Sequence record: MN091626.1
DNA: 64,000 nucleotides
Reading direction: 5' to 3' (one strand)
Part shown: positions 1 to 64,000 of the stretch, piece after piece
How the letters are laid out: every line of letters starts with the position of its first letter
How positions within the stretch are numbered: position 1 is the stretch's first letter
Translations under genes and position numbers: made by a program
Notes under the pieces: generated by a model
The model's input: the letters and a program-made list of their open reading frames with translations, nothing else
The model's database searches: none
What the model was told of the DNA's origin: nothing

Positions 1-31
1 GTTATTAAAAATTTGAGAGGAGTAACTCTAT

Positions 32-319
32 TTGAATATTAATGTTAATAAACCTTTAGATGCTAAATTCGAAAAAGAAATGCATGATAATATTATAAAT
101 GCATTCATTGATAGCACGTTAGGACCAATCCTTTATGAAAAATTAGAAGAGCTATGTAAAATTCATGATAAAAATATAAAACTTTATTATGACTATGATA
201 TGTTAGATTCTAAAAAATTAAAACATAGTTTGATTAAATTTTATGAAGAAAATAATTTAGATGAAGACGAATTCATTATAAAGATTAAAAAAGAAGTTGT
301 TAAAAATGCGTTTAAATAG
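32..319 (+). CDS. Hypothetical protein (start uncertain, near window edge)
   Basis: 95-aa ORF, phage-like composition, GAGAGGAG upstream. Confidence 0.6.
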   Translation: MNINVNKPLDAKFEKEMHDNIINAFIDSTLGPILYEKLEELCKIHDKNIKLYYDYDMLDSKKLKHSLIKFYEENNLDEDEFIIKIKKEVVKNAFK

Positions 320-335
320 AAAAGGATGATTTTAT

Positions 336-488
336 ATGAATAAAAAGAAATTATGGATAATGACAGGTATAACTTTTTTAACATCTTTCACGATAAATTT
401 TATTATTCTATATTATAAAGATAAATATAGACAGGATGATATTGATACATCTGAAGATCCATTTATGAAAGGTCCATTATTTATATAG
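336..488 (+). CDS. Small membrane protein, 50 aa (not in ORF track)
   Basis: AAAGGA SD, ATG 336, MNKKKLWIMTGITFLTSFTINFIILYY hydrophobic N-terminus, TAG 486-488. Confidence 0.6.
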   Translation: MNKKKLWIMTGITFLTSFTINFIILYYKDKYRQDDIDTSEDPFMKGPLFI

Positions 489-610
489 TTTAAATATTGC
501 CAAACATTCTTTAAATAGAGTGTTTGGCATTTATATTTTAATTTTTTATGAAATCTAAGTAACGATTAAATTATCAAAGTAGCAATTGAATTGAGGAGTG
601 TTCAAAGATA

Positions 611-1094
611 ATGGGTAGATTTATTAAATCAACATATTTAAATAAAAAAGAGACACATTCAGGAAAAGAAAAAGTGGTAATGGTAGTTAAAGAAGAAGAC
701 GGTAATAAAAAACACATGGAAATAACTGATCCGATGATGCATTACTATGTAACTAAAGATGAACATTGGTTACCGCCTAATAAAATTGTAGGTTCTATTG
801 AAAAAGATAAAGTAAGAACTGTTACTTGTAAGCATAAAGATATTATCAAATCAGTAGTTAAAGAAGCTGGTAATGCTCAAGATAAAGCAGAATATGATAG
901 AATTATGAAATCAGGTAATTGGCAAGAATATAGAAAATTAAAAGATTTTCATTTATTAAATAATGCTCATGGATCTGATATTAATATAGAAGATTATAAT
1001 ATTAATGAGTATATTAAAAAGAATTTAGATAGTAAAGTCGGCATAGATATATGTCTATTCGATATTGAGGTTGATGGTTCTCAAGTAACTGGGT
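611..1094 (+). CDS. Family B DNA polymerase, N-terminal subunit, exon 1
   Basis: ExoI motif FDIEVDG; splicing to 2120 gives DIEVDGSQVTGFPDPEK. Confidence 0.85.
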
Positions 1095-2119
1095 TAAAGG
1101 TAGCTCAGGATAAAGCTTTTTAATTGCTGGGAAGTCCTTAGAGCTTAATGAACTACAACGTAATGAGTAATCATAAGCGTGAATGTTTAAAAATCATTAA
1201 GATTGGAAAATCAGCAGCTAATAATAAAATTTAATTGAAAATAAAATTTAAGGTATGATAAAGTTGGAAATATGGAAAGATATAGAAAATTATGAAGGTT
1301 ATTATCAAGTATCAGATAAAGGAAATGTAAAATCTTTAGAAAGAAAAGTTATTGAAAAAAAATACTGGCAAAGTCAATATTTATAAATCTAGAAACCTTA
1401 AAAAATCATATAATAAAAAAGGCTATGAGCAAGTTAGTTTGAATAAAGATAATAAAAAGAAAACTATCTTTGTTCACAGATTAGTTGCGTCTGCTTTTTT
1501 AGAAAATCCTAATAATTTACCACAGGTTAATCATAAAGACGGTATAAAAGATAATAATAATTTGGATAATTTAGAATGGGTAACTAATGCAGAAAATATG
1601 GAACATGCTCATAGTACAGGTCTTATGAAACATATCAAAATGCCTTCTGGAAAAGATCATCACATGTTTGGGAAAACAGCTTATAATAAAGGTAAAAAAA
1701 TGAGTGAAAAGCAAAGACAGGGTATGATGAAACCTATCTTGCAAATTGATATGAAAACTGGAGAAGTAGTTAATGAATTTTCAGGAGCTAAAGAAGCAGC
1801 AGATATTTTAGGTTTTTCTAGAAGATCAATAACAGATACATCAAATGGAAAACAAAAAAGTCATAAAGGTTTTTTGTGGAAGAAAAAATAATTCAATTAA
1901 ATTTTATTAAAGTTCAACGACTATCAAAAGCATGTCAAATGTGAGTAGAGTACAGCCAAGCGGTTAGTTTTTAAGTGATATTAGCTTAATGTAATACTAT
2001 TAAATGGAAAAGGAAGCATCTTAAATTTTAAGGTAAGATATAGTCTCAACGTTTAGGGAAACCCTAAAGAAGTTCATAAGAGAACTGGTATATATTAGCG
2101 ATATATATTGAAGATTTTG
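1095..2119 (+). mobile_element. Group I intron in DNA polymerase gene (1025 nt)
   Basis: P1 CUGGGU/GCUCAG with U.G at splice site; P AATTGCTGGGAA, Q AATCAGCAG, R GTTCAACGACTA, S AAGATATAGTCT; terminal G2119; splice restores frame. Confidence 0.92.
1255..1891 (+). pseudogene. Intron-encoded NUMOD4-HNH-NUMOD3/NUMOD1 homing endonuclease, frameshifted at an A8 run
   Basis: 1255-1386 encodes NUMOD4 (WKDIENYEGYYQVSDKGNVKS); HNH (VHRLVA..VNHKDGIKDNN..NLEW) is in +1 frame 1352-1891; A8 at 1355-1362. Confidence 0.8.
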
Positions 2120-3357
2120 TCCCCGACCCTGAAAAAGCTGAGGCAGAGGTAAATATTATAACTGTAGTGGACTGGAGTAAGAAGAAAGTATTAACATTTG
2201 CTCTTAAATATGATACTGATACTTATAGAGAAACTATGAAAGATCAAGATAAATTAATTAAAGACTTAAATGAAATTTATAATAATGAAAATAGTGAAAT
2301 TGGTAAAGATTTAGGTTTAGAATTTGAAATATATGAGTTAGATACAGAAATGCAAGTTATTAAATCTTTCTTGTATTATATTAATGAAATTAGTAAGCCC
2401 GATATATGTACCGCATGGAATCTAGATTATGACTTTCCTGCATTATTTGAACGTATTAGAGCTAACGGAGAAGATCCTGCAGATTATTTCTGTTCTAAAG
2501 AATTTGAAGATAAAAAAGCATATTATAAATTAGATAAAAATGCTACTGATATGGCTAATAGATCTTCTACATTTGAGACTAATTCATATACTAACTGGAT
2601 TGACCAATTAGCTTTATATGCAAATATTAATAAACCTAATGGTGCTTTGGAATCAGTTAAGTTGAATGATATTGGAGAGAAAGAAGCAGGAGTTACTAAA
2701 GATGTTTATGAAGGTTCTATTTCTGATTTACATTTTAGAGACTATTATACATTCATTCTTTATAATATTAAAGATACTGTATTAGCTGCATTAATTGAAC
2801 ATAACACTAATATGTTTGATTTATTATTCTCTATTGTAGACATGACTAGAACAAGACCTAGTAAAGCACTTAAGAAAACTATTTGTTTAAGAAATCGTAG
2901 TTCAGTATTCTTTGAAAATCAAGGATATGTATTAAGTAATAATCACTCAAAATTATTATCAGATCCGAATGCAGATAAAATTCGTGGTGGATTTGTAGCT
3001 GATATGATGTTAATTGAACGTAATGGTGATGTATTAGTTAAAGGTAAAGATATTAGATCTAATAGATTATTTAGTAATGTTTGTGACTTTGACTTAAGTT
3101 CTCTATATCCATCTATTATTAGAGCTTATAATATAACGCCTGAAGGACATGTAGGTAAAATGAATATTCTTGATAAAAATAGAATAACAGTACCTAAATA
3201 TGAGGAAGATAAAGATAACTATGATTTCAATACTGAATTCGTAAGTAAGTTTAATAGTCAAGATAGTGTTGCTTTTGCTCAAGAATTTCATGGTTTACCT
3301 TCTCTTATTAAAGCATCTGATGACATTATTAAAGAATTAGAGGAGGAAATTGGTTAA
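2120..3357 (+). CDS. Family B DNA polymerase, N-terminal subunit, exon 2 (spliced product 573 aa)
   Basis: ExoII AWNLDYDF, ExoIII YNIKD, motif A DFDLSSLYPSII; motifs B and C absent, as in split phiKZ-type PolB. Confidence 0.88.
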
Positions 3358-4139
3358 TGTCTATTATTATTGAAGAATCAAAAATAGTAAATAAATTAGT
3401 AATGACTTTTGAAGAAATATCTAAATTATTCAATAATATTGTTGATGGAAGTAAGTATATTAGTTTAAATAAAAATATTATAACAAATCATTCTAAGTCA
3501 GATGACAATCCTAATTCAGTTGAAGTGGAAATTATAGAAGATAATCCAATTTACGATTATCTTCTACCTATTGAAAATTGTGTTTTTAGTGTAGAAGACT
3601 TTATTGAAGTAAGAAAGAATAAGGGAGATAAAATTGTTAAAGTTGAATTTTTCAATGAAATCGATAATAGTGGTATTAAAATAACTAGAGAATCTGATTT
3701 AGAAACTATTATTAACGGTGATGAATTTGATGAAGACTTATTAGATGAAGAATTAAATTATTCACTAGATGCTATTGATTATTTTAGTTCTTTTGAACCA
3801 AGTCTAAATTTCAAATTAGATGATGATAGTTTATTGGAAATCAAGGAAAGAAAACCTTCTGAGTTCTTTAAGTTTATATTTACTGAAGATGATGTTATTG
3901 TTAAAGATCCTTATTATATTTATAATGAAGAAGACTACCTTATTGATTTTAGAACTTCTAAAAAGTATTTATTAGGATTAAAATATAAAAAGACTAAAGG
4001 AGAAACAGTTTGTCCATTAGTTAAAATAGATGTATACGCCCCAGAAACAACTGTATATAGTGAATTGATTATGATAAAATTTTCAATTTACCAAGACAAA
4101 TTTGTTGCAAAATTGAAGAATTTAGTTTATAATATATAA
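3357..4139 (+). CDS. Hypothetical protein translationally coupled to DNA polymerase
   Basis: TAATG overlap, 260 aa acidic ORF. Confidence 0.75.
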   Translation: MSIIIEESKIVNKLVMTFEEISKLFNNIVDGSKYISLNKNIITNHSKSDDNPNSVEVEIIEDNPIYDYLLPIENCVFSVEDFIEVRKNKGDKIVKVEFFNEIDNSGIKITRESDLETIINGDEFDEDLLDEELNYSLDAIDYFSSFEPSLNFKLDDDSLLEIKERKPSEFFKFIFTEDDVIVKDPYYIYNEEDYLIDFRTSKKYLLGLKYKKTKGETVCPLVKIDVYAPETTVYSELIMIKFSIYQDKFVAKLKNLVYNI

Positions 4140-4182
4140 TGTGAAAAAATACTTATAAATTAAGAGAAAATTCTAAAAAGTA

Positions 4183-6651
4183 TTGAAAAGGAGTGTTTTG
4201 AATTTGGCTGATGAGAATAAAACTCAGAGAAGTATAAATAATCTCAACAGAGATATGGTCAGAGGATTAGGAGATGAAGAAAATCCTAAGAACTTATCTG
4301 ATAATATAAATGATTTTGATGATAGGCTAAAAAAGATAAGACGTAAAAGTAATCATGGTAATAGTAATGGTGATATTCTATCTTTAGCATCTAAAGTAAA
4401 TGGTAAAGATAGAAATGCTAGAAGAACTAATAATACAAGTGATGATAAAAAAGATTTCATTAAAGACTTTATAGAAGAGAATATTGAAAATCAAGATTTT
4501 TCATCTGAAATTGCTAGAGTATCTAGATATGATGACTATAGAATTATAGATAAGTTTATACCTGAAATATCAACAAGTATTGATGTATTCGCTACTTCTA
4601 TTATCGCACCTGACGATACTTCTAAATTATCATTGATGTATCGTTATGGTGATACAAATAATAAAGATGAATCAGAAAATAAAGAAGTTTTAAATGAATT
4701 AGATAGAATTGTAAAGAAATATAATTTAGACAATTTAACATACACTTCTATTCGTGATGGTTTATTATTAGGTGATGTATTCTACATTATTAAAGATACT
4801 AAATCTGATTTTGAAGAAATACTTAATGAAAATGATGATGTATTAGGAAGAGAAACACGAGAAGATCAAAAAGTGATTAATGAATCATTTATAGATCAGA
4901 ATCTTAAAGAATCTGATTTAGACATTGTAATTAATGAATTTAATAGTCAATTTGAAAAACCTATTAAAGATGAAAATCAATTAAATGAACAAAGAGCTAA
5001 TTTTAAAAATGAAATATTAAAGAGCATTAATGAGAATGTAGCTTTCTTTGAAAATTCTTCTGAATTACTATCTGATATAGGTAAATACAAAGGCTCTAAT
5101 GACTTACAATCATTTTTAAATAAAGCAGATAACAAAAATAAATCTAGTAAATTAAAATCTGGTTCAGTTTATTTTAGATCTGTAGAGCCTGAAGACATGA
5201 TTAAATTAGAAATTGATGGAATGTGTATTGGTTATCTTTATATTGAGCCTGATTCTGGAACTGATTTAAGAGGAGGAGCTAATCCTTTATTATCTGCCAT
5301 GAATAATTTAATGGGTGACGGTTATCAGAAACAAGGTCAGACAGGGTCATTCGCAAACGGTATGGGAGTTACTAACTTAGATCCTGTTACTGGTAATGTT
5401 GCAGGAAATAATATGTCTAGCAATTCTAAAAATCCTAATTCAGGAATGAATGCTACATCCGGTTCATATTATGAAAATGGAAATACTGCTATGGCGTATC
5501 AAGGACTAGTTGATGTTATAGTTAAAGGTATTTCTCAAAAAATTAATATGGACTTCATTAATAAAAATGATTCATTTAAAGATATTATATATAGATTAAT
5601 TCGTAAGAATTATATTATTGAAAATGGTATTAAAATGACATTCTTAGAAGCTGATGAAGTATTTCATCACAAATTAGACAGTCAAAAAACTTATGGAGTT
5701 TCTAAACTTAATAAATCATTATTCTTTGCTAAATTATATTTAAGTACATTAATAACTACAATGATGGTTAAATTAAATCAATCAAGAGATAGACGTGTAT
5801 TTAGAGTTAATGCAGGTTTAGATGATGATTATGAAGGAACTGTAGAAGAAATAATTCGTAATGTAAGACAAAATGAAATGTCTACAGGTTTATTTGGTGA
5901 TGGAACTTCAGTTCAAACATTATTTAATCAAGTAGGTAACTTAGAAAACATGTATATTCCTCAAAATAAAGAGGGTACTTCACCTTTAGAAATAGATACA
6001 ATTTCTGGTATTCAAGTTGATATTAATGATGAATTCTTAGAATGGCTTAAGAAATCAGTTATATCAGGTACAGGAGTTCCTTTAAATTATATTGATGCTG
6101 AGACTGAAACTGATTACGCTCGTTCATTATCAATGCAGAATAATAACTTTGTAAGACGTGTAGTTAACTATCAAAAATCATTCGGTGAATTCTACACTCA
6201 AGTATTAAGAAAGCTTTATTATTTAGAAAATGTAAATATTAAAGATAAAAAATATAATGAAGAATTAAATAATAAATTACAAGAAATTGAAGCTTACTTC
6301 CCAGCACCTGTATTCTTAAACTTAGGAAATCTTAATGAAGAAGTTGGAGCTGTAACACAAATGATAGATTTCTTAGTTCCTTTATACACTTCAGAAGCTA
6401 CTGGTGACGAAGAAGAAGATGATAATGAAAAATTAAAACGTCTATTCCGTAAAGAACTAGTTCAACAAGAATTCATGTCTAATTTAGATTACGATAGATA
6501 TGAAAATATCATTAACAATATTAAAGATGAAATAAATAAAGACAAAAAGAAAAATGACATGACAAACAATAATAATGCTGATGGAGACGATTTAGCTTCT
6601 CCAAATGATTCTGAAAATGATTCAGATGATAATTTTGAGGACGATTTCTAA
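4183..6651 (+). CDS. Portal protein (T4 gp20-like)
   Basis: YRIIDKFIPEISTSIDVF and RDRRVFRVNAG resemble gp20 motifs; acidic tail. Confidence 0.75.
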   Translation: MKRSVLNLADENKTQRSINNLNRDMVRGLGDEENPKNLSDNINDFDDRLKKIRRKSNHGNSNGDILSLASKVNGKDRNARRTNNTSDDKKDFIKDFIEENIENQDFSSEIARVSRYDDYRIIDKFIPEISTSIDVFATSIIAPDDTSKLSLMYRYGDTNNKDESENKEVLNELDRIVKKYNLDNLTYTSIRDGLLLGDVFYIIKDTKSDFEEILNENDDVLGRETREDQKVINESFIDQNLKESDLDIVINEFNSQFEKPIKDENQLNEQRANFKNEILKSINENVAFFENSSELLSDIGKYKGSNDLQSFLNKADNKNKSSKLKSGSVYFRSVEPEDMIKLEIDGMCIGYLYIEPDSGTDLRGGANPLLSAMNNLMGDGYQKQGQTGSFANGMGVTNLDPVTGNVAGNNMSSNSKNPNSGMNATSGSYYENGNTAMAYQGLVDVIVKGISQKINMDFINKNDSFKDIIYRLIRKNYIIENGIKMTFLEADEVFHHKLDSQKTYGVSKLNKSLFFAKLYLSTLITTMMVKLNQSRDRRVFRVNAGLDDDYEGTVEEIIRNVRQNEMSTGLFGDGTSVQTLFNQVGNLENMYIPQNKEGTSPLEIDTISGIQVDINDEFLEWLKKSVISGTGVPLNYIDAETETDYARSLSMQNNNFVRRVVNYQKSFGEFYTQVLRKLYYLENVNIKDKKYNEELNNKLQEIEAYFPAPVFLNLGNLNEEVGAVTQMIDFLVPLYTSEATGDEEEDDNEKLKRLFRKELVQQEFMSNLDYDRYENIINNIKDEINKDKKKNDMTNNNNADGDDLASPNDSENDSDDNFEDDF

Positions 6652-6692
6652 TATTGACATTTGAATAACGGACTAAATACAATTCGTTATTC

Positions 6693-6708
6693 AAATTTAT
6701 ATTATATA
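6693..6708 (+). promoter_or_regulatory. Putative early promoter
   Basis: AAATTTATATTATA upstream of 6752. Confidence 0.55.
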
Positions 6709-6751
6709 AGTGTAGTACATAATATTTATTTATAAGGAGAATGAATTAGAT

Positions 6752-8665
6752 ATGGCAAATGAAGAAATTGTTTTAGATTTAAAATTAGGTAAGTACAATG
6801 ATTATTTACACTCAGATAATTATTTTGAAATTTTAGATGATTTAAAGAAAGATATCATTGGTAATCCTCAAAAAAGAATGGAAGACTATTTTGAAGACAA
6901 TATACCCAAAAGTAATTATTTCACTTTATTAGTATTAGGTAAACCTTTTAGAGATATGAATAAAGAATTTACTGAAGAGTATTTAGTTAATCCAACCGAT
7001 ATTGATGATTATTATGACTATTTTGACAAAGTTGTTGTTAATTTTATTCATGAAGGTCATGATCCAATAAAAGTTAGTCAATCAATTGCATTTGTTATTG
7101 ACGAATTGACTATATTTTCAAATGAATATATTTTACCTTTAGATGGTCCATCTATTTCATTATATGATATTATGAGATTAGCTAATGAAGATAAAGAAAT
7201 AGAAAAATTAATTAACTTTGATAAAGAAGACATTGATCATAACTTAACATATCAACAAATCATTAATGAAGTTCAAAAACCGAATATGCATAAATTGATT
7301 GATCGTATTAAATCTGATAAAGAAAACGATTATAAAACTTTCTTACATTCAGGAACAGGTATTAATAAGATACAATTGAATGAGGTTTTAAGTTTTGTAG
7401 GATATAAACCAGACATTCGTGGTGATGTTGTAACTGATATTATTGATACTTCATTTATGCGTGGTTTAAAAGATACAACACAATTTGCTATTGATGCAGA
7501 ATCTTCATTAAACGCATTAATGAACTCTAAGAATAAAGTACGTGAATCAGGTTACTTAAACCGTAAAATTACTTTATTAACTTCAGACTTAAAACTATCA
7601 GAAACTGAAGATTGTGAAAGTAAACATTTCGTTTACGTTAATATGGATAGTCAAGATAAATTAGATAGATTTAATGATAGATTCTATTATGATGATACAG
7701 ATCAAGAATTAAAATTAATTAATTCTAAAGAAGACAGTCATTTAATAGGACAAATTGTTCCATTACGTTCACCTATTACATGTGCTGAATCTAAAGGAAA
7801 AATTTGTCAAACTTGTTATGGTAAACGTTTATATAACATTAATAGAAACTTATCTGTAGGTATATTAGCTACATTAAGATTAACAGAACCTATGACTCAA
7901 AAATTACTATCAACAAAACACTTACAGGCAGTACAATTATCTGAATTCTCTTGGCCAGATATCTTTAAAGAACACTTTGAATTCTCTGGAGATAATATTG
8001 TTCCACGTAATGAAAAGACTAAAGTTATTATTGATGAAATGATTATTAATGAAGATTATGAATATGGAAGATATAAAGCTAATAGTTTTAAATTTAAAGT
8101 AGGTACTAAAACTCATACTGTTAAATCACCTGTAACTCTTAAAATACCAGACCAAAATATTGAGACTATGGATAAATTTTATGATGAAGAAGAAAATGCA
8201 TTTATATTCAGTATGAAAGACTTAAAAGAGAATTTCTTATTTAATATTAAAATTAAAAATGAAGGCGTTGCTGACCCACTTCTTAAAATACGTTCTATAT
8301 TAGAAAGTACTAAATATATTAGAAATGACTATGAAGAAAATAATTATCAAGCTATGTTTAATGATGTAACAGATTTATTACTTAAATCAGGTACAGACGT
8401 TATGAGTGTTCATTTAGAAACTATTATTAGAAATATGGTATTCTTAAATGAAGATTATAAAGAAAGAACTAAATATAGAGACCCTGAATTTGAACCTGAT
8501 ATTGAATTGAAAAATGTAGGTAGTGCTATTTTAAGTTCACCTTCACCAGTTCAATCATTAATCTTTGAAAAGATTAAAGCTCAGTTAAGCACTGATGAAA
8601 CTAATAACTTCTTCAGTAAAGATGGAGATTCAATGTTCGATCCATTATTTGATTTTGATATTTAA
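6752..8665 (+). CDS. RNA polymerase beta-prime C-terminal subunit, probably non-virion RNAP
   Basis: SGYLNRK bridge-helix region, RSPITC..ICQTCYG zinc site, TEPMTQKLLSTKH trigger-loop region; size, early promoter and nearby SF2 helicase fit phiKZ gp74-like. Confidence 0.85.
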   Translation: MANEEIVLDLKLGKYNDYLHSDNYFEILDDLKKDIIGNPQKRMEDYFEDNIPKSNYFTLLVLGKPFRDMNKEFTEEYLVNPTDIDDYYDYFDKVVVNFIHEGHDPIKVSQSIAFVIDELTIFSNEYILPLDGPSISLYDIMRLANEDKEIEKLINFDKEDIDHNLTYQQIINEVQKPNMHKLIDRIKSDKENDYKTFLHSGTGINKIQLNEVLSFVGYKPDIRGDVVTDIIDTSFMRGLKDTTQFAIDAESSLNALMNSKNKVRESGYLNRKITLLTSDLKLSETEDCESKHFVYVNMDSQDKLDRFNDRFYYDDTDQELKLINSKEDSHLIGQIVPLRSPITCAESKGKICQTCYGKRLYNINRNLSVGILATLRLTEPMTQKLLSTKHLQAVQLSEFSWPDIFKEHFEFSGDNIVPRNEKTKVIIDEMIINEDYEYGRYKANSFKFKVGTKTHTVKSPVTLKIPDQNIETMDKFYDEEENAFIFSMKDLKENFLFNIKIKNEGVADPLLKIRSILESTKYIRNDYEENNYQAMFNDVTDLLLKSGTDVMSVHLETIIRNMVFLNEDYKERTKYRDPEFEPDIELKNVGSAILSSPSPVQSLIFEKIKAQLSTDETNNFFSKDGDSMFDPLFDFDI

Positions 8666-8678
8666 AACAATATAATTC

Positions 8679-8710
8679 AACCAAACTTCTATTAACTTAG
8701 GAGTTTGGTT
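8679..8710 (+). terminator. Terminator-like hairpin
   Basis: AACCAAACTTCT/AGGAGTTTGGTT stem, loop ATTAACTT. Confidence 0.6.
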
Positions 8711-8739
8711 ATATATAATAACTCTAGGAGGAATTTAAT

Positions 8740-9033
8740 ATGAAAGCAGAAGATTTATTAAGAGACAATTTATATGAGCAATACGATTATAATAAGGATG
8801 ATAAGTTAGAAAAGGCTATAATGAAGAATTGTTATATCATTTTTGACAATGTAAATGAAGATGGAGAGAGAAATATCTATAGAATATCAGATTTGGAAGT
8901 AAATGAAAATCAAATTTTATCATTTATTTTAGTTAAAGATGATATACCTGTTTCAACTCATAGTTTTTCAATTGAAAATGTTTATGAATTTAATGAACTT
9001 GACAAGCTTATATTAGAAAGTATTAATTCTTAA
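8740..9033 (+). CDS. Hypothetical protein
   Basis: AGGAGG SD, 97 aa. Confidence 0.75.
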   Translation: MKAEDLLRDNLYEQYDYNKDDKLEKAIMKNCYIIFDNVNEDGERNIYRISDLEVNENQILSFILVKDDIPVSTHSFSIENVYEFNELDKLILESINS

Positions 9034-9100
9034 AAAATTAATTTTTTATAATAACTGATAGATATAAAATTTTAAAGCAAAAAGGAGAATTTAATTTAAC

Positions 9101-9547
9101 ATGGAAATTTTCAAATTAAAAGAATTAGAAGGTAAACAAGAACAAACAATCGAATTAACTGGTGATGATAAAAACCTTAAAGAAATTAGAGAAGCATTTT
9201 TTAACAGTCAATCAGGTACTTATATGGTAAATAAAACTATCAATGATAATATTGAAGAATTCTTCAAACATGCTGAAGATGGTGTAACTGTAGATGATGT
9301 TTATAAACTTAATGTAATTGTTGAAGATGATAAACAAATTACTTTAGTTAAAGCTGAAAAAGATGATCAATTTAAGAAAGGTTGCTTCTATATGGTATTT
9401 GACTTAATGGGTTCTGTACCTGTATATACTGATTTAGAAAATCCTGAAGCTACATTTGATTTGTCTGGTATGTTTAAAGAGGATGGTTTCGATTTCTTTA
9501 AAACTATTGCAGAAGTATTCCCTACTACTATTGAGCTTAAACAATAA
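9101..9547 (+). CDS. Hypothetical protein
   Basis: AAGGAG SD, 148 aa. Confidence 0.8.
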   Translation: MEIFKLKELEGKQEQTIELTGDDKNLKEIREAFFNSQSGTYMVNKTINDNIEEFFKHAEDGVTVDDVYKLNVIVEDDKQITLVKAEKDDQFKKGCFYMVFDLMGSVPVYTDLENPEATFDLSGMFKEDGFDFFKTIAEVFPTTIELKQ

Positions 9548-9564
9548 AGAAAGAAGCTGATACT

Positions 9565-11112
9565 ATGGTAGTATTAAACGAAACAAGAAAAATAAAAGTA
9601 TCTGTATATCCTACTCGTATATTAGTTGAAAATTACGAGTTAGGATTTTGTTCTGCAGTAGAAAATTATTTATCAGTATGGGATAAAATATATCATAAAC
9701 ATACTTATAAAGCTTTTAAGTATGATGAAGAAAATAAAACTATATCTTTTCCAGCAGGTATTAATACTAAATTATTATTACAGTCATTAAAAAATCATGG
9801 AGAAATTGATTATCAAGATTTCAGAGCAGTTGAAAATTTATTCTTTAAACCTAAACCAAATTACGATGTTGAAATGAATTTTAAACCTAGAGATCTTCTA
9901 CAAAGAAAAGCTATAGAATTCTTAAATTCATTTAGTATATATGATCCATCAACACAAAAATTCCTTTCATTACAAACTGGTGAAGGTAAAACTTTCTGTG
10001 CTTTAAAGTCAGTTATTGACAGAGAATTAGTACCTATGATTTTTGTTAATAACAATAAACTTAAAGAGCAATGGGAAGAAAAAATAAAAGAGTACACTAA
10101 TGTTGATGATGAAAAGATATATGTGATTCAAGGGAGATCAAGTATTAATAAACTATTTAAAATGAAATCTAAAGAAAGAAATAAAATAGATTTCTATATA
10201 GTAATGTATAAAACGTTAAATTCTTTTATTCAAGAAGACGAAGAAAGATTACAAGAATTACTATTAAAAACTAAAGTAGGTATTAAGATATTTGATGAAG
10301 CACATTTAGATTTTCGAAGTTTAACTAATATTGATATACAAACAGATTTACCATCAATATACCTATCAGCTACACCTAGAAGATCTGATAAATCAGAGAA
10401 TATGGTATTTAGCAATATATTCTTAAAAACACCTATATTTAGTTCTGATAATTACGACAGACAGATAGCTAATAATAGAAAAATACCATCTAAATATCAT
10501 GATGTATTTATTATCAGATGGAATAGTAATCCTAAAGAAGTTGAATTAGCTGATTTCATGAAAGCTTCTAAACGTAATGGTCTTAATGTAAATCATTATA
10601 GTAAATACTTAATTGAAGAAGATAAAAGAAGAAAAGAATACTTTGATATTGTATTTAATATTATTAATAATGTCATTATGAAAGAAGAAGTTAAAAAGAC
10701 TGTAGTTATGTTTAAATTAAAGAATATGATAGATGATTTTTATTCATATTTAGAAGATAAACTTGGACCTGAAGGATTAGAATTTTTAAATTGTATTAGA
10801 TACTATGATGGTATTGATAAAGAAGAAAAAGATAAAGTATTAGAATCTAACTTAATTATTACCACTGATTTATCTTTAGGAACTGGAATAGATATACCTG
10901 ATTTAAAAGCTGTAATTAATACAGTTCCTTTATCAAGTGAAAGTAAAGTAACTCAAATTATGGGTAGATTAAGATATATTGAAAATGAAAAATTGATGTT
11001 CTTTGATTTAATTGATCATGGGTTTAAGAAATTGGTTTCTCAAGGAAGTAATAGATTAAGAAATGTATATAAGAAAAAAGCTTTAAATATAACTGATTTT
11101 AAAATTAAATAA
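9565..11112 (+). CDS. Superfamily 2 helicase (UvsW-like)
   Basis: Walker A QTGEGKT, DEAH, SATP, TGIDIPDL, QIMGRLR. Confidence 0.9.
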   Translation: MVVLNETRKIKVSVYPTRILVENYELGFCSAVENYLSVWDKIYHKHTYKAFKYDEENKTISFPAGINTKLLLQSLKNHGEIDYQDFRAVENLFFKPKPNYDVEMNFKPRDLLQRKAIEFLNSFSIYDPSTQKFLSLQTGEGKTFCALKSVIDRELVPMIFVNNNKLKEQWEEKIKEYTNVDDEKIYVIQGRSSINKLFKMKSKERNKIDFYIVMYKTLNSFIQEDEERLQELLLKTKVGIKIFDEAHLDFRSLTNIDIQTDLPSIYLSATPRRSDKSENMVFSNIFLKTPIFSSDNYDRQIANNRKIPSKYHDVFIIRWNSNPKEVELADFMKASKRNGLNVNHYSKYLIEEDKRRKEYFDIVFNIINNVIMKEEVKKTVVMFKLKNMIDDFYSYLEDKLGPEGLEFLNCIRYYDGIDKEEKDKVLESNLIITTDLSLGTGIDIPDLKAVINTVPLSSESKVTQIMGRLRYIENEKLMFFDLIDHGFKKLVSQGSNRLRNVYKKKALNITDFKIK

Positions 11113-11132
11113 TGAAAGGTTGTTGAGGTATT

Positions 11133-11843
11133 GTGTCCATTATATCTCGTGGAGAGGCTATTGATAATTATCAATACCTCAATGAATTATTTATAAGTTT
11201 TAGAAAAGAAATTAATGAATTTTTATCTAGTGAGATATTTAAAATTAATCATACTGATTTTAAAAACTCTATTATAGGTAGTGTTAATTCAGAATTTAAA
11301 GTTAAGGAGGAAAAAGATTCAATATGCTTATTGTTAGAAGATAAATTTATTGAATTCGACCTTTATGAAGGATTTATTATCCTTTACAACTTTAAAGAGA
11401 ATATTAGTTTAATGAAAGAAAAAATTGATATTCAAAAATCTATAATAGAAAATAAATTAGATACTAGATATAATTCTAATAATAAACTTAAAAATAAGAA
11501 TAAAAAGTTTAACAATGAAATAACTGAAAAGAATAATGAACTTAATGAAAGAATTAAATTAGGTGTTTTAACTAATGCATTACTAAATATGTTAAGAATG
11601 CCCAATTCATTTAAATTAAAAGAAGAAATAGATGAACTTAATAAAAGTATTGAGAAAAATAATCTAATTATAGAGAATAATGATAGTAATATAAAATTAT
11701 TAGAAGAAGATAAGAAAGATATTAGTAAATATGATTTTAGGTTTGCCAATGATAAATATCTATTCAATAAGATTAGTGAGTTTGTACAGTACTTTAAAAA
11801 CGAATATGGTTTTGAATTTTATATTAAAAATGATACTATATAA
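11133..11843 (+). CDS. Hypothetical coiled-coil protein
   Basis: 236 aa ORF, GAGG SD, TTG start. Confidence 0.7.
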   Translation: MSIISRGEAIDNYQYLNELFISFRKEINEFLSSEIFKINHTDFKNSIIGSVNSEFKVKEEKDSICLLLEDKFIEFDLYEGFIILYNFKENISLMKEKIDIQKSIIENKLDTRYNSNNKLKNKNKKFNNEITEKNNELNERIKLGVLTNALLNMLRMPNSFKLKEEIDELNKSIEKNNLIIENNDSNIKLLEEDKKDISKYDFRFANDKYLFNKISEFVQYFKNEYGFEFYIKNDTI

Positions 11844-11854
11844 GGAGTAAATAT

Positions 11855-12511
11855 ATGAATAGAGAATTAAGCAAATTAAGTTTAGAAGAGTTGAGTGATT
11901 TAAAAGAAGAAATCAATAGATTTTTCAATAATGATTTATTTAAATTTCCAAGAAAAGGACTTGTAGAACATTTAACTTTACCTGTAGAACATTATAATCT
12001 TTTAATAAGAAATATAATAGAAGATAGTGAATTGAAATTTACTTTTGTTGGTGCTGATATGATTATTTTTGATTTAAATGATTTGAAGGTGAAGATGTCT
12101 AATAAATATAAACATAACCTTCAATTAGCCAAAAAATCTCTATACTATAATTATGACGGTTTTTCAGGTAAAGAAAGACTTTCAGATGTAATAAAAAACG
12201 AAAAAGAGTTAATAGAAGAAAGGTTTTTATTTGAAAATAATATAAAAGCTATTAATAATGAAATATCAAATATAGAGAATAAATTTGGTATTAAATTTGT
12301 TTTTAGTGAAAATTTTGAAGGATACGAAATAGAAATAAATGAAAAATCTGATGAAGCAGAAATTTATATTTCAAAAAATAAAGAAGAAACTGAAAAAGAA
12401 AATATAATTGAAGATGATAAGATTACTAAAGAAAGTAATGAACATGAAATTACACATAGTAAAAAAGATTCTTTAATTAAAAGAATAATTAAGAGAGTGG
12501 TGAAATTTTAA
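11855..12511 (+). CDS. Hypothetical protein
   Basis: AAGGAG SD, 218 aa. Confidence 0.75.
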   Translation: MNRELSKLSLEELSDLKEEINRFFNNDLFKFPRKGLVEHLTLPVEHYNLLIRNIIEDSELKFTFVGADMIIFDLNDLKVKMSNKYKHNLQLAKKSLYYNYDGFSGKERLSDVIKNEKELIEERFLFENNIKAINNEISNIENKFGIKFVFSENFEGYEIEINEKSDEAEIYISKNKEETEKENIIEDDKITKESNEHEITHSKKDSLIKRIIKRVVKF

Positions 12512-13111
12512 ATGACTGAAGAAAAATTACCTGCATTAAATATTATTGCTTCTGCAGTAACTACTACACCTAAGACTAATACAGAGTTTATTAATATGAC
12601 ATTTATGGTGGATAATCCTAAATTTAAAGATATGTATTTAGAATTTTCTGATATTGATTTATCAGAAGTATTTAAAAACGAAATGCTTAAAGAAGCTTAT
12701 GAAAACGGTCAATTAGCAGAGTATACTAAAATTGATCAGACTTTAGATAATTACAATATTAGAATGATTAAAGATGATACAGTTATACAAATACAACGTA
12801 TTAGAGATTACTTTGAAGAATTATCTGAATATGCTGATAAATTAATATTCTGGGTTGATGAGATTACTTTATGGTCTCAGTTAATAGAATTAGTTTATGG
12901 AGGTTCATCAGATAACACATATCAATTACCTTCATATATTGACTTCCAACCTATTGACATAAAATCAGTAGTTAGAATGTCAGCTATAAGAGATAATGAT
13001 TATTCATATGCAGAAGAATTAATGGGAACAAGTGAATCACTAACAGATTCATCTTTATCAATTTCATCATTCTTATTAACATTCATTAAAAATGCTGGAA
13101 TATTAAAATAA
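12512..13111 (+). CDS. Hypothetical protein
   Basis: Abuts previous gene, 199 aa. Confidence 0.75.
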   Translation: MTEEKLPALNIIASAVTTTPKTNTEFINMTFMVDNPKFKDMYLEFSDIDLSEVFKNEMLKEAYENGQLAEYTKIDQTLDNYNIRMIKDDTVIQIQRIRDYFEELSEYADKLIFWVDEITLWSQLIELVYGGSSDNTYQLPSYIDFQPIDIKSVVRMSAIRDNDYSYAEELMGTSESLTDSSLSISSFLLTFIKNAGILK

Positions 13112-13117
13112 ATTTTT

Positions 13118-13133
13118 AAATATATATTATAAA
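13118..13133 (+). promoter_or_regulatory. Putative early promoter
   Basis: AAATATATATTATAAA. Confidence 0.6.
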
Positions 13134-13181
13134 GATGTATTAGTAATGGAATATTATTAATATAAATAATTTAAATGGAGA

Positions 13182-14438
13182 GTGTCAGATATTATGTTAA
13201 CAAATTTTAAAGATCATTTACACAGAGGCGGAAACCTTTCAGTTTCAATTTATACTTTATTTACTAGAAAGAATAAAAATACTGGTAATGCTATTAATGG
13301 TGAGTATATTAACACGTATCAATCAAGTCAATATAACGGTGTTCCTTTCTTAAGTGAAATTGAAAATAATGGTAATCATTATATTTCTTTCTCTTATAAC
13401 AAATTTCAACAAGGTCAAGCACCTATTCGTGAAGATGTATTAATTAGTTATCCACATTTACAAGAATTTAATAATTTCTTAAAAGCGACTTATACAAGTA
13501 TTAGTGAGAATTTTAATAATATTTTCTCTAATAATCAAGTTAATCCAGATTACCAACAACATATTTGGCAATCACCAAAATTAGTGTCTGGTAAAGAAAT
13601 TGCTATTGCTCCTGCAGTAATTCAAAATAATAGAACTAATAATTTTGAAATTGGTTTTAATATTATGGTAAATGATACTAATAAATATGATTTTGTATCA
13701 GCTAATACATTTATCAGTTTAGTTAATTTATTAGTTAGAATTACTAATGATCCATTAACATTCAGAAATCAATGTGTACAAGCTGAAATGCAAGCTAAAG
13801 AAATTGAAAATAATCAGTTATTAAAAGGGTTATTAAGAGCTCAAGGTTTACCTACAGATATGAGTAATCATCATATGGATGAAAAATCAGCTCAAGGTAA
13901 TGCTCCACGTAATAATAACTTTAATAATAACAGTGGTGGAGGTTTCAATAACAATAATCAATTCGGTAATTTCGGTGGTAATAACGGAAATTTTAACCAA
14001 GCTCCACAACAAAATAAATTTAATCAACAACAATCTAATAACCAATCTCAAGGAAATTCTTTTGGAAATTTTAATCAACCTCAACAACAACAGAATCAAC
14101 AACCGGTACAACAAAATGACAATCCTTTCAATGTGAGTCCGCAACAATCAGCACCGCAACAAAGTAATAGTAGTAATCCATTTGATGTTGGTCAAACGGA
14201 TCAAATTAGTGATGATGATTTACCATTTGAAACTAAAGAAACTCCACAACAAGATGATAGACAAATTGATAAATCTAACATGTTTAAAGATGCTGAAGTT
14301 AACAAAGAATCAGGTTCTTTAGAAGACTTATCAAATACAGTAAATAATGAAAGTGAAGGTAAAGCTAGTTCTTTACTAGACGACTTCATTAAAAAAGGTA
14401 AAGAATCAGAACAAGAAGATGACGATTTAGGAATTTAA
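13182..14438 (+). CDS. Putative ssDNA-binding-like protein with Q/N-rich linker
   Basis: Globular N-terminus, long Q/N/G/F low-complexity tract, internal NPF..QISDDDLPF, acidic end DDDLGI. Confidence 0.5.
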   Translation: MSDIMLTNFKDHLHRGGNLSVSIYTLFTRKNKNTGNAINGEYINTYQSSQYNGVPFLSEIENNGNHYISFSYNKFQQGQAPIREDVLISYPHLQEFNNFLKATYTSISENFNNIFSNNQVNPDYQQHIWQSPKLVSGKEIAIAPAVIQNNRTNNFEIGFNIMVNDTNKYDFVSANTFISLVNLLVRITNDPLTFRNQCVQAEMQAKEIENNQLLKGLLRAQGLPTDMSNHHMDEKSAQGNAPRNNNFNNNSGGGFNNNNQFGNFGGNNGNFNQAPQQNKFNQQQSNNQSQGNSFGNFNQPQQQQNQQPVQQNDNPFNVSPQQSAPQQSNSSNPFDVGQTDQISDDDLPFETKETPQQDDRQIDKSNMFKDAEVNKESGSLEDLSNTVNNESEGKASSLLDDFIKKGKESEQEDDDLGI

Positions 14439-14450
14439 GAATTAAATAAT

Positions 14451-14490
14451 ATATGATCTAATATGGATAAACATCTGTATTAGATCATAT
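14451..14490 (+). terminator. Terminator-like hairpin
   Basis: ATATGATCTAATA/TATTAGATCATAT followed by T-rich tract. Confidence 0.6.
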
Positions 14491-14522
14491 ATACCTTTTA
14501 TTTTTTATAAAAAATAAATAAA

Positions 14523-15374
14523 GTGAGTGAATATTATATGGCAAATAAAAAGGATCTAAGTGAGTTAGAAAGAATTATAAGTAGTATGGACACTATTGAT
14601 GTTAGAGAAGTTTTTAAAGACGTAAGAAGTTCAGATAATGTTAATGAAGAAGATGATTTAAACTCATCTAAATATAAAGGTGACATTAAAGGTTTAGTAA
14701 CTAAAGAAGAATATGAAAGTCTTCCATATTTAGGTAAACGTGTTATTCAGTTTATGGAAAATATTGCAGCTGATAAAGAAAATTTAGATTTTGAATCTTA
14801 TTTTGAAAGATATGCAAAAGCATACGGTAAAGATGAAATTGATTCATTTAAAAACACTATGTATAGACTTAAAAGTAGTAAGGTTTTTACAATACAGTCA
14901 TTAATGACAATTACTGAAGCTATTGATTATAAAGTTCATATAATAACTGAAGAATTCAAAGGTATGGATGAATTAAGATTATATGAACCTAAACGTAAAG
15001 TTAAATCTTCTAGATTTATGGGTAAATTAAATTTTGATTTAATGCCAGATGTTATATATGAAGACTTTATATTAGAGTTTGTAGAGTTTTTAGAAGAATT
15101 AGGAAAAGAAGGATATACTTTTGAGATGTTATTTGGAGAACTTGAAATTAATTCTGATGAGAAAAATCCTATAAGTAAAATTAAATCATCTATGGATAAA
15201 ATGATTAAGCAAGGTAAACTAACTTGGAAGACTATGGAAACTATAACAGAGTCTTTAGGTATGAATATTAAAGTTGATTTTATAAAAGACGTTATTGATA
15301 CTGATGAAGTTAATAAAATTGATGCATCTAATCAAATACAACTAGAAGATGATAATATAATTCATAAGAAATAA
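14523..15374 (+). CDS. Putative DNA-binding protein with two HTH-like repeats
   Basis: FTIQSLMTITEAIDYKV and LTWKTMETITESLGMNI resemble XRE-type helices. Confidence 0.45.
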   Translation: MSEYYMANKKDLSELERIISSMDTIDVREVFKDVRSSDNVNEEDDLNSSKYKGDIKGLVTKEEYESLPYLGKRVIQFMENIAADKENLDFESYFERYAKAYGKDEIDSFKNTMYRLKSSKVFTIQSLMTITEAIDYKVHIITEEFKGMDELRLYEPKRKVKSSRFMGKLNFDLMPDVIYEDFILEFVEFLEELGKEGYTFEMLFGELEINSDEKNPISKIKSSMDKMIKQGKLTWKTMETITESLGMNIKVDFIKDVIDTDEVNKIDASNQIQLEDDNIIHKK

Positions 15375-15381
15375 AATATAT

Positions 15382-15411
15382 CCCCTAACCTTAAATTAAT
15401 AAGGTTAGGGG
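15382..15411. terminator. Bidirectional terminator, CCCTAACC family
   Basis: CCCCTAACCTTA-AATTAA-TAAGGTTAGGGG between convergent genes. Confidence 0.75.
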
Positions 15412-15429
15412 AATTTATATCATTTTTTT

Positions 15430-17100
15430 TTATTCTGTTGTAGTTTCTTCTGGAGTTTCTTCTACTTGTGAAGTAGAAATAGTAACACTAACATCTTTAC
15501 TTACACTATCAGAAGTGACTTTAACTTTAGCAGTTCCTACAGCTTTAGCAGTTACAAGACCACTGTTGTTAACTGAAACAAATTCAGATCCTTCTGTAAT
15601 AGAATAGTTTACAGGGTTTCCTTCAGGATCTGTAGTTACTGTTAATTGTTGAGTTTCATTATCTTTCATATCAACACTATCAGGAGTAACTGTTAGACTT
15701 TTAGTCTTTACTCTAGTTACATTAACATTAACCGTCTTACTAATAGAATCAGAACTTACTTTAACTTTAGCAGTTCCTACAGCTTTAGCAGTTACAAGTC
15801 CACTACTATTAACTGAAGCATACTCAGATCCTTCAGTAATAGAGTAACTTACAGAGTTTGTAGATGGTTGAATTTTAACGTCTAACTGTTGAGTTGATTC
15901 TGCATCTATGTTAACTTCTTCTGGAGTAACAGTTAGACTCTTAGTCTTTAAACGGCTTACATTAACCTCTACATTTTTAGAAACATCATCTGATTTAACT
16001 GTAACGTTTGCAGTTCCTTCAGAAATACCAGTAATATTTCCGTTATTATCAACTGAAGTAAATTCAGAACCGTCTTTTAATTCAAAGCTTACTTTTCTTC
16101 CTTCTGGTTCAGTAGTAACCTCTAATTTCTGAGTTTGTTCTGCTTCAATATTAACTGTCTCTGGAGTAACAGTTATACTTTTAGTTTGATTAATGCTTTC
16201 AAATTTTCCATCTTTAGGATCATAAACAGAATATTCAATTTTCTTATCAATTTCGTTTTGTATAGTTTCCTCATCTAAAATGCGGATATTGAAATTAACA
16301 ATATTGTCTTGAATACTTCTCTCAATTACTTTAACTAAAATTTCACCAGTCTTACTAAAGAATAATAAACGATTTTTATCTGCTTGATATCTAGCATAAC
16401 TTTCATCACTAACATTTACAGATAATAATTGTAATAGATTTTCTTTAGCTACAGGAGTGACTTCTTTAGTATCGAAATCTTTATAACCTAAGATTTTATC
16501 TAAAGGTAAAGCAGATTCTTTAAGAACGTTAATATCTTGTTGCAATTGAACAAGACGACCTGTAAATTTACCGTATTCTTTAACTTTAATAAAGACTGAA
16601 TCTTTAACACGTTCAAAGATGTTTTTATGTCCTTCAGAAATAGCAATGTCGTAATTTTCTGAAGCGTCTTTAGGGAAGTATAATTTAAGTTCATATTCTT
16701 CATTAACTTCTAAATCAGAAGTAGGTAAACTTAAAATTTCAGATTTAACATCTTTAGCAGTATAAGTTTTAACTACAGACTTATCTGAAAGTTTGATTAA
16801 GTCAAATTTTAATAATCCTAATACATCACGAGCATCTACAGGATTAATATAGAAAGGTACATTAATAAACTTACCAGTTTCTCCTTCAGATTTGAAGTAA
16901 ACTGTTCTTCTATCATATTTAATTTTACCAGTTTCAGGAAGAGGTTGAACATCAGTAACAGTCCAACCAGCTTGTTTTAAGCTAGCTAGATCATTACTAG
17001 AAAGAATAACGTTTTCACGAGGTCCACGTTCACCTAATCCTAAAAATGGAATTAATTTTTCATCTAATAATTTTACTTTAAAGTAGTTAGTAGTAGCCAT
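15430..17100 (-). CDS. Virion protein with three C-terminal Ig-like (Big_2-type) domains
   Basis: Three ~80-aa repeats SLTVTP...SV..SGLVTAKAVGTAKVKV. Confidence 0.8.
   Translation of the reverse strand: MATTNYFKVKLLDEKLIPFLGLGERGPRENVILSSNDLASLKQAGWTVTDVQPLPETGKIKYDRRTVYFKSEGETGKFINVPFYINPVDARDVLGLLKFDLIKLSDKSVVKTYTAKDVKSEILSLPTSDLEVNEEYELKLYFPKDASENYDIAISEGHKNIFERVKDSVFIKVKEYGKFTGRLVQLQQDINVLKESALPLDKILGYKDFDTKEVTPVAKENLLQLLSVNVSDESYARYQADKNRLLFFSKTGEILVKVIERSIQDNIVNFNIRILDEETIQNEIDKKIEYSVYDPKDGKFESINQTKSITVTPETVNIEAEQTQKLEVTTEPEGRKVSFELKDGSEFTSVDNNGNITGISEGTANVTVKSDDVSKNVEVNVSRLKTKSLTVTPEEVNIDAESTQQLDVKIQPSTNSVSYSITEGSEYASVNSSGLVTAKAVGTAKVKVSSDSISKTVNVNVTRVKTKSLTVTPDSVDMKDNETQQLTVTTDPEGNPVNYSITEGSEFVSVNNSGLVTAKAVGTAKVKVTSDSVSKDVSVTISTSQVEETPEETTTE
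15465..16190 (-). repeat. Three tandem Ig-domain repeats (approximate bounds)
   Basis: DNA-level repeats such as TTTAACTTTAGCAGTTCCTACAGCTTTAGCAGTTACAAG at about 15520 and 15760. Confidence 0.85.
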
Positions 17101-17123
17101 TCTTAGAATTCACTTTCCTTTCT

Positions 17124-17672
17124 TTATTTTTCTAATAGTAAATCAATTAAATCTTGTTTACGAGCATTTTTATTATACTCAATTTCTTTAGAATCTAATT
17201 CTTCTTTAAGCTCAGCTACAGTGAATTCATTTAAATCTTCTTCTGTAACTTCGACTTCTTCAGAACCTTGTTCTTCTACTTTTTCTTCGTTAGTAGGAGC
17301 TTCTTCAGAACTTTGTTCTTCTTTAGTTTCTTCTTTTACTTCGTCTGATACTTCGCTATCTGTTCCTTCATCCACTTGCTTCTCTTCGCTGCTGCTTTCA
17401 TCATTGCTCTGTTCCTCTTGTGATTGCGTATCATTTGATTCAGAAACTGCTTCATTTTTATCTTCACTCTTATTTTCTTTTTTATTTGATTTATCGCTTG
17501 GATATACATAGTCTTCATCAACAATTGTTACTTGTAAACCTAAACGTCTAAATAAACGAATTTGTGAACCTGAAGCACGGAAAGGTTTAACAAAAGGACC
17601 TTTACCTTTACCAGGCACAAATGCTTTTTCATTAATAATAATGAAATTATTATCTTCATTGAAATTTAACAT
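17124..17672 (-). CDS. Protein with N-terminal shared module, acidic linker and C-terminal HeH/SAP/Rho-N-like domain
   Basis: C-terminal LNEFTVAELKEELDSKEIEYNKNARKQDLIDLL. Confidence 0.65.
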   Translation of the reverse strand: MLNFNEDNNFIIINEKAFVPGKGKGPFVKPFRASGSQIRLFRRLGLQVTIVDEDYVYPSDKSNKKENKSEDKNEAVSESNDTQSQEEQSNDESSSEEKQVDEGTDSEVSDEVKEETKEEQSSEEAPTNEEKVEEQGSEEVEVTEEDLNEFTVAELKEELDSKEIEYNKNARKQDLIDLLLEK

Positions 17673-17744
17673 AAATTAGTAATCTCCTTTACCATATTTT
17701 ATTTTATAAATAAAAGTTAAGGAAGGATCTTATAAAAATCCTTC

Positions 17745-18542
17745 TTAACTAAATGTTCCCCATGCGTTACCAATACGTTGTCCTTTACCATTTGATTTAC
17801 CAATTGGCACGTATACATATTGTCCTTTAAATTTACCTGAAACCCAGATAAGACCATCAAAGTCTTGGATTTCTTCGTATTTAATAGAGTCGCCTTTTTT
17901 CATGAATGGACCTGTAGGCCATCCAGTCCATGGACCATTTTTACGAGTAATAATTCCTGAAGCAACATTACATTTGAAAGTAGCTTTTTCAGTTTTCCAT
18001 AGAATACCTGCTGAATTACGTTTCCATTTAGCAGATGTAACAGCTTTCTTAGGAGCTGCTTTCTTAACTACTTTTTTCTTAGGAGCTGCTTTCTTAGTAG
18101 TTGCTTTTTTAGTAGCTGTACTACTAAAGGCTGGACGAATTACTCCCCAAAATCCTGTATAATCATGGAATACTTTAGCTGCAGGTGAACCATTGCTACC
18201 TGCGTTAAACCAGTTCTGGTCAATTGAATAGAAATTGTTTAAGTTAGCTGAAGTGATAATACCTGTATGACCATAAACATCATATGGAGGATTAGCCCAA
18301 ATAGCTATATCTCCTGGTTGAGGTAAGAATGATGGAGTATTTTTAATAAGTTTCCATCCTGAAGGCATTGTATTACTTTTAAGATCTTTAGCGTTACCCC
18401 AAGGCCAGAATTTTCCATCAGTTAAATAATTACAATAACCGATAGTCAAATCCATACATTGAGCTCCATAAGCTCCATCCATGTCAAGTCTACGACCAAT
18501 ACGATTATTAACCCAATTCAAAGCTTGAGTTTTAGTTTTCAT
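17745..18542 (-). CDS. CHAP-domain peptidoglycan hydrolase with SH3b domain
   Basis: DGAYGAQCMDL, PQPGDIAIW, YGHTGI, SIDQNW; C-terminal SH3_5-like domain. Confidence 0.9.
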   Translation of the reverse strand: MKTKTQALNWVNNRIGRRLDMDGAYGAQCMDLTIGYCNYLTDGKFWPWGNAKDLKSNTMPSGWKLIKNTPSFLPQPGDIAIWANPPYDVYGHTGIITSANLNNFYSIDQNWFNAGSNGSPAAKVFHDYTGFWGVIRPAFSSTATKKATTKKAAPKKKVVKKAAPKKAVTSAKWKRNSAGILWKTEKATFKCNVASGIITRKNGPWTGWPTGPFMKKGDSIKYEEIQDFDGLIWVSGKFKGQYVYVPIGKSNGKGQRIGNAWGTFS

Positions 18543-18584
18543 ATTTTATTCAAACCCTTTCGATAAATTTTCTTTATTTCTTTA

Positions 18585-18596
18585 TATTTAGTTGTT
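18585..18596 (-). promoter_or_regulatory. Putative late promoter AACA-N6-TA
   Basis: AACA-ACTAAA-TA on minus strand upstream of CHAP gene. Confidence 0.65.
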
Positions 18597-18637
18597 CTTT
18601 TATAAAAATAATATGTTTCATAATAGTATAAAAATAA

Positions 18638-18674
18638 ATACCCTAACGAATCTTTAATATGATCGTTAGGGTAT
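18638..18674 (-). terminator. Terminator-like hairpin after amidase
   Basis: ATACCCTAACGA/TCGTTAGGGTAT stem. Confidence 0.6.
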
Positions 18675-18707
18675 ATAAAATTATAATTTAAATTATAGAA
18701 TCATTTA

Positions 18708-19658
18708 TTAGCTAAATGTTCCCCATGCTGGACCAATACGTTTACCGTTACCATTTGATTTACCTACTGGTACGTATACATATTGTCCCTTAAATTTACC
18801 TGAAACCCAAATATATCCGTTAAAATCTTGGATTTCATCATATTTAATAGTATCACCTTTAGACATACGAGGACCTTGAGGCCATCCAGTCCATGGACCA
18901 TTTTTACGAGTAATAATTCCTACAGATACACCACATTTGAAAGTAGCTTTTTCAGTTTTCCATAGAATACCTGCTGAATTACGTTTCCAAGTAGTTGAAG
19001 TTTCAGTACTTGTTTTCTTAGGTTTAGCAGGTGCTTTAGTTGTAGTAGTAGATTTAGTTGCTGTTGAAGTTTTAGCTGTAGAAGTAGCACCATTTTTCAT
19101 ATAAGTTAGAACCTTTTTATCTACATTAGAAACACTACGAGACATACCGCATGCAGCTAATAAATTGCCTGGATCTTGTTTGTCTGCTTGGATATCTTGA
19201 TGTCCTGGCATATTTGTACTTGCATTAATTTTATATTCTTTACATAAGAAAGCAAGAACACGACAATAGTTATCAAATGATTTTAATGAACGACTTCTAT
19301 TAGAGAAGTAACATCCTTCAACACCAATAGCGCCATCATTAGCATCAATACCATACCAAGAATTATCAGTAGGTGTATTGTACATAACATGCCATGCTTT
19401 TTCATCTAAAGGAACACAGATAATACATTCTTTATCATCAACAAAGATATGAGCTGATGCTGTATAGTTCCAATCAATATTATATGAATTACGATAGTAA
19501 TCAACATTATTTTGGGCAGTAGTGTTAGGGTTTCCTGTGTCATGAGCAACAATAAATTTAGGTCCGTTAAGCTTATCTCCAGCTCTACGAGTACCTATTG
19601 GTAAAAAATCAGTATAAACAGGAACACCGTTCCATGTACCGATATGTTTTTTAGCCAT
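18708..19658 (-). CDS. N-acetylmuramoyl-L-alanine amidase (Amidase_2) with SH3b domain
   Basis: IVAHDTGN, SAHIFVD, AWH, IGVE, GHQDI..DKQDPG; SH3b nearly identical to CHAP gene. Confidence 0.9.
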   Translation of the reverse strand: MAKKHIGTWNGVPVYTDFLPIGTRRAGDKLNGPKFIVAHDTGNPNTTAQNNVDYYRNSYNIDWNYTASAHIFVDDKECIICVPLDEKAWHVMYNTPTDNSWYGIDANDGAIGVEGCYFSNRSRSLKSFDNYCRVLAFLCKEYKINASTNMPGHQDIQADKQDPGNLLAACGMSRSVSNVDKKVLTYMKNGATSTAKTSTATKSTTTTKAPAKPKKTSTETSTTWKRNSAGILWKTEKATFKCGVSVGIITRKNGPWTGWPQGPRMSKGDTIKYDEIQDFNGYIWVSGKFKGQYVYVPVGKSNGNGKRIGPAWGTFS

Positions 19659-19705
19659 AATTAAATTTTCCTCCTTGAATTTATTACTAATTAAAGTAAT
19701 TTCTA

Positions 19706-19717
19706 TATTTAACTGTT
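19706..19717 (-). promoter_or_regulatory. Putative late promoter AACA-N6-TA
   Basis: AACA-GTTAAA-TA upstream of amidase. Confidence 0.65.
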
Positions 19718-19725
19718 CTATATTT

Positions 19726-22065
19726 TTAATACTTGATTTCTGTAGATACGATTAATTTATTTTGATATCTTCCACCTCTAGTGTAAACTTTACTATCAGT
19801 GTCACCTATATTAATACTATTTTCAGATCCATAAGCTATACATTCATCTAAGAATAAATTACCTCCTGATGAAGCTTGGAAGTCTTTTCCTTGATAACTT
19901 TCAAATGCGATACATCCTAAATTCCACGATTGTGTACCTTCATTTACATCAGCTACATTACCTCCATCATTTCTTCCATATATACCATTTATTCTAATGA
20001 TTTTTAAACCTTCATGAGTAGTTGATCCGTTATTTGATTTAACACCATTCAATCCTTTATCGGTTCCATTATCCATTCCTATACAATTAATCTCTATTAT
20101 ATTAGGTTTAGAACCATCAGCACCAATATGGTAATTTAAACCGTCAAAACTATTATAATTACCTTTACAGCTATCAAGAATAATATCTTTACCGCCAACA
20201 ATAGCAAGACCATTGTAACTTGAAGCAGAATGATAAAAATTACATTTCTTAAAGAATGTACTGTTATTTGAAGTTAAATTTAATTCAATGCAGTTTCTCC
20301 CGCCATATATATTTAAATTTTCAAAATATATATTTGAAGCTAAACTTGTTAACTGTATATTCGAAGAAGATATTAAAGGTATTACATTACTATTTGAAGG
20401 TTTATTATCATTAATATTGGAATAAACTTTAGTACCGTCAGTAAACCATGAATTAGGTGTACTTTCAACTTCATCAATACTACTTACTTTCTTTATATCA
20501 ATACTATTATCTAGCGTTACAACTTTATCGGTAGCAGATCTACTAAATTCATAAGTTCTATTTTTACCAGAAGTTAGTGTCCATGAAGGTTCATCAGCCA
20601 TAATAATATTCACATTATTACCTGTGCCTATTATATTAATGCTCTTATTAAATGCTTTTGTAATTAATGTGCCGCCAATTCTAAAATAGTTACCATCAGC
20701 AACCATAATTGTATCATTATCATTAACTTTAGGTATTACTACTTTAAAAGATTTAAATGGGTTTTCTTTAGATAAACCATCATTAGAATCATTACCATTA
20801 ACAGCATCTAAGTAGTAAGTAGTTCCGCCTGATAATCTATTAGTAGTTATATCATATTTCACTCCAAAAGTACCTTTTCCATCAGTAACAATTCTATTTT
20901 TTAATATTTCATTACCATAATTGAAATCATTAGGTTTTCTAACTGTTATTGGAAGGGTAGGTGCATAATTACCATCAAGACCGGGTAAACCTTGTAGACC
21001 TTGAGTTCCAATCTTACCTGTATCACCTTTTAATCCATTTAACTGTTCTTCAGTAAAATCAGAATACTCGAAAGGATCTCCCTTTTCACCTTTTAATAGA
21101 TCTAATTGTTCTTGAGTAAAATCGGAATATTCAAAAGGGCCACCTTTTTCACCTTTTAACTCGGATAATTGTTCTTGAGTAAAATCAGAATACTCGAAAG
21201 GATCTCCTTTTAATCCATTTAACTGTTCTTCAGTAAAATCAGAGTATTTGAAGGGGTCGCCTTTAGGACCTTGTATACCTGGATCACCTTTATACATCTC
21301 AGCATTTTCTACCATGTAATTCTTAAGATTTTCTTTGTAATCTAATAATTTATTTTCAAAATCATCTATTTTACTGTTAAATGAATCTTGTGCTAATTTT
21401 AATTCTTCAGATTTATCTTTTATAAGATTTAATTTTTCTTCAACTTTAACTACATCATTTTCCATATTCTTAACATAGTTTGTAGTCTCACTAAGTTTTT
21501 CCATTTCATCATTAAGACTCATTGTATTGTTATAATTACTATTGAATTGTTCTCTTACAGTTTCAAAATCAGTTAAAGTATCTTTCATGCTACTTAATTT
21601 ATTATTCATATCTTCTATTGTTGAAATTACATCTTCTTTTTCAGATTGTAAATCTAATTTTTTATCTTCAATACTATATTTAAAACTATCTAGCTCACTC
21701 AAATATGAATTAAGATTATCATCATCAATTAAATTTTCTTTGATTAAGTTAAGTTTTTCTCCTGCTTTTTCATTAATATTATTTATATCAGTAGATATTA
21801 TTTTTATTTGTTTAAAAGCCTCATTCACTTGAAGATATTTCTGTTTTATAAAATCTTCAATAGAGAAATAATCAGCTACGTCATATTCTCCATCTGAATT
21901 TAAATCAACATATTCATTTTTATTTACCTTTACATATTGAATATTCATTAAATCATAATAATCTAATGTATTTCTATCAACATAATAAGGTTTATTTATA
22001 GGTCCCATACCTTTACCTGGAATATAAGTTTTTTGAGGAACTATAATTAGTATACTATCTTCCAT
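19726..22065 (-). CDS. Putative fibre/appendage protein: shared N-module, coiled coil, collagen-like repeats, pectin-lyase-like beta-helix
   Basis: KGDPFxYSDFTxEQL repeats; YYLDAVNGNDSNDGLS..PFKS..DTIMVADGNY typical start of parallel beta-helix domains. Confidence 0.7.
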   Translation of the reverse strand: MEDSILIIVPQKTYIPGKGMGPINKPYYVDRNTLDYYDLMNIQYVKVNKNEYVDLNSDGEYDVADYFSIEDFIKQKYLQVNEAFKQIKIISTDINNINEKAGEKLNLIKENLIDDDNLNSYLSELDSFKYSIEDKKLDLQSEKEDVISTIEDMNNKLSSMKDTLTDFETVREQFNSNYNNTMSLNDEMEKLSETTNYVKNMENDVVKVEEKLNLIKDKSEELKLAQDSFNSKIDDFENKLLDYKENLKNYMVENAEMYKGDPGIQGPKGDPFKYSDFTEEQLNGLKGDPFEYSDFTQEQLSELKGEKGGPFEYSDFTQEQLDLLKGEKGDPFEYSDFTEEQLNGLKGDTGKIGTQGLQGLPGLDGNYAPTLPITVRKPNDFNYGNEILKNRIVTDGKGTFGVKYDITTNRLSGGTTYYLDAVNGNDSNDGLSKENPFKSFKVVIPKVNDNDTIMVADGNYFRIGGTLITKAFNKSINIIGTGNNVNIIMADEPSWTLTSGKNRTYEFSRSATDKVVTLDNSIDIKKVSSIDEVESTPNSWFTDGTKVYSNINDNKPSNSNVIPLISSSNIQLTSLASNIYFENLNIYGGRNCIELNLTSNNSTFFKKCNFYHSASSYNGLAIVGGKDIILDSCKGNYNSFDGLNYHIGADGSKPNIIEINCIGMDNGTDKGLNGVKSNNGSTTHEGLKIIRINGIYGRNDGGNVADVNEGTQSWNLGCIAFESYQGKDFQASSGGNLFLDECIAYGSENSINIGDTDSKVYTRGGRYQNKLIVSTEIKY
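21020..21270 (-). repeat. Four KGDPFxYSDFTxEQLxxL repeats (approximate bounds)
   Basis: Repeated AGTAAAATCAGAATACTCGAAAGGATCTCC-like units. Confidence 0.85.
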
Positions 22066-22102
22066 ACTATATTTCCACTCCTTTAAATTTGATCTGTAAA
22101 AT

Positions 22103-22183
22103 CCCCCTAATATATTTTTAAATCGATGATTATTCTATTCTTATAATTATTGGCTCATCGTTTAAAGTTATATATTAGGGGAA
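22103..22183 (-). promoter_or_regulatory. Long leader hairpin between late promoter and fibre gene
   Basis: CCCCTAATATA/TATATTAGGGG outer stem with inner AAATCGATGA/TCATCGTTT stem. Confidence 0.5.
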
Positions 22184-22225
22184 CTAATTTTAGTCGAAAA
22201 AACTAACGAAAATTAATTTTTATTA

Positions 22226-22237
22226 TATAATAATGTT
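22226..22237 (-). promoter_or_regulatory. Putative late promoter AACA-N6-TA
   Basis: AACA-TTATTA-TA upstream of 22065 gene. Confidence 0.55.
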
Positions 22238-22244
22238 ATAAATT

Positions 22245-24170
22245 TTAACCATTAATAATTTTAAAAATATTTTCGTTTAATAAATCTCTTTCTAATCTAC
22301 TTTCTTCAGAAAGTTTTTCCATTAATTCTTCTTCTGTATATTTATCAAAAGATACAGAATTATATCCATTAATAGAAATAGAAGATTCATTAACTTGAAT
22401 TGATTTATTTACATTTAGATCATTAATGCTTTCTTCTAAGAATTTTTTAAGACGTGTTTCATCTCTATTAGGTACATTTTCATAGGCTTCAAACACTATA
22501 TCTTCATAGTATTCTTCTAATGATTCTTCAAAACCTTCATAAAGTGAATCATCTTTATTTTTTAATTGGAAATTAATATCTTCTTCTAGCAATTCTAAAT
22601 TAACTTCTTCAGATAATCTTTCTTTAACATCTTCGTTAACTTCATCTAAAGGATTAAGATAGTTTTCTAATAAACCTGATTCTGATTCATTATTAACACG
22701 TTGAATTGTATTTATATTGAATTCTTTTTCTAAGTTTTCTAAAGTTATTTCATTATCTGTATAAAATTCTTTAAGAACTTTATTTACTTTAGGTTCAACT
22801 ACAATAACTTTCTTAAATCCTAAACCGAAATCAACTTTATCAACTAATAATGAAGAAGGATTATATACTTTAGGAACTTCATCCATATAAGATTCTTTAC
22901 TAATAACGATATCAACACGTTTACCTAAAGATTCAGATAAAGCATTTGTATATCTAATTAAGTCTTTAATTGTGTAAGTTTCATTAACTTCTTCTTCATT
23001 AATAACTTTAGTTTTAAATTCAATATCAGTAGATCCACAATTTTCACATACTAATTCATCTTCATTAACGTTAGGATCAACTGTTTCTTGAACTCCACAT
23101 TCGTTACAAATTACTTCTCCAACTTCTTTAGAAGTTTTTAAAGCTTCTTCAAGTTCTCCATTACAATTTTCACATACTAATTCATTTGATTCATTCATTG
23201 TTAGATTACTTCCACAATTTTCACAAACAGCTTTTCCATTTTCAATTTTACCAGTTTCACTTAAAATACGTCTAACAGTTTCAATTGATTCATTAGTAAC
23301 GAAAATTTGTTTTTCATTTTCGTTTTCTAATTTAAATGTATTTAATAGAGTTTCATGAATTTTTTCTGCATGATTTTTAAATGATTTAACTACAGCGAAA
23401 TCAGAATCCTCTCTCATATATACGTATGGGAAAGCTTGATTATTTTTATCATCAACATAATTTTCATTAGCAATTATATTTTGTTTTTCAGTATTAACTT
23501 CTTTAGATTCTGGAGTACCTATAGCATATCCTACTTCAGCAGGTGTGTCTAATATTCCATTTTTTAAATCTACAAAAGTAAATTCAGGAACTGGATCTTT
23601 ATCGTATAAATAAGTTTCAGTAACTGCTCCTCCAACACTTGGAGAACCATTTGCAGCAGACAAACCTCCATCACTAACAGAACTTGCATTGGTATTTGCA
23701 TTAGAAGTACTTACTGAATAAGTCGCATGTGGACCAAAAGTAGTAGGAACCATCATTTGAGAATCTAAGAATTTAGCTCTTAATTCAGAATATCTTGGTT
23801 GTTTCTTATCTTCATCATCGTCTTCTTTTTCATCTTCGAATAAATAATCTTCTTCAACAGAAATTTCAGGATCTGAATTAGCTACATCAGTAATGATAAC
23901 TTCATCTTTATCAGCCACGATTGGTTGATCGTAATCAGGGTGATCCGAATCAATTACTTGAACATCATCTTCATCTTCAGCATCTTCAATTTCATCAAGA
24001 TCATCAGATTCCTCATCATCAATTTCTTCTTCATCTTCATTAATTATTTCGTTAAACATTTCTTCTAATTCTTCATCATCTTCAGGAATATCACGTTTTA
24101 ATTCTTCATTTTCATCATCATTTAAATCATCTTCAAATAATAACATATCATTTTTATTTTCTTCAGACAT
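22245..24170 (-). CDS. Highly acidic zinc-ribbon protein, possible prohead core/scaffold
   Basis: D/E-rich N-terminus; CENCG..CENCN and CNECG..CENCG; many L/V-x-E motifs. Confidence 0.55.
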   Translation of the reverse strand: MSEENKNDMLLFEDDLNDDENEELKRDIPEDDEELEEMFNEIINEDEEEIDDEESDDLDEIEDAEDEDDVQVIDSDHPDYDQPIVADKDEVIITDVANSDPEISVEEDYLFEDEKEDDDEDKKQPRYSELRAKFLDSQMMVPTTFGPHATYSVSTSNANTNASSVSDGGLSAANGSPSVGGAVTETYLYDKDPVPEFTFVDLKNGILDTPAEVGYAIGTPESKEVNTEKQNIIANENYVDDKNNQAFPYVYMREDSDFAVVKSFKNHAEKIHETLLNTFKLENENEKQIFVTNESIETVRRILSETGKIENGKAVCENCGSNLTMNESNELVCENCNGELEEALKTSKEVGEVICNECGVQETVDPNVNEDELVCENCGSTDIEFKTKVINEEEVNETYTIKDLIRYTNALSESLGKRVDIVISKESYMDEVPKVYNPSSLLVDKVDFGLGFKKVIVVEPKVNKVLKEFYTDNEITLENLEKEFNINTIQRVNNESESGLLENYLNPLDEVNEDVKERLSEEVNLELLEEDINFQLKNKDDSLYEGFEESLEEYYEDIVFEAYENVPNRDETRLKKFLEESINDLNVNKSIQVNESSISINGYNSVSFDKYTEEELMEKLSEESRLERDLLNENIFKIING

Positions 24171-24190
24171 TTTTAAATATCCTCCTTAAA

Positions 24191-25459
24191 TTATTTTCTA
24201 AAAGTTCCTTCAATACTATCTTTAATAATAAATAATATACACGGAAGTAATACATAATCTTCCATATTCATATCATATTTATCATCATAGTAATTAAACA
24301 CTTTACTTAATATTTTTTCTTCTATCTTTTCATCATTCATATACATTGAGATTAATTTATATCTATCATCAAAGTAAGTTAAACTTTTAGTGCCTTGATA
24401 GTCTTCATTAACTTCATTAATCTTAGTTAAATTACTCAATTCTATAAAATCGTTTAATCCATCTAATACTTCAGTGTCTTCTATACTTTTATGAACGAAG
24501 CTTATTTCTTTATACTTCTCTCTAAACATTTTTAAGAAATTATCCTTAGTGTCATTAAGAGTAATAACATTAGGTAAAGTCTTTTTATCCTTTAATTTTT
24601 CATATAGAGAGAATTTATAGTTCTTTTGATTTATTCTTTCATTCTTAGGATTTTTATCTTTATAAGGTAGTATATTAGAAAGATAAGTACTAGATTTTAC
24701 TAATAGATTATTGTCATAAATAAATCTGGATAAATTCAAATCAATATATTTAGTTGATGCAACTGCACTAAATTCATCTTCATAGTAAATAAAAGTATTT
24801 AATGAAGAATTATAGAAATGATCAATAAATATTTGTGAAAATTCATCAGCATATTTAATACTATGATTGACTTGATAGAAATCTTCTTCTAGTATCAATG
24901 ATTTATTATCTGTTCCAATATTGGAAAATACTGTTCTATATACGTTTGATACCTGATTTTCAATATCTTCTGTATTAACATTAAAATTCTGATATTGTAT
25001 TTTATAGTAAGCTGAGTTCTCTAGTGAACTCATTTCTACATTAGTTACACGATATATTCTACTAGTTGCATTTTCTTTAGACTGATATTGAAATACAATA
25101 AAATCATCTGGTAAAGGTTCAATAGTGCCTGGTAGTATAACTGCTTCAGATTCTAAATCTTTTTCAGTTCCCCATTCTTCATCCCATTCAATTGTAGGAT
25201 TCATTTCAGCTACATTATACAAAGGGAAGTCTTTTAATTTATTATATTTCAAAGGAGAATTATCTCCAATAATTTCTTCAACATTATCTAGTGAACGATC
25301 AGAAGTAGATTTCTCATGATCTTTACTATAGTATGTAACAAAACTAGGAGCACCTGCTTGAAACTTACTATATTTTTCTGTACCGGATAAATATGAGGAT
25401 ACGTAACTATTTACAATATCTTTTGGTTGTAATTCATCATTTGATATAAATGTACCCAT
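24191..25459 (-). CDS. Putative virion structural protein
   Basis: 422 aa, late promoter upstream, structural neighbourhood. Confidence 0.6.
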   Translation of the reverse strand: MGTFISNDELQPKDIVNSYVSSYLSGTEKYSKFQAGAPSFVTYYSKDHEKSTSDRSLDNVEEIIGDNSPLKYNKLKDFPLYNVAEMNPTIEWDEEWGTEKDLESEAVILPGTIEPLPDDFIVFQYQSKENATSRIYRVTNVEMSSLENSAYYKIQYQNFNVNTEDIENQVSNVYRTVFSNIGTDNKSLILEEDFYQVNHSIKYADEFSQIFIDHFYNSSLNTFIYYEDEFSAVASTKYIDLNLSRFIYDNNLLVKSSTYLSNILPYKDKNPKNERINQKNYKFSLYEKLKDKKTLPNVITLNDTKDNFLKMFREKYKEISFVHKSIEDTEVLDGLNDFIELSNLTKINEVNEDYQGTKSLTYFDDRYKLISMYMNDEKIEEKILSKVFNYYDDKYDMNMEDYVLLPCILFIIKDSIEGTFRK

Positions 25460-25498
25460 ATATTCTCATTATCCTCACTTTCTTTATTAAATTTCGTA

Positions 25499-25510
25499 TA
25501 TGGTATTGTT
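25499..25510 (-). promoter_or_regulatory. Putative late promoter AACA-N6-TA
   Basis: AACA-ATACCA-TA. Confidence 0.65.
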
Positions 25511-25537
25511 ATCTTTGAATTTTGTTTTAATATAATA

Positions 25538-25576
25538 ATCCCAATACCTTAATATTATATTAATAGGTATTGGGAT
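25538..25576 (-). terminator. Terminator-like hairpin, CCCAATACC family
   Basis: ATCCCAATACCT/AGGTATTGGGAT; same stem at 56317-56351. Confidence 0.65.
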
Positions 25577-25594
25577 AAAATATTTTATAAAAAA

Positions 25595-26104
25595 TTAAAG
25601 ACCAAATTCTTTATCTAAAGATTCTTCTAAAGAACTAATATCTTCATTAGTTTGTTCTTCTTCTTTAACAGCTTCAAATAAGCTAAATAAAGCTTCTTCA
25701 ACAGGACTTACAACTGAATCAATTTTATTTTCCATAGCTTCATTTAATTTAGTAGGTAATTTTTTGAATAGAGCGATGTATTTCTTTTCATTATTTCTAG
25801 CCCAAGCTTCTGCTTTTTTAGGACTTTGGAAAGCACATACTCGAATAAAACGATTTAAAATAGATGTTTTACCTTTAGCATCAATTACTCTGTAAGTAAA
25901 TATAACTGTTCCATCTTCATGAGCATCTAAAGCAAATTCATTTTCATCAAATTTTTTACCTTTAGCGATAACTTTAGCTTTCTTTTTAGTAGCACGTGCT
26001 ATGAATTTTTCCTCTGTATCTTTATCAGAAGGGTTTACCATTTTTCTTAATGTATCCTTCACATTAGCTTCATTTAATAATGTTTCTTGTAAAAAATCTT
26101 CCAT
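25595..26104 (-). CDS. Putative internal head protein
   Basis: Acidic ends with LNEA/LEES motifs around a basic core; resembles 26146-26706. Confidence 0.55.
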   Translation of the reverse strand: MEDFLQETLLNEANVKDTLRKMVNPSDKDTEEKFIARATKKKAKVIAKGKKFDENEFALDAHEDGTVIFTYRVIDAKGKTSILNRFIRVCAFQSPKKAEAWARNNEKKYIALFKKLPTKLNEAMENKIDSVVSPVEEALFSLFEAVKEEEQTNEDISSLEESLDKEFGL

Positions 26105-26145
26105 AATTATAATTCCTACTTTCGTAATTTATTTTTCTATATAAT

Positions 26146-26706
26146 TTAGTTTAATTTAAATTCCTCATCTAATATTTTTTCTAAATTTTCAATAACTTTA
26201 TCATCTTCATCAATTTCAGGTTTCTTATCAGGGGCTTTCTTGAAGATAGATACAAATTTATTTCCATTACTTTGAACCCATTTTTGTGCTTCTTTGAAAC
26301 GATCTGCAACTATTCCAATAGGTATTCTTCGAATTTTATCTTTACCTTTATATTTAACAGGTACTTCTAAAGCAGCGTTTTTACCACCAGTACGTTTGGC
26401 CACTACTACAATATTGCTTGAATCAATTCTAATACCATTACTTTTAGCTTTTATTTTAAAATTCATACAAGCTTTAGCAAAATCCGCTTCAAGCGTATCA
26501 GGTTCAACAATTCCTTCTTGAACTGCAACATCCGAAGTATTACCGCAATCTTCACATACTAATTGACCTGATTCATTTGGAGACATTTTAGAACCACATT
26601 CTTCACAAATAGGCTCTTCTTTATCAGTATCAATATCACGATTTAATTCTTCATTAACTAAACCAAATTCTTTATCTAAAGATTCTTCTAAAGATTTAAA
26701 ATCCAT
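26146..26706 (-). CDS. Putative internal head protein with zinc ribbon
   Basis: CEECG..CEDCG; starts SLEESLDKEFGL; late promoter upstream. Confidence 0.55.
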   Translation of the reverse strand: MDFKSLEESLDKEFGLVNEELNRDIDTDKEEPICEECGSKMSPNESGQLVCEDCGNTSDVAVQEGIVEPDTLEADFAKACMNFKIKAKSNGIRIDSSNIVVVAKRTGGKNAALEVPVKYKGKDKIRRIPIGIVADRFKEAQKWVQSNGNKFVSIFKKAPDKKPEIDEDDKVIENLEKILDEEFKLN

Positions 26707-26739
26707 TATATTTTCCTCATTTCTATTTATATTTATTAA

Positions 26740-26751
26740 TATTAATGTGTT
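26740..26751 (-). promoter_or_regulatory. Putative late promoter AACA-N6-TA
   Basis: AACA-CATTAA-TA. Confidence 0.6.
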
Positions 26752-26763
26752 ATCTTAAATAAA

Positions 26764-26796
26764 TTGCCCTAATGACAATTTTTATCATTAGGACAA
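26764..26796 (-). terminator. Terminator-like hairpin after RNAP beta
   Basis: TTGCCCTAATGA/TCATTAGGACAA. Confidence 0.55.
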
Positions 26797-26802
26797 TTAA
26801 AA

Positions 26803-27970
26803 TTATAGCATATCTTTTACTTTACGTTTTAATTCTATTAAAGCTTTATTAGTGAAAAGCATTAAATAAATATCAGTAGTCATACGAGATACGATACTTA
26901 ATGGAGAGAATATAGCTTCAATTTCCTCGTCAGGTCTATATTCTGCATAAGGAGATTCATTAGGAGGAGTAACATCAGCAATAACTGTTTTACATGCTCC
27001 ATAGAAACTGATCTTATCACCAATACTCATATCATCTTCATACTCTGTGAAGATTTCAATAAGTACTCCATCTACTTTCTCACCTTTAATTTTCTCACTA
27101 TTAATTTTCTCTACAGCTGGAATATCTACATCTAATCCAGGTAATGTAGATTTATTATCTTTAACTGCATTTTTGTATTCTCTATATTTACTTTTAGATT
27201 TATTAATATAACTATTAACTAATTTAGCTAATGTAGGAGACATATTTTCAATATCATCATTATAATAGATATTTACTTTTTTAATTTCTCCAGTATATTT
27301 AGATCTAACAGCTCTATTAGAAATATCTTGTATTTCTTGTTCAAATTCAGAACCGATTTTATCTAATAAAGAACCAATACCTTCATCATCAAATGAATTC
27401 TCAAATATCATTAATGGATCTCCTGTACGTACATTTTGACCTTCTTTAACAATATATTGAATATTTGTATTAGAAGCTAAATTAACTGTTTTCTTCATAG
27501 TAACTTTAGTTGACATTGCTTCAGACATACTGTTAGAAATAATAGAACTATCTTCGTACGTGCCATAGCTTGAAGCAACTGCAACTTTAGATAATTTACC
27601 AGCAGCAAATTGAATATCATTATTACTGCCAGATCCTGCAAAGTAACTATCATTTTTAGCTAATACTTGTCCTTTATTAAATTTCTTACCTACTTCAAAT
27701 TGTGGAGTAAGTTTATTATTTTGATAGAAACCACCATTGGAGTTCTTAGCAAGTTTTTCAGATATATCAATTACATCTTTATCCCCATTAATGTATTCAA
27801 CAAGCATTAATCCTGTTTTCTCATTGATAGAAGTTACTTTACCATCTTCTTTAGCTTTAAAAGCAAAAGTATCTGAAATTTGATAGGCTAAAGCTTTATC
27901 TACACCAGATCCAACTAAAGGACGGTCATTTGTTTTAGTTGCTATCAGGTGTTTTGCCTGAGTACCGGTC
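26803..27970 (-). CDS. RNA polymerase beta subunit (probably virion RNAP), exon 2
   Basis: TGTQAKHL, YEDS, IGDKISFYGACKTVI, FSPLSIVSRMT; frame opens well upstream of the tracked ORF start 27807. Confidence 0.88.
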
Positions 27971-29270
27971 CGATATCTTCAACAGAGATCGTAAATCTCT
28001 GCCAGTTCTCTTATGAACTTCTTTAAGATTTCCTTAAAGTCTAGACTATATCTTCACCCTATATTTTTATAGGGGATCACTATTTCGATTTAAGGGATTT
28101 TCACCCACTCCATTAACTTGAGCCCTACTCCTGTTGGTATATTTCAATACCCTAAGGGATAGTCGTTGAGCTTTTTCCTAGACAATTTTCGATTTTTTCT
28201 TTTATTTTTCCTTCTTTTTGATCTTTATAATTTATTCTTATCAGATCTAATTTTTCATGATTTTTGAAATAATCATCTTTTATTTTATCATTCTGTTTTA
28301 AGGTTTCGAATTTTTCTTTACCATTTTTATATCTAAAAGGTATAAAGTGCTGCTCACCGTCAAATTCTATACAAAGATTATATTCTTCTAAAAAGAAATC
28401 AACTCTTAAATGATTTCCTTTTATACTGAAAAGATCATCAAATTTCTTTTCTTTTTCATAAGGTATTTTCATATTATCCAAATATTCAGATATTTCTTTA
28501 GTACCTTTTGAATTACTAATATCACTACAATGAGGACAGCGATGTCCTGATGAATAAAAACTTTCCCAATTCATCTTAAATTCTCTTCCGCATTCTTCAT
28601 GTAAGATATCCATTTTAGTTCTACTATTAGAATATGAATTTGAGACTAATTCATAATCAAATTTTTCTATATAATCTTTTACTTCTTTAAGGTTTTTCCT
28701 TTTATTAGGTGCACAATGAGGACAACCATAACCCTGCTGAAGATTACTGTATGTTGATTTGAACTCATTCCCACATAAAGAATGAAATATTAATAATTTC
28801 TTTTTACTGTTTTCATATTCACTCTTTAAAATATAAACATCCTTACCATGTAAGTCATTTAATTTTTCTTGTACAACTTCATTATCAACTACTCTTCCTG
28901 CACACTTAGGACATTTATAACCTTTAATAAAATTTGATGGTGCTACATCATATACATAATTACATTTTTTATGTTTTAGTTTTAATTTATTTTTGTATAA
29001 TTCGAAATCCTTTATGAAAATATATTCATCATAATGTTTTAATCTCTCTTTACATTTCTTATGGTATTCTTCTTGTTTATTCAATTATTTCCAACCTTTC
29101 TTACGAAAAGCTTGTCTAGGAACTTAGTTGCTGATCATCCAATCTTAATGATTTTTAAGCATATCACGCTTACTGTTACCAGTTACGTTGTAGCTCATTA
29201 AGCTCTAAGGACTTCCCAGCAATTAAATGATTTTATTACATATACATTACTGTATAAGGGGACAAAATTT
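27971..29270 (-). mobile_element. Group I intron in RNAP beta gene (1300 nt)
   Basis: P1 GGGAU/GUCCC with U.G; P, Q, R GCTCAACGACTA, S AAGATATAGTCT; terminal G27971; splice yields HADSPRIGMTGTQAKH. Confidence 0.92.
28152..29084 (-). CDS. Intron-encoded homing endonuclease, three zinc-ribbon repeats plus Vsr-like (EDxHD-type) nuclease
   Basis: H..C...C.CP.C repeats; RVDFF..IEFDGEQH..NDKIK; ORF end overlaps intron R element. Confidence 0.8.
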   Translation of the reverse strand: MNKQEEYHKKCKERLKHYDEYIFIKDFELYKNKLKLKHKKCNYVYDVAPSNFIKGYKCPKCAGRVVDNEVVQEKLNDLHGKDVYILKSEYENSKKKLLIFHSLCGNEFKSTYSNLQQGYGCPHCAPNKRKNLKEVKDYIEKFDYELVSNSYSNSRTKMDILHEECGREFKMNWESFYSSGHRCPHCSDISNSKGTKEISEYLDNMKIPYEKEKKFDDLFSIKGNHLRVDFFLEEYNLCIEFDGEQHFIPFRYKNGKEKFETLKQNDKIKDDYFKNHEKLDLIRINYKDQKEGKIKEKIENCLGKSSTTIP

Positions 29271-32200
29271 ATCCCTATTCTTGGACTGTCTGCATGTCTA
29301 CTAGTATATGGGTTTAATAATTCTAATGGAGTGTATAAAGCTGTATCACTTACATCTTTTTTATTACCATCAGTATAACCACGAGTAGATTTAATCTGTG
29401 TATCATATGAAAGTTGTCTAACTATTCCCACCTTATTAGAATCGGGAGTAGATATTCCTAATATACCTTGCATACTTTCGTCATAAGAACGAATATCAGG
29501 TTCATATGATTGTTCAGAGTTACGTCCAGCAGGACCTTTAAATGTAACAGAAGTCATCTTATCTATTTCTAAGTTAGGGTTTAAATCAGAAACTTCATCT
29601 ACTGTAGGTTGTTCCATAATAGTTTTAATTAATTGGTCTTGTTTAACTGAAATATTCTTAGGATTTTTATTATTATAAGAATCTGAATATTCTTTATAAG
29701 CATTTGCCATCATTTTATACAATAATGCGTTAATTTGCTCTGGTCCACGTACACGATAAATTCCCATATCATTATGATCTCTAGCTGAAACGTCTTCTAA
29801 CATTGTATTAGCTAATAGTAATAATTCAACCATATTATCAGGAAGTTTTAAATCTCTTAATACTTCTTTAGTAATAGGATCCATTGCTAAATCCATAGTA
29901 TTTTTAATACCTTTACCAACATTACGACTGTAGAATTTATCATTGAAATATTCTAAGTAAGGTGTTTCAGTTTCAAAATCACTGAAATTGTATTGTGAAG
30001 TAGGTAATACAGTTAATCCAGACATTAATAAATCAAATCTTAATTTATCAGTAGAGTATATTAAATAACCGTCTTGGAATTTAATCTTATTCTTTTTATC
30101 ATGAATGCTAATTCTTTCATTCTCAGTAGTAAATTTATAATCAACTTCATAAAGATCAAGAATATTAGTTAAACCTTTATAGAAACCTAATAATAGAATT
30201 GTAGGTACTAATTTATTAGTAATTTTAACACGTGAAAATGCCATCGTCTTATTAGATTGAATATTCTTACTGAATTTCTTATCAATAACTCCAAAGTCAA
30301 CTTCATTATCTAGTTTATCAATAATGTAATCAAATATATTTACTTCCATAGATTTAATATTAGATTTACTACATTCATACATAACAGATTCTGTTTTGTC
30401 TGCTAATATTAATTTAGATTTATTAATATTATACCCGATAGGGAAATATTTATCTTGATCATAATCAATCTTAGATAAACTAGCACTATCAGAAATCATT
30501 CCTAATAAACTTCTTTGGTTGAATTCAAGTACATTAGTGCCATCTTGGAAATTTAATATATTTCTAGATAAACTATTATAAATAACTGAAGTTACGTATT
30601 TATTATTAATTAAAGAAGCATTACCTTTTTTAACAGATAGGTTAGATTTATTTTCAATATAATCTATAACTTGGTCATCTTCAATAACTTTCTTAATCCA
30701 TTCAGTTTCAGCATTTTCTTTATAACCGAATTTTTCTATAATGAATTTATTATAGTTAGTTGTAATCCAAACAGTATCAGGTTTATATTTAACGATTGGC
30801 CACATCATTAACTGTTTAGTTAATACTTTTTTACCGCCATTAAGTTTCATATATTTACCGTCAATAACTTTAGGTACATCAAATTTAACATTATGAGTTA
30901 AACCATCTGGACTTCTAAATTGGACTTTAACTGTATTTTTTAATGACTGACTATCTGAATTATCTTCAATATTCATTTTATTAATAAATACTGGAATATC
31001 TTCATTGTCATTAAAGCTTTTCATTATATCAATAAAGTCTTTATTAAATGTTTTTTGCATATAAGAAATATCAAAATCATTAGAAGCAATATTGTTAATA
31101 GTCTCTTCATTGATATTATTAATATTTTCATTAATTTCTCTATCGATTAATTTATCTTCAGAAAAACTAAAATCTTCTAAATCATTAAGGTATTCATCTT
31201 GTTTCTTAGATAAAGCTAATATCTTTTTAGTATTTTTAAGAGCTTCATCACCAATACTAGATTTATTTTTAATATTTCTCTTAATTGATTTAAATGAATC
31301 ATTCTTGTCTAATACGTCTGAATATAAAGTTTCAGTATCAATATCAATTAAATCTTTATTATCATTTAATTCTTTTTCAATTATCATAGCTATATTATAT
31401 TCATCATCAACATCCATTTCAGTATTGTCTAATGATCTAATATAACTTATTGTAGAATCTATTTTATTAGATATTTTTTCTAGCTGTTCATCATTTTCAT
31501 ATTCAACTTCATCATTCTGAGCTTCAATAGGGTCAATTGTACCTACATTATCAAATGCTTTCTTTTTAATTACTCCATCTACAGCTTCAGTATTATCATC
31601 ATCTTCAACTTTACTAATTTCATCAGTATCCAATGCCTGTGTATTAGTGTCAATCATTCTTCTTAATCTTTGTCTAAGTCTCATATTAAGTTTATTATAA
31701 TCTTTGTAATCAAATTTAAACATTATTCCATTATCTAATGAGACAAATAATAAATTAACATTTTGATTTTCACCATGAGGTAATTCTTCTTGATTCTTAA
31801 TCATCATGAATAAGCTTGACATGAAATCTTTTGTATTAGGTCTAATAGCTTGTTGAGAAGGTTTATTATACCCATCAACATTAATCACATAAAGTAAATT
31901 ATTGTAATCTTCTGTATTATTTAAAGAGTTAAAAGTTGATTTAACTGAATCTAATACTGTATTAAAGTTTTTAGTCATTAATGATTTATCTTCTAAATCA
32001 ATAAATTTAGTTGAATCAACAATATAGTTTCTACCTTTAAATAATTTCTCATTTCGTTCAACTCTATACTGTTTATAAGATTTAGATTTAATTTCTTTTT
32101 GATAATCTGTTATATTCGTTAATAATCTAGTTCTTCTATTTTGAGTTCTATACAATCTTGGTGTATAGATATTCTTGAAATTCTGATGATATAATAATCC

Positions 32201-32356
32201 ACTATTTAAGAAATCAGTAAATGAATTTTCTTTAAAACCTTTATAAATAACTAACTGGTCTTTTTTCTTATCTTTGATTTCTTCATCAATAGCTTTAATT
32301 TTATATCCAGATATTGAATAGAATTTAAGATTTTTTAATCTATTAAGATATTTCAA
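29271..32356 (-). CDS. RNA polymerase beta subunit (probably virion RNAP), exon 1; spliced product 1417 aa
   Basis: YMKLNGGKKV, YRVRGPE, FKGPAG, STPDSNKVGIVRQL, HADSPR; size like phiKZ gp178. Confidence 0.88.
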
Positions 32357-32816
32357 TTATGCCATTCCTTTCCGTATTTAATTTTATTGATTAATATATT
32401 TATATTACTTTTATTTTATAATATTATTCAATAAATTTCCTATATACAATAGTTTTGATTACTATCATTATGTATTTTAATTGGATTTATAAAAATAAAA
32501 TAACGAACTATGTGAGTTATTTTTAAATACATTTTTATGAAATAAAAATGTGTACTATCCCCTCATAATATTTTAATTTATATAAATATACTATAAGAAT
32601 AGTATATTTATTATTATAATATTTTATTATAATATAATTATAATATTCCGGACACTTTCAAATTTTTTATCACATAATGGTACAAATTTATAATTTTTTA
32701 AATAATTAATATAAAAATATTTATTAACTTCATACATATTGTTTAATTATATAAAAATTATAAAATACTCAGTAACATCTAAATATCAATAAAATAATGA
32801 AAGAAGTGAAAATAAA
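32357..32816. other. Extremely AT-rich divergent intergenic region between two RNAP genes
   Basis: 460 bp, ATAAATATACTAT/ATAGTATATTTAT palindrome near 32582-32611, repeated TATAAT units. Confidence 0.5.
32774..32785 (+). promoter_or_regulatory. Putative late promoter AACA-N6-TA
   Basis: AACA-TCTAAA-TA upstream of 32817. Confidence 0.65.
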
Positions 32817-34043
32817 TTGGCTAATATGAATTATGAAAATAAAACACTTAATGAAAAAGAAGTATCGACATTATTAAGTGTTGGTAAAGATGACATTACA
32901 TTAGACAAGTTAAAAGAATTATTTGCTTTTAGACAAAATACAGAACCAATGTATAATCCAACGGATAAATTTACATTAAAGAAAGATCTAGTCTATAATA
33001 AAAAAGATGAAAAAACTACTGTAGGTAGATATATATTTAATAAATTTATTTTAGATAATAAAATTGGACCGATTATAGGCTATATGAATCGTGATATGGG
33101 CGGTTCTGGAGTAGGTAAACTTCAATCTGATTTATCAAATTTATTACTTAATGATATTATTACTACACAAGAAATGTCAAATTATATCGATAAATTACAA
33201 TGGTTAGGTTTCTCTATAGCCAGTTTTATTAATTCTAGTCTAACTACTACAATGATGACTGCTACTGAAAAAGTTAAACAGAAAAAAGAAGAGTTATTAG
33301 TTAAATATGAAAAAGCATTGAATACTCCTGGAGAGGAATTAAATGCAATATCAGTTATTGAAAAAGAATTAATCAATTTAAGTAAAGAAGAATTAAAAGG
33401 TTTAGCTGATTTAGATATTTATGATAGTGGTTCACGTGGTTCATTCGGCAATAATTATAAATTAACTGCATTAATTCGTGGAGCAAATAAAAACTTTGCT
33501 GATCCAAGTAAAATTAGAATTGCTAAAAGCTCACTAGCTGAAGGAATTGATCCTAATGAACTTTATATGTTTGGAGATATTATGACTGCAGGTTCAGCTG
33601 GACGTGCACTAGGTACTCAAGAAGGAGGGTATCAGGCTAAGCAACTAATGTCGGCCTTCCAAACAACTGTTTTAGATAAAAAAGGTTCTGACTGTAGAAC
33701 AAATCATTTCCTTAAATTAATATTAGATAAATCAAACGCATCATTAATGATGTATAGATATTTTAAAGATAATAACGCAAGATCAGGTCAATTAGTTTTA
33801 TTAACTCCTGAAAATGTAGATGATTACATGGGTAGAGTTTTAGAATTTAGAAGTCCTATGTATTGTGCAAGTGAAGATATTTGTAGTAAATGTGCAGGAG
33901 AATTACCATATAAATTAGGAATTGAAAATATTGGTCTATTAGTTAACCAAGTTGCTCAAGCAATCGTAACAAGTTCAATGAAATCTTTCCATGATATGAC
34001 GATTAAACAAAATGAAATAGATATAGAAAGTTATATAGAATAA
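32817..34043 (+). CDS. RNA polymerase beta-prime C-terminal subunit, probably virion RNAP
   Basis: SGSRG, TQEGGYQAK, RSPMYC..ICSKCAG, SMKSFH; ~410 aa like phiKZ gp80; late promoter. Confidence 0.85.
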   Translation: MANMNYENKTLNEKEVSTLLSVGKDDITLDKLKELFAFRQNTEPMYNPTDKFTLKKDLVYNKKDEKTTVGRYIFNKFILDNKIGPIIGYMNRDMGGSGVGKLQSDLSNLLLNDIITTQEMSNYIDKLQWLGFSIASFINSSLTTTMMTATEKVKQKKEELLVKYEKALNTPGEELNAISVIEKELINLSKEELKGLADLDIYDSGSRGSFGNNYKLTALIRGANKNFADPSKIRIAKSSLAEGIDPNELYMFGDIMTAGSAGRALGTQEGGYQAKQLMSAFQTTVLDKKGSDCRTNHFLKLILDKSNASLMMYRYFKDNNARSGQLVLLTPENVDDYMGRVLEFRSPMYCASEDICSKCAGELPYKLGIENIGLLVNQVAQAIVTSSMKSFHDMTIKQNEIDIESYIE

Positions 34044-34051
34044 CATAGATA

Positions 34052-34081
34052 GGATAACAATCATTAAATTGATTGTTATCC
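34052..34081 (+). terminator. Terminator-like hairpin
   Basis: GGATAACAATCA/TGATTGTTATCC plus T-rich tail. Confidence 0.65.
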
Positions 34082-34108
34082 TTATTTTATTGGATTAAAT
34101 CGTTCTTT

Positions 34109-34122
34109 AAATTTATATTATA
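34109..34122 (+). promoter_or_regulatory. Putative early promoter
   Basis: AAATTTATATTATA. Confidence 0.5.
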
Positions 34123-34181
34123 ATTATGAGGTGAATGATATGTATTAATGTGATATACTTATAATTATAAAAATAAATTTA

Positions 34182-36275
34182 ATGGAGATGAAATGGATAA
34201 TGTTAGGTAAAGAAATAATGAGAAGATCTGAAATAATTTACGATGATACAGATATAAAAACTGTTTTAAATTTAGATCCGGATAAAGATTACATAAATGA
34301 AGAAGAGGATATCGAATATATCTGTCCTAAACATGGTAAACAAAAAAGAAAAATAAAACAACATTTAGAAAAGAAAGGTTGTTTCGAGTGTCAATACGAT
34401 AATAAGTCTAAAAAGACTAAAGGTAAAGATTTATTAGAAGAGTTTTACAAAAGATTTAGAGAAGATGTTTTTGATTATCCAGATATAGAAGAAGATCGTG
34501 TATATTCATCTAGAGAAGAAATAAAGATAGTTTGTTTTAAACATGGAGAGTTCACTAGACAAATTAGAGAACATAATACAAAAGCTAAAATATGTGATAA
34601 ATGTAAATTAGAGGATGGAGGAAAAGATTTTAAAAAGAAACAATTTGAAGAAAGATTGAGAAATGAAAATTATGAAATGTATAAGATTACCGATTTTTCT
34701 GAGACTGTATTTGAAGGGTTAACTAATTTTATGTATGTTAGATGTAAAAAACATGATACGATTAACAAAATACAACCTAGATCATTACTAAGTAAGAATA
34801 GTAATGGGTGTTCAAAATGTAGAAGTGAAAAACTATTAAAAAGTAGAAGATCTAATAACAAGGTATATAACGTGGAAGATATTTTTAACATATATAAACA
34901 AAAAGGAAATCTTTTAAATACTGCGACTAAATATCTTGAAAATTTAAATCTCGAACAAAGAAAAGAGTTATTCTTAATGATATCCAAACATAATTTTGGA
35001 AATAAGTATGACTATTCTTTAATAGAAAAAGAAAAAAATAATTTTAAATCTAGAGATAAAGTAACACTAATATGTAAAGAACATAATGTCGAATTTAAAC
35101 AAAATATATCACACCACTATAAAGGTAGGTTAGGTTGTGATAAGTGTAAAAAGGATAATGTGTCTAAAAGTATATCTGACTCATACAGATTTTCTAAAAG
35201 AACAGATATAAAACCTGAAGAATTAATAAAAGAAGTGGATAATGAAAATTTCAAAGATAATGAGATAAGAAAAATAGTGAGATTAATGAATTTTGAAGAT
35301 AAAGGAAAATATTACAGATTATTAGGGAAAAAGATTAAGGGAGATAAATATAACTATGATAAATTAGTGTATAACGGTGATAGTGTTCAGGTAACTATAA
35401 CATGTAAAAAACATGGAGATTTTAAACAGGTAATATACGATCACTTTTTCCAAGATCATAATTGTAATAAATGTTCAAAGATCGTATCCAAACAAGAACT
35501 TAAATTAAGTAATGATTTGGAAAAATATTTTACAGTTAAAAATTCTTTAAGAAGAATATTTGAGGATAAAAGAAAAGAAATTGATATATTTATCAAAGAT
35601 ATTAATTTAGGTATAGAGATAAATGGTCTAAGATGGCATTCAAATGATATAAAAAAGGAGGATGAAAATAATTTTGCAAGATACCATCAATTTAGTAAAA
35701 TGAATGAATCTGAATGTTTAGGTATAAAATTATTAAACTTCTATGACGATGAAATAAATATAAAGAAAAATGAAATTTCTTATTCTAAAATAATGAAAGA
35801 AATTTTATTATTTAATAATTCCTTTAATATTAAAAATATAGATTTAAAAGATTTAGAGATGAAAAAGATATCTTATAATTTCATAAAGAAATTTTATAAG
35901 AAACATTCACTAGAATTCTTTAATGAAGAAGATAAAAATTATAGAGGAATATTCTATAAAGGTTATATAGTTTCCGTATTCTCATTTAATAATAAGAACG
36001 AATGTCATAACTATAGCACGAATTACAATTTAAATGAAGATATTGATTTAATATTAGATGCTTACCCTAATACCATTTTTAATCTTAGATCAGATTCTTA
36101 TAATAGATATAAATTTCAAGATTATGGGTTCATTACAATAAATAAAACTCTACCGCAATATAGAAATTTCAATAAAAAAGGTTTAACTAAAAATAGATAT
36201 AAAAGATTAGAAAAGAGGGATACTAATAATCCTAATAGAATTTATGATTGTGGTAGAACTATCATGATTTACTAA
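34182..36275 (+). CDS. Free-standing putative homing endonuclease (Hef/Vsr-like, multiple zinc-ribbon repeats)
   Basis: Repeated C..HG.F....H.....C..C; EIDIFI..GIEINGLRWH; C-terminal RIYDCG. Confidence 0.7.
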   Translation: MEMKWIMLGKEIMRRSEIIYDDTDIKTVLNLDPDKDYINEEEDIEYICPKHGKQKRKIKQHLEKKGCFECQYDNKSKKTKGKDLLEEFYKRFREDVFDYPDIEEDRVYSSREEIKIVCFKHGEFTRQIREHNTKAKICDKCKLEDGGKDFKKKQFEERLRNENYEMYKITDFSETVFEGLTNFMYVRCKKHDTINKIQPRSLLSKNSNGCSKCRSEKLLKSRRSNNKVYNVEDIFNIYKQKGNLLNTATKYLENLNLEQRKELFLMISKHNFGNKYDYSLIEKEKNNFKSRDKVTLICKEHNVEFKQNISHHYKGRLGCDKCKKDNVSKSISDSYRFSKRTDIKPEELIKEVDNENFKDNEIRKIVRLMNFEDKGKYYRLLGKKIKGDKYNYDKLVYNGDSVQVTITCKKHGDFKQVIYDHFFQDHNCNKCSKIVSKQELKLSNDLEKYFTVKNSLRRIFEDKRKEIDIFIKDINLGIEINGLRWHSNDIKKEDENNFARYHQFSKMNESECLGIKLLNFYDDEINIKKNEISYSKIMKEILLFNNSFNIKNIDLKDLEMKKISYNFIKKFYKKHSLEFFNEEDKNYRGIFYKGYIVSVFSFNNKNECHNYSTNYNLNEDIDLILDAYPNTIFNLRSDSYNRYKFQDYGFITINKTLPQYRNFNKKGLTKNRYKRLEKRDTNNPNRIYDCGRTIMIY

Positions 36276-36276
36276 T

Positions 36277-36310
36277 ATAATACAGTGACATTAATTTGTC
36301 ACTGTATTAT
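36277..36310 (+). terminator. Rho-independent terminator
   Basis: ATAATACAGTGACA-TTAATT-TGTCACTGTATTAT followed by long T run. Confidence 0.8.
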
Positions 36311-36516
36311 AATTATTTTTTTTTTTTATTTAGGATTTATAAATAACTATTTTAATATAGTAATAGATATATTTCTATTTACTATATTCGTAAATTCTTT
36401 TTCTTACTCAATCTCGTAATTTGTTTTGCGTCAAGCAAGTTACATGGGCCTCCTACCCGTATAATATTGTACTACACCTAAGTGGATCATAGAAAATGGT
36501 CCACTTTGTTTATCAT

Positions 36517-36588
36517 TGTCCCATAGCTCAACGGTAGAGCGATCGGCTGTTAACCGGTTTGTTGAAAGTTCGAATCTTTCTGGGACAG
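36517..36588 (+). tRNA. tRNA-Asn (GTT), CCA not encoded
   Basis: Acceptor TGTCCCA/TGGGACA, D arm GCTC/GAGC, anticodon loop CTGTTAA, T loop TTCGAAT. Confidence 0.93.
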
Positions 36589-36593
36589 CTTAT

Positions 36594-36664
36594 GTTCTTG
36601 TTGCTACTGGTTAAAGCATATCGAGTAAATCGGTATTTTGTGAGTTCGACTCTCACCAAGAACA
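36594..36664 (+). tRNA. Atypical tRNA-like element (loop AGTAAAT, nominal anticodon TAA)
   Basis: Acceptor GTTCTTG/CAAGAAC, T arm GTGAG-TTCGACT-CTCAC, but no U33 and a short variable loop. Confidence 0.65.
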
Positions 36665-36669
36665 CGCCA

Positions 36670-37030
36670 ATAGGATTAATCATCCTTACACTAAGGCTGC
36701 AGACTTAGTGTGAATAAAATACAGTATGAGTTATATGCCACTCTTATACTGTTAGATTCAACTAATGCTAAGGCATATCATTAGTTGTAAAAATTTAAAA
36801 CTTATATCTAATTTACGTTTAGTTATTAGATTGTATTTTTGTTAAAGAGGACTTATTTTACTTAATTGTAATAAGTATCTGACTTTAACTTAATTGGTTT
36901 TCTAGTTTTGACCCTAACAATAAAAAACTAGACTATTAAATATTTTATTTCTTTTTAGCTCACAACTTAAAAGAAAAACTAGGTGGATCATTTTATGCTT
37001 TTTTGATCGGCTAAAAACTAATAAAGCACC
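36670..37030 (+). ncRNA. Candidate structured ncRNA (run of consecutive hairpins)
   Basis: About nine adjacent inverted repeats, no ORF, followed by a terminator-like hairpin. Confidence 0.35.
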
Positions 37031-37033
37031 CTT

Positions 37034-37064
37034 ACCCTAACCTCATTAATTTGAAGGTTAGGGT
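37034..37064 (+). terminator. Terminator, CCCTAACC family
   Basis: ACCCTAACCTCATTAATTTGAAGGTTAGGGT. Confidence 0.7.
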
Positions 37065-37082
37065 TATTTTATACATAGTTTT

Positions 37083-37098
37083 AAATATATATTATAAA
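37083..37098 (+). promoter_or_regulatory. Putative early promoter
   Basis: AAATATATATTATAAA. Confidence 0.6.
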
Positions 37099-37149
37099 AA
37101 TGAGATATAATTCTCTCAAATACTTTTATAATATGGAGATGAAAAAGAT

Positions 37150-39099
37150 ATGATAGGTTCAAAGATTAGAAAATCATTAAATGAAAAATTTGGTTATCAT
37201 TATAAGTTTTTATTAGAAGATTTTAAGAAAGATTATGATTTAAATAATGATACAATTATGGTAACTAAAGAAGCTAGTGACATCACAAAAGAATATAAAA
37301 TAAAATCATTAAAGTATACTAAAGACATTGAAAAATTAGACAAAGACTTTAAGAAAGAGGAAGAAGAATTAAATATTAGAAAATCTAGAATTTTTAATTT
37401 AGATGAATTAGGTTTAGATGAAGACCTTAGAAACATCTGTAAGTATATAGACAGCACTACTAAATTAAAAGTAAAAGTTAGAGAGTATAAAAAAGAAAGT
37501 AAAGAAAATATTGAATTCTTTTACAAAAATTTTGCTAATTATACTTATAATAGTGTAATATATGATATGAGTCAGTTTAAGCCATCAACAATTAGATCTA
37601 ACCAGAAAGTTATATGTAGAAAACATGGACCTTTCTTTACCACTCCAGTAGATTTCTTTATAAAGAAAAAAGGATGTCCGGTGTGTGAAAAAGAAACGGA
37701 AGAAGAAAAGAAAGATACTAGTTGGAAGGATGAATTCATAGAAAATAAAAATGAAAAAATATATCAAGAAGTAAAGGAAGAGAAAGAAAAGGAAAATAAA
37801 AAATCTAAAAAAGAAAAGGTAGATGTGAAAAAAGAAAATAAAAAACTTTTAGATGAAGTATTAAATCCACCTGAATTAGGATATTATAGAGAACCGGATA
37901 AGATACCTAATACTGAAAAAGAAAATGAGAGATTCTTGAAGAGTATTAAAGAAATAGATAGTAAATTTGAAGAACCTAAAGAAGTTGAAGAACCAAAGGA
38001 AATTGTTAAACCTAAATTAAATAAAAAGACAGTTGATCAAATAATAGGAGACGATAATACTAATCTAAGCAGAAAAATTAGATATATAAATAAAAATATT
38101 TATACAGAAAATGAAAGACAAGATTTCTATAAAAAATTAACTGACCGCAAACATGGTAAAAATAAATATAAGATTGATAAATTTAGACCTAAGACGATTA
38201 AAGAAAAACAAGAAGTAATTTGTCTTAAGCATGGTCCTTTTAAAGTAACAGCTGAAGAATTATTAATTAAAGGTAGACAGTGTCCTAAATGTTCTTCTAC
38301 TAGTACTTCCATAACAGAAACTTTTGTAAGAGAATATATTCAGAGTTTAGATTTTGAAGTTAATAATTATGAGATAGAAGATTTAATCAAACCTTATGGT
38401 GTTGATATAGTTATCGAAAATTTAAAATTAGCTATTGAAGTTCAAGGTATTAAATATCATTCATCTGAAACACGATCAGAGGCTTCAAATAAATATCATC
38501 AATTAAGAAAATTAAAAATGCTAGAAAATAAAGGTTATCGTTTATTGAATATATACGATGATGAAATTCCTAATAAGAATAAAGGAATTGGTTGGGATAA
38601 ATTTGGTAGATTCTTATCTGAATTAATGATGTTTGATAAAAGATTTGATATTGAAGAAATGGATACTAATTCAATAAAAATAGATACAATTAGTTATTAC
38701 AAATTCAGAGAATTCTTTGAAAACTCTAGACAAGAATTTGTTACTGGTGATACAGAATATAAAGGAGTGGTTTATAAGAATAAATTAATTTCAGTATTCT
38801 CTTATAATAAAGAAACACGAGAATGTCATAACTATCATACTATGACAAATAATAAATTTGATTTAGAATTAATTAATAGAAAATACAAAGATTTAAAATT
38901 TATAGTTAAAAGAGATTCTTATGTAGCGTATAAAATGAAAAGCCATGATATGTTACCAATAGCAGAAACGGAACCTGATTTCTGTAACTTTTCAAAGACT
39001 AATGGAAATAGAAAAAATAACTATATAAGACAAAAAAGAAAGGATGAAAATGATAAAAACAAAGTATATAACTGTGGAAATATAATTTTTGTATTTTAA
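37150..39099 (+). CDS. Free-standing putative homing endonuclease (Hef/Vsr-like), paralog of 34182-36275
   Basis: ICRKHGPF..GCPVC and ICLKHGPF..CPKC; VDIVI..AIEVQGIKYH; C-terminal KVYNCG. Confidence 0.7.
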   Translation: MIGSKIRKSLNEKFGYHYKFLLEDFKKDYDLNNDTIMVTKEASDITKEYKIKSLKYTKDIEKLDKDFKKEEEELNIRKSRIFNLDELGLDEDLRNICKYIDSTTKLKVKVREYKKESKENIEFFYKNFANYTYNSVIYDMSQFKPSTIRSNQKVICRKHGPFFTTPVDFFIKKKGCPVCEKETEEEKKDTSWKDEFIENKNEKIYQEVKEEKEKENKKSKKEKVDVKKENKKLLDEVLNPPELGYYREPDKIPNTEKENERFLKSIKEIDSKFEEPKEVEEPKEIVKPKLNKKTVDQIIGDDNTNLSRKIRYINKNIYTENERQDFYKKLTDRKHGKNKYKIDKFRPKTIKEKQEVICLKHGPFKVTAEELLIKGRQCPKCSSTSTSITETFVREYIQSLDFEVNNYEIEDLIKPYGVDIVIENLKLAIEVQGIKYHSSETRSEASNKYHQLRKLKMLENKGYRLLNIYDDEIPNKNKGIGWDKFGRFLSELMMFDKRFDIEEMDTNSIKIDTISYYKFREFFENSRQEFVTGDTEYKGVVYKNKLISVFSYNKETRECHNYHTMTNNKFDLELINRKYKDLKFIVKRDSYVAYKMKSHDMLPIAETEPDFCNFSKTNGNRKNNYIRQKRKDENDKNKVYNCGNIIFVF

Positions 39100-39105
39100 A
39101 TAATA

Positions 39106-39135
39106 ACCCTAACCTTATTAATTTAAGGTTAGGGT
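39106..39135. terminator. Bidirectional terminator, CCCTAACC family
   Basis: ACCCTAACCTTA-TTAATT-TAAGGTTAGGGT between convergent genes. Confidence 0.75.
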
Positions 39136-39150
39136 ATTTTATATTTTTTT

Positions 39151-39834
39151 TTATTGAATTATCTTATTTGGTTTAACTTCACTTTTCATTTTGATTTCAG
39201 TTTTAACTTTGTCAAGAACTTCTGATTCATATAAAGAAGGATCTTCTTCATATTTTTTAGTCATCTTCTTAACAGCTTCTAATTTATTTTCTAATGGTGC
39301 TTCTAATTCTACTTGATTAAATAACCCTTCAAAATTACCGAAAACAAATTCTTCATTTAATGGAATAAACAGATCTCCATTGTGTGCTAACTCATGAGCA
39401 GTATAAGACAAAGGTACAATTCCTATATTACCCTCAAAATGCATTTTAATAACGTCTTCAGCTATTTTAAAACTTTCATATGATTTTTTATACTCATAAT
39501 TAGTTTTAAGTTTTTCTCTGTAGCTAGACACTATATCATATAAAGACAATGGGTAGTGGTGCATTTCCATAGTTAATCGCTTATCATCATTTATATCAAC
39601 TTCTGGTATAAATTTACATTTAGTGAGGTCCATTTCAGTTTTCAAAGCTTTAATAAATGATTTGTATTCATATGAGCTTCTAACTATTTTTTCAATATAT
39701 TTATTAAATGTCTCTTCAGACTTTATATCATCTTCATTATTATACATTTCGAATTTCTTTGTTTCATCTACATTTAATTCTATTGTTTCGATTAATTTTG
39801 GAAGGTCTTTTTTATCTACTTTTGGCATTTGCAT
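39151..39834 (-). CDS. Hypothetical protein with possible His-Me finger (HNH-like) motif
   Basis: C..., MEMHHYP, LSYTAHELAH; late promoter upstream. Confidence 0.5.
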   Translation of the reverse strand: MQMPKVDKKDLPKLIETIELNVDETKKFEMYNNEDDIKSEETFNKYIEKIVRSSYEYKSFIKALKTEMDLTKCKFIPEVDINDDKRLTMEMHHYPLSLYDIVSSYREKLKTNYEYKKSYESFKIAEDVIKMHFEGNIGIVPLSYTAHELAHNGDLFIPLNEEFVFGNFEGLFNQVELEAPLENKLEAVKKMTKKYEEDPSLYESEVLDKVKTEIKMKSEVKPNKIIQ

Positions 39835-39878
39835 AGATTTAATACCTTCTTTCCAATTTTCTTTTATCTATATTAATA

Positions 39879-39890
39879 TAATTAAATGTT
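39879..39890 (-). promoter_or_regulatory. Putative late promoter AACA-N6-TA
   Basis: AACA-TTTAAT-TA. Confidence 0.55.
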
Positions 39891-39931
39891 ATGAATATTT
39901 TTTAGCCTTTATGCGTTTCATGCAAATTTTT

Positions 39932-39947
39932 AAATATATATTATAAA
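39932..39947 (+). promoter_or_regulatory. Putative early promoter
   Basis: AAATATATATTATAAA. Confidence 0.6.
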
Positions 39948-40008
39948 AGTGAAGTACTAATTAGCTAATAGTATTTCATAAAAATTACACTAGGAGAGTG
40001 AATCGGAT

Positions 40009-42081
40009 ATGAGTAGAATAATACTAAAGAAAAACAACTTGTCAGAAGAAAATATCAGTTTAAAGGAGGTTAAACGTTGGTTTAAGAAAGAAATAGATTT
40101 TAATCAACCATCTAAAATGATAAATGATAAAAATTATGTAAATAATGTAAATAATCTTTTTGATGGTGTTATTAATATTATGAAAGAAAATAAAATAACA
40201 GATACAATGTTTAGATTTATTTCCAATGATAATAATGAAGATATTAGAAATATTTTTATTATTTATTCAATTGATAGTATTCCTTTTGTTACTAGAGTAT
40301 ATGGACCAAAAATGAATCTTAAAGATAAAAATAGTGATGTAAATGTAGATGCATTACTAAAATTTATTAAATCAAGTATCATTGACAATTTAATGATTTA
40401 CAAATTTTATAAAACTACAGATTTTAGTTTCCATAAAAAACTAAGCAGTTTCGGTAATTATGAAAGAAATACATTATACGATTTAATTGCTGAAATTAAT
40501 AAAGATTCTATTATTGCAGCATATAAAGAATTAAGTGTAGATAATTTAGGTAGTTATTTAATTTCATTAGACAATGAGGAGCTACTAAATAAATCTTATG
40601 ACGCAATTAATTATTTTGATTTACTAATGGATGCTAATATAAATGTTAGAAGTAAAGAAGGTAAATTGATTCAAAAGATTGACAGAAATGATATATTTTC
40701 AAATAGAACATATTCTGAAGTGTTCACATTTAGTCAACGTTCAGATTATTATTTCGCTAGTAATCCATTATTCAATATTCCAAAAGTAAGTGATGTAAGG
40801 GATGATACTAGAGTAGATTTATTTATATGTACAAATGGAAAAGAACAAAAAATAAGAGATACAAGTGTCTTAACTAGAGAAAATTTATATTTCAATCCAT
40901 TTAGACAACGATTCTTGTCAGTTAGCTATGAACATCCTATTAGAGAGACATTAATATATGATTTATTCTTAAGTTTCTTCGGTATAGAAAATATTGAAAA
41001 TACTTTAAAAAGATTTACATTTGAACTTCTTCAAGGTGTTTATTCAGGAATATATTCTAAAGGGAATGTTAATGAAGTTACTTCAAAATCATATTTATTA
41101 AATTCAGAAAATAAACGTGGATATACTAAGAAGAAGAAAAATGAGTATCCATTAAAAATGAACATATCAGAAACGTTAAGCACTAGTACTCATATAGTAG
41201 GATATACTTTATTCAATAACTTCTTATTTGAATATATACAATCAAGTAATAAAACTATAAAACTTGATGATTTCAATGTTATAAAATTAATGAAATTCAT
41301 TACTTTTGAAAATAATAACACTGATTTTAATGAAGATATTAAAAATGTCTTTACGTCAAGAAAAGATATATTTAATGGTAATAAACGTATTAATACATCT
41401 TCGCATAGATATACAAATCTAAAACTAGGTTTAGAATCTTCATTAAATACAATATTTAATGAGGATAAAAATTATATTGATGCATTTACTAATCAATATC
41501 AAAATATAATTGAAGGAAAATATGCATTTTCTAAACCTGAAAAAGAAAGTATTATTGAAATCAATAATGAAGATGAATTAAAAGAAATGCAGGAAGAAAT
41601 TAAATCAAAAGATTCTAATATAGAATATGTAGAAGAAACTAAAAATGATAAAAAAGAGGAGAAATTAAATATGTCATATCAAATTATTAAAGAAAATAAA
41701 TTTACTAAGGATGTATCATTTAAATATGCAGGTTCTACGCATAGAATTGATAAAATTCGTAAAGGTGATATTGAATTAGAAATTGCTAAACGTAAATTAT
41801 TCATTAATAAATTAATTAATGATAATACTAAATTTGCTTTCGTAGATAGCGTAGAGTTCTCGGATAGTCATACTATTAAAGTTACTAATATTGATGGTGA
41901 AGTTCAATTTGTTAGTGATTATGTTGATGTTCTTGAAGGTACAGATACTTTAGAAGAAATTAGAATTAAAGTTACTAATAAAGATTTAGATAGTGATGAA
42001 AATTTAGTTAAATTAATTACTGGTGAAGAAACTGATGTTAATTCTTTAGATGAAGAAATCTTAGATTCATTCATGGTTTAA
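40009..42081 (+). CDS. Large hypothetical early protein
   Basis: 690 aa, AGGAG SD, no recognisable motif. Confidence 0.8.
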   Translation: MSRIILKKNNLSEENISLKEVKRWFKKEIDFNQPSKMINDKNYVNNVNNLFDGVINIMKENKITDTMFRFISNDNNEDIRNIFIIYSIDSIPFVTRVYGPKMNLKDKNSDVNVDALLKFIKSSIIDNLMIYKFYKTTDFSFHKKLSSFGNYERNTLYDLIAEINKDSIIAAYKELSVDNLGSYLISLDNEELLNKSYDAINYFDLLMDANINVRSKEGKLIQKIDRNDIFSNRTYSEVFTFSQRSDYYFASNPLFNIPKVSDVRDDTRVDLFICTNGKEQKIRDTSVLTRENLYFNPFRQRFLSVSYEHPIRETLIYDLFLSFFGIENIENTLKRFTFELLQGVYSGIYSKGNVNEVTSKSYLLNSENKRGYTKKKKNEYPLKMNISETLSTSTHIVGYTLFNNFLFEYIQSSNKTIKLDDFNVIKLMKFITFENNNTDFNEDIKNVFTSRKDIFNGNKRINTSSHRYTNLKLGLESSLNTIFNEDKNYIDAFTNQYQNIIEGKYAFSKPEKESIIEINNEDELKEMQEEIKSKDSNIEYVEETKNDKKEEKLNMSYQIIKENKFTKDVSFKYAGSTHRIDKIRKGDIELEIAKRKLFINKLINDNTKFAFVDSVEFSDSHTIKVTNIDGEVQFVSDYVDVLEGTDTLEEIRIKVTNKDLDSDENLVKLITGEETDVNSLDEEILDSFMV

Positions 42082-42187
42082 TAAAATTAATAAATGCTAA
42101 AAACTTTTTAGTTATCTATTAAAATGAAGAGAGTTCAAATACTCTCTTCTTTATTTTTTTTTATAACTTTTAGGGATGTGAATAAGA

Positions 42188-42802
42188 TTGATAGACTTTA
42201 AAAAAATGCTTAAAGAGAATTCTAGGAACATAGAAATTTATTGTGATGGAGCAATTAAAGGTGTTAGATCAAAAGGAACTAAATATGGTGGTATTGGAAT
42301 TATTCCAGTTCAAGAAGATTTATTTGATTATCTATCTATACCTTACATAGGAGAAGATCTAACTAATAATAAATTAGAAATTTTGGCTGTACTATTCACT
42401 ATATTATTCTCATTAGAAGTTTCTCAAGATTATAAAGGTAAAACAAATATTAATATAAAGTCTGATAGTGAATATACTGTTGATGGATATAATACAAATT
42501 TAGATAAATGGATAAATAAAGGATGGAAAAACTATTCAGGTGCTGAAGTTAAGAATAAAGAATTATGGCAGTTAATGGAAAGAATTAAATATTATTTAAA
42601 TAGAAACAGAAATAAGTATTATGTAAATTTACAATGGACTAAAGGACATGATAATGAAAAATATAATGAATTAGCAGACGAATATGCGGTTAAAGCTAAA
42701 ATGGAAGCATATGAAGACAATGATAGTGCTTTTTCTATAGATTATGCTATTGATAAAGCTGATAAATTTATAACTAAATTAGAAAAGAAAGAGGTATTGT
42801 AA
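42188..42802 (+). CDS. rnhA: Ribonuclease HI
   Basis: IYCDGA, TNNKLEILA, SDSEY, GWK..VKNKELW, WTKGH..NELAD. Confidence 0.92.
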   Translation: MIDFKKMLKENSRNIEIYCDGAIKGVRSKGTKYGGIGIIPVQEDLFDYLSIPYIGEDLTNNKLEILAVLFTILFSLEVSQDYKGKTNINIKSDSEYTVDGYNTNLDKWINKGWKNYSGAEVKNKELWQLMERIKYYLNRNRNKYYVNLQWTKGHDNEKYNELADEYAVKAKMEAYEDNDSAFSIDYAIDKADKFITKLEKKEVL

Positions 42803-43357
42803 ATGGCAACTAAAATAGATTTTAATAATGAAGACGATTATAATGATGTATTAAATATAAATGATTGGAACAGGCTATGTATGGACTTCTGTATTAGATC
42901 TGCTAGTATTAGTAAATGTGCTGCCAAACAAGTTAGTTCAATTGTAGCTGATAAAGATTCTATATTCTCTCTTGGAGTAAATGGTTCTTTTCCGGGTAAA
43001 CTAAATTGTAATGAAATATTTAAAAAAGAAGATGGAATTTGGTACGTAAAAGATCTTAATGAAGAAACTAATTTAATTGAATGGGTTAAATGTGAAGATC
43101 AAGAACAACATCATAAATGGTCTTTATTAAATGAAGTTCATGCTGAAATAAATGCTTTATCTAAAATGAATAAAAAAGGTATTTCTACTGAAGGGTTAGA
43201 CTTATATTGTACTCACTCACCATGTTATAATTGTGCTAAAAGTATAATTGCTGCTGGAATTAAAAATGTCTATTTTAATGAATTATATGATGGTTATGAA
43301 GATGTTATGGAATTATTAGTTTCAAATAATGTTAACTTCATTAAAGTGGAGGTCTAG
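42803..43357 (+). CDS. dCMP deaminase
   Basis: HAEINAL and PCYNC zinc motifs. Confidence 0.9.
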   Translation: MATKIDFNNEDDYNDVLNINDWNRLCMDFCIRSASISKCAAKQVSSIVADKDSIFSLGVNGSFPGKLNCNEIFKKEDGIWYVKDLNEETNLIEWVKCEDQEQHHKWSLLNEVHAEINALSKMNKKGISTEGLDLYCTHSPCYNCAKSIIAAGIKNVYFNELYDGYEDVMELLVSNNVNFIKVEV

Positions 43358-43361
43358 AATT

Positions 43362-43541
43362 ATGTCTTGGTTACCTCTATCAATATTTATATTTATAGGA
43401 ATATTACTTATTTTATCAACAAATGAAACAAAAAGAATGGTAAGAACTGAAAAATTGAAAGAAGAAAAAGATTATTTAAAAAGACAAAGATTTAATAATT
43501 TAAGGACTAGTCAAAGAAAGCGAGGAAAAAGTAGATGTTAG
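43362..43541 (+). CDS. Small membrane protein
   Basis: GGAGG SD then MSWLPLSIFIFIGILLILS; start revised from 43329. Confidence 0.55.
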   Translation: MSWLPLSIFIFIGILLILSTNETKRMVRTEKLKEEKDYLKRQRFNNLRTSQRKRGKSRC

Positions 43542-44026
43542 ATAATGTAATTATACTTAGTGCTTTATCCATAGCATTCTTTTTAACTACTTTAACATTT
43601 ATATTTCTAACAATTCATTTTAGAAAAGAATTAGTTAAAAATGTTAAAATGAATAAAAATTATAGAGATAAAATAGCTATTTTAGAAAAGCAAACAACTG
43701 GAAAAGATGTACTAGATTCATTAAATTCTATGATCGATGAGTTTTTAAAACCTACTTATGATTTAACTATAGAAGAAACATACATGGATTTAAAATTAGA
43801 CAATCCTCTAGTTTCAACTAGAAATATAACTATATCTGAACAAAGAAAAAATGTTATACTTGAAGATGTATTTGAGAAATTCATGAATTATTTATCCGAT
43901 GATTTTAAAAATAAATTGTCTTTAATATATAAGGAAGATGAAATAGAAAATATTGTACTAGATATAATGTACTATAAATTAACTGTATATATTAAAGAAC
44001 GTAACGAGCTACAAAAAAATTCTTAA
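43535..44026 (+). CDS. Membrane-anchored hypothetical protein
   Basis: N-terminal hydrophobic helix, GAGG SD. Confidence 0.7.
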   Translation: MLDNVIILSALSIAFFLTTLTFIFLTIHFRKELVKNVKMNKNYRDKIAILEKQTTGKDVLDSLNSMIDEFLKPTYDLTIEETYMDLKLDNPLVSTRNITISEQRKNVILEDVFEKFMNYLSDDFKNKLSLIYKEDEIENIVLDIMYYKLTVYIKERNELQKNS

Positions 44027-44032
44027 AAATAT

Positions 44033-44062
44033 CCCCTAACCTTATTAATTTAAGGTTAGGGG
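44033..44062. terminator. Bidirectional terminator, CCCTAACC family
   Basis: CCCCTAACCTTA-TTAATT-TAAGGTTAGGGG between convergent genes. Confidence 0.75.
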
Positions 44063-44077
44063 TTTATATTATTTTTT

Positions 44078-44845
44078 TTATAATAAAACATTTATTAAAT
44101 CTGTTAAAAATCTCAATTGATTTTTATAAGATAAATCTTCAATTCTTACTTCTTCATCAATATCATCTTCAATATACATTTCCAATGTATCCATTTCAAT
44201 GATATATTTATTTTCAATTATATCTTTATAATAACCAGAAGTTAAATTATAATTAATCATATTATCTTTAAATAATAAAAGTTTCTTATACAAATCCATT
44301 TTATCTTTCTTTTTATCTTCCCAAAGACACTCTATTAAAAATTTAAACATGTAATCCATATGATGTTCCTTAACACCATTTTGATAACCTTTTACATCTA
44401 TTTTATTTTGATATAAGTTTATATAGTGTTCTTTACCTAATACATTTATATAATTATCATACTCTTCACTTTCAGCAAATCTAACATGTTTTGATATCTT
44501 TAAATTATTACATTTCTTACCAATAACAAATATAGCATCTTTTTTAATACTTAAAATATCACTATCTTTAAGATTATTATTCTCTATAAAGATTTTTCTA
44601 GCTATCTTAAAACCATTCATTAAAACTTCATTCATTTTTTTATTACTTCTCAACATTTTACCAATAATAACATTTCTTTCATATTTCTGAGTATTTCTTA
44701 ATTTATTATATTGTTCTTCATTAAGATAACCTGAATCATATAATATATTCATACCAGCTGATTTAATATCATATTCAGTAATTACAGTATCTTTAATATA
44801 TCTTACGTCTGATGTGTAATTAGTTTTCATGTATAAATTAGACAC
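44078..44845 (-). CDS. Small polymerase-palm-like protein
   Basis: ITEYDIKSAG (motif A-like) and LSIKKDAIFVI (motif C-like). Confidence 0.45.
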   Translation of the reverse strand: MSNLYMKTNYTSDVRYIKDTVITEYDIKSAGMNILYDSGYLNEEQYNKLRNTQKYERNVIIGKMLRSNKKMNEVLMNGFKIARKIFIENNNLKDSDILSIKKDAIFVIGKKCNNLKISKHVRFAESEEYDNYINVLGKEHYINLYQNKIDVKGYQNGVKEHHMDYMFKFLIECLWEDKKKDKMDLYKKLLLFKDNMINYNLTSGYYKDIIENKYIIEMDTLEMYIEDDIDEEVRIEDLSYKNQLRFLTDLINVLL

Positions 44846-44916
44846 TGCAATTACCTCCTCTATAATATTTTAATAAACCAATTACTATTTAAAAATACAT
44901 TAGCTAAGCAATTCAT

Positions 44917-45051
44917 TTATAATCCTCCTATATAATCATCGCCAGCCTCTTTACTAATTTCATATTCTCTCTCAATATCTTCTTCTGATTTACCTTGTAA
45001 TCCTTCTGCAACTTCACCATATTCATCAAGTAAAAAATCTAAAAATCCCAT
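44917..45051 (-). CDS. Small acidic protein, 44 aa (not in ORF track)
   Basis: GAGGAGG SD; MGFLDFLLDEYGEVAEGLQGKSEEDIEREYEISKEAGDDYIGGL. Confidence 0.55.
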   Translation of the reverse strand: MGFLDFLLDEYGEVAEGLQGKSEEDIEREYEISKEAGDDYIGGL

Positions 45052-45095
45052 TATAAAACCTCCTCAAAATTGTAATCTAATTATCTTCGTAAATT

Positions 45096-45656
45096 TTAAT
45101 TCTTAACAAAGTTATGTTTCATCAATGTCTTAATAAATTCTTTATTAGTTAACCAATCTCCAGTATTATTAACTACTTCAAGATCAGTTACTTCATCTAA
45201 ATCTTTCTTTTCTTTCTCTAAATCTTCTTTATTTCTTCCTTCACGTTTAACTTGATTCTTTTCATTAACTACTTGAATAGTAATAATGTCAGAATCTTCA
45301 CCATATTTCTCTTTAATATCTCTTACAGAAGCATCTCTACCTTCTCTATTTACAATAATAATATTTACATTATAAATACCATTTTGCGGATATTCTAAAC
45401 TTTGATCAATTGTACCGTAATAATTTTCATAGAAATTAGTCTTAGCTATTAAATTACCTTTCATACCATCATATTCTTCTTTATTTAAGAATACATAATC
45501 TACTCCATTTTTCTCATCTTCTCTTTGCTTTCTAGTAGTTACTTGATCTAATTTTTTAAAGAATAAATGCGGATATTCCTTTTGATCTGATAAATTATTT
45601 GCCAATACAGTTTTTCCTGAACCTGATACACCACATAATAAGATAAATTTTTTCAT
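45096..45656 (-). CDS. gmk: Guanylate kinase-like protein
   Basis: P-loop GVSGSGKT, QVTTRKQREDEKNGVDYVF, YYGT. Confidence 0.8.
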   Translation of the reverse strand: MKKFILLCGVSGSGKTVLANNLSDQKEYPHLFFKKLDQVTTRKQREDEKNGVDYVFLNKEEYDGMKGNLIAKTNFYENYYGTIDQSLEYPQNGIYNVNIIIVNREGRDASVRDIKEKYGEDSDIITIQVVNEKNQVKREGRNKEDLEKEKKDLDEVTDLEVVNNTGDWLTNKEFIKTLMKHNFVKN

Positions 45657-45732
45657 AACTAGAAACGACCTCCAAATTTTATTATCTAATATTATTTGGT
45701 TTTCTATATTTTTTAGAAAAATTCGTTATAAA

Positions 45733-46464
45733 TTATGATTTAATTCCATCAGATTCTCTTAATTTATCAATTAATTCTATAAATTCATTGTATTTCTTAT
45801 CTACAATTTTAAGATAATTATATTGAGAATTAGAAGCAACTTCATCTTTTTTCTTTTCTTTTAATTCATCACGTTTTTGGTAGTGATTATTTTTACCTTT
45901 AATTTCTATTAATAAATTAAAATCAGGAAGATAAAAATCAGGCATGTAGAAATGTTTCTTATTAGCAAACGTATAAGGAATAGCTATATTAGAAGGAGAT
46001 AATACATTATTAGATTTAAAATCCATTTGTTTATCTAAGAATTCTAAGAAATCTTTTTCATAAGATCCGACATATTGAGTAGGTAAACCTTTGCCAGAAC
46101 TCCAATGATATTTGCCTGAAATTCTTCTATTTTCTAACATTTTATTTTGCATTTCAGGGTCATTTAATAAAGTAGTCTTACCGTATTTTTTATTCATTCT
46201 ATCTTTAAATTGTTGTCTATATTTATCTTTACATACTTTATCATGTACACGTTCATACTTTTCAGTTTGTTCATTAAATTTAGTAGGTTTACCGCATATA
46301 ATGCACGTACCATGAGTTTTCTTATTTCTGAAATTAAAATATACATTAGCTGCAGATAATTCACCTAATTCTTTTTCATGAAATTTCTCCATATGATTAT
46401 AAAGACCTTTTTTATCTACATATTTCTTTGTACAGAATGGACATTTATGATATTTTGTAGCCAT
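45733..46464 (-). CDS. Zinc-finger PD-(D/E)XK nuclease, TnsA/T4 gp4 head-completion-like
   Basis: C2H2 finger, YVGSYE, IPY..HFYMPDF..IEIKG; late promoter. Confidence 0.65.
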   Translation of the reverse strand: MATKYHKCPFCTKKYVDKKGLYNHMEKFHEKELGELSAANVYFNFRNKKTHGTCIICGKPTKFNEQTEKYERVHDKVCKDKYRQQFKDRMNKKYGKTTLLNDPEMQNKMLENRRISGKYHWSSGKGLPTQYVGSYEKDFLEFLDKQMDFKSNNVLSPSNIAIPYTFANKKHFYMPDFYLPDFNLLIEIKGKNNHYQKRDELKEKKKDEVASNSQYNYLKIVDKKYNEFIELIDKLRESDGIKS

Positions 46465-46504
46465 TATTAATTTTCACCGTTCTTTCATTATCATTATTTA
46501 AGTA

Positions 46505-46516
46505 TAAATGCTTGTT
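46505..46516 (-). promoter_or_regulatory. Putative late promoter AACA-N6-TA
   Basis: AACA-AGCATT-TA. Confidence 0.65.
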
Positions 46517-46643
46517 TCTATTGTTTTGTTATAAAAAATTAAGAACGCATTTATTTATAAATATAATATTATATAGTACATTAATTGAAAGTTGGTGATA
46601 GCTAATCGCTAATAAAAAGAAACATTTTAGAAATGAAATATTC

Positions 46644-47045
46644 ATGGCTCAAAATATCTATAATCGTCAACATATGTTAGAAGATATGGAAGCTATGGGT
46701 CAAACAATCCAGAATTTAATTATAATGAAAAAAGGAACTTATCCTAATACTCCAAATTTAGGAGTAGGAATAGAAGATTATTTATTTGAAATACTAGATA
46801 ACGAAACTATATCTGATATTACTAGTAATATTAATAATCAGATAAGTCAATATATAGTATCTTCTTCTGTTAATATAGATGTTAAAGTAATACAATTAAA
46901 AAATAGTAATGCAAATTTAAATAGTTTAAAAATTGACGTTACATTATCAGATACAATTGATATTTCTAACGTACAAAGTTTTTCTTATGTGTTTGCGGCT
47001 AATATGTTAACTAGGAAAATGGTAACTAAACTTGTCTTAAGCTAA
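46644..47045 (+). CDS. Baseplate wedge protein (T4 gp25-like)
   Basis: IQNLIIMKKGTYPNTPNLGVGIEDYLFE. Confidence 0.75.
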   Translation: MAQNIYNRQHMLEDMEAMGQTIQNLIIMKKGTYPNTPNLGVGIEDYLFEILDNETISDITSNINNQISQYIVSSSVNIDVKVIQLKNSNANLNSLKIDVTLSDTIDISNVQSFSYVFAANMLTRKMVTKLVLS

Positions 47046-47087
47046 GACTTTAAAAATAATAAAAGAAAAGAATGGAGAAATAGATAA

Positions 47088-48602
47088 ATGGTAAAAAAAG
47101 CAGATAACAATGAACTTAATGATTTTATGTCTGAAGAAGAATTAAATGAAGTTAGTCAAGGTTCTTCTAATAATGATGAGAAACAAGAACAGAAACAAAG
47201 TACTCAAAAACAACAACATAATAAAAATAATCAAGGTAATAAAAAGAAAAATAACAATCGCAGAAGAAATAATAATAATAAACATAATCAACAAGATAAG
47301 AAACAAAATCAAAATAGCAAATCAGCAATTCCAACTCAAAGAAACAAAGACAATCAAACTATGATGAGTGCTAGTGTTGATAGTGATAATCAACAAGAAC
47401 AAGCTAAAACAGATCATATCAATCCAGAAGGTCCTCAACCAGGCGAAGGTTTTGTTGACTATGAAAACTTAACTTCATATGGATTTAATGAAGGAAAATC
47501 AAATGAAGATACTTCTAGCATGACATTATCTGATTTTGAAGAACAACAAGAACAAAAAGCTAAAAAAGATTATGAAAATCAAAAAGCTATTAGTGAAATT
47601 GAAAGTATTAGCAGTGATGAAAGAGCTAATCTATTAAATAATATTAATGTAGATTTAGATAATATTGAAATTATTTCTGACATTGATTATGATATTGATA
47701 AAGAAAACACTAATTTCGTATTAAATAGTAAAGCAACTCATCAAGTTGTATTACCACAATCAGCATACATTGCTCATATGGAAAGTTTACGTAACCAAGA
47801 GATTTTATCTATTGCTGAATCTATTGATGATGATTACAATGCAATGTTAAAACGTTACCAATTATACTTCCACAAAATGAATACAAATTCATTAGGAATT
47901 AATAACTTCCAAGATTTCGCTAGATTAACTTCTGTATATGATGTTAGTACTATTGAATACGGATTATACAATATTTCATTCCCTGGTGAAACTAAATTTG
48001 ATATTAGATGTGGTAGCTGTAAAGCTGAATTAAAAGACGTTAAAGTTTCTAATGATCAATTAATGTCATTTAAAGATGAAGATGCTTTCGATCATGTTAC
48101 TAAAAATGTTAAGAATATCACTAGTGTTGATGAAAATAAAGAACACTCATTAATTTATACTGAACAACGTATTGCTTTAAGAGATTCTAAAATTATCTTT
48201 GAAATTGTAACACCTACTATTGAAAAACACTTAAGAGTTTTAGGTAGTATCCATATGGACGGTTTAACTGAAGATGAATCAGAAAGATTTAAACAAAATG
48301 CCACAGCTTTAATGCATGTTAAAAATGTTTATATCCCTGACTTAAAAACACTTAAAGAAGGACAAAAACCTAAGTTCCGTAAATTAAGTGAAGATAACAT
48401 GAAAGATAAAATGAAAATTATTGAAAATCTTTCTATTCGTGATGGACATCAATTAACTGATGCTATTTATGATCGTGTTAATAAACATGCTATTGAATAT
48501 GCTATTAAAGGTGCAAACTGTCCTAATTGTGGAGAAGATTTAGGTAAGATTGATATTGACATGAGTGAAATGCTTTTTCGGGAAGCGCTGCATTTGGTTT
48601 AG
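47088..48602 (+). CDS. Baseplate hub assembly protein (T4 gp26-like) with N-terminal low-complexity extension
   Basis: IRCGSC and NCPNCG zinc pairs; next to gp25-like gene. Confidence 0.55.
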   Translation: MVKKADNNELNDFMSEEELNEVSQGSSNNDEKQEQKQSTQKQQHNKNNQGNKKKNNNRRRNNNNKHNQQDKKQNQNSKSAIPTQRNKDNQTMMSASVDSDNQQEQAKTDHINPEGPQPGEGFVDYENLTSYGFNEGKSNEDTSSMTLSDFEEQQEQKAKKDYENQKAISEIESISSDERANLLNNINVDLDNIEIISDIDYDIDKENTNFVLNSKATHQVVLPQSAYIAHMESLRNQEILSIAESIDDDYNAMLKRYQLYFHKMNTNSLGINNFQDFARLTSVYDVSTIEYGLYNISFPGETKFDIRCGSCKAELKDVKVSNDQLMSFKDEDAFDHVTKNVKNITSVDENKEHSLIYTEQRIALRDSKIIFEIVTPTIEKHLRVLGSIHMDGLTEDESERFKQNATALMHVKNVYIPDLKTLKEGQKPKFRKLSEDNMKDKMKIIENLSIRDGHQLTDAIYDRVNKHAIEYAIKGANCPNCGEDLGKIDIDMSEMLFREALHLV

Positions 48603-48868
48603 TAACAACGACCAACTCCAAGCAGTATAGAAAAAAGGTCTTTGATGATGCAGCGTATATAGCATATTTGCTTGATTTATTTGAAGGACGTTTATCTTTT
48701 AATGAAATTCTTAATATGGAATTAAATATATTAAATTCTATGGTTAAAGCCAAAGAAAAAGAAATGAAAAATAAACGTATGCAACAACAAAAATTAGAAT
48801 CTGCTCAAAGAAGAGATTTTAATAATGGAATGCCTAAAGTAGAACTACCAAGACATTTAAATAATTAA
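48569..48868 (+). CDS. gp51-like small ORF in -1 frame, possibly reached by frameshift
   Basis: Frame open from 48569, overlapping end of previous gene; tracked TTG start at 48668 lacks SD. Confidence 0.45.
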   Translation, partial: NAFSGSAAFGLVTTTNSKQYRKKVFDDAAYIAYLLDLFEGRLSFNEILNMELNILNSMVKAKEKEMKNKRMQQQKLESAQRRDFNNGMPKVELPRHLNN

Positions 48869-48896
48869 AAAAGAAATGAAAGGAGCTGACTATTGA

Positions 48897-49190
48897 TTGG
48901 TTACTAATACTAAAGATAGTCAGAAAATCCTTCATATTTATGATTCTCTTGTTGAAGATGATGATAATATTTTATCATCTCTATGTCATTCTAATAAAGG
49001 TTTAGTATTTGTAAATCTTTTATATGACCTAGATTATAAAATTAAAGAAGGATTTTCTAAGAACTATAATGAATTTGATTACATTATTTTGGAAACAGAA
49101 GATAAAGAAAAATTAAAAGAAAAAGTTTCATATATAAAAAATTTAAAATTTGAAGACAACAAGAATAGTATAAGAATTTCAATTGTATAA
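48897..49190 (+). CDS. Hypothetical protein
   Basis: AAGGAG SD, 97 aa. Confidence 0.65.
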   Translation: MVTNTKDSQKILHIYDSLVEDDDNILSSLCHSNKGLVFVNLLYDLDYKIKEGFSKNYNEFDYIILETEDKEKLKEKVSYIKNLKFEDNKNSIRISIV

Positions 49191-49207
49191 AGTGAGGTCT
49201 AAAAAGA

Positions 49208-50950
49208 ATGTTAGATAAGAATAAAGAAAAGAAGAAATTAGTTTCAAATATTGTAGATGAAGATTCATATAAAGATATAGCTGAATTAACTATTGATACT
49301 ATTTCAAATACGTTAATGAAATCATTAGGTTATTTCGGATCTACAACTATTTTTGATGATGGTATTAGTAGATATGTAACTAAAGACGGTTATAATATCC
49401 TAAAAAATATTAGATTTCAAGATACAATCGCTACAGCTATTTTGAATTTTATTAAAGAAGTATCGTTATCATTAGTTAAATCAGTGGGAGATGGATCAAC
49501 TTCATCAGTAATTAACTCACAAGCTATGTTTAAAGAAATTAATAAAAGACTAAAAGAAAAAGATGATTTAGGTGGATATTCTCGTAAAGAAATTTCTGAT
49601 TCATTAAATAATATGAAAGAATTAATTTCTAAAGAATTAACTTCAAAATCTACTAAAATTGATCAAGATAATTTCCATAAATTAAAAAATATCGCTACAG
49701 TATCTAATAACAATGATGAAAAATTAGGAGAAATGGTTTATGAAATTTTCTCTAAAATTGGTAATAAAGGTTTTATATTCCCTGAAGTTTCTGATAATGA
49801 AGAAGACCATTATTCATTAACTAGAGGTATTGAAACACCACATGCATTATTAGATAATAAATTAATTAATAATAAAGATGATCATTCAGTTGATTTTAGT
49901 AAACCTTATGTAGTTGTTGTTAATGATAAACTAACTGAAGAAGATATTGTATGGACATCAAATATTATTTCTAAAATTAAACCTTTCTCAGGACAAGGAT
50001 TAATATTCTTTGCTCCAGCTTTTTCTAAAGAGTTTAAAGATTATATTAAAAATAATTTACATGCTAATAGAAATAATGGTTCATTACAAGCAGTTGAAAC
50101 TGACTTTGAATTATCTATTGGTTCTCATTATCATGATCCAGAAAAATTAGAAGATTTAGCTATATATACAGGTGGATCTATTATTGATAAAACTATGGAA
50201 AAAGAAGATTTCTATAAACAAGTTGAGTCTATTGTAGAACTTCCTGAAAATGACCCAGAATGGTTATTATTTAAAGAAACGGTAATTGGTAGAGCTGAAA
50301 GAATTACTATTGATAATTTTAAAACACAAATTATTAATGGTTACGGTAATGGTACTCAAAAACTTAAAGATAGAATTTCAGAAATTAATAATGAAATAAC
50401 TTATTATACTGATATGAATTCAGATCAAGCTATTACAGCTATTACTGATTTACAAAAACGAGCAAATTCTTTAAATAATGCTATTGCTAAATTATACGTT
50501 GGTGGTTCTTCTCAAGCAGAAAAAACTTCTAGACTATACTTAGTAGAGGATTCAGTACATGCTTCTAAATCTGCTTTAGAATACGGTTATGTATCTGGAG
50601 GTAACTTATCAGTAAATAAAGTTATTAAAAATATCAATAGAGACGTTTTAAGTGATTTAGATAATCTGACATTAGATTTAATTGATATATCTTCAAGAGA
50701 AGTTTATCATAAAGTATTAGAAAACTTTAATAGATTTAGTTCAGGAGAAATTGAATCTATCACTCAAACTTGTATAGATAAAGATGCTATATTGAATATT
50801 AAAAATAATGAATATGAAGATGATGTTAATACAGATATTATCAACTCAGTAGAAACAGATATCAAAATATTAGAAACAACTATTAGTATTATAGGATTGA
50901 TTTCATTAAGTAACCAATTCTTAACTAATTCAGTCATTATTCCACAATAA
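49208..50950 (+). CDS. groEL: Phage chaperonin (GroEL-like)
   Basis: SLGYFGS, TKDGYNIL, VGDGSTS, LYVGG, EDSVHASKSALEYGYVSGG. Confidence 0.9.
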   Translation: MLDKNKEKKKLVSNIVDEDSYKDIAELTIDTISNTLMKSLGYFGSTTIFDDGISRYVTKDGYNILKNIRFQDTIATAILNFIKEVSLSLVKSVGDGSTSSVINSQAMFKEINKRLKEKDDLGGYSRKEISDSLNNMKELISKELTSKSTKIDQDNFHKLKNIATVSNNNDEKLGEMVYEIFSKIGNKGFIFPEVSDNEEDHYSLTRGIETPHALLDNKLINNKDDHSVDFSKPYVVVVNDKLTEEDIVWTSNIISKIKPFSGQGLIFFAPAFSKEFKDYIKNNLHANRNNGSLQAVETDFELSIGSHYHDPEKLEDLAIYTGGSIIDKTMEKEDFYKQVESIVELPENDPEWLLFKETVIGRAERITIDNFKTQIINGYGNGTQKLKDRISEINNEITYYTDMNSDQAITAITDLQKRANSLNNAIAKLYVGGSSQAEKTSRLYLVEDSVHASKSALEYGYVSGGNLSVNKVIKNINRDVLSDLDNLTLDLIDISSREVYHKVLENFNRFSSGEIESITQTCIDKDAILNIKNNEYEDDVNTDIINSVETDIKILETTISIIGLISLSNQFLTNSVIIPQ

Positions 50951-50958
50951 AACTTATT

Positions 50959-50990
50959 GCCGAAACCATTTGAACATTAATGGTTTCGGC
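50959..50990 (+). terminator. Rho-independent terminator
   Basis: GCCGAAACCATT/AATGGTTTCGGC plus T tract. Confidence 0.75.
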
Positions 50991-51119
50991 TTATTTTTGT
51001 GAATATAATTATCTTAATAATCTTTTTTACAAAATTAGATTTTTATGATTTTTTATTTGCTTTTTTGCTAATTTTTTGTTATAATTAAAAATATATTAAG
51101 CAGGAGGAATTATATAAAA

Positions 51120-51893
51120 TTGACTAATTTTACAGCTTCTCAATTTCTCAAAAACCCTACAGGAAAAGGTTCAGCTACAGTAGCTAGACGTGATAGAATC
51201 ATATTAGATATGAGAACTAGATTTTCTTATCTTTATAAAAAGAATAGAAAGAATTTTAAATTAAAAATATTCTTATATCAAGATAAATACTATTTCTATT
51301 TCCAAATACCTTCAGAAGATTATTTTAAAGAGAATCTATCTTATGATGTTATTATTGAATTTAGACCACCTAATGAAAGAGCAGCTAAAGCAAAAGATCT
51401 TAATAATTACTTAATAAGATTTATTAGTAATTCACCTAACTTTATGTTCACATATGGTTATTTATATAATAAAGATGATTTACTAATAAGTTGGTTAAGT
51501 TATAAATTAGGACCTAAAGCTTTAAATCAACCTCCAGAAGTTAGAAACCCTAGACTTGAATATGGTTTTGAGAAATCAGTTTATTTTGCACTTTTGTATT
51601 TAGAGACTAACCCTAAAGCATTAAAAAATCCGCTTCATTTGACATTACCTAACAGACAAAGAATTAAAAGTTCTTTCAAATCTTCAGAATTAAAATTACG
51701 TGAATACAATAAGATTAAAAAACAGAAAAATGCTTCTAAGAAAAACTCATCAGGTATTAAAAGACAAATAAGTAATCGTGTCGATAAAAGAAATGAAGAA
51801 AAGAAAAGAGTAACTAAACCTATTAATAGAAAAGTTAAACCTATAGGTAAGGTTAAAAAAGTTAAGAAGACTAACTCTATAAAACGAAAATGA
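51120..51893 (+). CDS. Hypothetical protein with basic C-terminus
   Basis: AGGAGG SD, 257 aa, K/R-rich tail. Confidence 0.75.
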   Translation: MTNFTASQFLKNPTGKGSATVARRDRIILDMRTRFSYLYKKNRKNFKLKIFLYQDKYYFYFQIPSEDYFKENLSYDVIIEFRPPNERAAKAKDLNNYLIRFISNSPNFMFTYGYLYNKDDLLISWLSYKLGPKALNQPPEVRNPRLEYGFEKSVYFALLYLETNPKALKNPLHLTLPNRQRIKSSFKSSELKLREYNKIKKQKNASKKNSSGIKRQISNRVDKRNEEKKRVTKPINRKVKPIGKVKKVKKTNSIKRK

Positions 51894-51899
51894 TTTATT

Positions 51900-51913
51900 A
51901 AATATATATTATA
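51900..51913 (+). promoter_or_regulatory. Putative early promoter
   Basis: AAATATATATTATA. Confidence 0.6.
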
Positions 51914-51969
51914 TAAATGATAAATAATACTTATTTATCATAATTATTATTTAAGGAGAGTGCCTGATA

Positions 51970-53703
51970 TTGGATAAAGTTAAAGAATTAGAGTACAAAG
52001 AGGATTTAGATTTAAAAAAGATTGATGAATTAGTTAATAATGACGTGGAAGTACCCCTATTATCTAGTAATGTCAATAAGCTTAAAAGAGTCTCTGGTAA
52101 TTTTGAATTAACTAATGAATACATTAATTCTAAAGACTTAGATACACTTGAAAGAAAAAATAAAAATGGTAAAATTGAATTGGAGTACATACAGAGAACA
52201 GATATTCTACCATTAGTTAAATTTATTGAAAGTGAAAAGAATGATACTATATTTATAGATTTCAATAAGATATTAGAAACTGATAATCGTAAAGTACCTA
52301 AGGATGAAGAGTTTGATAATATATTTACTATTCAAATTAAACAAAGATCTTACAAGAGTATTTTAGATTATATTGTAAATGATATGAATTTTATAGTTAA
52401 TGAGATTCCTCACATAATGATTAAAGGTGCTACTATATTAAGTAAGATAGCTAAATTAAGAGAGAATTATAAAGAAGAAGATTTCTTCAGAGATATTCAG
52501 AATATTATTGAAGATGAAGATTTAAGAAATGTTATTAGAAATATTGTTGATAATAACTATACAATTAATTTAGATCAAACTAATGCTGAAGCTATGTTAC
52601 AAAGTAAGAAAGTTATTAAGAGAGATTTACAGGTAACTGACCAAGTAAATAAATCATTCTTATCTACAGCTGTAATGCAAAGATTTATTATTCCGTTTAT
52701 TAGTCAATATTATGTAACTACTAATAAGTATCATTGTGAAAATTCTGATGCAGATAAGGAAAGAACTAAAAACGGTTACTTTAAAGCATTTAATTATTGT
52801 ATGTGTATTTCTTCATTCGATTATAATGTAAGTAATAATAATAAACTTTATAAAATTGTAGAACCTAAAGTAATTAAAACAAAATACAATGATAGAGTTA
52901 TTTGGAGATTCTTAGATTTACGTTCAATTGACCCTGACACTGTTATTAATAAAATAATGGATAAAATCATTAGACAAATTGTATGTAAATTATTAGTAGA
53001 TACTTCTGCAGTATCTTACTTTACGTCTGTTATTAAATTCTCAATCGATTATGAATTCCAGTACAAATATCCAATTAAGTTTAGATCAATACGTCTATCT
53101 ACAGATGATGACGATGATGAAGATAGCTTCGATAAATTCCAAATGAATAACTTCCATAAAGTTAATGAACGTTTAGATTTAGCTAATAAAATCACTATTG
53201 ATAGATTTATTAATGAACGTTTAGAAGAATTAAATATTAGTGATGATTACATTAATCGTTTATATGATAAATTTGATTATATTAATGACTTACAATCTCA
53301 TTTAATTAAAGTTTATTTTGCTGAATACTTTAACGTTAATACAAATGATAGAAAGAGCATTGTTTCATTACTGGCTATTATGTCTAAAGAACTTATTGAT
53401 AATAATATGGAAACTTTAGGAAAAATAGTAGCAAGTAAAGTTGTTTCAGGTACAAAAGCTAAAAATGTAGGCAAATTATCATTAGACGTAATTGCAGATA
53501 AATATTATATTGCTGCTTGGGATAAATATAGATTTATCAATGATATTACTGAAAAAGATAACTTTATCTTACGTATAGCATTAGTAAATGGTTATTCATT
53601 TAACTTTACTCCTGAAGATAAAGAAGAAGATGAAGAAGTTATTGCTGATATTGATAAGAAATACTTTATCTCTGAAGTATCACAATTTATTTCTCAATAC
53701 TAA
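51970..53703 (+). CDS. Candidate sigma-like promoter-specificity subunit of non-virion RNAP
   Basis: SYFTSVIKFSI (sigma 2.3/2.4-like), RLSTDDDDDEDSFDKF (sigma-finger-like); two genes from chaperonin; early promoter. Confidence 0.5.
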   Translation: MDKVKELEYKEDLDLKKIDELVNNDVEVPLLSSNVNKLKRVSGNFELTNEYINSKDLDTLERKNKNGKIELEYIQRTDILPLVKFIESEKNDTIFIDFNKILETDNRKVPKDEEFDNIFTIQIKQRSYKSILDYIVNDMNFIVNEIPHIMIKGATILSKIAKLRENYKEEDFFRDIQNIIEDEDLRNVIRNIVDNNYTINLDQTNAEAMLQSKKVIKRDLQVTDQVNKSFLSTAVMQRFIIPFISQYYVTTNKYHCENSDADKERTKNGYFKAFNYCMCISSFDYNVSNNNKLYKIVEPKVIKTKYNDRVIWRFLDLRSIDPDTVINKIMDKIIRQIVCKLLVDTSAVSYFTSVIKFSIDYEFQYKYPIKFRSIRLSTDDDDDEDSFDKFQMNNFHKVNERLDLANKITIDRFINERLEELNISDDYINRLYDKFDYINDLQSHLIKVYFAEYFNVNTNDRKSIVSLLAIMSKELIDNNMETLGKIVASKVVSGTKAKNVGKLSLDVIADKYYIAAWDKYRFINDITEKDNFILRIALVNGYSFNFTPEDKEEDEEVIADIDKKYFISEVSQFISQY

Positions 53704-53721
53704 AAAAAAAATATTAAAAAT

Positions 53722-53756
53722 TACCCATACACTCTATATTAATGAGTGTATGGGTA
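53722..53756. terminator. Bidirectional terminator
   Basis: TACCCATACACTC/GAGTGTATGGGTA between convergent genes. Confidence 0.75.
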
Positions 53757-53788
53757 TATTATTTCTTTTTTTCGGATCATAGAAAATT

Positions 53789-54949
53789 TTACCTATTTAA
53801 TTCTCCTTCAAATAAATAGTCTATATTAATGTAAGTTCTTTCAAATATTTCTTCATTAAGTCTTTTAATCTCATTAGGATCATTAAAATCTATTATTTGA
53901 GAAGATAATATATTTTGAATTTTACTTCCATCAATTTCATCAACTATATGAGGATGATTGAATAGTTTAAACCTCTTAATTAGTTCTTCTAACTTTTCTT
54001 CTTTTAATTCATTTTCAAATAGCTTTCTTAAAGATGATTCATTATTATATTCTTTTAAAGGAGATAATTTTAAATCAGATATCATTTTATCTAATAATTT
54101 TACAGTTGATACTGGACCATAGCTTGGAATTGATTTATATTCTTGATCTTTATGTTCCATAAATAAGTTATATAAGTCTAAGATATTATAATCTATATTA
54201 ACAAAATCGTTAATATCTTTTTTAGTACTAGAGCTAAATAATTCGTCTTTAATATTCTCTTTAGTTATTACTTTACTCTTTTCTGATCCACGTAGTTCTA
54301 ATAATAATAATCTATCTTTATATTTTAATAACTGTCTATATATTTTATCGTTACTAACTATTAATGAATAATCATCATCATTTTCAATATTAGTTTTAGA
54401 TAATATATAATAAGGTAATATAGTTGGTTCTATTTTATAAGTGTCTATAAAATATGCGTTAGGTATATATTTAACTATAGTTTTAACTAATTCTAAAGTT
54501 GATTTAATAGTCTTATTAGTATCTCTATAAGTTATATTGTCTTTATCCATCTTTTTATAATATTCTTTCTTATACCCTTCATCAATATTAGTATGATATA
54601 TTGACTCTTTATCTGAATAGAATAGGAAGAATCTACTATGCATATTTAATCTACTAGCGAAGAAATGTCTATAATGCCCTATTATATTAACTAATTCAAC
54701 AACTAAATTCAATCTATCTTTAGTTTTTACGTGTGTAAAATTTTCAGCTATTTGAGGTGAATATAATTGTTTAATAACTGAATTTAAATCTACATATATA
54801 GTTACATTATCATTTTTAGTATTACTACCAAATCTACCTCCTTCTACATAAGGTCTAACTAACTCAGTCATTTTGTTATAATTTAATTTTTTAGAGTTTA
54901 TTATACGTTCTATTATACTAATATCCATATGTATTCCACATCCTTTCAT
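53789..54949 (-). CDS. 5'-3' exonuclease / flap endonuclease-like protein
   Basis: IYVDLNS, LIVSND, H3TH-like SIPSYGPVSTVKLL. Confidence 0.6.
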   Translation of the reverse strand: MKGCGIHMDISIIERIINSKKLNYNKMTELVRPYVEGGRFGSNTKNDNVTIYVDLNSVIKQLYSPQIAENFTHVKTKDRLNLVVELVNIIGHYRHFFASRLNMHSRFFLFYSDKESIYHTNIDEGYKKEYYKKMDKDNITYRDTNKTIKSTLELVKTIVKYIPNAYFIDTYKIEPTILPYYILSKTNIENDDDYSLIVSNDKIYRQLLKYKDRLLLLELRGSEKSKVITKENIKDELFSSSTKKDINDFVNIDYNILDLYNLFMEHKDQEYKSIPSYGPVSTVKLLDKMISDLKLSPLKEYNNESSLRKLFENELKEEKLEELIKRFKLFNHPHIVDEIDGSKIQNILSSQIIDFNDPNEIKRLNEEIFERTYINIDYLFEGELNR

Positions 54950-55008
54950 TGTTATAATATATAATTATATATTAATTCGTAATTTTATAAAAATTGATAT
55001 TACCTAGT

Positions 55009-55020
55009 AACATTCACTTA
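55009..55020 (+). promoter_or_regulatory. Putative late promoter AACA-N6-TA
   Basis: AACA-TTCACT-TA. Confidence 0.65.
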
Positions 55021-55055
55021 TAATAATAAGTATCGGGAAGTCGGTGAATTAAAAA

Positions 55056-56330
55056 TTGATAGAAAGCTTGATTACTAAAAAAATATTTAATATAAAATTA
55101 ATAGCATTATATTCAGATGGAACTACTGATGATTTATCTCAATTTATTAAAAGATCTAGAATAGAAATGAACTTCCAAGAATATATTATGCCATACTATA
55201 GATTTATATTAAGATTGCCTAAAGAGACTATAATTAAGATTAATAAAGATAGAGACAAAGTAGTATTTTCTTTTTCTTCAGATATGATTACTACTGATGC
55301 TGAAAGTGAAAGTTTATCTGTCCCTTTTTATGAAGAAATAATATTAAAACCGTTAATGGATTTAAGTAATCCAGTTAATTATGATGATAGAGTGACTAGA
55401 ACTGATGAAGATCAAAAACATTTATTTGATAGATATGAGTTAGTTGCTATATCTGAAGAAACGTTAAAAACTAATAAACCTATAGTTTCAGGTATCTATA
55501 ATAACTGTACTGTCAGTGAAGTAGTCACTGATCTATTAAGTAATTTAAAAAATAGAGAAATATACTTACACGAAATAGATAATAACAAAATATATGAACA
55601 GATTATATTACTTCCTGCAAACGTATATGATAATATAAAATTTATTGATGACGTATACGGTATATATAATAGGGAAATTAAGATGTTTAACCATGAAACA
55701 GGATTAAATATTTTACCAATGTCTGGATTTGATCCTAATGAGATAGGTAAAGTTAAAGTAGAAATAAGATTTCCATCAAATCAAACTGATGAAGAAATCA
55801 TAGAAGGATCTTACGAGCAAATATCTGAGGAAGATGACTTAGTTAGAAATAAAAATATAGTAACAAGAATTAATAATGTATCTCTAGTAGATAATACAAG
55901 ATTATTTAATGAATTAATCGGTTCAGAAATTAATTTATTTGGAATGGATAATGAGACAGAATACACTAAATTAAATACATATCGTAGAGATATGGAAGAT
56001 AGAAATGGACCTATTAATAAAGTTAAAGTATATGACGATATTTATGATAATCCTTATAGTTTAGAAAAAGAATTTAATAATAGTAAAGATATAATATTAA
56101 AGATACAGTTAAATGATATCGATTTGACTATGGAAGATACTTTTAAGCAATTTGATATAGAGTTCTTTAATGAATATTATAAACACTATAACGGTTTTTA
56201 TGAATTATTATCTATTAATCAAGAATATAAAAATGCAAGTAAAGCTTTAGTCTTATCAAACTATGTTACATTAAGAAAGATAACTGATCATACATTTATT
56301 AAGAATGATAAAAATAATCCCAATACCTAA
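55056..56330 (+). CDS. Putative virion structural protein
   Basis: 424 aa, late promoter. Confidence 0.6.
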   Translation: MIESLITKKIFNIKLIALYSDGTTDDLSQFIKRSRIEMNFQEYIMPYYRFILRLPKETIIKINKDRDKVVFSFSSDMITTDAESESLSVPFYEEIILKPLMDLSNPVNYDDRVTRTDEDQKHLFDRYELVAISEETLKTNKPIVSGIYNNCTVSEVVTDLLSNLKNREIYLHEIDNNKIYEQIILLPANVYDNIKFIDDVYGIYNREIKMFNHETGLNILPMSGFDPNEIGKVKVEIRFPSNQTDEEIIEGSYEQISEEDDLVRNKNIVTRINNVSLVDNTRLFNELIGSEINLFGMDNETEYTKLNTYRRDMEDRNGPINKVKVYDDIYDNPYSLEKEFNNSKDIILKIQLNDIDLTMEDTFKQFDIEFFNEYYKHYNGFYELLSINQEYKNASKALVLSNYVTLRKITDHTFIKNDKNNPNT

Positions 56331-56351
56331 ATGAATTATAGGTATTGGGAT
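56317..56351. terminator. Bidirectional terminator, CCCAATACC family
   Basis: ATCCCAATACCTA/TAGGTATTGGGAT overlapping stop of 55056 gene. Confidence 0.7.
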
Positions 56352-56357
56352 AAATTA

Positions 56358-57092
56358 TTAACCGATGTATTTTTGAACATCATTTAATACATCTACATGA
56401 CTCTTCATAGCATTATTAATTACTTTTCTATAAAGTACATTAAGTTTATTAAGGTCATTAACCATTCTTTGGTTTTCTCTTATTTTTTCTTCTTCAATTT
56501 CTTTATTAGCAAATTTAATTGAAGTCTCTGAAGCGGATTTCATTGTATCTGCTGAAATTTTGAATGATTTAGCGAATGATTTAGCTTCATTGAATTGTTC
56601 AAAAGATTTATTAACGATATAATCTAAATCAATAGACATTGTTAATGGTATTTCCAAGTAATGATCGCTTTCTTCTAATTCTTTTTCAAAGTCATAATAT
56701 TTCATTGAGAAACTATCATGACCTGCATAATTTAAAGTATTTTCATATTTTCTTAAATTAGCAGCTTTCCATATACTAAATACTGAAGCTGGACCTGAAA
56801 GTTTACTCATTACGTTATTTATTTGCTCTTTATTCTTTTTAATTTTCTTAAGTGTAGATTTAGTTTTAATTGTAACTCTGTTAAAATTGTTATTAAAGAA
56901 TTTCATAAATTTAACTAATCCATTCTTAATTAATGATAGTATATTTAAGAAAAATTCTTTAACAGTTTGAAAGAAATCTTTAACAGGCGATTCGTTTAGA
57001 GTATTTAATTCATTATTAAACTTTAATGATTCATTTACAATTTCAATTTCTTCCTTTAAGAATTCATTATTATAATCTTTATTTTCTAACAA
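56358..57092 (-). CDS. Putative internal head protein (phiKZ inner-head-like)
   Basis: Acidic propeptide VNES/LNES then FFQTVKEFFLNIL amphipathic helix; resembles 57180 gene. Confidence 0.55.
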   Translation of the reverse strand: MLENKDYNNEFLKEEIEIVNESLKFNNELNTLNESPVKDFFQTVKEFFLNILSLIKNGLVKFMKFFNNNFNRVTIKTKSTLKKIKKNKEQINNVMSKLSGPASVFSIWKAANLRKYENTLNYAGHDSFSMKYYDFEKELEESDHYLEIPLTMSIDLDYIVNKSFEQFNEAKSFAKSFKISADTMKSASETSIKFANKEIEEEKIRENQRMVNDLNKLNVLYRKVINNAMKSHVDVLNDVQKYIG

Positions 57093-57126
57093 GAAGAATC
57101 TTTCTCCTTTCTTTATTAAATAAAAA

Positions 57127-57159
57127 GACCTAATACCCTATTATTAAGAGTATTAGGTC
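57127..57159 (-). terminator. Terminator-like hairpin
   Basis: GACCTAATAC/GTATTAGGTC. Confidence 0.65.
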
Positions 57160-57179
57160 CTATATATTATAGAAATTTA

Positions 57180-57974
57180 TTATTTTTCAGCAGCAGCTTT
57201 TTCTTCTTTTTTACCTGCACTATTAATAGCTTTAGCAGCAGTAAATGCTGTAGCTAATGTTTGGTTAGATAATTTAACAGCTTTAGATACAGCTGTACGA
57301 GCTAATGAATGTGCTTTAGAAGCATTTCCAGCAACACGTTTTTTCTCAGTGATAGCTTCTTTATCACCTTTAGCAGCAGCTGTTACGCCTTCTTTTGCAA
57401 CACGTTGAGCTTCTTTATTAGTTTGGTCTACTACTTTAGCAGCAGCTTTAACTTCACGTACTGAACCTTCAGCAGCTTGAGCAGCTTTAGAAGCATCACT
57501 AATATTAGAAATAGTTCCAGAAACTAAATTCTTTTCATCAGCAACACCTGATTTAGCTCTTTCGAAACCACGATCGAAGTTGTTACCATCTGGTTTAGCT
57601 AATTCGTTTAAGTTTTTCAAAGCAGAAGGTGCTAATAAAGAATAACTTTTAGCTTCTTCAAGTTTAGCAGAAGATTTAACTCCAGCGATATATTTTTTAA
57701 CATTTAAAGTACGAGCTTGTAATTTGTTGAATGCTTCAACGAAGAAAGCAGTGAATTTTTTGAATGCTTCAGCGATAGCTTTAGCGATTTTGATGAAGAA
57801 TTCTTTAGCTTTTTGAGCGTATTCTTTTAATTTGCTAGAACCTTGTTCTTCACCTGCAACATCGTCTTCAGCTTCAGTAAGTACATTAACACTTTCTAGA
57901 ACGAAAAGTTCTGTTTGAGTTGCTTCTAATTCCTCTTGTAGAGAAACAGTTTCAAATGATTGATTTTGTAACAT
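57180..57974 (-). CDS. Putative abundant internal head protein (phiKZ inner-head-like)
   Basis: Acidic propeptide SLQEE/VLES/LTEA, KAKEFFIKIAKAI helix, Ala/Lys-rich body. Confidence 0.65.
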   Translation of the reverse strand: MLQNQSFETVSLQEELEATQTELFVLESVNVLTEAEDDVAGEEQGSSKLKEYAQKAKEFFIKIAKAIAEAFKKFTAFFVEAFNKLQARTLNVKKYIAGVKSSAKLEEAKSYSLLAPSALKNLNELAKPDGNNFDRGFERAKSGVADEKNLVSGTISNISDASKAAQAAEGSVREVKAAAKVVDQTNKEAQRVAKEGVTAAAKGDKEAITEKKRVAGNASKAHSLARTAVSKAVKLSNQTLATAFTAAKAINSAGKKEEKAAAEK

Positions 57975-58018
57975 TATATAATTTCCTCCATTTATTTTAT
58001 AATTTAAATTTTTTAATA

Positions 58019-59050
58019 TCAGAAACTAATATTAAAATCAGTTTCTAATTCTTTTCCTATTTCTGCATCTATTTGTTCTGATTCTGATTTACCTTGAACT
58101 TCAGCTACTCCAGAATCAATATCAATTTTATCAGCTAATTTATTTAAACGTTCAGTAGCTTTATTTTGTTTTTCACGTGATCTATCTGATAAATCATTAT
58201 TTTGTTCACCTTCAATGATTTTAACAGCTTCACGTAAATATTCAGCTATATCTGAACGAGTTTTAATTACTTTAATATAAGCTTGTTTTGTTAAATATAA
58301 AGCTAGCATAGAACCTGCAATAACCATTATAGAAATGCTGCCGTATTTAATAGTTTTTTCTGACATTTTTAAGTATTTATTATCTTTAGCTTTTTTAGCT
58401 AAATCTACTATATCATCAAAACTAAATTCTTCATTAGCACTTACAAAAGAGCCATCAAATTTAAAAATTTCTTTAAGCTTTCCTGCTTTATACATTTTTA
58501 AAACATTTTCCAAAGTATTTACTTCTAAAGAATTTTTATTTTTAAGTTTTTTACCATCAAATTGTAATTTACCATCTTCATTACTAAATCCTAAGAAGAA
58601 TAATTGTGAAGTTAATAACATAACTGTTGATGCTAAAGTAGTATAAACGATTTGACCAACTTCATTACCATTATTAAAACATTTTTTAAAGTTATTTTTT
58701 TCTTTTTCAAGTAAGTTTACAGAATTCTCAATAGTATCAAAAACGGAAATAAGTTTAGGGTCAAAGCTATTAGATTTTTGACTTTTTATGTATTTAAAAG
58801 TCTTTTCAAAATCTTTATAAGCTTTAACCTTTTTAAAATCGCCTTTACTAGAAAGGATCGATTTTAAATTTTTATTTCCAGATTTTTTCAACATTTTTTC
58901 AGATGTTTTAGAGATTGCAACCGAAAGAGCTTCCATTTTTTCTTCTGGTTCTAATCTTTTAAAAGGTCTGAATGGTAAAGAGAATTCCTGTAAAACTCTT
59001 TGTGTCATTGCATCTTCAGTTAGAAGATGTTTTCTTTCAAGAAGTTCCAC
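58019..59050 (-). CDS. Putative head protein
   Basis: 343 aa, late promoter, LLTED motif. Confidence 0.55.
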   Translation of the reverse strand: MELLERKHLLTEDAMTQRVLQEFSLPFRPFKRLEPEEKMEALSVAISKTSEKMLKKSGNKNLKSILSSKGDFKKVKAYKDFEKTFKYIKSQKSNSFDPKLISVFDTIENSVNLLEKEKNNFKKCFNNGNEVGQIVYTTLASTVMLLTSQLFFLGFSNEDGKLQFDGKKLKNKNSLEVNTLENVLKMYKAGKLKEIFKFDGSFVSANEEFSFDDIVDLAKKAKDNKYLKMSEKTIKYGSISIMVIAGSMLALYLTKQAYIKVIKTRSDIAEYLREAVKIIEGEQNNDLSDRSREKQNKATERLNKLADKIDIDSGVAEVQGKSESEQIDAEIGKELETDFNISF

Positions 59051-59145
59051 AGGGAATCTCCACTTCCTTTCTAGGAGTTAATCCAAATATAATAAAATAA
59101 TAAATGAAACCTACACGCTAATATAAATTTTCATTTTATATTTTA

Positions 59146-59157
59146 TAAATTTTTGTT
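59146..59157 (-). promoter_or_regulatory. Putative late promoter AACA-N6-TA
   Basis: AACA-AAAATT-TA. Confidence 0.6.
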
Positions 59158-59227
59158 CTAAATATAATTTCATTAATTTATTCAAATTAAGAAATATATC
59201 TTATTATATAATAACTGTTTCTATTAA

Positions 59228-60697
59228 TTAACGTTTTAATAATTTTTCAAGCATTTCTGAAGTTAAATCTTTTTGATTATTCTTAACTTTGTAAGCACCA
59301 AGTTTATTTTCTTTAATAACTTCAAATTTGTTATGATCTGGTAAATATTTATAAACTAATTCCCTAGTTTGGTCTAATATAATAAAATCTAATAAGAAGA
59401 ATTCATTATAAATTTTCTTAGCAGCTCTACGGTCAGATAATAAATCCACACCAGTTTTACGTTTAACTTCATTAGCTTCATCAATAGTAATCATTAAAGC
59501 TGTTGTTGGAATATAGTTAGCTTTAGCTGATTTAGCAATTCCTGAAGCTTTATTAACAGAGTAGAGAGAATTTAATTTGTTCCAAATAGAACCAGAACGT
59601 CCTTTTTTAGAGTCTTGTGCAATTTTCTTAACTTTATCAGCGTCCAATAATAAATCTTTAACTAGACGTAATTCACCTGTAGTAAATTTAACTAATTTAG
59701 TTACTAAGTTTGAGCCACGAGATTTATCAGAAAGATAGAAAATGATGTCTTCAGTTTTAACAACATGAACTACTGTCTTAACACCGAATTTAGTATCCTT
59801 CTGAATATAATTTGAAGCTGGAAGAGGATTACCATTTTTATCTGCAGGTACATAGTTAATTGTAGTTGTTATCGTAGTAGGTAAAGAAGCATTTATTTTT
59901 TCTTTATCTATAGTAACTTTTGCTCCAAAATTATCTCTTTCTGCATCTTTAATAGTAGTAGTAACTTGACCTTTATAATCTTCACTGAATTTTCTTTTTA
60001 ATTCAGAATTTTTTTCTATAGTGTCGCCATTACTTGATTTTAATCTACCGTCAAATACTGAATTTATATTTCTATTAGAACTTTCTGACATATTATTAAA
60101 TTTAAATTCTTTCTCTTTACCATCTTTAAATTCAAGTATTTCTAAATTATAAGTTTTATTTGTATTCTTTGATAATTCAAAATCATTTATATCAAATCTA
60201 ATATCATATTTTACACCATTGGCTTTTACTGCATAACCGCTATTTGATTCATTTAATAGTTCTTTCATTTCTTCTCTAGTGATAGTCATATCATTTAAAG
60301 AATTCATATTAAATTTTTCTTCAGGAGTTTCTAATAAATAATCATTGGATCTTTTAATATCCTCTTTTGTACTTTCAGCTAAATTTACATTATTATGCAA
60401 ATCAGACATAAATGAAGTAGGATCTTTCGGATCAAAAGTTTGTAACGGTGAATTCGTTAATACAAAATCAAACTCAAAAGCTCTCTCTAATTCTAATTGG
60501 TTTCTCATTAATTCAACTGTGTCTTGTTCTATAGTATCAGATGTAACTAAAGGAAACTGTAGTATAAAATCTCCAGATCTTTGCTTTAATGATCTTTTTC
60601 TTTTGTTATTATCTTTATAGTTTTTACTTATACTTGTAGGATTTAAATCTTTTAAAAGACCTATTACATCCGTAAATAAGTTTACTTTATTGGCCAA
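59228..60697 (-). CDS. Putative virion structural protein
   Basis: 489 aa, late promoter. Confidence 0.6.
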   Translation of the reverse strand: MANKVNLFTDVIGLLKDLNPTSISKNYKDNNKRKRSLKQRSGDFILQFPLVTSDTIEQDTVELMRNQLELERAFEFDFVLTNSPLQTFDPKDPTSFMSDLHNNVNLAESTKEDIKRSNDYLLETPEEKFNMNSLNDMTITREEMKELLNESNSGYAVKANGVKYDIRFDINDFELSKNTNKTYNLEILEFKDGKEKEFKFNNMSESSNRNINSVFDGRLKSSNGDTIEKNSELKRKFSEDYKGQVTTTIKDAERDNFGAKVTIDKEKINASLPTTITTTINYVPADKNGNPLPASNYIQKDTKFGVKTVVHVVKTEDIIFYLSDKSRGSNLVTKLVKFTTGELRLVKDLLLDADKVKKIAQDSKKGRSGSIWNKLNSLYSVNKASGIAKSAKANYIPTTALMITIDEANEVKRKTGVDLLSDRRAAKKIYNEFFLLDFIILDQTRELVYKYLPDHNKFEVIKENKLGAYKVKNNQKDLTSEMLEKLLKR

Positions 60698-60733
60698 TTT
60701 ATATTTCCGCCTTTCTTTTTCTTATTATTTTTA

Positions 60734-60745
60734 TAAAGATATGTT
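60734..60745 (-). promoter_or_regulatory. Putative late promoter AACA-N6-TA
   Basis: AACA-TATCTT-TA. Confidence 0.65.
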
Positions 60746-60783
60746 TGATCATAAGAAACAATAAAAAAGTAAAAAAAAAAAAT

Positions 60784-60825
60784 AAATTTAGATATCGTAT
60801 CAATTAAGACACGATATCTAAATTT
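60784..60825 (-). terminator. Rho-independent terminator (minus strand)
   Basis: AAATTTAGATATCGT/ACGATATCTAAATTT followed on the minus strand by a long T run. Confidence 0.7.
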
Positions 60826-61029
60826 TTATGAGTGAGTTATTTTTGAATACCTATCATATTCGAGAAGTAATTCTTTATTTATAATTAGATAGTATATGTT
60901 CATTTATAAAGTTGTCTACTCCATAAAAATGCCCTTTATCATCTATTTCTTTTATTCTATTCTCCAAATCTTTAATTCTTCTTTCTAAATAATCTTCATC
61001 TTTATTCAATTTTTGAATCTCTCCCCATT

Positions 61030-61285
61030 TATATTACTACTATTTAATATATGACATAAATATGTGTGAACGGACTAGCCACCTTAAATATAATAGATAT
61101 GACTGTTTTGATTATTGACCTAATGTCATTTGGTAATCTTTTTATTGTTTAACTCACTCTGTTCACATTTTGTTATTTTATACTTCCACTCATTCTAGTA
61201 TAGGGGGATCTAAAACGAATCGGCATATTTATATATCTTAGTAGAATATAGTGTATTAATGAGAAGTTAATTTCTTAACTTCTCA
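61030..61285 (-). ncRNA. Candidate structured ncRNA under an early promoter
   Basis: GAGAAGTTAA-GAAA-TTAACTTCTC GNRA hairpin, long-range TGTGAAC/GTTCACA helix, elevated GC, only very short start-initiated ORFs. Confidence 0.4.
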
Positions 61286-61287
61286 CC

Positions 61288-61303
61288 TTTATAATATATA
61301 TTT
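61288..61303 (-). promoter_or_regulatory. Putative early promoter
   Basis: AAATATATATTATAAA on minus strand. Confidence 0.6.
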
Positions 61304-61346
61304 AAAAATTATTTACAAAAAAAAAGAAGAATCTTGAGATTCTTCT

Positions 61347-61877
61347 TTATCTATAAAAATTTGGATTAGTCATACTTTCTCGTATTTGTTCTACAAACTC
61401 ATCCTTCGAGTCACTAATGACACGAGCTTTTCCTTTTCTTTTATAAGGATTAGAAACAGAAATCGATACATCTTTTTCTTTAGCTTTGAAAGATATCATT
61501 GAGTTAGCTTCATAAAATAGTTTATTATGATTCATTCTATTTATATGTCCCCAACTATAACCATTTCTTTTTAAATAATATTTGGCTTTTTGATAGTCAG
61601 ACATTACATCTTTATTAAATTGTTCTTTATCTAAACCTTCTTCTTTCATAAAATTATCTTTTTTATTTTTTAGTTCTTTTTCTTTTTCATTAATTTTACG
61701 AATTTCTTCTTTCTTTTTCTCTTCTTCTATTTTTATTTTTTGAATTCTTTCTCTTTCTATTTCTTCTGCTTTTTTAATTCTTATTCTTTCTCTTTCTATT
61801 TCTTCTTCAATTTTTCTTTGTTTTTTCATTTTTCTATCATTTCTGATTTCTTTAATTTTATTTAACATACTATCCAT
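61347..61877 (-). CDS. Hypothetical coiled-coil protein, paralog of 62430-62882
   Basis: YQKAKYYLKRNGYSW..RMN..LFYEANS. Confidence 0.75.
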   Translation of the reverse strand: MDSMLNKIKEIRNDRKMKKQRKIEEEIERERIRIKKAEEIERERIQKIKIEEEKKKEEIRKINEKEKELKNKKDNFMKEEGLDKEQFNKDVMSDYQKAKYYLKRNGYSWGHINRMNHNKLFYEANSMISFKAKEKDVSISVSNPYKRKGKARVISDSKDEFVEQIRESMTNPNFYR

Positions 61878-61899
61878 CCTTTATTATTTTATTTATTAA

Positions 61900-62415
61900 T
61901 TAAACTAATAATCCTTTTGAAATAATTATTTCAAAATAAATTCTATCAAATTCAGGTTCTCCTTTTTTATTATAAATTACAAATGGGTATTTAATATCTC
62001 TAATATATCCATTATCAAGTAAATAGCTATTTTCCAGTTTCATCTTTTTAATTTTCTTTTCTAATTTATTTCTACTAAATTTTGTCAAATTTAAATCAAA
62101 TTTATAAAATTGTGTGTTACCTGCTGTATAGTAAAGATTTTCATATTTATCTATTGCAAATAATTTTCCAGTAAATCCTACAACTTTCTTAGTTTTTGTT
62201 TTTACATCTTCAATATTTAAATATTCTAATTCTCTACCAATGCAATTTAATTCTTTATCAGCTAAATCGTTAAAATCTTTAATATAATTATCTTTCTCTT
62301 GTTTTAAAATTTTATTTAAATCCATAAAGACATCAATTTTAAATTTTTCATCTTCAAAAAGTTTAAATTCTCTTACACTATTTTCTTTTTCAATTACAGT
62401 TATTCTTTTACTCAT
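61900..62415 (-). CDS. Hypothetical protein
   Basis: AAGGA SD, 171 aa. Confidence 0.75.
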   Translation of the reverse strand: MSKRITVIEKENSVREFKLFEDEKFKIDVFMDLNKILKQEKDNYIKDFNDLADKELNCIGRELEYLNIEDVKTKTKKVVGFTGKLFAIDKYENLYYTAGNTQFYKFDLNLTKFSRNKLEKKIKKMKLENSYLLDNGYIRDIKYPFVIYNKKGEPEFDRIYFEIIISKGLLV

Positions 62416-62429
62416 ATTAATCCATCCTT

Positions 62430-62882
62430 TTATTTTTTTAATTTTTCTTCTAGTTCTTTTATTCGTTTATTTAAATACATAGCTTCTTTTATAGTTTCTA
62501 TTTTTACATTTTCTTTCCTAGCTTTATATTCAACTAATGAATTTGCTTCTAAAAATATCTTATAATTATTCATTCTTTTTAAATCGGACCAATTAAATCC
62601 ATTTCTTAAAAGATATTGTTTAGCTTCTTGGTAATCAATATTTTCAGATCTATCAAAATATGATTTAATTAGACCTTCTTTTTCTAAGAAAGCTTTTGTT
62701 GCTTTTTCTCTAGCTTTCCTTTCAGATTCAACTCTTTCATTAAATTTAAGAAGTTCTTCTTTTTCTCTCTCTTCTTCTTTAATTCTTATTCTTTCTCTTT
62801 CTTTTTCTTCTTTAATTCTTTTTTCTTTTGCTTCTTTTCTATTTTGTCTAAATAATACAATTTCCTCTAATAACATTAACAT
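62430..62882 (-). CDS. Hypothetical coiled-coil protein, paralog of 61347-61877
   Basis: YQEAKQYLLRNGFNW..RMN..IFLEANS. Confidence 0.75.
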   Translation of the reverse strand: MLMLLEEIVLFRQNRKEAKEKRIKEEKERERIRIKEEEREKEELLKFNERVESERKAREKATKAFLEKEGLIKSYFDRSENIDYQEAKQYLLRNGFNWSDLKRMNNYKIFLEANSLVEYKARKENVKIETIKEAMYLNKRIKELEEKLKK

Positions 62883-62983
62883 TTTAAATACATCCTTTTT
62901 ATTTAAATTAGTTGATTAATAATTATCAACTTCATAATTATAATATAAATTTATAAATTAATTTATTACGGAAAATCTACTTT

Positions 62984-62995
62984 AACATAGTCTTA
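62984..62995 (+). promoter_or_regulatory. Putative late promoter AACA-N6-TA
   Basis: AACA-TAGTCT-TA. Confidence 0.65.
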
Positions 62996-63026
62996 TTAAA
63001 AATAACGATTGGTGGTGTAAAAGAGA

Positions 63027-63995
63027 TTGGCTGAAGATAAGAAAACTACGGAAGAAAAGTTTAAAAAAGCATTAAAAGAAGAAGGAGATATAAAAGAAAT
63101 AAAATCCTTTAATCCATATAGAATGAAAGATAAAAACTCAGAGATATTTAATAAAGGATTACCTTTTATTTTCATAACAGCTCCTAGAATAAATCTAGTA
63201 GACGAAAATATAGGAAGAGAAAGTTTCTTTCTTTATTTAAAATCAGTTAAACCTGATTTATTAAAAAGCTTAAATTTTAGTAATAATGGAGCCTTAAGCT
63301 CAGGTAGACCTTTCATCCCAATCCTTTCAAATAGATTTATGGGAATATCTATTCCCGATACACAAACAACAATGAAAGAATTTCATGAAACATTTTACGG
63401 TTATAAACAACATTTACCGGTAGGTACAGTTAATTCAGTTGCTGGTGGAGAAATAGCTGTAGATTTTGAAGAGAATAAAGAAATAGACGTTATACACTTA
63501 ATTAAAGCCTGGAGTGATTATATAGAAGGTGTGACTAGAGGTTATCTATTCCCTTCAGATGATGCTAAAGATAAACGTTATATAGATTATACTAGTTCTA
63601 TATATTATTTCTTATTAGACTTTGATGGTGAAACTGTATTACATTATTCTAAGTATACTGGATGTTTCCCTATAAATGTACCTTACGATATATTCTCACA
63701 AAATATTGGTGATGATCCAGAAGTTCCTCACGTTTCTATTAACTTTGCTTATTCATATAAAGAAGATATGAATCCCGATATATTAGTTGACTTTAATTCA
63801 GTTTCAACAATGTCTACTAGTATAGCTAATGCATCTGGAACTGAACCTATTAGAGCTAATATTAATAATGCAACTATGGGTATAAAATTAAATTATGATG
63901 AAATGTATCCAGTTAATACAGGTAATCCTTATATCGTTGCAGGACAAAGAAAAGAAGACAAAGCTAAACCTAAATATAGATTAAGATTTTTATAA
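63027..63995 (+). CDS. Putative tail-tube-fold/baseplate structural protein
   Basis: YSKYTGCFPINVP..VSINFAYS resembles gp19/gp54-fold proteins; late promoter. Confidence 0.5.
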   Translation: MAEDKKTTEEKFKKALKEEGDIKEIKSFNPYRMKDKNSEIFNKGLPFIFITAPRINLVDENIGRESFFLYLKSVKPDLLKSLNFSNNGALSSGRPFIPILSNRFMGISIPDTQTTMKEFHETFYGYKQHLPVGTVNSVAGGEIAVDFEENKEIDVIHLIKAWSDYIEGVTRGYLFPSDDAKDKRYIDYTSSIYYFLLDFDGETVLHYSKYTGCFPINVPYDIFSQNIGDDPEVPHVSINFAYSYKEDMNPDILVDFNSVSTMSTSIANASGTEPIRANINNATMGIKLNYDEMYPVNTGNPYIVAGQRKEDKAKPKYRLRFL

Positions 63996-64000
63996 GAGAA

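Follow-up and report, generated by a model that had tools for sequence, protein, structure and literature searches.

The window analysed here, the final 64 kb of Staphylococcus jumbo phage PALS_2 (MN091626), carries inserts in two genes, one for the exonuclease domain of a family-B DNA polymerase (polB) and one for virion RNAP beta (rpoB). The inserts share an identical 33-mer and an identical 24-mer, which raises the question of whether a single intron moved between the two sites or two introns of separate descent came to share part of their sequence. Comparison with the uninterrupted genes of phage S6, which is near-identical to PALS_2 and lacks both inserts, returned the same insert limits as the original prediction:

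611-1094, + strand: polB 5' exon (PALS2_222), from the gene for the exonuclease domain of the family-B DNA polymerase, collinear with uninterrupted S6_0790
1095-2119, + strand: predicted group I intron of polB (1025 nt), which has U-1, a terminal G at 2119 and a subthreshold Rfam Intron_gpI match
2120-3357, + strand: polB 3' exon (PALS2_225), from the S6 comparison
26803-27970, - strand: rpoB 3' exon (PALS2_246; virion RNA polymerase beta), Pfam RNA_pol_Rpb2_6 7.8e-9, collinear with S6_1000
27971-29270, - strand: predicted group I intron of rpoB (RNAP-beta; 1300 nt), which has U-1, a terminal G at 27971 and an Rfam Intron_gpI match (26.1 bits, E=3e-4)
29271-32356, - strand: rpoB 5' exon (PALS2_248; virion RNAP beta), from the S6 comparison

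Excision of the polB and rpoB inserts in silico restores in-frame products of 573 and 1417 aa, respectively. The polB intron is also missing from DC4, MarsHill and Madawaska, and no other record holds it in its present form; the rpoB intron is missing from DC4, Madawaska and SA1 and is present in MarsHill at 94% identity. The MarsHill rpoB CDS is annotated as joined exons, as is the Machias polB homologue ('DNA polymerase exonuclease domain protein'), and Korn et al. reported the RNAP, polB, terL and gyrB genes as intron-split. The PALS_2 record enters the gene pieces as separate CDS and annotates no intron.

The predicted ribozyme parts are the following:

1103-1108, + strand: polB internal guide GCUCAG, which forms P1 with exon CUGGGU 1089-1094
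1120-1218, + strand: polB P4-P6 domain, whose long P5 extension has an A-rich bulge and a GNRA-capped inner hairpin; the domain holds the 33-mer (1119-1151)
1222-1239, + strand: 5' strand of polB P6, with a perfect 18-bp pairing to 1892-1909 that encloses the HNH gene, by direct reading
1914-2119, + strand: polB ribozyme 3' half, with R/P7 1914-1925, P3' 2012-2017 and S/P7' 2035-2045
2052-2068 (P9), 2072-2085 (P9.1), 2087-2109 (P9.2), + strand: polB 3'-half helices, with the 24-mer at 2065-2088
29241-29263, - strand: rpoB P2, a hairpin at 29241-29256, and the internal guide GUCCC (29259-29263), the guide pairing with exon GGGAU 29271-29275
29127-29226, - strand: rpoB P4-P6 domain, its P5 extension likewise long, holding the 33-mer at 29195-29227
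29112-29122/28175-28185, - strand: rpoB P6 stem, enclosing the intron ORF
27971-28169, - strand: rpoB ribozyme 3' half, with R/P7 28158-28169, P3' 28076-28081, P8 28057-28075 and S/P7' 28044-28054
28021-28039 (P9), 28005-28018 (P9.1), 27981-28003 (P9.2), - strand: rpoB 3'-half helices, with the 24-mer at 28002-28025

As originally proposed, each intron has a P1 matched to its own exon, and U-1, the terminal G, R/S, covarying helices and the clean absence from S6 support a group I assignment for both. The consensus fold of the polB 3' half includes P7, with 12 compensatory pairs of 51, and 9 of 52 pairs are compensatory in the rpoB 3' half. Among the seven introns compared, P4-P6 has 28 pairs, 6 of them compensatory and 0 broken. 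The Infernal search suggested earlier did return Intron_gpI for both inserts, as partial matches, and for the ORF-free core of the gyrB paralogue at full length (32.8 bits, E=1e-6), with no match reaching the Rfam gathering score of 50. The 5' block with P4-P6 is 79-85% identical to the intron of the I-TwoI-carrying Twort nrdE record (79% over 145 nt for polB), and over 166 nt the rpoB 3' half shares 88% identity with the endolysin intron of BE25, which has no ORF.

It is extremely improbable that the inserts are unspliced, as free-standing nuclease cassettes with separately translated gene pieces or as decayed remnants. Such a reading would agree with the separate CDS entries, the frameshift in the HNH gene and the subthreshold Rfam scores, but the group I helix set is complete, with compensatory changes and no broken pair in P4-P6. 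Furthermore, the 5' exons of 484 nt (polB) and 3086 nt (rpoB) are not multiples of three, so that both genes are split mid-codon, and both interruptions hit conserved motifs: the polB exon ends at ...DIEVDGSQVTG, directly past the Exo I motif, and the rpoB exon at ...SRHADSPRIG, within a conserved catalytic-core motif. Both host genes, encoding the polB exonuclease subunit and virion RNAP beta, are essential, and their relatives encode single unbroken proteins. Both inserts are thus best described as group I (IA2-like) introns that would be removed by splicing.

The 33-mer and the 24-mer are exact at both loci, as first reported, and in a shuffled-sequence control two matches were never reached for either. 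No copy of the 33-mer was found beyond the polB and rpoB introns. The 24-mer also occurs exactly in the PALS_2 gyrB intron and in four unrelated IMG/VR contigs, and is a core motif common to the whole intron family. R and S co-occur at exactly four loci in PALS_2, the polB, rpoB, gyrB and terL introns, the last two lying outside the 64-kb window. Core elements are kept across 284 phage records, and the polB and rpoB introns are members of a known, widespread phage intron family.

The phylogeny proposed as a check on sisterhood places each 3' half nearer to other phage introns than to the other. In the 3'-half (P7-P9.2) tree, polB groups with the terL, gyrB, LY01 and MR003 introns (clade A, 100/100) and rpoB with the Sepunavirus lys/mre11 introns (clade B, 100/100), and the AU test rejects a polB+rpoB grouping (p~6e-59). 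Identity in the 3' half is 73-74% between the polB and terL introns and 76-77% between the rpoB and Sepunavirus lys/mre11 introns, against 60% between polB and rpoB. In P4-P6, polB is 88% identical to rpoB and 88% to terL, whereas three Machias introns (90-94%) stand closer to rpoB than polB does. The P4-P6 tree lacks resolution, and for this module alone a grouping of polB with rpoB is not rejected (p=0.23). Of the claim of two sister introns on one scaffold, the homologous ribozyme sequence is borne out, while sisterhood is not supported and is rejected for the 3' halves; the two are not a unique sister pair and share P4-P6 alone.

These results make it very unlikely that a single intron transposed inside PALS_2, for example by reverse splicing, with re-adaptation of its guide and a swap of its endonuclease, leaving true sisters. 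The confinement of the 33-mer to the two loci, the P4-P6 identity and the unrejected P4-P6 clade would fit such a move. Within P4-P6, every difference between polB and rpoB lies outside columns 1-32 and 69-89, which would fit as well, these breakpoints having been picked post hoc with the data already seen and many of the differences being paired compensatory changes. Moreover, clade-B ribozymes occupy lys, mre11 and rpoB with different guides, so ectopic moves with a guide change do occur in the family. Against transposition stand the separate 3'-half clades and the nearer relatives that both introns have elsewhere. At the same site, MarsHill and Logan contig L028 also have the rpoB intron, complete with P1-P3 and HEG, the L028 copy matching PALS_2 in P1-P3, HEG family and 3' half but having a short P5. 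The re-adapted polB guide also fails, as a mini-intron of 142 nt, inserted at this very nucleotide in LY01, already has nucleotides 1-14 of the polB intron (P1/guide), and the polB P1 is likewise that of the Machias/PB50 mini-intron at that nucleotide.

The exon flanks argue against reverse splicing in the same way. The first 30 nt of the 3' exon differ from S6 at 5 positions in polB, with 0 amino-acid changes, and at 8 positions in rpoB, all synonymous, compared with a background of ~3%. Synonymous changes cluster at both junctions, and P1-pairing exon variants are confined to intron-bearing alleles; together these observations point to DNA-level homing with co-conversion. The further suggestion that the repeats drive inversion of the intervening segment finds no counterpart in gene order and orientation, which are identical in S6, MarsHill and Machias, and an inversion would be expected to fuse polB exon 1 to rpoB exon 2, ruining both genes.

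A history without recombination, in which four introns homed separately from different donors, purifying selection kept the shared blocks and an ancestral long P5 was lost in the short-P5 relatives, is doubtful. The Twort nrdE intron also has the long P5 module, indicating that the module is old and widespread, and clade-B relatives have a short P5, unlike the PALS_2 rpoB intron, which could reflect deletions instead of a gain in PALS_2 and MarsHill. The exact 24-mer in unrelated contigs and the conserved core elements are also compatible with this history. However, between PALS_2 and Machias, identity of the orthologous terL introns is 91% for the 3' half and 80% for P4-P6, while Machias terL2 is 92-94% identical in P4-P6 to other Machias introns and Machias introns at three different sites show 89-94%; rate differences alone are insufficient to account for this. 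In addition, polB equals rpoB in the hypervariable J4/5, where the MarsHill rpoB orthologue differs, and the polB intron joins the mini-intron P1 to a terL-type core. The mini-intron and the large polB intron have no common sequence past S, so the replacement of the polB 3' end is not explicable by a simple double crossover. Exchange of the P4-P6 module among introns is the preferred reading, its mechanism and direction being inferred from this mosaic pattern.

The intron-encoded genes are arranged as follows:

1255-1387, + strand: N-terminal piece of the HNH gene (NUMOD4; PALS2_223), Pfam NUMOD4 3.4e-12, with a stop after the frameshift
1355-1362, + strand: A8 homopolymer, site of a one-base shift in the HNH frame
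1388-1891, + strand: C-terminal piece of the HNH gene (HNH_3, NUMOD1, I-HmuI NUMOD-like), from Pfam, phrog_59 7.9e-44
28152-29084, - strand: rpoB-intron ORF (PALS2_247, 310 aa), Pfam DUF4379, phrog_559 2.7e-68

Both ORFs sit in the P6 loop and adjoin R on its upstream side, as predicted, except that PALS2_247 reads through P6' and R to end at 28152, its last codons (..SSTTIP) lying in P6'/R. The HNH assignment of the polB ORF is borne out by NUMOD4, HNH_3 and NUMOD1, in two frames and not one. The pieces align in order with the intact 194-aa Machias HNH; the N-terminal piece is 58% identical to the N-terminus of that polB-intron HNH, and the closest phage homologues of the C-terminal piece are just ~41% identical. 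With this frameshift in the sequence as deposited, the polB intron may have lost mobility; alternatively, the A8 run may reflect an error in sequencing. The zinc-ribbon/Vsr-like description of PALS2_247 is upheld by three treble-clef zinc-ribbon repeats (DUF4379) followed by a C-terminal Vsr-like nuclease domain, with D229, E240, G243, H246, D266 and K269 invariant. Its AlphaFold model (pLDDT 85) matches 1vsr in Foldseek (prob 0.91, TM 0.53), with a sequence match to 3R3P of E=0.52 only, and it is read as a putative nuclease with an EDxHD-type catalytic motif. All three zinc-ribbon ORFs in PALS_2 match phrog_559. The nuclease genes of the two introns are unrelated and, on the best reading, were acquired independently of the ribozymes.

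Taken together, the polB and rpoB introns are probably homing-driven, recombination-shuffled mosaics with independently acquired nucleases, two of four such introns co-resident in PALS_2. In the transcript each would adopt a ribozyme fold and, using guanosine as cofactor, splice itself out, giving the predicted junctions GGGU|UCCCC (polB) and GGGAU|GACCGG (rpoB). The P6-loop nuclease, in one intron an I-HmuI-like HNH (frameshifted) and in the other a zinc-ribbon and Vsr-like protein, each presumably gained apart from its ribozyme, would cut intron-less alleles during co-infection and spread the intron at the DNA level, with recombinational repair co-converting the exon flanks. The P4-P6 module would have been exchanged among introns, with conserved core sequences as the sites of homologous recombination or gene conversion; the 3' halves belong to two separate lineages, and the polB intron would retain the P1/guide of a smaller intron earlier resident at its site in relatives.

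The closest known systems share most of these features. The phages of Korn et al. belong to the same clade as PALS_2 and have the same genes hit (virion RNAP beta, polB exonuclease subunit, terL, gyrB), MarsHill carrying the orthologous rpoB intron with the same ORF; that work predicted exon junctions from protein alignment alone and analysed neither ribozymes nor intron families. I-Bth0305I belongs to the EDxHD (Vsr-like) homing endonuclease family (PMC3239194), and phrog_559 VSR-type nucleases occur in terL introns of Bastillevirinae (PMC11878797). Like the rpoB ORF, these are encoded in introns, carry a Vsr-like nuclease at the C terminus and have conserved acidic/His residues, whereas the N-terminal DNA-binding part is NUMOD2/HTH in the EDxHD system and tandem treble-clef zinc ribbons in PALS_2. 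The polB ORF shares the NUMOD4-HNH_3-NUMOD1/I-HmuI NUMOD-like architecture and a location in DNA polymerase gene introns with the I-HmuI-type HNH nicking homing endonucleases of SPO1/SP82, differing in its low identity to its best homologues and its frameshift.

The Twort nrdE intron (AF485080; HNH endonuclease I-TwoI) has the same long P5 extension and an ORF in the P6 loop, and Twort introns reportedly self-splice (Landthaler et al. 2002). The Sepunavirus lys/mre11 introns have P2, P3 and the entire 3' half in common with the rpoB intron (87-88%), with a P4-P6 domain of 47 nt compared with 100 nt in PALS_2. Twort and Sepunavirus introns differ from it in host genes, guides and nucleases, having I-TwoI, an I-HmuI-like HNH or no nuclease in place of the zinc-ribbon/Vsr-like ORF. 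The T4 td, nrdB and nrdD introns encode I-TevI/II (GIY-YIG) and I-TevIII (HNH), and domains reportedly shuffle spontaneously between T4 introns (Bryk & Belfort 1990). T4 resembles PALS_2 in having several homologous group I introns per genome, unrelated nuclease genes and recombination at the conserved core; in PALS_2, shuffling is deduced from natural sequences instead of being observed, and modules cross phage families (jumbo, Herelleviridae). The PALS_2 introns thus represent a known kind of system.

The window matches, at 100% identity, the final 64 kb of the 268,748-bp record MN091626.1 of Staphylococcus phage PALS_2, with window position equal to record position minus 204,748. PALS_2 is an AR9-like jumbo phage whose host is S. 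aureus. Both interrupted genes are continuous in the close relative S6, and alignment to S6 sets the limits of the two inserts:

1095-2119 (+), polB insert, 1025 nt
27971-29270 (-), rpoB insert, 1300 nt

These limits agree with the original prediction. Removal of the inserts restores the frame and gives products of 573 aa (polB) and 1417 aa (rpoB), collinear with S6_0790 and S6_1000, respectively. The polB gene encodes the exonuclease-domain subunit of a family-B DNA polymerase and is interrupted after ...FDIEVDGSQVTG, directly past Exo I; rpoB encodes the virion RNA polymerase beta subunit and is interrupted after ...SRHADSPRIG, with Rpb2 domain 6 encoded in exon 2. The predicted ligated junctions (slash) are ...ACUGGGU/UCCCCGAC... 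for polB and ...AUAGGGAU/GACCGGUA... for rpoB. The PALS_2 annotation would be corrected accordingly, five CDS (PALS2_222/225, PALS2_246/248 and the split HNH gene) being reduced to two essential genes with spliced exons and a single broken nuclease gene. The introns are unannotated in the record, which is part of the modest novelty of the finding, and no other record has a polB intron in this form.

Sequence features identify both inserts as genuine group I introns (IA2-like, RF00028) that are predicted to splice, in line with the original prediction, and their clean absence from S6 agrees with this assignment. A U precedes each insert and a G ends it (G2119 in polB, G27971 in rpoB), and each P1 fits its own exon as had been proposed, the guides pairing with the last 5-6 exon bases (CUGGGU/GCUCAG in polB, GGGAU/GUCCC in rpoB). 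The P7-forming elements R (..UCAACGACUAUC) and S (AAGAUAUAGUC) are present in both. The P4-P6 consensus fold comprises 28 pairs, six with compensatory double changes and none broken, and its inner GNRA-capped hairpin covaries (AUGA-GUAA-UCAU in polB, ACUG-GUAA-CAGU in rpoB, AUUA-GAAA-UAAU in terL). Consensus folding of the two kinds of 3' half yields P7, predicted outright, together with P8, P9, P9.1 and P9.2, with compensatory changes in 9/52 and 12/51 pairs, including pairs of P8, P9 and P9.2; the P3 pairing, read by eye, shows two double changes relative to BE25. Identity to the I-TwoI-bearing Twort nrdE intron, reportedly described by Landthaler and colleagues in 2002 as a self-splicing group I intron, is 79-85% across the 5' block that contains P4-P6.

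The cores of both introns are split by ORFs. The ORF-split halves score 17.7, 26.1 and 15.6 bits against Rfam Intron_gpI, and the gyrB paralogue core, which is free of ORFs, spans the full model at 32.8 bits (E=1e-6). The model gives a divided answer, in that local E-value scans match both introns but every score lies below the 50-bit gathering threshold. At the gathering threshold, Rfam returns a single match over the whole window and no Intron_gpI, and an Intron_gpI scan of five related loci returns no match at E<=0.001. The single match is a tRNA gene at 36517-36588 (+), scoring 67.7 bits, whose anticodon GUU (Asn) fits the published PALS2 Asn-tRNA. The Rfam intron model has been called incomplete for phage introns in a 2025 study of Bastillevirinae introns (PMC11878797). 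Joined exons are deposited for the MarsHill rpoB orthologue, whose intron is 94% identical, and for the Machias polB and RNAP genes, and the RNAP, DNA polymerase, terL and gyrB genes are intron-split in these phages (Korn et al.).

The exact repeats common to the two introns, a 33-mer (1119-1151 and 29195-29227) and a 24-mer (2065-2088 and 28002-28025), lie in opposite orientation as described, and no shuffle reproduces them. The 33-mer was not found beyond these two introns. Exact copies of the 24-mer also occur in the gyrB intron and four unrelated IMG/VR contigs, which makes it a family-wide P9/P9.1 motif. PALS_2 has exactly four loci with both R and S motifs, namely gyrB, terL, polB and rpoB; the two introns outside the window, delimited against S6, also lack annotation in the PALS_2 record:

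Record 35909-37174 (L005, PALS_2 record), gyrB intron, nuclease ORF in the P1 loop followed by a compact ORF-free core
Record 135540-137050 (L007, PALS_2 record), terL intron, ORF in P6

The ACUGGGU of the terL intron was considered as exon sequence common with polB and discarded, as comparison with S6 identifies it as terL guide sequence.

Pairwise identities between intron segments
P4-P6 (100 nt), polB-rpoB: 88%
P4-P6, polB-terL: 88%
P4-P6, rpoB-Machias rpoB1: 94%
P4-P6, rpoB-Machias terL2: 91%
P4-P6, rpoB-Machias polB2: 90%
R to 3' end, polB-rpoB: 60%
R to 3' end, polB-terL introns: 73-74%
R to 3' end, rpoB-BE25 lys: 76%
R to 3' end, rpoB-Quidividi mre11: 77%

The repeats had been read as the mark of two sister introns, a claim contradicted by the closer relatives that each intron has elsewhere. 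In its 3' half, the terL intron is the nearest relative of the polB intron within PALS_2, and rpoB is 87-88% identical to BE25 and Quidividi over the 166 nt aligned by BLAST. The maximum-likelihood tree of 3' halves contains two clades, both supported at 100/100: clade A (polB, terL, gyrB, Machias terL2, LY01 and MR003 nrd) and clade B (rpoB, MarsHill rpoB, BE25 lys, Quidividi mre11 and OPT-SC01). An AU test on the 3' half rejects a polB+rpoB clade (p~6e-59), this grouping having been named after the similarities were seen. The P4-P6 tree is unresolved, joining polB weakly with terL (61/85) and being compatible with polB+rpoB (p=0.23), so donor and direction cannot be named. These comparisons indicate that the polB and rpoB introns are not sisters, and the interpretation in terms of sister introns, transposition and inversion stands only in part, the observation beneath it being confirmed.

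Four observations point to module exchange. Firstly, clade-B relatives carry a 47-nt P4-P6 domain, and the PALS_2 and MarsHill rpoB introns carry a 100-nt version as in clade-A-type introns; the same-site rpoB intron of L028, a Logan contig, has the same P1, P2 and P3 with a short P5, and is 64% identical to that of PALS_2 in the nuclease and 81% in the 3' half. Secondly, the terL introns of PALS_2 and Machias, which are orthologues, share 91% identity in the 3' half but only 80% in P4-P6, and the P4-P6 of Machias terL2 matches that of Machias introns at other sites at 92-94%, which looks like homogenisation within the genome. Thirdly, a different, minimal-core intron occupies the same polB nucleotide in LY01 (142 nt, ORF-less), Machias and PB50 (773 nt, with HNH in a different loop), and nt 1-14 of the PALS_2 polB intron (UAAAGGUAGCUCAG, guide included) equal the start of the LY01 intron, the remainder being terL-type. 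Fourthly, polB and rpoB are identical over the outer helices of P4-P6 (columns 1-32 and 69-89), which take in a hypervariable J4/5 stretch in which the MarsHill rpoB orthologue differs, and the inner P5 helices of polB are closer to terL. This mosaic pattern within P4-P6 is only suggestive, because its breakpoints are post hoc and many of the differences are paired.

A fuller reading, to which we give slightly less than an even chance, is that P1/guide, P4-P6, P7-P9 and nuclease genes swap as separate cassettes among co-resident introns and between jumbo and Twort-like staphylococcal phages; the polB intron would then be a three-way chimera built in situ on a 142-nt mini-intron, and the 33-mer a recent polB/rpoB gene-conversion tract. 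If true, such cassette exchange would be a natural record of intron domain shuffling, which to our knowledge has so far been seen only in laboratory T4 crosses. Domain shuffling between T4 introns was reportedly described by Bryk and Belfort, and a literature search on recombination between phage introns found nothing.

Several related loci hold further introns. The L028 contig (ERR10857033, 1443 nt, from an uncultured relative) has two introns within ~170 nt of RNAP-beta exon, one of them at the PALS_2 site. Tiny putative group I introns of ~142-150 nt occur in relatives, at 690-831 (the LY01 polB site) and ~1134-1283 of retrieved locus L021, ~2147-2292 of L022 and 2761-3450 of L019, and would be among the smallest group I introns if they splice. 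The 142-nt LY01 polB intron has ~17 nt between R and S, with no space for P8, and one LY01 region shows four tandem P4/R modules at ~190 nt spacing.

The exon flanks bear on how the introns moved. Of the 30 nt that open the 3' exon, 5 in polB and 8 in rpoB differ between PALS_2 and intron-less S6, compared with ~3% elsewhere, and within 60 nt of either junction the sole amino-acid change is one V/I in polB. Every intron-bearing allele has P1-pairing exon variants (CTGGGT; GGGAT), whereas S6 has the non-pairing CAGGCT and GGAAT. This pattern matches the footprint expected of nuclease-driven homing with co-conversion and target-site divergence. It argues against reverse splicing, originally proposed as one example of a route, into an S6-like allele. 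The synonymous differences cluster at 2120-2150 and 27940-27970 (retrieved loci L003, L004), which suggests nuclease recognition sites there that have diverged or been co-converted.

Inversion of the ~26 kb between the repeats, also proposed, was rejected on two grounds. The order and orientation of polB (+) and rpoB (-) are alike in S6, MarsHill and Machias. Furthermore, a crossover at the inverted 33-mers would place polB exon 1 and rpoB exon 2 on either side of a hybrid intron, and likewise rpoB exon 1 and polB exon 2; the predicted loss of both essential genes would be lethal, leaving inversion isomers unable to propagate.

The proposal that the two introns carry unrelated endonucleases is borne out, polB encoding an HNH nuclease and rpoB a zinc-ribbon/Vsr-like protein. 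Zinc-ribbon/Vsr-like paralogues occupy three of the four PALS_2 introns, with mutual identities of 28-37%, and HNH is found only in polB. The rpoB-intron gene is as follows:

28152-29084 (-), rpoB-intron ORF, 310 aa, three treble-clef zinc-ribbon repeats (DUF4379) and a C-terminal domain

Across 32-38 homologues, D229, E240, G243, H246, D266 and K269 of the C-terminal domain are invariant, and a candidate E/D/H/D catalytic set consists of the invariant E240, H246 and D266 with D242, conserved in at least 90%. The AlphaFold model (pLDDT 85) matches E. coli Vsr (1vsr) in Foldseek with probability 0.91 and target TM 0.53 at a poor E of 0.3; the whole-protein list is mostly zinc-ribbon matches, with Vsr at rank 17. 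A further Foldseek match is AbaSI (probability 0.66), whose cleavage domain we take to be Vsr-like. By its title, PMC4081097 places AbaSI in the PvuRts1I family of restriction enzymes. The profile comparison with I-Bth0305I (3R3P) is weak (E=0.52), phmmer of the protein against PDB gives no match, and JGI labels some homologues 'very-short-patch-repair endonuclease'. The protein falls in phrog_559, which has been tied to the VSR domain in terL introns of Bastillevirinae (PMC11878797). Membership in phrog_559, the AlphaFold/Vsr match and the weak 3R3P profile together lead to its prediction as an EDxHD/Vsr-type homing nuclease (motif as defined in PMC3239194) with a zinc-ribbon targeting module. 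Unlike the I-Bth0305I type, it lacks the NUMOD2/HTH N-terminal region and has DUF4379 zinc ribbons instead.

Both ORFs had been placed just upstream of R. Both indeed lie in the P6 loop, whose closing stem comprises 18 perfectly paired bp in polB (1222-1239/1892-1909) and 11 bp in rpoB (29112-29122/28175-28185), but the rpoB ORF reads on through P6' and R, its last residues SSTTIP being encoded by the ribozyme core. The SSTTI ending, encoded by the R element GCUCAACGACUAUC (window 28152-28190 (-); retrieved loci L014, L019), is repeated in homologues from other introns. The nuclease ORFs of Machias and LY01 extend far into the 3' half, and that of terL runs through R in a different frame.

The ORF of the polB intron encodes an I-HmuI-like HNH nuclease (NUMOD4 3.4e-12, HNH_3 1.6e-8, NUMOD1/I-HmuI_NUMOD-like). 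It occupies two frames, 1255-1387 and 1388-1891, annotated as two CDS in the record; one intact frame is absent, and the shift falls inside an A8 run at 1355-1362. The frameshift could be a real inactivating mutation or decay, or a homopolymer sequencing error. The PALS_2 genome is presumed, as for its relatives, to be uracil-substituted DNA. Orthology with the Machias polB-site HNH gene is not supported, the 41% identity being at the level of unrelated phage HNH genes. The MR003 nrd intron (L020) combines a clade-A 3' half, with 79% identity to polB across 177 nt, and an ORF that by eye is putatively GIY-YIG; if so, the nuclease families associated with this scaffold would number three.

Two other loci were observed. 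Outside the window, record 23601-26381 (L005), annotated as 'retron-type RNA-directed DNA polymerase', follows an unannotated gap of 1.3 kb and may be a group II intron. At window 25595-26706 (-), two adjacent ORFs with similar C-terminal parts resemble tandem paralogues, the first ending ..SLEESLDKEFGL and the next starting MDFKSLEESLDKEFGL.

Several homologous group I introns with unrelated nuclease genes occur together in phage T4, and the same is established for Twort, phage K, SPO1 and SP82. Vsr-type intron nucleases (I-Bth0305I, phrog_559) are likewise already known, as are staphylococcal jumbo phages with introns in precisely these genes; the novelty is modest, and no new kind of element is revealed. 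Natural evidence for module shuffling is nevertheless unusually clear in this intron family. Its four paralogues within a single genome, the intron-less sisters S6 and DC4, the MarsHill and Machias orthologues and the LY01 and PB50 mini-introns form a compact natural data set for testing the exchange of modules and nuclease genes among group I introns and the reshaping of exon flanks by homing. For phage work, the introns flag sites of biased inheritance when relatives co-infect.

Follow-up and report, generated by a model that had tools for sequence, protein, structure and literature searches.

The N-termini of three neighbouring proteins of the Staphylococcus jumbo phage PALS_2 (an Ig-like protein, a HeH protein and a fibre) are homologous and constitute one module that is followed by a different cargo in each protein. 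This self-folding domain spans about 46 residues, and the role that we favour for it, with some reserve, is that of a virion-proximal attachment domain from which the cargo projects.

PALS_2 is an AR9/PBS1-like phage. The window, i.e. the whole stretch of 64 000 nucleotides of record MN091626.1 that was analysed, contains the three genes (A, B and E), all on the minus strand. Their open reading frames are real and each is preceded by a Shine–Dalgarno-like sequence. Genes B and A are separated by 23 nt. RNA-seq of phage SA1 places the lysin genes nearby and the gene of the acidic protein among the late genes (PMC9414953). The locus is organized as follows.

15381..15412, no strand assigned, bidirectional terminator-like hairpin (13 bp stem, T run on both strands) ending the B–A transcription unit
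15430..17100, minus strand, gene A (PALS2 gp237), Ig protein of 556 amino acids, Hoc-like capsid decoration protein and ortholog of S6 ORF90
17124..17672, minus strand, gene B (gp238), HeH protein of 182 amino acids: module, acidic disordered linker and C-terminal HeH domain
17745..18542, minus strand, CHAP + SH3_5 endolysin between E and B (Pfam), outside the module family
18708..19658, minus strand, Amidase_2 + SH3_5 endolysin between E and B (Pfam), outside the module family
19726..22065, minus strand, gene E (gp241), fibre of 779 amino acids: module, long helix, collagen-like 21-residue repeats and probable beta-helix
22245..24170, minus strand, very acidic 641-residue protein with zinc-ribbon-like motifs (translation), middle gene of a conserved cassette
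24191..25459, minus strand, Phage_H_T_join_2 protein (Pfam PF24214, E=2e-12), gene 1 of this cassette

The three copies of the module are located at the following positions.

17511..17648, minus strand, canonical module of B, residues 9–54 (AF2, pLDDT about 90)
21922..22053, minus strand, canonical module of E, residues 5–48 (profile match and AF2)
16936..17085, minus strand, diverged module of A, residues 6–55 (hhalign probability 93–94% and structural alignment)

B and E have in common an N-terminal beta-hairpin/helix/strand module of about 46 residues with the signature IPGxGxGP...P. When the entire PALS_2 record is searched with a profile of HeH-type modules only (B, BpSp gp225 and one metagenomic ortholog), without E, the N-terminus of E is matched at E=2.4e-7. 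A profile of this kind also retrieves it, at 1.1e-7, from the 615 open reading frames of the window when every HMMER filter is disabled. A six-frame search of the window finds the strict motif P-x-K-G-x-G-P in B and E only. Gly23, Gly25, Pro26 and Pro30 (B numbering) are invariant and Pro20 is nearly so. For B, AF2 predicts strands 9–19 and 23–33, helix 35–43 and strand 48–51 (pLDDT about 90), and the E model (pLDDT 70–89) shows the same strand–strand–helix–strand order. A beta-hairpin whose turn is rich in Gly and Pro, a short helix and a third strand make up the module.

The copy in A is more distant. According to the original prediction, all three proteins carry the pattern K-x-x-[IV]-P-x-x-G-x-G-P; this is exact in B and E, but in A the loop is three residues longer and GxG is not kept among the A orthologs. 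The turn P-x-x-G-x-G-P-x3-P of B and E is missing in A, which keeps IP...GP only, and the looser motif [IVL]P..G.G..GP is found in A alone in the six frames of the window. The HeH and fibre N-termini are indeed the closest of the three, as had been proposed: a plain profile links B to E (about 1e-7), and the A module goes undetected in plain HMM searches.

The link to A is established by profile–profile comparison. With Staphylococcus sequences only, hhalign gave P=0.054 for A in a first run and P=2.9e-4 later, when one of 300 column shuffles reached the score. Two bridging orthologs from metagenomic jumbo-phage contigs, with loops IPGLAGVRGP and IPFIEKQGP, were then added. A is now matched with a probability of 94.2% (P=1.2e-7) over 47 columns, which pair its residues 6–55 with the whole module, and none of 400 column shuffles matches its score (34.9, against a shuffle maximum of 20.8). 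A second hhalign comparison, with a profile of 33 HeH-type proteins that includes neither A nor E, gives 93.4% and P=2.4e-7, while control N-termini from these phages, representing seven further gene families, give P values of 0.013–0.62. Significant alignment of the N-termini had been set as a test of their relationship, and it is obtained at an E of about 1e-7 for B and E and at a P of about 2e-7 for A by profile–profile comparison.

The AF2 model of the B module aligns to residues 3–53 of chain P in the S6 capsid structure (PDB entry 7x30) with an r.m.s.d. of 2.5 Å over 48 residues and a Z of 3.5, which is weak in absolute terms. Among the 50 best matches listed from a VIA search of 48,161 PDB representatives, two structures align to the module, tied at this Z: 7x30_P and a mitoribosomal large-subunit chain.

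Gene A has already been annotated as an Ig-like protein. It comprises two regions.

16198..17100, minus strand, N-terminal region of A, residues 1–301, presumed equivalent of the ORF90 segment seen ordered on the S6 capsid (7x30_P)
15466..16188, minus strand, three Big_2 Ig-like domains of A, residues about 305–545 (Pfam Big_2, E=4e-31, three stretches)

A phmmer search of PDB sequences matches A to 7x30_P, 'Hoc-like protein ORF90', at E=6e-302, with residues 1–448 near-identical. Of the 476 residues in the 7x30_P sequence 301 are modelled; we take these to be residues 1–301, because the aligned range is 3–53 and the Ig domains start at about residue 305. The N-terminal region of about 300 residues, module included, is ordered on the capsid. 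Four ORF90 chains accompany 27 chains of major capsid protein, which we read as roughly one ORF90 per hexamer. Since its ortholog is ORF90 in the S6 capsid structure, A corresponds to a known capsid decoration; docking of the Ig protein on the virion has been demonstrated by experiment in S6, a sister phage. PALS_2 A and S6 ORF90 are alike in their N-terminal region and in the Big_2 kind of their Ig domains, but differ in the number of these domains (three in the 556 residues of A, two in the 476 of ORF90); other relatives have none to four. The match of A to the PHROG 'Hoc-like head decoration' is weak and confined to its Ig part. T4 Hoc and T5 pb10 likewise have a small capsid-binding domain from which an Ig domain or array is displayed, but they have no sequence relation to A. 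To our knowledge, the T4 and T5 capsid anchors are not common to fibres or HeH proteins. In T4 Hoc the capsid-binding domain is reported to be C-terminal (PMC10385173), unlike the N-terminal module of A.

In B the module is followed by a linker and a small helical domain.

17256..17489, minus strand, acidic, predicted disordered linker of B, residues 62–139 (pLDDT about 40)
17130..17243, minus strand, HeH/SAP-like three-helix domain of B, residues 144–181 (Pfam HeH, score 32.3 bits, cut-off 28.9)

The linker varies in length and sequence across orthologs and contains few tryptic sites. Structural matches of the HeH domain in VIA include the C-terminus of T4 endonuclease VII (Z of 6.3), the Rho N-terminal domain (6.0) and a SAP domain (5.0). 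Over nearly its whole length B matches PHROG 23231, of unknown function, at E=9e-11. BpSp gp225 and AR9 g163 have the same module–linker–HeH architecture and the same synteny and, like the PBS1 orthologs, are unannotated hypothetical proteins; AR9 g163 has no virion-protein annotation, whereas g165, the H_T_join_2 ortholog, is annotated 'virion protein'.

The remainder of E has a fibre-like organization.

21316..21861, minus strand, long helix of E, residues about 69–250, probably a coiled-coil stalk (AF2 and a weak Tropomyosin match to 131–250)
20968..21315, minus strand, collagen-like G-X-Y runs and 21-residue 'PFEYSDFTEEQL' repeats of E (translation)
19729..20958, minus strand, C-terminal cargo of E, residues 370–779 (PHROG 32409, PHROG 16653)

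The helix runs from residue 69 to where the confident AF2 model ends, and a tandem repeat at 21023–21211 has a period of 63 nt and 3.0 copies. Residues 370–779 match PHROG 32409 'tail fiber protein' at E=2e-148; the term 'tail fiber' is no more than an annotation label. The C-terminal part also matches PHROG 16653 'hydrolase' (E=1e-49) and has no Pfam or PDB sequence match. It is probably a beta-helix enzyme or receptor-binding domain, and a pectin-lyase-like domain has been described in this cargo in the DC4 paper (PMC10638138). In LY01, AH12, SA1 and Machias the C-terminal domain is swapped for others, while residues 1–330 of the orthologs with an exchanged C-terminus are still 54–72% identical. 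Proteins with the P22-type head-binding domain and T4 fibritin likewise combine a conserved N-terminus next to the virion with a distal part that can be exchanged, and E, like T4 wac, lies near a head–tail-joining-like gene. The E module has no sequence or fold match to these fibre and tailspike anchors, and we know of no description of them also heading a capsid decoration protein and a small HeH protein.

The module is rare. At E<=0.001 there are 34 matches among 1.84 billion representatives, one of them a spurious repeat protein, and in all others the match begins within the first 13 residues. It has no Pfam family, and isolated modules give no Pfam match at E<=10. Most bearers measure 100–200 residues and have an HeH-like C-terminus preceded by an acidic linker; inspection of the sequences assigns this architecture to about 28 of the 34, and Pfam detects the HeH-like domain in ten of 33 members scanned. 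Five bearers are long and fibre-type, one with a GDSL esterase. The cargoes comprise HeH domains, coiled-coil/collagen-like fibres and Big_2 Ig arrays, and the fibres end in a beta-helix, a GDSL esterase or a short stalk, with separate small genes downstream. In Listeria phage LPJP1 a canonical module is joined to a 953-residue Big_2 array, encoded immediately after the HeH gene. The proposal of one N-terminal module with different cargoes thus holds: unrelated cargoes are swapped and the module-proximal part is conserved. Judging from the domain families, the cargoes may serve adhesion, polysaccharide degradation and nucleic-acid binding. In the literature consulted, which stops short of the S6 capsid paper, we found no statement that ORF90 has its N-terminal 50 residues in common with the HeH and fibre proteins encoded nearby.

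The gene order H_T_join_2, acidic protein, HeH protein is kept in BpSp, AR9, LPJP1, L004, L026 and a 306-kb contig. Acidic counterparts occupy the same slot in BpSp, AR9 and LPJP1, and in L004 the slot holds a gene. The module–linker–HeH protein is single-copy in AR9, PBS1 and BpSp and always closes the cassette. The H_T_join_2 protein is a candidate docking partner of the module.

That the N-termini resemble each other by chance or composition, without common origin, has a next to negligible probability. The failure of plain HMMs with A and the P of 0.054 from the first hhalign run with few sequences would fit such a reading, but the later P of about 2e-7 with deeper profiles, the shuffles and the clean controls argue against it, as do the adjacency of the genes, the same extreme N-terminal position and a structural match over the same residue range. 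For B and E it is refuted by the profile match at E=1e-7. A relationship to the N-terminal domain of ribosomal protein bL9, which would make the module a nucleic-acid-binding domain with no docking role, is very improbable. Foldseek lists the chloroplast ribosome large-subunit chains 5mmi_H and 6eri_AH (TM 0.58–0.60 by target length), and the mitoribosomal chain found by VIA is 9i05_Ae; we take all three to be bL9. The bL9 N-domain has a similar beta–beta–alpha–beta order and a Lys/Gly-rich loop, and it is similarly small, but common small folds reach similar structural scores. Pfam Ribosomal_L9_N (PF01281) has no match at E<=10 in any of four phage genomes, compared with matches in 11 of 14 control genomes, nor does any Pfam family match the isolated modules. 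A fibre or capsid decoration protein has no evident need for such a domain, and the homologous region in S6 belongs to a capsid-bound protein.

Two other readings concern where and when B and E bind. The canonical module may anchor these proteins at a non-icosahedral site, the neck or collar and perhaps the H_T_join_2 protein, with only the diverged copy of A on the capsid lattice; this would make E a whisker or collar fibre, comparable to T4 fibritin, encoded beside gene 13. We consider this possible but rather unlikely. It is in agreement with the position of the HeH gene, always after H_T_join_2 and the acidic protein in six lineages, with the annotation of AR9 g165, with an icosahedral capsid model that lacks B and E, with the unlike hairpin turns of canonical and A-type copies and with the trimer-like coiled-coil and collagen architecture of E. 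Gene adjacency alone predicts binding weakly, and the canonical module of LPJP1 bears a long Ig array, as is typical of capsid decoration. It is improbable that B is a non-structural accessory of assembly or packaging, forming a transient bridge from DNA (through HeH) to prohead or capsid (through the module), as proposed for lambda gpFI, and that fibre and Ig protein reuse this capsid-recognising domain to attach permanently. B is unreported in virions, its gene lies among head-completion-like genes and HeH/SAP are DNA-binding folds (Z of 6.0–6.3 to the Rho and endonuclease VII domains). Against this reading, DNA would be repelled by the long acidic linker, B has no known packaging phenotype or interaction, and the available proteomics is too thin to exclude B from the virion: LC–MS of DC4 virions yielded 26 peptides, one each for the A and E orthologs and none listed for B, from a preparation that also held GroEL and UvsX (PMC10638138).

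Since one bearer is a capsid decoration protein with a structure solved in a sister phage, the module is most likely a reused virion anchor. The module itself would make the virion contact, and the HeH protein and fibre would attach through it. Of the virion docking originally predicted for the three proteins, that of the Ig protein is supported by its ortholog in the S6 structure; B and E are absent from the S6 capsid model, and B from the DC4 list. B and E have no PDB sequence match, and the deposited S6 model consists of major capsid protein and ORF90 only, so B and E, if lattice-bound, are not present at high icosahedrally ordered occupancy. Because the ordered region of A spans about 300 residues, the 46-residue module is perhaps a minor part of the capsid contact, and because the P..G.GP...P turn of B and E is lost in A, the partner could differ. 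By analogy with the Ig protein B and E may sit on the capsid lattice; synteny points to the neck or another non-icosahedral site.

T5 pb10 is reported to retain picomolar affinity with other fused cargo (PMC10766600), and such fusions are the engineered counterpart of what is apparently a natural process in the module family. The ancestral bearer was likely a small module–acidic linker–HeH protein, of which tandem duplicates on either side of the HeH gene would have gained other cargoes. Downstream duplicates may have become the Hoc-like/Ig proteins, still canonical in LPJP1 gp108 and diverged in the Staphylococcus phages, and an upstream duplicate the fibre. Fibres and Ig arrays are thus likely to be later fusions to the module.

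The 64 kb window is 100% identical to PALS_2 (MN091626.1, 268.7 kb) and 84–96% identical to the Staphylococcus jumbo phages S6, DC4, Madawaska, MarsHill, LY01, AH12, SA1, PB50 and Machias. PALS_2 and its sister Staphylococcus phages are AR9/PBS1/BpSp-like and encode their own multisubunit RNA polymerases. The RNA polymerase β-subunit gene of the window (26803–32356, minus strand) is split into two pieces, 29198–32356 (1052 aa) and 26803–27807 (334 aa), with an HNH homing-endonuclease ORF (28152–29084) between them. In DC4 the same subunit is given as a single 1417-aa ORF (PMC10638138), and the split in PALS_2 looks like an intron or another mobile insertion. The proteins of interest, here called A, B and E, are encoded in the following stretch.

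15430–17100, minus strand, A (gp237), Ig protein
17124–17672, minus strand, B (gp238), HeH protein
17745–18542, minus strand, CHAP-SH3 lysin
18708–19658, minus strand, amidase-SH3 lysin
19726–22065, minus strand, E (gp241), fibre
22245–24170, minus strand, very acidic protein
24191–25459, minus strand, Phage_H_T_join_2 protein

A Shine–Dalgarno-like sequence lies upstream of each of the A, B and E genes. The B and A genes are separated by 23 nt, and the pair ends in a bidirectional terminator-like hairpin. Both lysin genes and the acidic-protein gene belong to the late RNA-seq cluster of SA1 (PMC9414953). The acidic protein (22245–24170) is labelled 'Rad50 ATPase' in the PALS_2 and SA1 annotations. 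The protein is poly-acidic, contains CxxC pairs resembling zinc ribbons and gave no ATPase domain match in Pfam and PHROGs searches, and the label therefore looks wrong. On the plus strand, 13182–14438 encodes a protein of 418 aa whose middle is a long low-complexity stretch rich in Gln and Asn. It is the ortholog of AR9 g161, and no match was found for it in Pfam or the PDB. Its DC4 ortholog, assigned by size and position, is second to the major capsid protein in the LC-MS spectra of virions, with 6 PSMs (PMC10638138).

The original prediction that neighbouring proteins in this stretch share an N-terminal module is confirmed. In a six-frame translation of the window the motif P-x-K-G-x-G-P is limited to B and E. 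A profile built from HeH-type proteins only (B, BpSp gp225 and one metagenomic ortholog) detects E by its N-terminus at E = 2.4e-7 in the whole PALS_2 genome, and at 1.1e-7 among 615 window ORFs with the HMMER filters off. An alignment search places the module exactly twice in each of five Staphylococcus jumbo genomes.

A is missed by a plain HMM of the module and required profile–profile comparison using hhalign. The P-value was 0.054 with Staphylococcus sequences only, 0.013 against a shallow eight-row profile (A3) and 2.9e-4 in a comparison whose score was reached by 1 of 300 column shuffles; significance was reached only with deeper profiles for both partners. The link became clear because of bridging homologs in two metagenomic jumbo-phage contigs, L026 and L027, where an A-type gene directly follows the HeH gene (L027 8531–9457, E = 1e-27, 270 residues matched; L026 8856–9716, E = 5e-8, with the match covering the N-terminus). 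In their hairpin loops, IPGLAGVRGP and IPFIEKQGP, they lie between the canonical IPGxGxGP form and the IPFLGLGERGP of A. With these homologs included, A residues 6–55 align to the whole module over 47 columns with 94.2% probability (P = 1.2e-7), a score matched by none of 400 column shuffles. A second run against a profile of 33 HeH-type proteins gave 93.4% (P = 2.4e-7), while controls from seven further gene families of these phages gave P-values of 0.013–0.62. Neither a word search nor a search of a phage collection with the N-terminal 300 residues of A found relatives beyond Staphylococcus-type jumbo phages. The homology of the module and the modular architecture are established.

In the AlphaFold2 model of B the module is predicted with a pLDDT of about 90 and consists of a hairpin (residues 9–19 and 23–33), a helix (35–43) and a strand (48–51), followed by an acidic disordered linker (62–139) and a three-helix HeH domain. 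The model of E has its elements in the same order and continues with a small hairpin and, from residue 69, a long helix. When the B model was compared with 48,161 PDB representatives, the HeH domain dominated the best 50 matches listed. Two of these 50 align to the N-terminal module, 7x30 chain P and a mitoribosomal large-subunit chain, each with a Z-score of 3.5. Residues 3–53 of the model superpose on residues 3–53 of 7x30 chain P with an r.m.s.d. of 2.5 Å for 48 residues. Taken alone, this match is weak. Chain P is the S6 ortholog of A, and the structural match therefore falls on the predicted partner and on the exact residue range. The same search with E (residues 1–120) is uninformative on the module, the long helix having taken all of the best 50 matches. 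A Foldseek search of the PDB with the B model gave nothing at E ≤ 0.001, an ESM Atlas search with the B module gave no usable match, the module profile had no match among PDB sequences and the isolated modules had none in Pfam at E ≤ 10. The module is a small, previously undescribed domain. A relationship to the N-terminal domain of bL9 is very unlikely, the resemblance being weak and limited to the level of the fold, and the Pfam L9_N model has no match in four phage genomes.

By its sequence, A is a known capsid decoration protein, since phmmer against PDB sequences identifies it (E = 6e-302) as the 'Hoc-like protein ORF90' of the entry 'Capsid structure of Staphylococcus jumbo bacteriophage S6' (7x30). 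In this entry ORF90 is present as four chains and ORF12, the gp23-like major capsid protein, as 27; 301 of the 476 ORF90 residues are modelled. We infer that the modelled part is the N-terminal non-Ig region and that each hexamer carries about one copy. Big_2 domains of the Hoc-like protein were counted in the window, in the orthologs at the related loci L008, L011 and L022, and in proteins P0116–P0126. There are none in metagenomic relatives of 335–368 aa (P0045), two in S6 (476 aa), three in PALS_2 (15466–16188), AH12 and SA1, and four in LY01, Machias, Madawaska and PB50. The N-terminal 300 residues retain 56–99% identity. In the DC4 GenBank record (MZ779063.1; L002 2601–2694) a tRNA-Phe is annotated within the reading frame of the Ig protein and the corresponding CDS is missing, so that the locus tags are shifted relative to the table of the DC4 paper, where UFVDC4_00059 is a 556-aa Ig protein (PMC10638138).

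The distribution of the module was surveyed by searching 1.84 billion representative proteins with a profile of B, E and one metagenomic ortholog, which returned 34 proteins at E ≤ 0.001. One of these, P0032, was rejected as a spurious repeat protein; in all others the module match begins within the first 13 residues. On inspection of their sequences, about 28 are proteins of 100–200 residues in which the module is followed by an acidic linker and an HeH-like C-terminus. Pfam recognizes HeH, SAP, Rho_N or EndoVII-dimerisation domains in some members (HeH in 10 of the 33 scanned). Five are of the long fibre type, among them the 1139-residue fibre of Madawaska and an 845-residue metagenomic protein that combines a GDSL esterase with collagen-like repeats. 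The HeH-type protein is present in AR9 (g163), PBS1, BpSp (gp225) and Listeria phage LPJP1. AR9 and BpSp have a single module per genome and LPJP1 has two, the second carried by gp108, a 953-residue Big_2 array whose gene comes immediately after the HeH gene; a profile built without gp108 detects this module at E = 5e-8. Canonical modules therefore bear three classes of cargo, and the gene position after HeH is occupied by an Ig or Hoc-like protein in several lineages. A third viral protein aligning to the whole B model, BFVD G4KK69 (201 aa; Foldseek, E = 2e-4), indicates that the HeH-protein architecture may reach beyond Firmicutes phages.

In all contexts examined the HeH gene ends a cassette that opens with an H_T_join_2 gene, with one or two genes between them. 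The cassette is present in BpSp, AR9, LPJP1, L004, L026 and a 306 kb contig, and wherever the sequence was read (BpSp, AR9, LPJP1 and L026) the intervening genes encode very acidic proteins. The HeH protein is annotated as hypothetical in all genomes. Searches of PDB sequences gave no relevant match for B (one marginal match to an unrelated prophage protein), for the H_T_join_2 protein (spurious repeat matches only) or for E.

Orthologs of E share 54–72% identity over their first ∼330 residues. In LY01, AH12, SA1 and Machias the β-helix is replaced by a short stalk, after which come three or four small genes (Machias, L011 8926–10705; equivalent positions in L008, L009 and L010). According to its record, Machias gp158 has an HHpred match to the botulinum NTNHA fold. 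The products of the small genes are probably distal or receptor-binding fibre parts made as separate proteins.

Tail fibres offer familiar cases of a conserved anchor with an exchangeable distal part, and capsid decorations that carry Ig domains are well known too. The idea that the module is a virion-docking anchor with interchangeable cargoes holds as far as homology and modular architecture are concerned. Docking itself is established for A only, through S6 7x30, where it concerns the N-terminal region of ∼300 residues as a whole. The constant N-terminal position of the module, its stronger conservation relative to the cargo, its invariant exposed Gly/Pro turn and the detection of A and E orthologs in DC4 virions argue for an attachment domain; in DC4 each ortholog is represented by one peptide, and the data set is thin and contains GroEL and UvsX as well (PMC10638138). 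The interpretation as a conserved anchor with exchangeable cargo, formed by a small undescribed domain, is partly supported.

The absence of B and E from 7x30 argues against either protein occupying the icosahedral lattice at high occupancy, as does, for B, the lack of any report in virions. Less likely alternatives are a location of B and E at the neck or collar, to which the synteny of the H_T_join_2 cassette points, and a transient role for B. It seems rather unlikely, though conceivable, that the capsid is a modular display surface on which cargoes are recombined behind a 46-residue plug. The fold that anchors the Hoc-like Ig protein on hexamers would then also hold a β-helix head fibre and an HeH protein of lower or variable occupancy, and E, with its collagen-like part and polysaccharide-degrading β-helix, would be a head fibre and not a tail fibre.

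One small domain stands at the N-terminus of a capsid decoration protein of solved structure, of a fibre carrying an enzyme and of a small HeH protein that is widespread in AR9/PBS1-like jumbo phages. Should the module prove to make the contact, it would offer a new natural handle for display on Staphylococcus, Bacillus and Listeria jumbo phages, very compact at about 46 residues, and would provide the first lead on the function of the conserved HeH protein. A head or neck location of gp241, annotated as a 'tail fiber', would then become a question, and the contact would be directly checkable, as a cryo-EM structure with a homologous domain already exists (7x30).

What the first reader, a model, noticed from the sequence alone, without database searches (positions are those of the whole stretch)
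18585..62995. AR9-type late promoter AACA-N6-TA at 12 virion-type transcription units; hints at uracil-DNA-dependent transcription
Seen: exact AACA-N6-TA on the coding strand shortly upstream of 12 genes (18585, 19706, 22226, 25499, 26740, 32774, 39879, 46505, 55009, 59146, 60734, 62984), largely lysin, structural and virion-RNAP genes. Established: this is the late consensus of Bacillus phage AR9, whose non-virion RNAP reads deoxyuridines in the template strand of its dU-substituted genome. A dCMP deaminase (dUMP supply) is in the window. Inference: this phage may have dU DNA and the same template-strand recognition.
Basis: partly seen in the sequence, partly recalled or inferred. Interest (0 to 1): 0.75.

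Follow-up and report, generated by a model that had tools for sequence, protein, structure and literature searches.

The report
AR9-type late promoters, Staphylococcus jumbo phage
The twelve short motifs are very probably real late-gene promoters of the Staphylococcus jumbo phage PALS_2, read by the phage's own RNA polymerase as in Bacillus phage AR9; the uracil-DNA idea was already in the literature, but this promoter map appears to be new for this phage group.

Summary
The window is the last 64 kb of Staphylococcus phage PALS_2 (100% identity), 98% identical to phage S6, whose DNA is reported to carry uracil for thymine. All 12 coordinates are correct.

As written, AACA-N6-TA is not enriched in the window (56 matches against 88 expected). 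The real signal is AACA-N6-TAT:
- The window holds 15 copies.
- Genome-wide, the spacing is strictly 6 and the predicted start sits about 38 nt before the start codon.
- AACA and TAT are 94-100% conserved in diverged relatives, while the spacer and flanks are 53-60% identical.
- The motif is purged from coding DNA on both strands (7 and 2 copies against 44 and 34 expected).

The window also encodes the AR9 gp226-type specificity subunit, with the uracil-selecting valine conserved, behind an AR9-type early promoter. Downstream genes are lysins, tail fibre, virion proteins and a virion-polymerase piece.

Verdict: real, well supported, and a new member of a known kind. Uracil DNA for PALS_2 was already proposed. 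The "dCMP deaminase" is more likely a dCTP deaminase. Start sites and uracil dependence remain untested.

The parts
18584..18596 (-). Predicted late promoter AACA-N6-TAT; predicted +1 = A at 18585. It lies 43 nt before the endolysin gene 17745-18542 and directly after a terminator-like hairpin.
   Evidence: AACA and TAT are conserved in MarsHill, SA1 and Machias while the spacer differs in Machias. The downstream gene is an endolysin. The SA1 ortholog ORF211 is classed late.
19705..19717 (-). Predicted late promoter; +1 at 19706, 48 nt before the amidase/endolysin gene 18708-19658.
   Evidence: SA1 ORF212 is classed late.
22225..22237 (-). Predicted late promoter; +1 at 22226, 161 nt before the tail-fibre gene 19726-22065. 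It sits 8 nt after the stop of the upstream gene and before a conserved ~90-nt hairpin in the leader.
   Evidence: The motif and its flanks are identical in all four phages, although the genes are only 55-61% identical. Hairpin. Tail fibre. This is the least certain of the 12 as a promoter for that gene.
25498..25510 (-). Predicted late promoter; +1 at 25499, 40 nt before the virion structural protein gene 24191-25459 (followed by 22245-24170).
26739..26751 (-). Predicted late promoter; +1 at 26740, 34 nt before 26146-26706 (unknown function; followed by 25595-26104).
   Evidence: Conserved in SA1; the orthologous region was not recovered in Machias or MarsHill.
32774..32786 (+). Predicted late promoter; +1 at 32785, 32 nt before the TTG start of the virion RNAP beta' piece 32817-34043.
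   Evidence: PHROG RNA polymerase subunit. MarsHill annotates it as viral RNA polymerase beta-prime. SA1 ORF223 is classed late.
39878..39890 (-). Predicted late promoter; +1 at 39879, 45 nt before 39151-39834 (AR9 g242 homolog, one of the proteins exclusive to uracil-DNA phages).
   Evidence: AR9 g242 has a mapped late promoter with a 32-nt UTR. Exclusivity list.
46504..46516 (-). Predicted late promoter; +1 at 46505, 41 nt before the Zn-finger endonuclease gene 45733-46464 (followed by the guanylate-kinase-like gene 45096-45656 and others).
   Evidence: SA1 ORF235 is classed late.
55009..55021 (+). Predicted late promoter; +1 at 55020, 36 nt before the TTG start of 55056-56330 (AR9 g218 homolog, exclusive to uracil-DNA phages).
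59145..59157 (-). Predicted late promoter; +1 at 59146, 96 nt before the virion structural protein gene 58019-59050.
60733..60745 (-). Predicted late promoter; +1 at 60734, 37 nt before the TTG start of the virion structural protein gene 59228-60697; follows a hairpin plus a T-run.
   Evidence: By my numbering the SA1 ortholog is ORF248, which that study classed as middle.
62984..62996 (+). Predicted late promoter; +1 at 62995, 32 nt before the TTG start of the virion structural protein gene 63027-63995. The unit runs on past the end of the record into PALS2_001.
51970..53703 (+). Gene for the sigma-like promoter-specificity subunit of the non-virion RNAP (AR9 gp226 homolog, PALS2_268); the proposed reader of the motif.
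   Evidence: E 3.2e-40 to PDB 7S01_A. In an 8-phage alignment Val206, Trp208, Asp204, Tyr202 and Phe259 are invariant. Residue roles come from PMC9209446.
51900..51919 (+). AR9-type early promoter (AAATATATATTAT-N6-G) in front of the gp226-homolog gene.
   Evidence: AR9 g226 has an annotated early promoter at the same place.
6752..8665 (+). Non-virion RNAP beta' piece (PALS2_228), preceded by an early-type promoter at 6693-6712.
   Evidence: MarsHill annotation; early motif.
42803..43357 (+). Zinc deaminase, probably a dCTP deaminase (Dcd) that supplies dUTP.
   Evidence: Pfam dCMP_cyt_deam_1, 1.2e-16. [quoted passage not shown]
29198..32356 (-). Virion RNAP beta gene, 5' exon (3' exon at 26803-27807; the intron carries ORF 28152-29084). 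It has no exact late motif upstream, only AACT-N6-TAT 87 nt before the start.
   Evidence: MarsHill joined CDS.

Best explanation
The 12 sites are late promoters of phage PALS_2, recognised by the phage's own non-virion multisubunit RNA polymerase.

Proposed sequence of events:
1. The injected virion RNAP transcribes early genes from AAATATATATTAT-N6-G promoters. These genes include the non-virion RNAP pieces and the sigma-like gp226 homolog encoded in this window.
2. The resulting holoenzyme then binds AACA-N6-TAT.
3. By analogy with AR9, it reads the complement 3'-UUGU-5' at -11 to -8 in the melted template strand.
4. It flips the -10 base into a pocket made by the gp226 2.1bis helix (Val, Ile) and an Arg of the beta-N piece. 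A thymine methyl does not fit this pocket.
5. It starts at the A of TAT.

The products are mRNAs with leaders of about 30-50 nt for lysins, tail fibre, virion proteins and the virion RNAP that must be packaged.

Shown here: the motif, its position, spacing, conservation and avoidance; the homologous polymerase parts; the conserved contact residues; the early/late split of promoter types.

Inferred: the start site, the late timing in PALS_2 itself, dU in PALS_2 DNA, and uracil dependence.
For: Position and specificity:
- Window: 12 of 15 AACA-N6-TAT copies lie in leading intergenic strands against 2.2 expected, and 0 in non-leading strands.
- Genome, de novo dyad scan: AACA-N6-TAT observed 30, expected 7.7, p 7.6e-10; 1 copy in non-leading strands.
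- With TAT placed 25-50 nt before a start codon, AACA ranks 1 of 256 tetramers at gap 6 (24 hits). Gaps 3, 4, 5, 7, 8 and 9 give 0, 3, 0, 4, 1 and 6. The third element is TAT 24 times; the next best occurs 4 times.
- The median distance to the start codon is 38 nt, and 23 of 29 sites lie at 26-48 nt. AR9 UTRs are mostly 17-60 nt.

Conservation: against Machias, identity is 0.95 for AACA and 0.94 for TAT, but 0.53 for the spacer and 0.57-0.60 for the flanks. Pooling SA1 and Machias gives Fisher p 1.8e-18.

Avoidance: under synonymous-codon permutation the motif occurs 7 times against 43.6 expected on the sense strand and 2 against 33.5 on the antisense strand (z about -6.7 for both). Other gaps, tetramers and third elements stay at ratios of about 0.7-1.1; N7 is also depleted. 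The same holds in SA1 and Machias.

Trans factor: the gp226 homolog matches at E 3e-40, with Val206 and other contacts conserved. The beta-N piece keeps Arg363.

Promoter classes: eight AR9-type early promoters in the window sit before a disjoint gene set that includes the nvRNAP genes.

Timing: the SA1 orthologs of five downstream genes are late in RNA-seq.

Host promoters: none of the 12 regions holds a sigmaA-like -35/-10.

dU DNA.
Against: - There are no 5'-end data for any Staphylococcus jumbo phage, so the start sites are only predicted.
- Only about 31-34 exact sites exist genome-wide. AR9 has 94 consensus promoters and SA1 has 103 late genes. Many late genes, such as virion RNAP beta at 29198-32356, GroEL and the baseplate cluster, have no exact motif.
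- Site 22226 lies upstream of a strong conserved hairpin.
- The SA1 ortholog of 59228-60697 was classed as middle.
- In the beta-N piece, AR9 Lys375 aligns with Asn (a Lys sits next to it) and Asn382 aligns with Gly. The pocket is therefore not identical to AR9's.
- No uracil-DNA-glycosylase inhibitor is detectable.
Confidence: 0.8

Rival explanations
1. The sites are promoters for the host sigmaA RNA polymerase, with TAT(A/T)A(A/T) acting as a -10 box.
For: Several sites continue as TATAAT- or TATAAA-like sequence, and the DNA is very AT-rich.
Against: None of the 12 regions holds a -35/-10 pair with 16-18 spacing and at most 2 mismatches. The conserved upstream element lies 6 nt, not 17 nt, from TAT, and that spacing is strict. 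The phage encodes both RNAPs and the matching specificity subunit.
Confidence: 0.04
2. The motif acts on RNA as a processing, stability or translation signal in the leader, not as a promoter.
For: It sits at a fixed distance of about 38 nt from start codons. Some leaders carry conserved structure.
Against: The motif is purged just as strongly from the antisense strand of genes (2 copies against 33.5 expected), which is not normally transcribed. This points to a signal read on DNA in either orientation. Several sites follow terminator hairpins, so they are placed to begin new transcripts. The motif equals the experimentally mapped AR9 promoter.
Confidence: 0.05
3. The 12 sites are chance matches of a loose pattern in AT-rich intergenic DNA.
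For: AACA-N6-TA as written is under-represented overall, 56 matches against 88 expected. AT-rich spacers produce many TA dinucleotides.
Against: The strand split is 12 to 0, with 2.2 expected and a maximum of 9 in 2000 shuffles. The motif ranks first among 256 tetramers only at gap 6. The footprint gives p 1.8e-18. Coding avoidance gives z about -6.7 on both strands.
Confidence: 0.01
4. They are nvRNAP late promoters, but recognition in this phage does not depend on uracil. Either the DNA is not fully dU-substituted, or the pocket tolerates thymine.
For: Two of the three AR9 beta-N residues named at the promoter pocket are not conserved. No UDG inhibitor was found. PALS_2 DNA has not been analysed chemically, and its authors do not mention uracil.
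Against: Val206, whose change to Gly makes AR9 accept T, is invariant in all 8 homologs, and Ile207, Ser245, Tyr246, Lys262 and Tyr263 are kept in PALS_2. S6, 98% identical, is reported as U-DNA. Dcd and Dtm homologs are present. gp226 homologs occur only in known or presumed dU phages, in 21 records.
Confidence: 0.12

Closest known systems
Late promoters of Bacillus phage AR9/PBS1, read by the five-subunit non-virion RNAP with gp226 (Lavysh 2017, Sokolova 2017, Fraser 2022)
   Same: - The AACA tetramer, the same 6-nt spacer and T-A at -1/+1.
- Short leaders.
- The same gene classes: virion, lysis and virion-RNAP genes.
- A homologous split beta/beta' polymerase and sigma-like subunit with the U-selecting valine.
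- The same AT-rich early promoter before the nvRNAP genes.
   Different: - The third element here is TAT (24 of 45 AACA-N6 sites at 25-50 nt; no other triplet exceeds 4, and TG starts are rare). In AR9 TAT is about equal to TAA, and TGA and TAG are also used.
- Far fewer exact sites: about 33 against 94.
- Much stronger purging from coding DNA: ratio 0.06-0.16 against 0.64-0.88 in AR9.
- The gp226 homolog is 113 residues longer at the N-terminus and about 29% identical.
- Lys375 and Asn382 of the beta-N piece are not kept.
- No Ugi.
Listeria grayi jumbo phage LPJP1 (presumed dU DNA)
   Same: It has a gp226 homolog (32% identity). Upstream of its genes AACA-N6 is followed by TAT 14 times against at most 3 for any other triplet. 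It therefore shares the TAT form of the consensus.
   Different: Coding avoidance is weak (ratios 0.74 and 0.54). Only 100 kb was examined, and no promoters have been published for it.
phiKZ non-virion RNAP late promoters (TATG, G = +1) with gp68
   Same: It has a homologous split RNAP with a fifth subunit related to gp226, and a very short promoter next to the start site.
   Different: Thymine DNA, a different consensus, no AACA element and no uracil requirement.
Phage T4 late promoters (TATAAATA at -10, gp55 with host RNAP)
   Same: A minimal AT-rich late promoter without a -35 element.
   Different: T4 uses the host core polymerase and non-template-strand recognition. It has no conserved AACA at a fixed spacing. 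This comparison rests on general knowledge and was not tested here.

Membership tests
AR9-type late (nvRNAP) promoter | Non-template consensus AACA-(6N)-T-A/G with a strict 6-nt spacer | tested here: met
   All 12 sites match. At gap 6 AACA gives 24 hits; other gaps give 0-6. De novo p 7.6e-10. Consensus from PMC5312081 and PMC5449584.
AR9-type late (nvRNAP) promoter | Lies upstream of late, virion or lysis genes with a short 5' UTR | tested here: met
   Median distance 38 nt. PHROGs functions. AR9 UTRs.
AR9-type late (nvRNAP) promoter | Transcription starts at the A/G seven nt after AACA | not testable with these tools
   No 5'-end data are held. The SA1 RNA-seq paper gives no read-level data.
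AR9-type late (nvRNAP) promoter | Downstream genes are expressed late | tested here: inconclusive
   The SA1 orthologs of five downstream genes are named as late and one as middle. Full per-gene tables are not held, and there are no data for PALS_2 itself.
AR9-type late (nvRNAP) promoter | The phage encodes the nvRNAP core pieces and the gp226-type specificity subunit | tested here: met
   gp226 homolog E 3.2e-40; beta-C E 4.9e-143; beta-N E 2.9e-73 to the chains of PDB 7S00/7S01. The beta' piece is annotated in MarsHill.
AR9-type late (nvRNAP) promoter | [quoted passage not shown] | not testable with these tools
   Only indirect evidence: Val206 is invariant; Ile207, Ser245, Tyr246, Lys262, Tyr263 and beta-N Arg363 are kept; Tyr210 becomes Phe and Phe261 becomes Tyr; beta-N Lys375 becomes Asn and Asn382 becomes Gly.
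PBS1/AR9-type uracil-DNA phage | Thymidine replaced by deoxyuridine in virion DNA | not testable with these tools
   Reported for S6, which is 98.2% identical over 94% of a 21-kb query. PALS2 was proposed as a U-DNA phage in PMC10303552.
PBS1/AR9-type uracil-DNA phage | Dcd-type deaminase that supplies dUTP | tested here: met
   Window 42803-43357: Pfam PF00383, 1.2e-16. The protein is named among the closest Dcd_PBS1 homologs. Its substrate has not been assayed.
PBS1/AR9-type uracil-DNA phage | dTMP phosphatase (Dtm, PF06941 type) | tested here: met
   tblastn of AR9 g151 hits PALS_2 186538-187137 (PALS2_197, outside the window) at 36% identity, E 3.4e-33.
PBS1/AR9-type uracil-DNA phage | Ugi-type uracil-DNA-glycosylase inhibitor | tested here: not met
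   The best tblastn E-value for AR9 Ugi is 7.7. Published searches and assays also found none in the Staphylococcus jumbo phages.
PBS1/AR9-type uracil-DNA phage | No thymidylate synthase or dUTPase | not tested
   None is annotated in the PALS_2 record. No profile search of all 279 proteins was run.

The most novel reading that the evidence does not exclude
In the Staphylococcus (and Listeria) branch the non-virion polymerase may read a tighter, essentially sufficient 7-base code, AACA-N6-TAT, with a required T at +2 and A-only starts. If every copy fires, that would explain why the genome has removed 84-94% of the copies expected in coding DNA on both strands. This purge is about five times stronger than in AR9, where the code was defined. 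Such a code would be a minimal, orthogonal, uracil-gated promoter and a clear case of promoter-driven shaping of codon choice.
Probability: 0.4. Interest if true: 0.55.

Novelty: new member of a known kind. Interest (0 to 1): 0.4.

Why it matters
It supplies the late-promoter map that the comparative genomics paper on these phages said MEME could not find. No paper in the searched library reports such a map.

It extends the template-strand, uracil-reading promoter system from Bacillus phages to phages of Staphylococcus, and apparently of Listeria.

It gives 12 sites in the window, and about 33 in the genome, that can be tested directly by TSS mapping or in vitro transcription.

It also corrects several start codons and helps define transcription units in phages that are being considered for use against S. 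aureus.

The concept itself (dU DNA, gp226, AACA-N6-TA/G) is established, so the advance is incremental.

Tried and rejected
- Raw motif enrichment: rejected. AACA-N6-TA is depleted window-wide.
- TGAA-N3-GAT, the top dyad of the de novo scan: it is not a promoter but a conserved spacer between the Shine-Dalgarno site and the start codon.
- Host sigmaA promoters: none at the 12 sites.
- Rfam: only the tRNA-Asn matched, and the tail-fibre leader hairpin matched no known RNA family.
- Supplement of the SA1 transcriptome paper: it holds only primers and figures, with no per-gene classes or 5' ends.
- DC4 virion proteome: only 15 proteins, too few to test enrichment of virion genes.
- A late motif for the virion RNAP beta gene: only an AACT variant, conserved in SA1 but not in Machias.
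- Promoters for the RNase H-deaminase unit and the baseplate/GroEL cluster: none recognised.
- Ugi homolog: none.
- The Uchiyama 2014 paper on S6 is not held, so it is cited second-hand.
Full report
IDENTITY. The window is the last 64,000 nt of Staphylococcus phage PALS_2 (MN091626.1, 268,748 nt; 100% identity). A 21-kb stretch of it is 98.2% identical to phage S6 and 94-96% identical to MarsHill and Madawaska, and it matches SA1, Machias, PB50 and AH12 at 82-85% (annotation). GC content is about 25%. I held the whole genome as loci L003-L007 plus the window. I called 283 genes with a simple ORF and Shine-Dalgarno rule. In the window this recovers 57 of the 60 annotated stop codons.

OBSERVATION. 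All 12 coordinates and strands appear in the exhaustive list of AACA-N6-TA matches, and each site lies on the coding strand upstream of a gene. The pattern as written is not over-represented: the window has 56 matches against 88 +/- 9 in dinucleotide shuffles. All 12 sites, however, continue with T, giving AACA-N6-TAT. The window holds only 15 copies of this 7-base code on both strands. None lie in the 5.7 kb of non-leading intergenic strand, and three lie in 57 kb of coding DNA. Shuffling the leading regions gives 2.18 +/- 1.49 copies, with a maximum of 9 in 2000 trials.

GENOME-WIDE SPECIFICITY. I enumerated 58,930 dyads (tetramer, gap 2-10, trimer) without prior assumptions on all leading intergenic strands. 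AACA-N6-TAT ranks tenth, with 30 observed against 7.65 expected (p 7.6e-10) and one copy on non-leading strands. The higher-ranked dyads are ribosome-binding or start-codon contexts, terminator stems and parts of the early promoter. I then required a TAT whose A lies 25-50 nt before a start codon. Under that condition AACA is the most frequent of all 256 tetramers at gap 6 (24 hits, 9.4-fold over its local frequency), while gaps 3, 4, 5, 7, 8 and 9 give 0, 3, 0, 4, 1 and 6 hits. With AACA-N6 fixed, the next three bases are TAT 24 times, and no other triplet occurs more than 4 times. Across 29 sites the median distance to the start codon is 38 nt, and 23 sites fall at 26-48 nt. Outside AACA and TAT there is little information. 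The genome holds 42 copies in all. Thirty-one are intergenic, and at least three of the "coding" copies sit at a gene end or in a doubtful small ORF just upstream of a gene start.

PHYLOGENETIC FOOTPRINT. For 11 sites I anchored orthologous upstream regions in MarsHill, SA1 and Machias on the N-terminus of the downstream protein and aligned them. Against Machias, identity is 0.95 for AACA and 0.94 for TAT, but 0.53 for the six spacer bases and 0.57-0.60 for the flanks. In SA1 the motif columns are 0.97-1.00. Pooling SA1 and Machias, motif columns are identical in 149 of 154 cases and the other columns in 721 of 1078 (Fisher p 1.8e-18). The twelfth site (22226) is identical in all four phages, although the tail-fibre proteins are only 55-61% identical.

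AVOIDANCE. I permuted synonymous codons within each gene. AACA-N6-TAT occurs 7 times on the sense strand against 43.6 expected, and twice on the antisense strand against 33.5 expected (z about -6.7 for both). Controls with gaps 3, 4, 5, 8 or 9, with permuted tetramers, or with TAA, TAG, TAC, TGT or AAT as the third element stay at ratios of about 0.7-1.1. Only N7 (0.3) and AACT-N6-TAT (0.5) are also depleted. SA1 and Machias show the same depletion (ratios 0.12-0.43). Purging from the strand that is not normally transcribed argues for a signal read on DNA in either orientation, that is, a promoter, rather than an RNA signal.

THE READER OF THE MOTIF. Window 51970-53703 encodes a 577-residue protein that matches AR9 gp226, the sigma-like specificity subunit of the non-virion RNAP (PDB 7S01_A, E 3.2e-40). 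Fraser et al. (PMC9209446) assign these roles in AR9:
- The -10 uracil is wedged between gp226 Ile207 and beta-N Arg363.
- Val206 excludes the thymine methyl, and the V206G change lets the enzyme accept T.
- Tyr210 stacks on -9G, and the main chain of 261-263 binds it.
- Ser245 and Tyr246 hold the non-template AACA.
In PALS_2 these positions read Val, Ile, Phe (for Tyr210), Ser, Tyr, Tyr (for Phe261), Lys and Tyr. In an eight-phage alignment (AR9, BpSp, four Staphylococcus phages, LPJP1, phiR1-37) Val206, Trp208, Asp204, Tyr202 and Phe259 are invariant. The beta-C and beta-N pieces are PALS2_067 and PALS2_088 (E 4.9e-143 and 2.9e-73 to the 7S00 chains). Arg363 is kept, but Lys375 aligns with Asn (a Lys sits next to it) and Asn382 aligns with Gly. 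gp226 homologs occur in only 21 phage records, all from known or presumed uracil-DNA phages of Staphylococcus, Bacillus, Listeria and Yersinia.

TWO PROMOTER CLASSES. Eight exact copies of the AR9 early consensus (A-W-A-T-W-TATATTAT-N6-G) lie in the window. Their gene set is disjoint from the late set and includes both non-virion RNAP genes of the window: 6693-6712 before the beta' piece and 51900-51919 before the gp226 homolog. AR9 g226 has an annotated early promoter in the same place. [quoted passage not shown] None of the 12 late sites has a sigmaA-like -35/-10 pair.

DOWNSTREAM GENES AND TIMING. The first genes downstream are two endolysins, the tail fibre, four PHROG "virion structural proteins", a virion-RNAP beta' piece, a Zn-finger endonuclease and three proteins of unknown function. 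Two of the unknowns, and PALS2_001 reached from site 62984, belong to the small set of proteins reported as exclusive to uracil-DNA phages. In the SA1 RNA-seq study the two lysins, the virion RNAP subunits and the endonuclease are late and the non-virion RNAP genes are middle. The ortholog of 59228-60697 is classed as middle. AR9 g242, the ortholog of 39151-39834, has a mapped late promoter.

URACIL DNA. The secondary sources held here state that S6 DNA has thymine fully replaced by uracil. The MarsHill group behaves like U-DNA in restriction digests and PCR. A 2023 paper proposes PALS2 and SA1 as uracil-DNA phages and reports no detectable Ung inhibitor in this group. [quoted passage not shown] I also found a homolog of the AR9/PBS1 dTMP phosphatase at PALS_2 186538-187137 (36% identity, E 3e-33) and no Ugi homolog. 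The RNase H-deaminase unit has no recognisable promoter of its own, only a terminator hairpin upstream.

CALIBRATION AND DIFFERENCES FROM AR9. The same scripts run on 100 kb of AR9 recover AACA at gap 6 (33 hits against 2-3 at gaps 4, 5 and 7). There the third element is TAT 11, TAA 10, TGA 5 and TAG 4, and coding avoidance is weak (ratios 0.64-0.88). In 100 kb of Listeria phage LPJP1 the third element is TAT 14 times against at most 3 for any other triplet, with weak avoidance. The Staphylococcus phages therefore share the AR9 code, but with T fixed at +2 and almost only A starts. They have fewer exact sites (about 33 against 94 in AR9) and a far stronger purge from genes.

CAVEATS.
- No start sites have been mapped.
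- Many late-type genes lack an exact motif.
- Site 22226 lies 8 nt after a stop codon and before a conserved 90-nt hairpin, so it may serve another purpose or feed a structured leader.
- Uracil dependence is inferred from residue conservation and from relatives only.

VERDICT. The dU hypothesis and the shared mechanism were already published, and I found no report of a late-promoter map for this phage group in the searched library. This makes it a new member of a known kind, of moderate interest.

Noticed in passing
Genome-wide; in the window e.g. 6742, 34189, 37140, 39999 (+): About 30 genes, mostly behind early-type promoters, share an extended translation-initiation region, GGAG-(A/G)-TGAA-NNN-GATA(A)-ATG. 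The spacer between the Shine-Dalgarno site and the start codon is conserved, not just the Shine-Dalgarno site. Genes behind late motifs lack it.
   Followed up: partly
window 22066-22225 (-): The 161-nt leader of the tail-fibre gene holds a ~90-nt nested hairpin (CCCCTAATATAT...ATATATTAGGGGG around AAACGATGA...TCATCGATTT). It is conserved in four phages with compensatory changes (alifold -26.7). It lies downstream of late motif 22226 and matches no Rfam family. It could be a terminator, an attenuator or a stabilising leader.
   Followed up: partly
window 32817, 55056, 63027, 51970, 51120 (+): Several GenBank start codons look too far downstream. Conserved TTG starts with a Shine-Dalgarno site lie 9-96 nt upstream. 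MarsHill annotates the longer forms, and they restore the usual 32-36 nt promoter-to-start distance.
   Followed up: partly
window 1439-3357 (+): The family-B DNA polymerase piece is annotated as 2350-3357, preceded by an HNH homing endonuclease ORF (1439-1891). In MarsHill the corresponding polymerase gene is one uninterrupted 574-residue ORF. PALS_2 therefore appears to carry a mobile insertion in or next to this gene.
   Followed up: no
window 26803-32356 (-): By comparison with MarsHill, the virion RNAP beta gene is split into two exons (29198-32356 and 26803-27807). The intron carries ORF 28152-29084. Machias has four exons and a homing endonuclease here.
   Followed up: no
PALS_2 record 186505-187224 (L006:36505-37224), outside the window: PALS2_197, annotated as hypothetical, is a homolog of AR9 g151 5'(3')-deoxyribonucleotidase, the PBS1 dTMP phosphatase Dtm (36% identity, E 3e-33). 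This is a likely thymidine-depletion enzyme that is not annotated in this phage.
   Followed up: partly
window 39151-39834 (-), 55056-56330 (+), 63027 onward into PALS2_001; also PALS2_144: Four of the six protein families reported as exclusive to uracil-DNA phages sit directly behind, or in units led by, AACA-N6-TAT motifs. They are therefore predicted to be late and possibly virion proteins.
   Followed up: no
window 51120-53703 (+); L012, L013, L014, L015: The gene pair gp227-homolog then gp226-homolog is syntenic in AR9, BpSp, LPJP1, phiR1-37 and PALS_2. In LPJP1 the gp226 homolog is annotated as two ORFs.
   Followed up: no
window 42082-42187 (+): The RNase H-deaminase unit is preceded only by a strong terminator hairpin plus a T-run about 25 nt before its TTG start, with no early or late motif. 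Expression may depend on read-through from the early promoter at 39932.
   Followed up: no
window 4046 (+), 13332 (-), 58276 (-): These are the only three AACA-N6-TAT copies inside genes in the window, two sense and one antisense. They are candidates for internal or antisense late promoters like those mapped in AR9.
   Followed up: no

Follow-up and report, generated by a model that had tools for sequence, protein, structure and literature searches.

PALS2_268 of the Staphylococcus jumbo phage PALS_2 very probably encodes the counterpart of AR9 gp226, a sigma-like fifth subunit of non-virion RNA polymerase

The closest described counterpart of the protein considered here is gp226 of Bacillus phage AR9 (AR9/PBS1), the promoter-specificity subunit of the phage non-virion multisubunit RNA polymerase (nvRNAP). 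Gp226 consists of a unique N-terminal domain (NTD), a sigma2-like domain (residues 184-264), a finger (265-294), a sigma4.1-like helix (295-316) and a C-terminal domain (CTD) that carries the basic 'pseudo -35' motif (PMC9209446). The 2.1bis helix of gp226 and the beta-N subunit gp105 form a pocket for the deoxyuridine at position -10 of the template strand; V206 clashes with the methyl group of thymine, while I207 and gp105 R363 sandwich the base (PMC9209446). The G at -9 is stacked upon by Y210 and read through main-chain contacts of F261 and Y263, and S245 and Y246 play a part in how double-stranded templates are recognised (PMC9209446). The early promoters of AR9 have the consensus AAATATATATTAT-N6-G (PMC5312081).

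Two more distant systems are of use for comparison. The part of gp226 equivalent to residues ~288-421 of the PALS_2 protein can be superimposed on sigma2, finger and helix 4.1 of the sigma70 family (for example E. coli sigmaE) and contacts the polymerase core likewise (PMC9209446); in contrast to this family, the AR9 enzyme reads the template strand and needs deoxyuridine. In phage phiKZ, gp68 occupies the corresponding place in its holoenzyme, and its NTD and CTD have folds related to those of gp226 (PMC9209446); there, the template is thymine DNA and gp68 is required for enzyme assembly.

For the Staphylococcus jumbo phages, Korn et al. described an nvRNAP of five subunits, one of them a 'specificity determinant', and an AR9-like early motif in MarsHill-like phages, while a de novo search for a late motif was unsuccessful (bioRxiv 10.1101/2020.12.14.422802). 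Fraser et al., who compared twelve homologues of gp226 in an alignment, stated that the critical valine is absolutely conserved in jumbo phages with deoxyuridine (dU) DNA, and cited the Staphylococcus jumbo phages (PMC9209446). The paper on PALS_2 itself named only four RNAP genes and missed the product of PALS2_268.

We analysed a 64-kb stretch of the PALS_2 genome (MN091626.1), referred to below as the window. An apparent 4.9-kb difference between the window and PALS_2 was dismissed, as 16,001 bases were found at offset 204748 of the record with zero mismatches. The preliminary description had proposed that a 577-codon gene in the window encodes a sigma-like polymerase subunit. The open reading frame is real: it starts with TTG behind a Shine-Dalgarno sequence (Table 1) and encodes a protein of 68 kDa. 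Only in the PALS_2 record is the gene, PALS2_268, labelled hypothetical; there it begins 25 codons later, at a GTG (52045 in window coordinates). As AAGGAG or GAGGAG precedes the TTG in each of the five Staphylococcus phages that were compared, translation most likely yields the long form.

Table 1. Features of the gp226-like gene and its surroundings, in window coordinates
Feature	Position	Strand	Remark
nvRNAP beta-prime C-terminal subunit	6752..8665	+	PDB 7s00_D, E 4.2e-82
GroEL-like chaperonin (AR9 g228)	49208..50950	+	phrog_5725, E 1.8e-94; AR9 and Madawaska annotation
g227-like gene	51120..51893	+	phrog_20045, E 1.5e-56; same position in AR9
Early (virion-RNAP type) promoter, AAATATATATTAT-N6-G	51900..51919	+	predicted start G 51919
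Shine-Dalgarno sequence AAGGAG	51954..51959	+	10 nt 5' of TTG
CDS PALS2_268, probable AR9 gp226 orthologue (sigma-like nvRNAP promoter-specificity subunit)	51970..53703	+	577 aa
N-terminal extension, residues ~1-82	51970..52215	+	gp226 residue 4 aligned to profile position 83
Sigma2-like domain, residues ~288-368	52831..53073	+	aligned to gp226 184-264
Sigma-finger-like element, residues 369-400	53074..53169	+	aligned to gp226 265-294; acidic tip DDDDDED
C-terminal part	53170..53700	+	K496, K498, K502 at gp226 R389, K390, R394, K395, K396
Candidate late (nvRNAP) promoter AACATTCACTTA	55009..55020	+	36 nt 5' of gene at 55056
Further candidate late promoters	46505-46516, 59146-59157, 60734-60745	-	AACA-N6-TA

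The protein had been called unannotatable in the preliminary description, which was wrong, since both PHROGs and the PDB identify it directly. The PHROGs profile phrog_25005 ('RNA polymerase') matched at E 1.5e-53 over profile positions 12-445 of 464. A search of the PDB with the single sequence matched chain A of 7S01, 7UM0 and 7UM1, which is the 464-residue AR9 gp226; for 7S01_A the E-value was 3.2e-40, with residues 115-554 of the query aligned to 30-447 of the chain. With a profile of seven relatives, the E-value for 7S01_A fell to 1.7e-64 and the alignment covered positions 83-553 against 4-444 of the chain. The homology thus extends across ~470 residues at ~30% identity. The label may be explained by the silence of Pfam and NCBIfam, neither of which gave a domain in the 577-aa protein (a Pfam match to T3S N0, sub-threshold with E 0.028, was dismissed as noise).

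The same scans bear on the word 'sigma-like'. No sigma domain, including sigma70 regions 2 and 4, was detected by Pfam or NCBIfam, and no sigma chain appeared in the PDB sequence and profile searches. Unlike the sigma70 family, the PALS_2 protein has no helix-turn-helix for a -35 element, and its relation to that family would be structural only, as reported for gp226. The DC4 paper reports a sigma70 factor in phage DC4; a Pfam scan of eight ORFs of the window revealed no factor of this type.

Judged from sequence comparison, PALS2_268 is very likely (probability of about 0.93) the PALS_2 orthologue of AR9 gp226 and the sigma-like fifth subunit of a non-virion multisubunit RNA polymerase. The proposal of such a subunit in the preliminary description is supported by a full-length match to gp226, by the same gene neighbourhood and by the same early promoter. 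Binding of the PALS_2 protein to the polymerase core is suggested by its homology to gp226 in the solved holoenzyme.

Structural comparison pointed in the same direction with less force. AlphaFold2 gave a poor model of the whole protein (mean pLDDT 54) in which the region of the sigma2-like domain and finger lacked confidence. Foldseek with this model nevertheless found gp226 as had been suggested, the chains 7s01_A (E 4e-14) and 7um0_A (E 1.5e-12) being the only matches with E<=0.001 and 7um1_A the next one (E 1.9e-3). Given the poor model, the TM scores of 0.30-0.37 and the fact that Foldseek scores sequence as well, this match is weak as independent evidence.

Similarity to phiKZ gp68, the other structure that had been named for comparison, did not emerge: gp68 was absent from the sequence, profile and Foldseek matches. 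Its absence is expected with a published identity between gp68 and gp226 of 9-11% (PMC9209446). One could still suppose that the PALS_2 protein acts as gp68 does, i.e. as an obligatory structural subunit for assembly of an elongation-competent enzyme rather than as a dissociable specificity factor, because gp68 and gp226 share folds yet differ in exactly that property (PMC9209446), and the additional ~80 residues at the N-terminus could provide further core contacts. The protein is, however, much more similar to gp226, with E 1e-40 to 1e-64, than to gp68, for which none of the searches gave a match, and the residues for dU recognition are kept; we consider a gp68-like role improbable.

The alignment to 7S01_A, read together with the published roles of gp226 residues (PMC9209446), shows the conservation of the dU-recognition residues. 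By alignment, the parts follow one another as in gp226: an NTD, the sigma2-like domain that holds the 2.1bis helix, a putative finger, a sigma4.1-like helix and a CTD with a candidate basic patch. In the sigma2-like domain the 2.1bis helix is VIWRF (residues 310-314), aligned to VIWTY of gp226, so that V206 corresponds to V310, I207 to I311 and Y210 to F314; V310 and W312 are invariant in an alignment of seven sequences. S245 and Y246 are identical (S349 and Y350), and the positions of F261 and Y263 are both aromatic (Y365 and Y367). Thus, the valine, isoleucine and aromatic positions are common to the two proteins, with F for Y210 and Y for F261 as differences.

The two motifs quoted in the preliminary description are both present and, by alignment to the domain limits of gp226, stand where they had been placed. 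Motif 1, SYFTSVIKFSIDYEF (residues 349-363, nt 53014-53058), is aligned to gp226 245-259 and belongs to the sigma2-like domain; the acidic motif 2, RLSTDDDDDEDSFDKF (residues 375-390, nt 53092-53139), is aligned to gp226 270-285 and is located on the finger, the counterpart of sigma region 3.2. In the AlphaFold2 model pLDDT of the finger (residues 369-400) is below 50; one possible reason for low confidence in an isolated model is that the AR9 counterpart sits inside the polymerase cleft. In the C-terminal part, where gp226 has five basic residues in its pseudo -35 motif, three are kept; relatives preserve the basic character, and a 30%-identical one (P0009) likewise has three basic residues at this position. 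Other differences from gp226 (577 versus 464 residues) are the N-terminal ~80 residues and a ~15-residue insertion around 247-275.

We observed strong purifying selection on the gene, with the strongest constraint in residues 291-398 (dN/dS ~0.05 versus ~0.1-0.2 elsewhere); there is not a single amino-acid change in the sigma2-like and finger region in comparison with Madawaska, whose orthologue is 98.4% identical. The orthologues of Madawaska, MarsHill, Machias, PB50 and vB_SauM-UFV_DC4 are 77-100% identical to the PALS_2 protein and are equal to it in length and position. A tblastn search of phage genomes found one locus per record in 21 records, of which ten are for Staphylococcus, eight for Bacillus, two for Yersinia and one for Listeria, and the homologue of the beta-N subunit was also found in 21 phage records with an identical breakdown by genus. 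In a scan of IMG/VR 89 patterns were matched and zero relatives were confirmed. A decayed or repurposed copy that acts outside any polymerase would be hard to reconcile with a single locus in each of the 21 records, with the purifying selection, or with the retention of early promoter, ribosome site and functional residues; we regard such a fate of the gene as extremely improbable.

The gene neighbourhood is also shared with AR9. Comparison with the Madawaska and AR9 annotation showed gene order colinear with AR9 g233 to g226: an endonuclease gene on the minus strand, a baseplate wedge gene, three small or unknown genes, the GroEL-like gene, the g227-like gene and the gp226-like gene. The statement that the gene is two positions from the chaperonin, as in AR9, was confirmed, g228 being GroEL and g226 the RNAP subunit there; in Listeria phage LPJP1 GroEL is likewise followed by one gene and then by the gp226 homologue.

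Among the partners of the predicted subunit, the protein encoded at 6752-8665 matches 7S00_D, a 631-aa chain of the AR9 nvRNAP that C-terminal halves of bacterial beta-prime match too. The subunits predicted to be in contact with the gp226-like protein, beta-prime N and beta-N, are encoded outside the window. In bacterial RNAP, sigma2 and the finger touch mainly the N-terminal half of beta-prime. The beta-N homologue is PALS2_088, with 33% identity to AR9 gp105 (E 4e-80). R363 of gp105, one of the two residues that sandwich the base, is kept as R384. K375 of gp105 is tentatively aligned to N397, with K396 beside it and a gap nearby.

The preliminary description had also placed the gene behind an early promoter, which was confirmed: the sequence ahead of it is AAATATATATTAT-ATAAAT-G, which agrees with the early consensus of AR9 without a mismatch and ends 51 nt 5' of the start codon. 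Allowing one mismatch at most, we found 10 such motifs in the window versus 0.85 expected, with a maximum of three in 100 shuffles; one of them, with one mismatch, precedes the beta-prime C gene (6693-6712). The motif is present ahead of the orthologues in Madawaska, PB50, AH12, SA1 and AR9 despite diverged flanks, and in the AR9 record an early promoter is annotated directly 5' of g226. No late-type motif was found ahead of the gp226-like gene in the six phages (PALS_2 and the five just listed). The conserved early motif and the absence of a late-type one indicate that the gp226-like gene is an early gene. Early expression, as predicted from these motifs, is as expected for a subunit of a polymerase that takes over late transcription. 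A search of sequencing runs for the locus gave one run, consisting of contigs, which contained 6% of the sampled words and is not recorded as RNA.

Recognition of AACA-N6-TA promoters, which had been proposed for the protein, is more difficult to assess. Four intergenic sites were compared, located upstream of 45733-46464, 55056, 58019-59050 and 59228-60697. At these sites AACA and TA are kept while the spacer varies (Madawaska, PB50, AH12 and SA1; at one site AR9 as well), and the genes that follow in the diverged sister phages are late-looking. Within 100 nt upstream of genes of the window, there were 13 matches to the late motif in sense orientation versus four in antisense orientation, with 5.6 +/- 2.5 in shuffled sequences; 11 non-coding matches put the predicted start of transcription 32-55 nt ahead of a start codon. 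Still, the late motif showed no overall excess in non-coding sequence, where its density was 1.19 per kb and strand versus a composition expectation of 1.15-1.38; a motif as short as AACA-N6-T[A/G] does not stand out in DNA of 25% GC. These observations give comparative support, not proof, for the use of AR9-type late promoters (AACA-N6-TA) in Staphylococcus jumbo phages. The proposed specificity is therefore backed indirectly, by the kept recognition residues and the conserved promoter-like motifs; the density of the motif does not back it.

The same data could be read as a sign that the homologue has diverged in specificity and either recognises some motif different from AACA-N6-TA or can do without uracil. 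Such a change would be compatible with ~30% identity, with the replacements of Y210 and F261 and possibly of K375 in beta-N (by N), as well as with the failure of Korn et al. to find a late motif de novo and the lack of an overall density excess. Yet the critical valine and its neighbours (VIW) are identical in the two proteins, and AACA-N6-TA is found at orthologous intergenic sites with variable spacers, one of them common to AR9. Moreover, S6, a close relative (99.1% identical over 16 kb), has been reported to have uracil DNA and the DNA of MarsHill-like phages behaves as uracil-substituted (bioRxiv 10.1101/2020.12.14.422802). A diverged specificity thus has, in our estimate, only a slight chance of being correct.

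If PALS2_268 is the gp226 orthologue, the course of events known from AR9 work suggests how it would act. The gene would be transcribed early by the injected virion RNAP from AAATATATATTAT-N6-G, and its product would join the four split beta and beta-prime subunits. The sigma2-like domain would form, together with beta-N, the pocket for the -10 deoxyuridine of the template strand, where V310 would keep out the thymine methyl group and F314 would stack on the G at -9. The acidic finger is predicted to enter the catalytic cleft, and the C-terminal basic patch may hold upstream duplex DNA with no sequence preference. The holoenzyme so formed would start late transcription at AACA-N6-TA promoters on uracil phage DNA; the N-terminal extension would be an add-on relative to AR9.

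The novelty that the preliminary description had implied for the 577-aa protein does not hold, as near-identical proteins of Staphylococcus phages have already been named. In GenBank the orthologues of Madawaska, PB50 and Machias are 'non-viral RNA polymerase specificity subunit' and that of MarsHill is a non-viral RNAP subunit; in the gene table of the DC4 paper the 100%-identical UFVDC4_00088 (577 aa) is 'DNA-directed RNA polymerase subunit'. With the GenBank entries of Madawaska, Machias and PB50, Korn 2021, Fraser 2022 and the DC4 gene table taken together, the identification of PALS2_268 is correct but already known. As a discovery it carries small weight, given that the fifth subunit of AR9 has been characterised structurally and biochemically and the Staphylococcus orthologues are named in GenBank or in print. 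What this work adds is a corrected annotation (PALS2_268 to be renamed nvRNAP specificity subunit, with the start moved to the TTG at window position 51970), the comparative data in support of AR9-type late promoters and the description of an N-terminal extension.

The extension is the only feature without an earlier description. About 80 extra residues are present at the N-terminus of the proteins from Staphylococcus and Listeria jumbo phages and are missing from AR9 gp226. A search of the ESM Atlas with residues 1-118 gave no usable match, Pfam was likewise silent on the extension, and the AlphaFold2 model of residues 1-122 (pLDDT 54) was too poor to describe its fold. One could speculate that the extension is a functional regulatory module, either an acidic autoinhibitory head similar to sigma region 1.1 or a docking site for a phage or host factor; we put this forward tentatively, with the odds judged to be against it. 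If true, the sigma-like subunit would be under a kind of control that is absent from the AR9 enzyme. The head of the extension, residues 1-28, is acidic or charged and variable in sequence, its indels are in frame, and for residues 2-25 pN/pS is 0.4-0.7. The extension as a whole is under purifying selection, looser than in the rest of the gene (dN/dS ~0.2). From residue 29 on it is conserved (PLLSSN..., Y51, L57, R76, D78), the last four residues being invariant as far as a 30%-identical relative.

In the PALS_2 record the sigma-like gene, PALS2_268, is annotated as "hypothetical" from an internal GTG (window position 52045; PALS_2 256793), which gives a product of 552 aa. Its orthologues in the Staphylococcus phages Madawaska, PB50, AH12 and SA1 are annotated from TTG, which corresponds to position 51970, and the DC4 gene table also gives a length of 577 aa for the orthologue. 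A conserved Shine-Dalgarno sequence precedes the TTG at 51970; none was found at the GTG.

In Listeria phage LPJP1 (sequence L003), tblastn matched query residues 40-574 in a single piece versus two annotated CDSs for the gp226 homologue; the division may reflect a frameshift, a sequencing error or mis-annotation.

Features in PALS_2 (window positions) and in LPJP1
Feature	Position	Strand	Remark
Perfect hairpin, 12-bp stem	50959-50990		directly 3' of GroEL-like gene
Host-type promoter look-alike, TTGCTT-N17-TATAAT	51057-51085	+	upstream of g227-like gene at 51120
Early-promoter match, one mismatch	54947-54966	-	for g220-like gene
Late-type AACA-N6-TA, conserved	55009-55020	+	for gene at 55056
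RNAP beta-like region, three ORFs	26803-27807, 28152-29084, 29198-32356	-	
gp226 homologue of LPJP1, two neighbouring CDSs	L003 3977-5125 and 5204-5599		annotation

The hairpin was rated terminator-like on both strands by terminator prediction, with a clear T-run on the + strand only (TTATTTTTGT), and a terminator is annotated at the same place in Madawaska. Between the g227-like and sigma-like genes the terminator search found none; thus the candidate host-type promoter ahead of the g227-like gene could drive the sigma-like gene as well. This look-alike has an extended -10 (TGnTATAAT), and cross-phage comparison showed it to be kept in Madawaska, PB50, AH12 and SA1, with a spacer that differs among phages. 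The phage family is believed to transcribe without dependence on host RNAP, and given this presumed independence such conservation was unexpected.

Early-type and late-type promoter motifs, on the - and + strands, respectively, are both carried by the divergent intergenic region 54947-55020. The mechanically called ORF start of the g220-like gene, at 54949, overlaps the early-promoter match; therefore, translation probably begins a few codons further into the gene, matching the Madawaska annotation.

In the RNAP beta-like region, Rpb2 domain 6 was found in a 334-aa ORF, which a zinc-ribbon/DUF4379 ORF appears to separate from a 1052-aa ORF. For phage DC4, one CDS of 1417 aa is listed for virion RNAP beta in the equivalent position, and this difference suggests that the PALS_2 gene was interrupted by an intron or a mobile endonuclease insertion.
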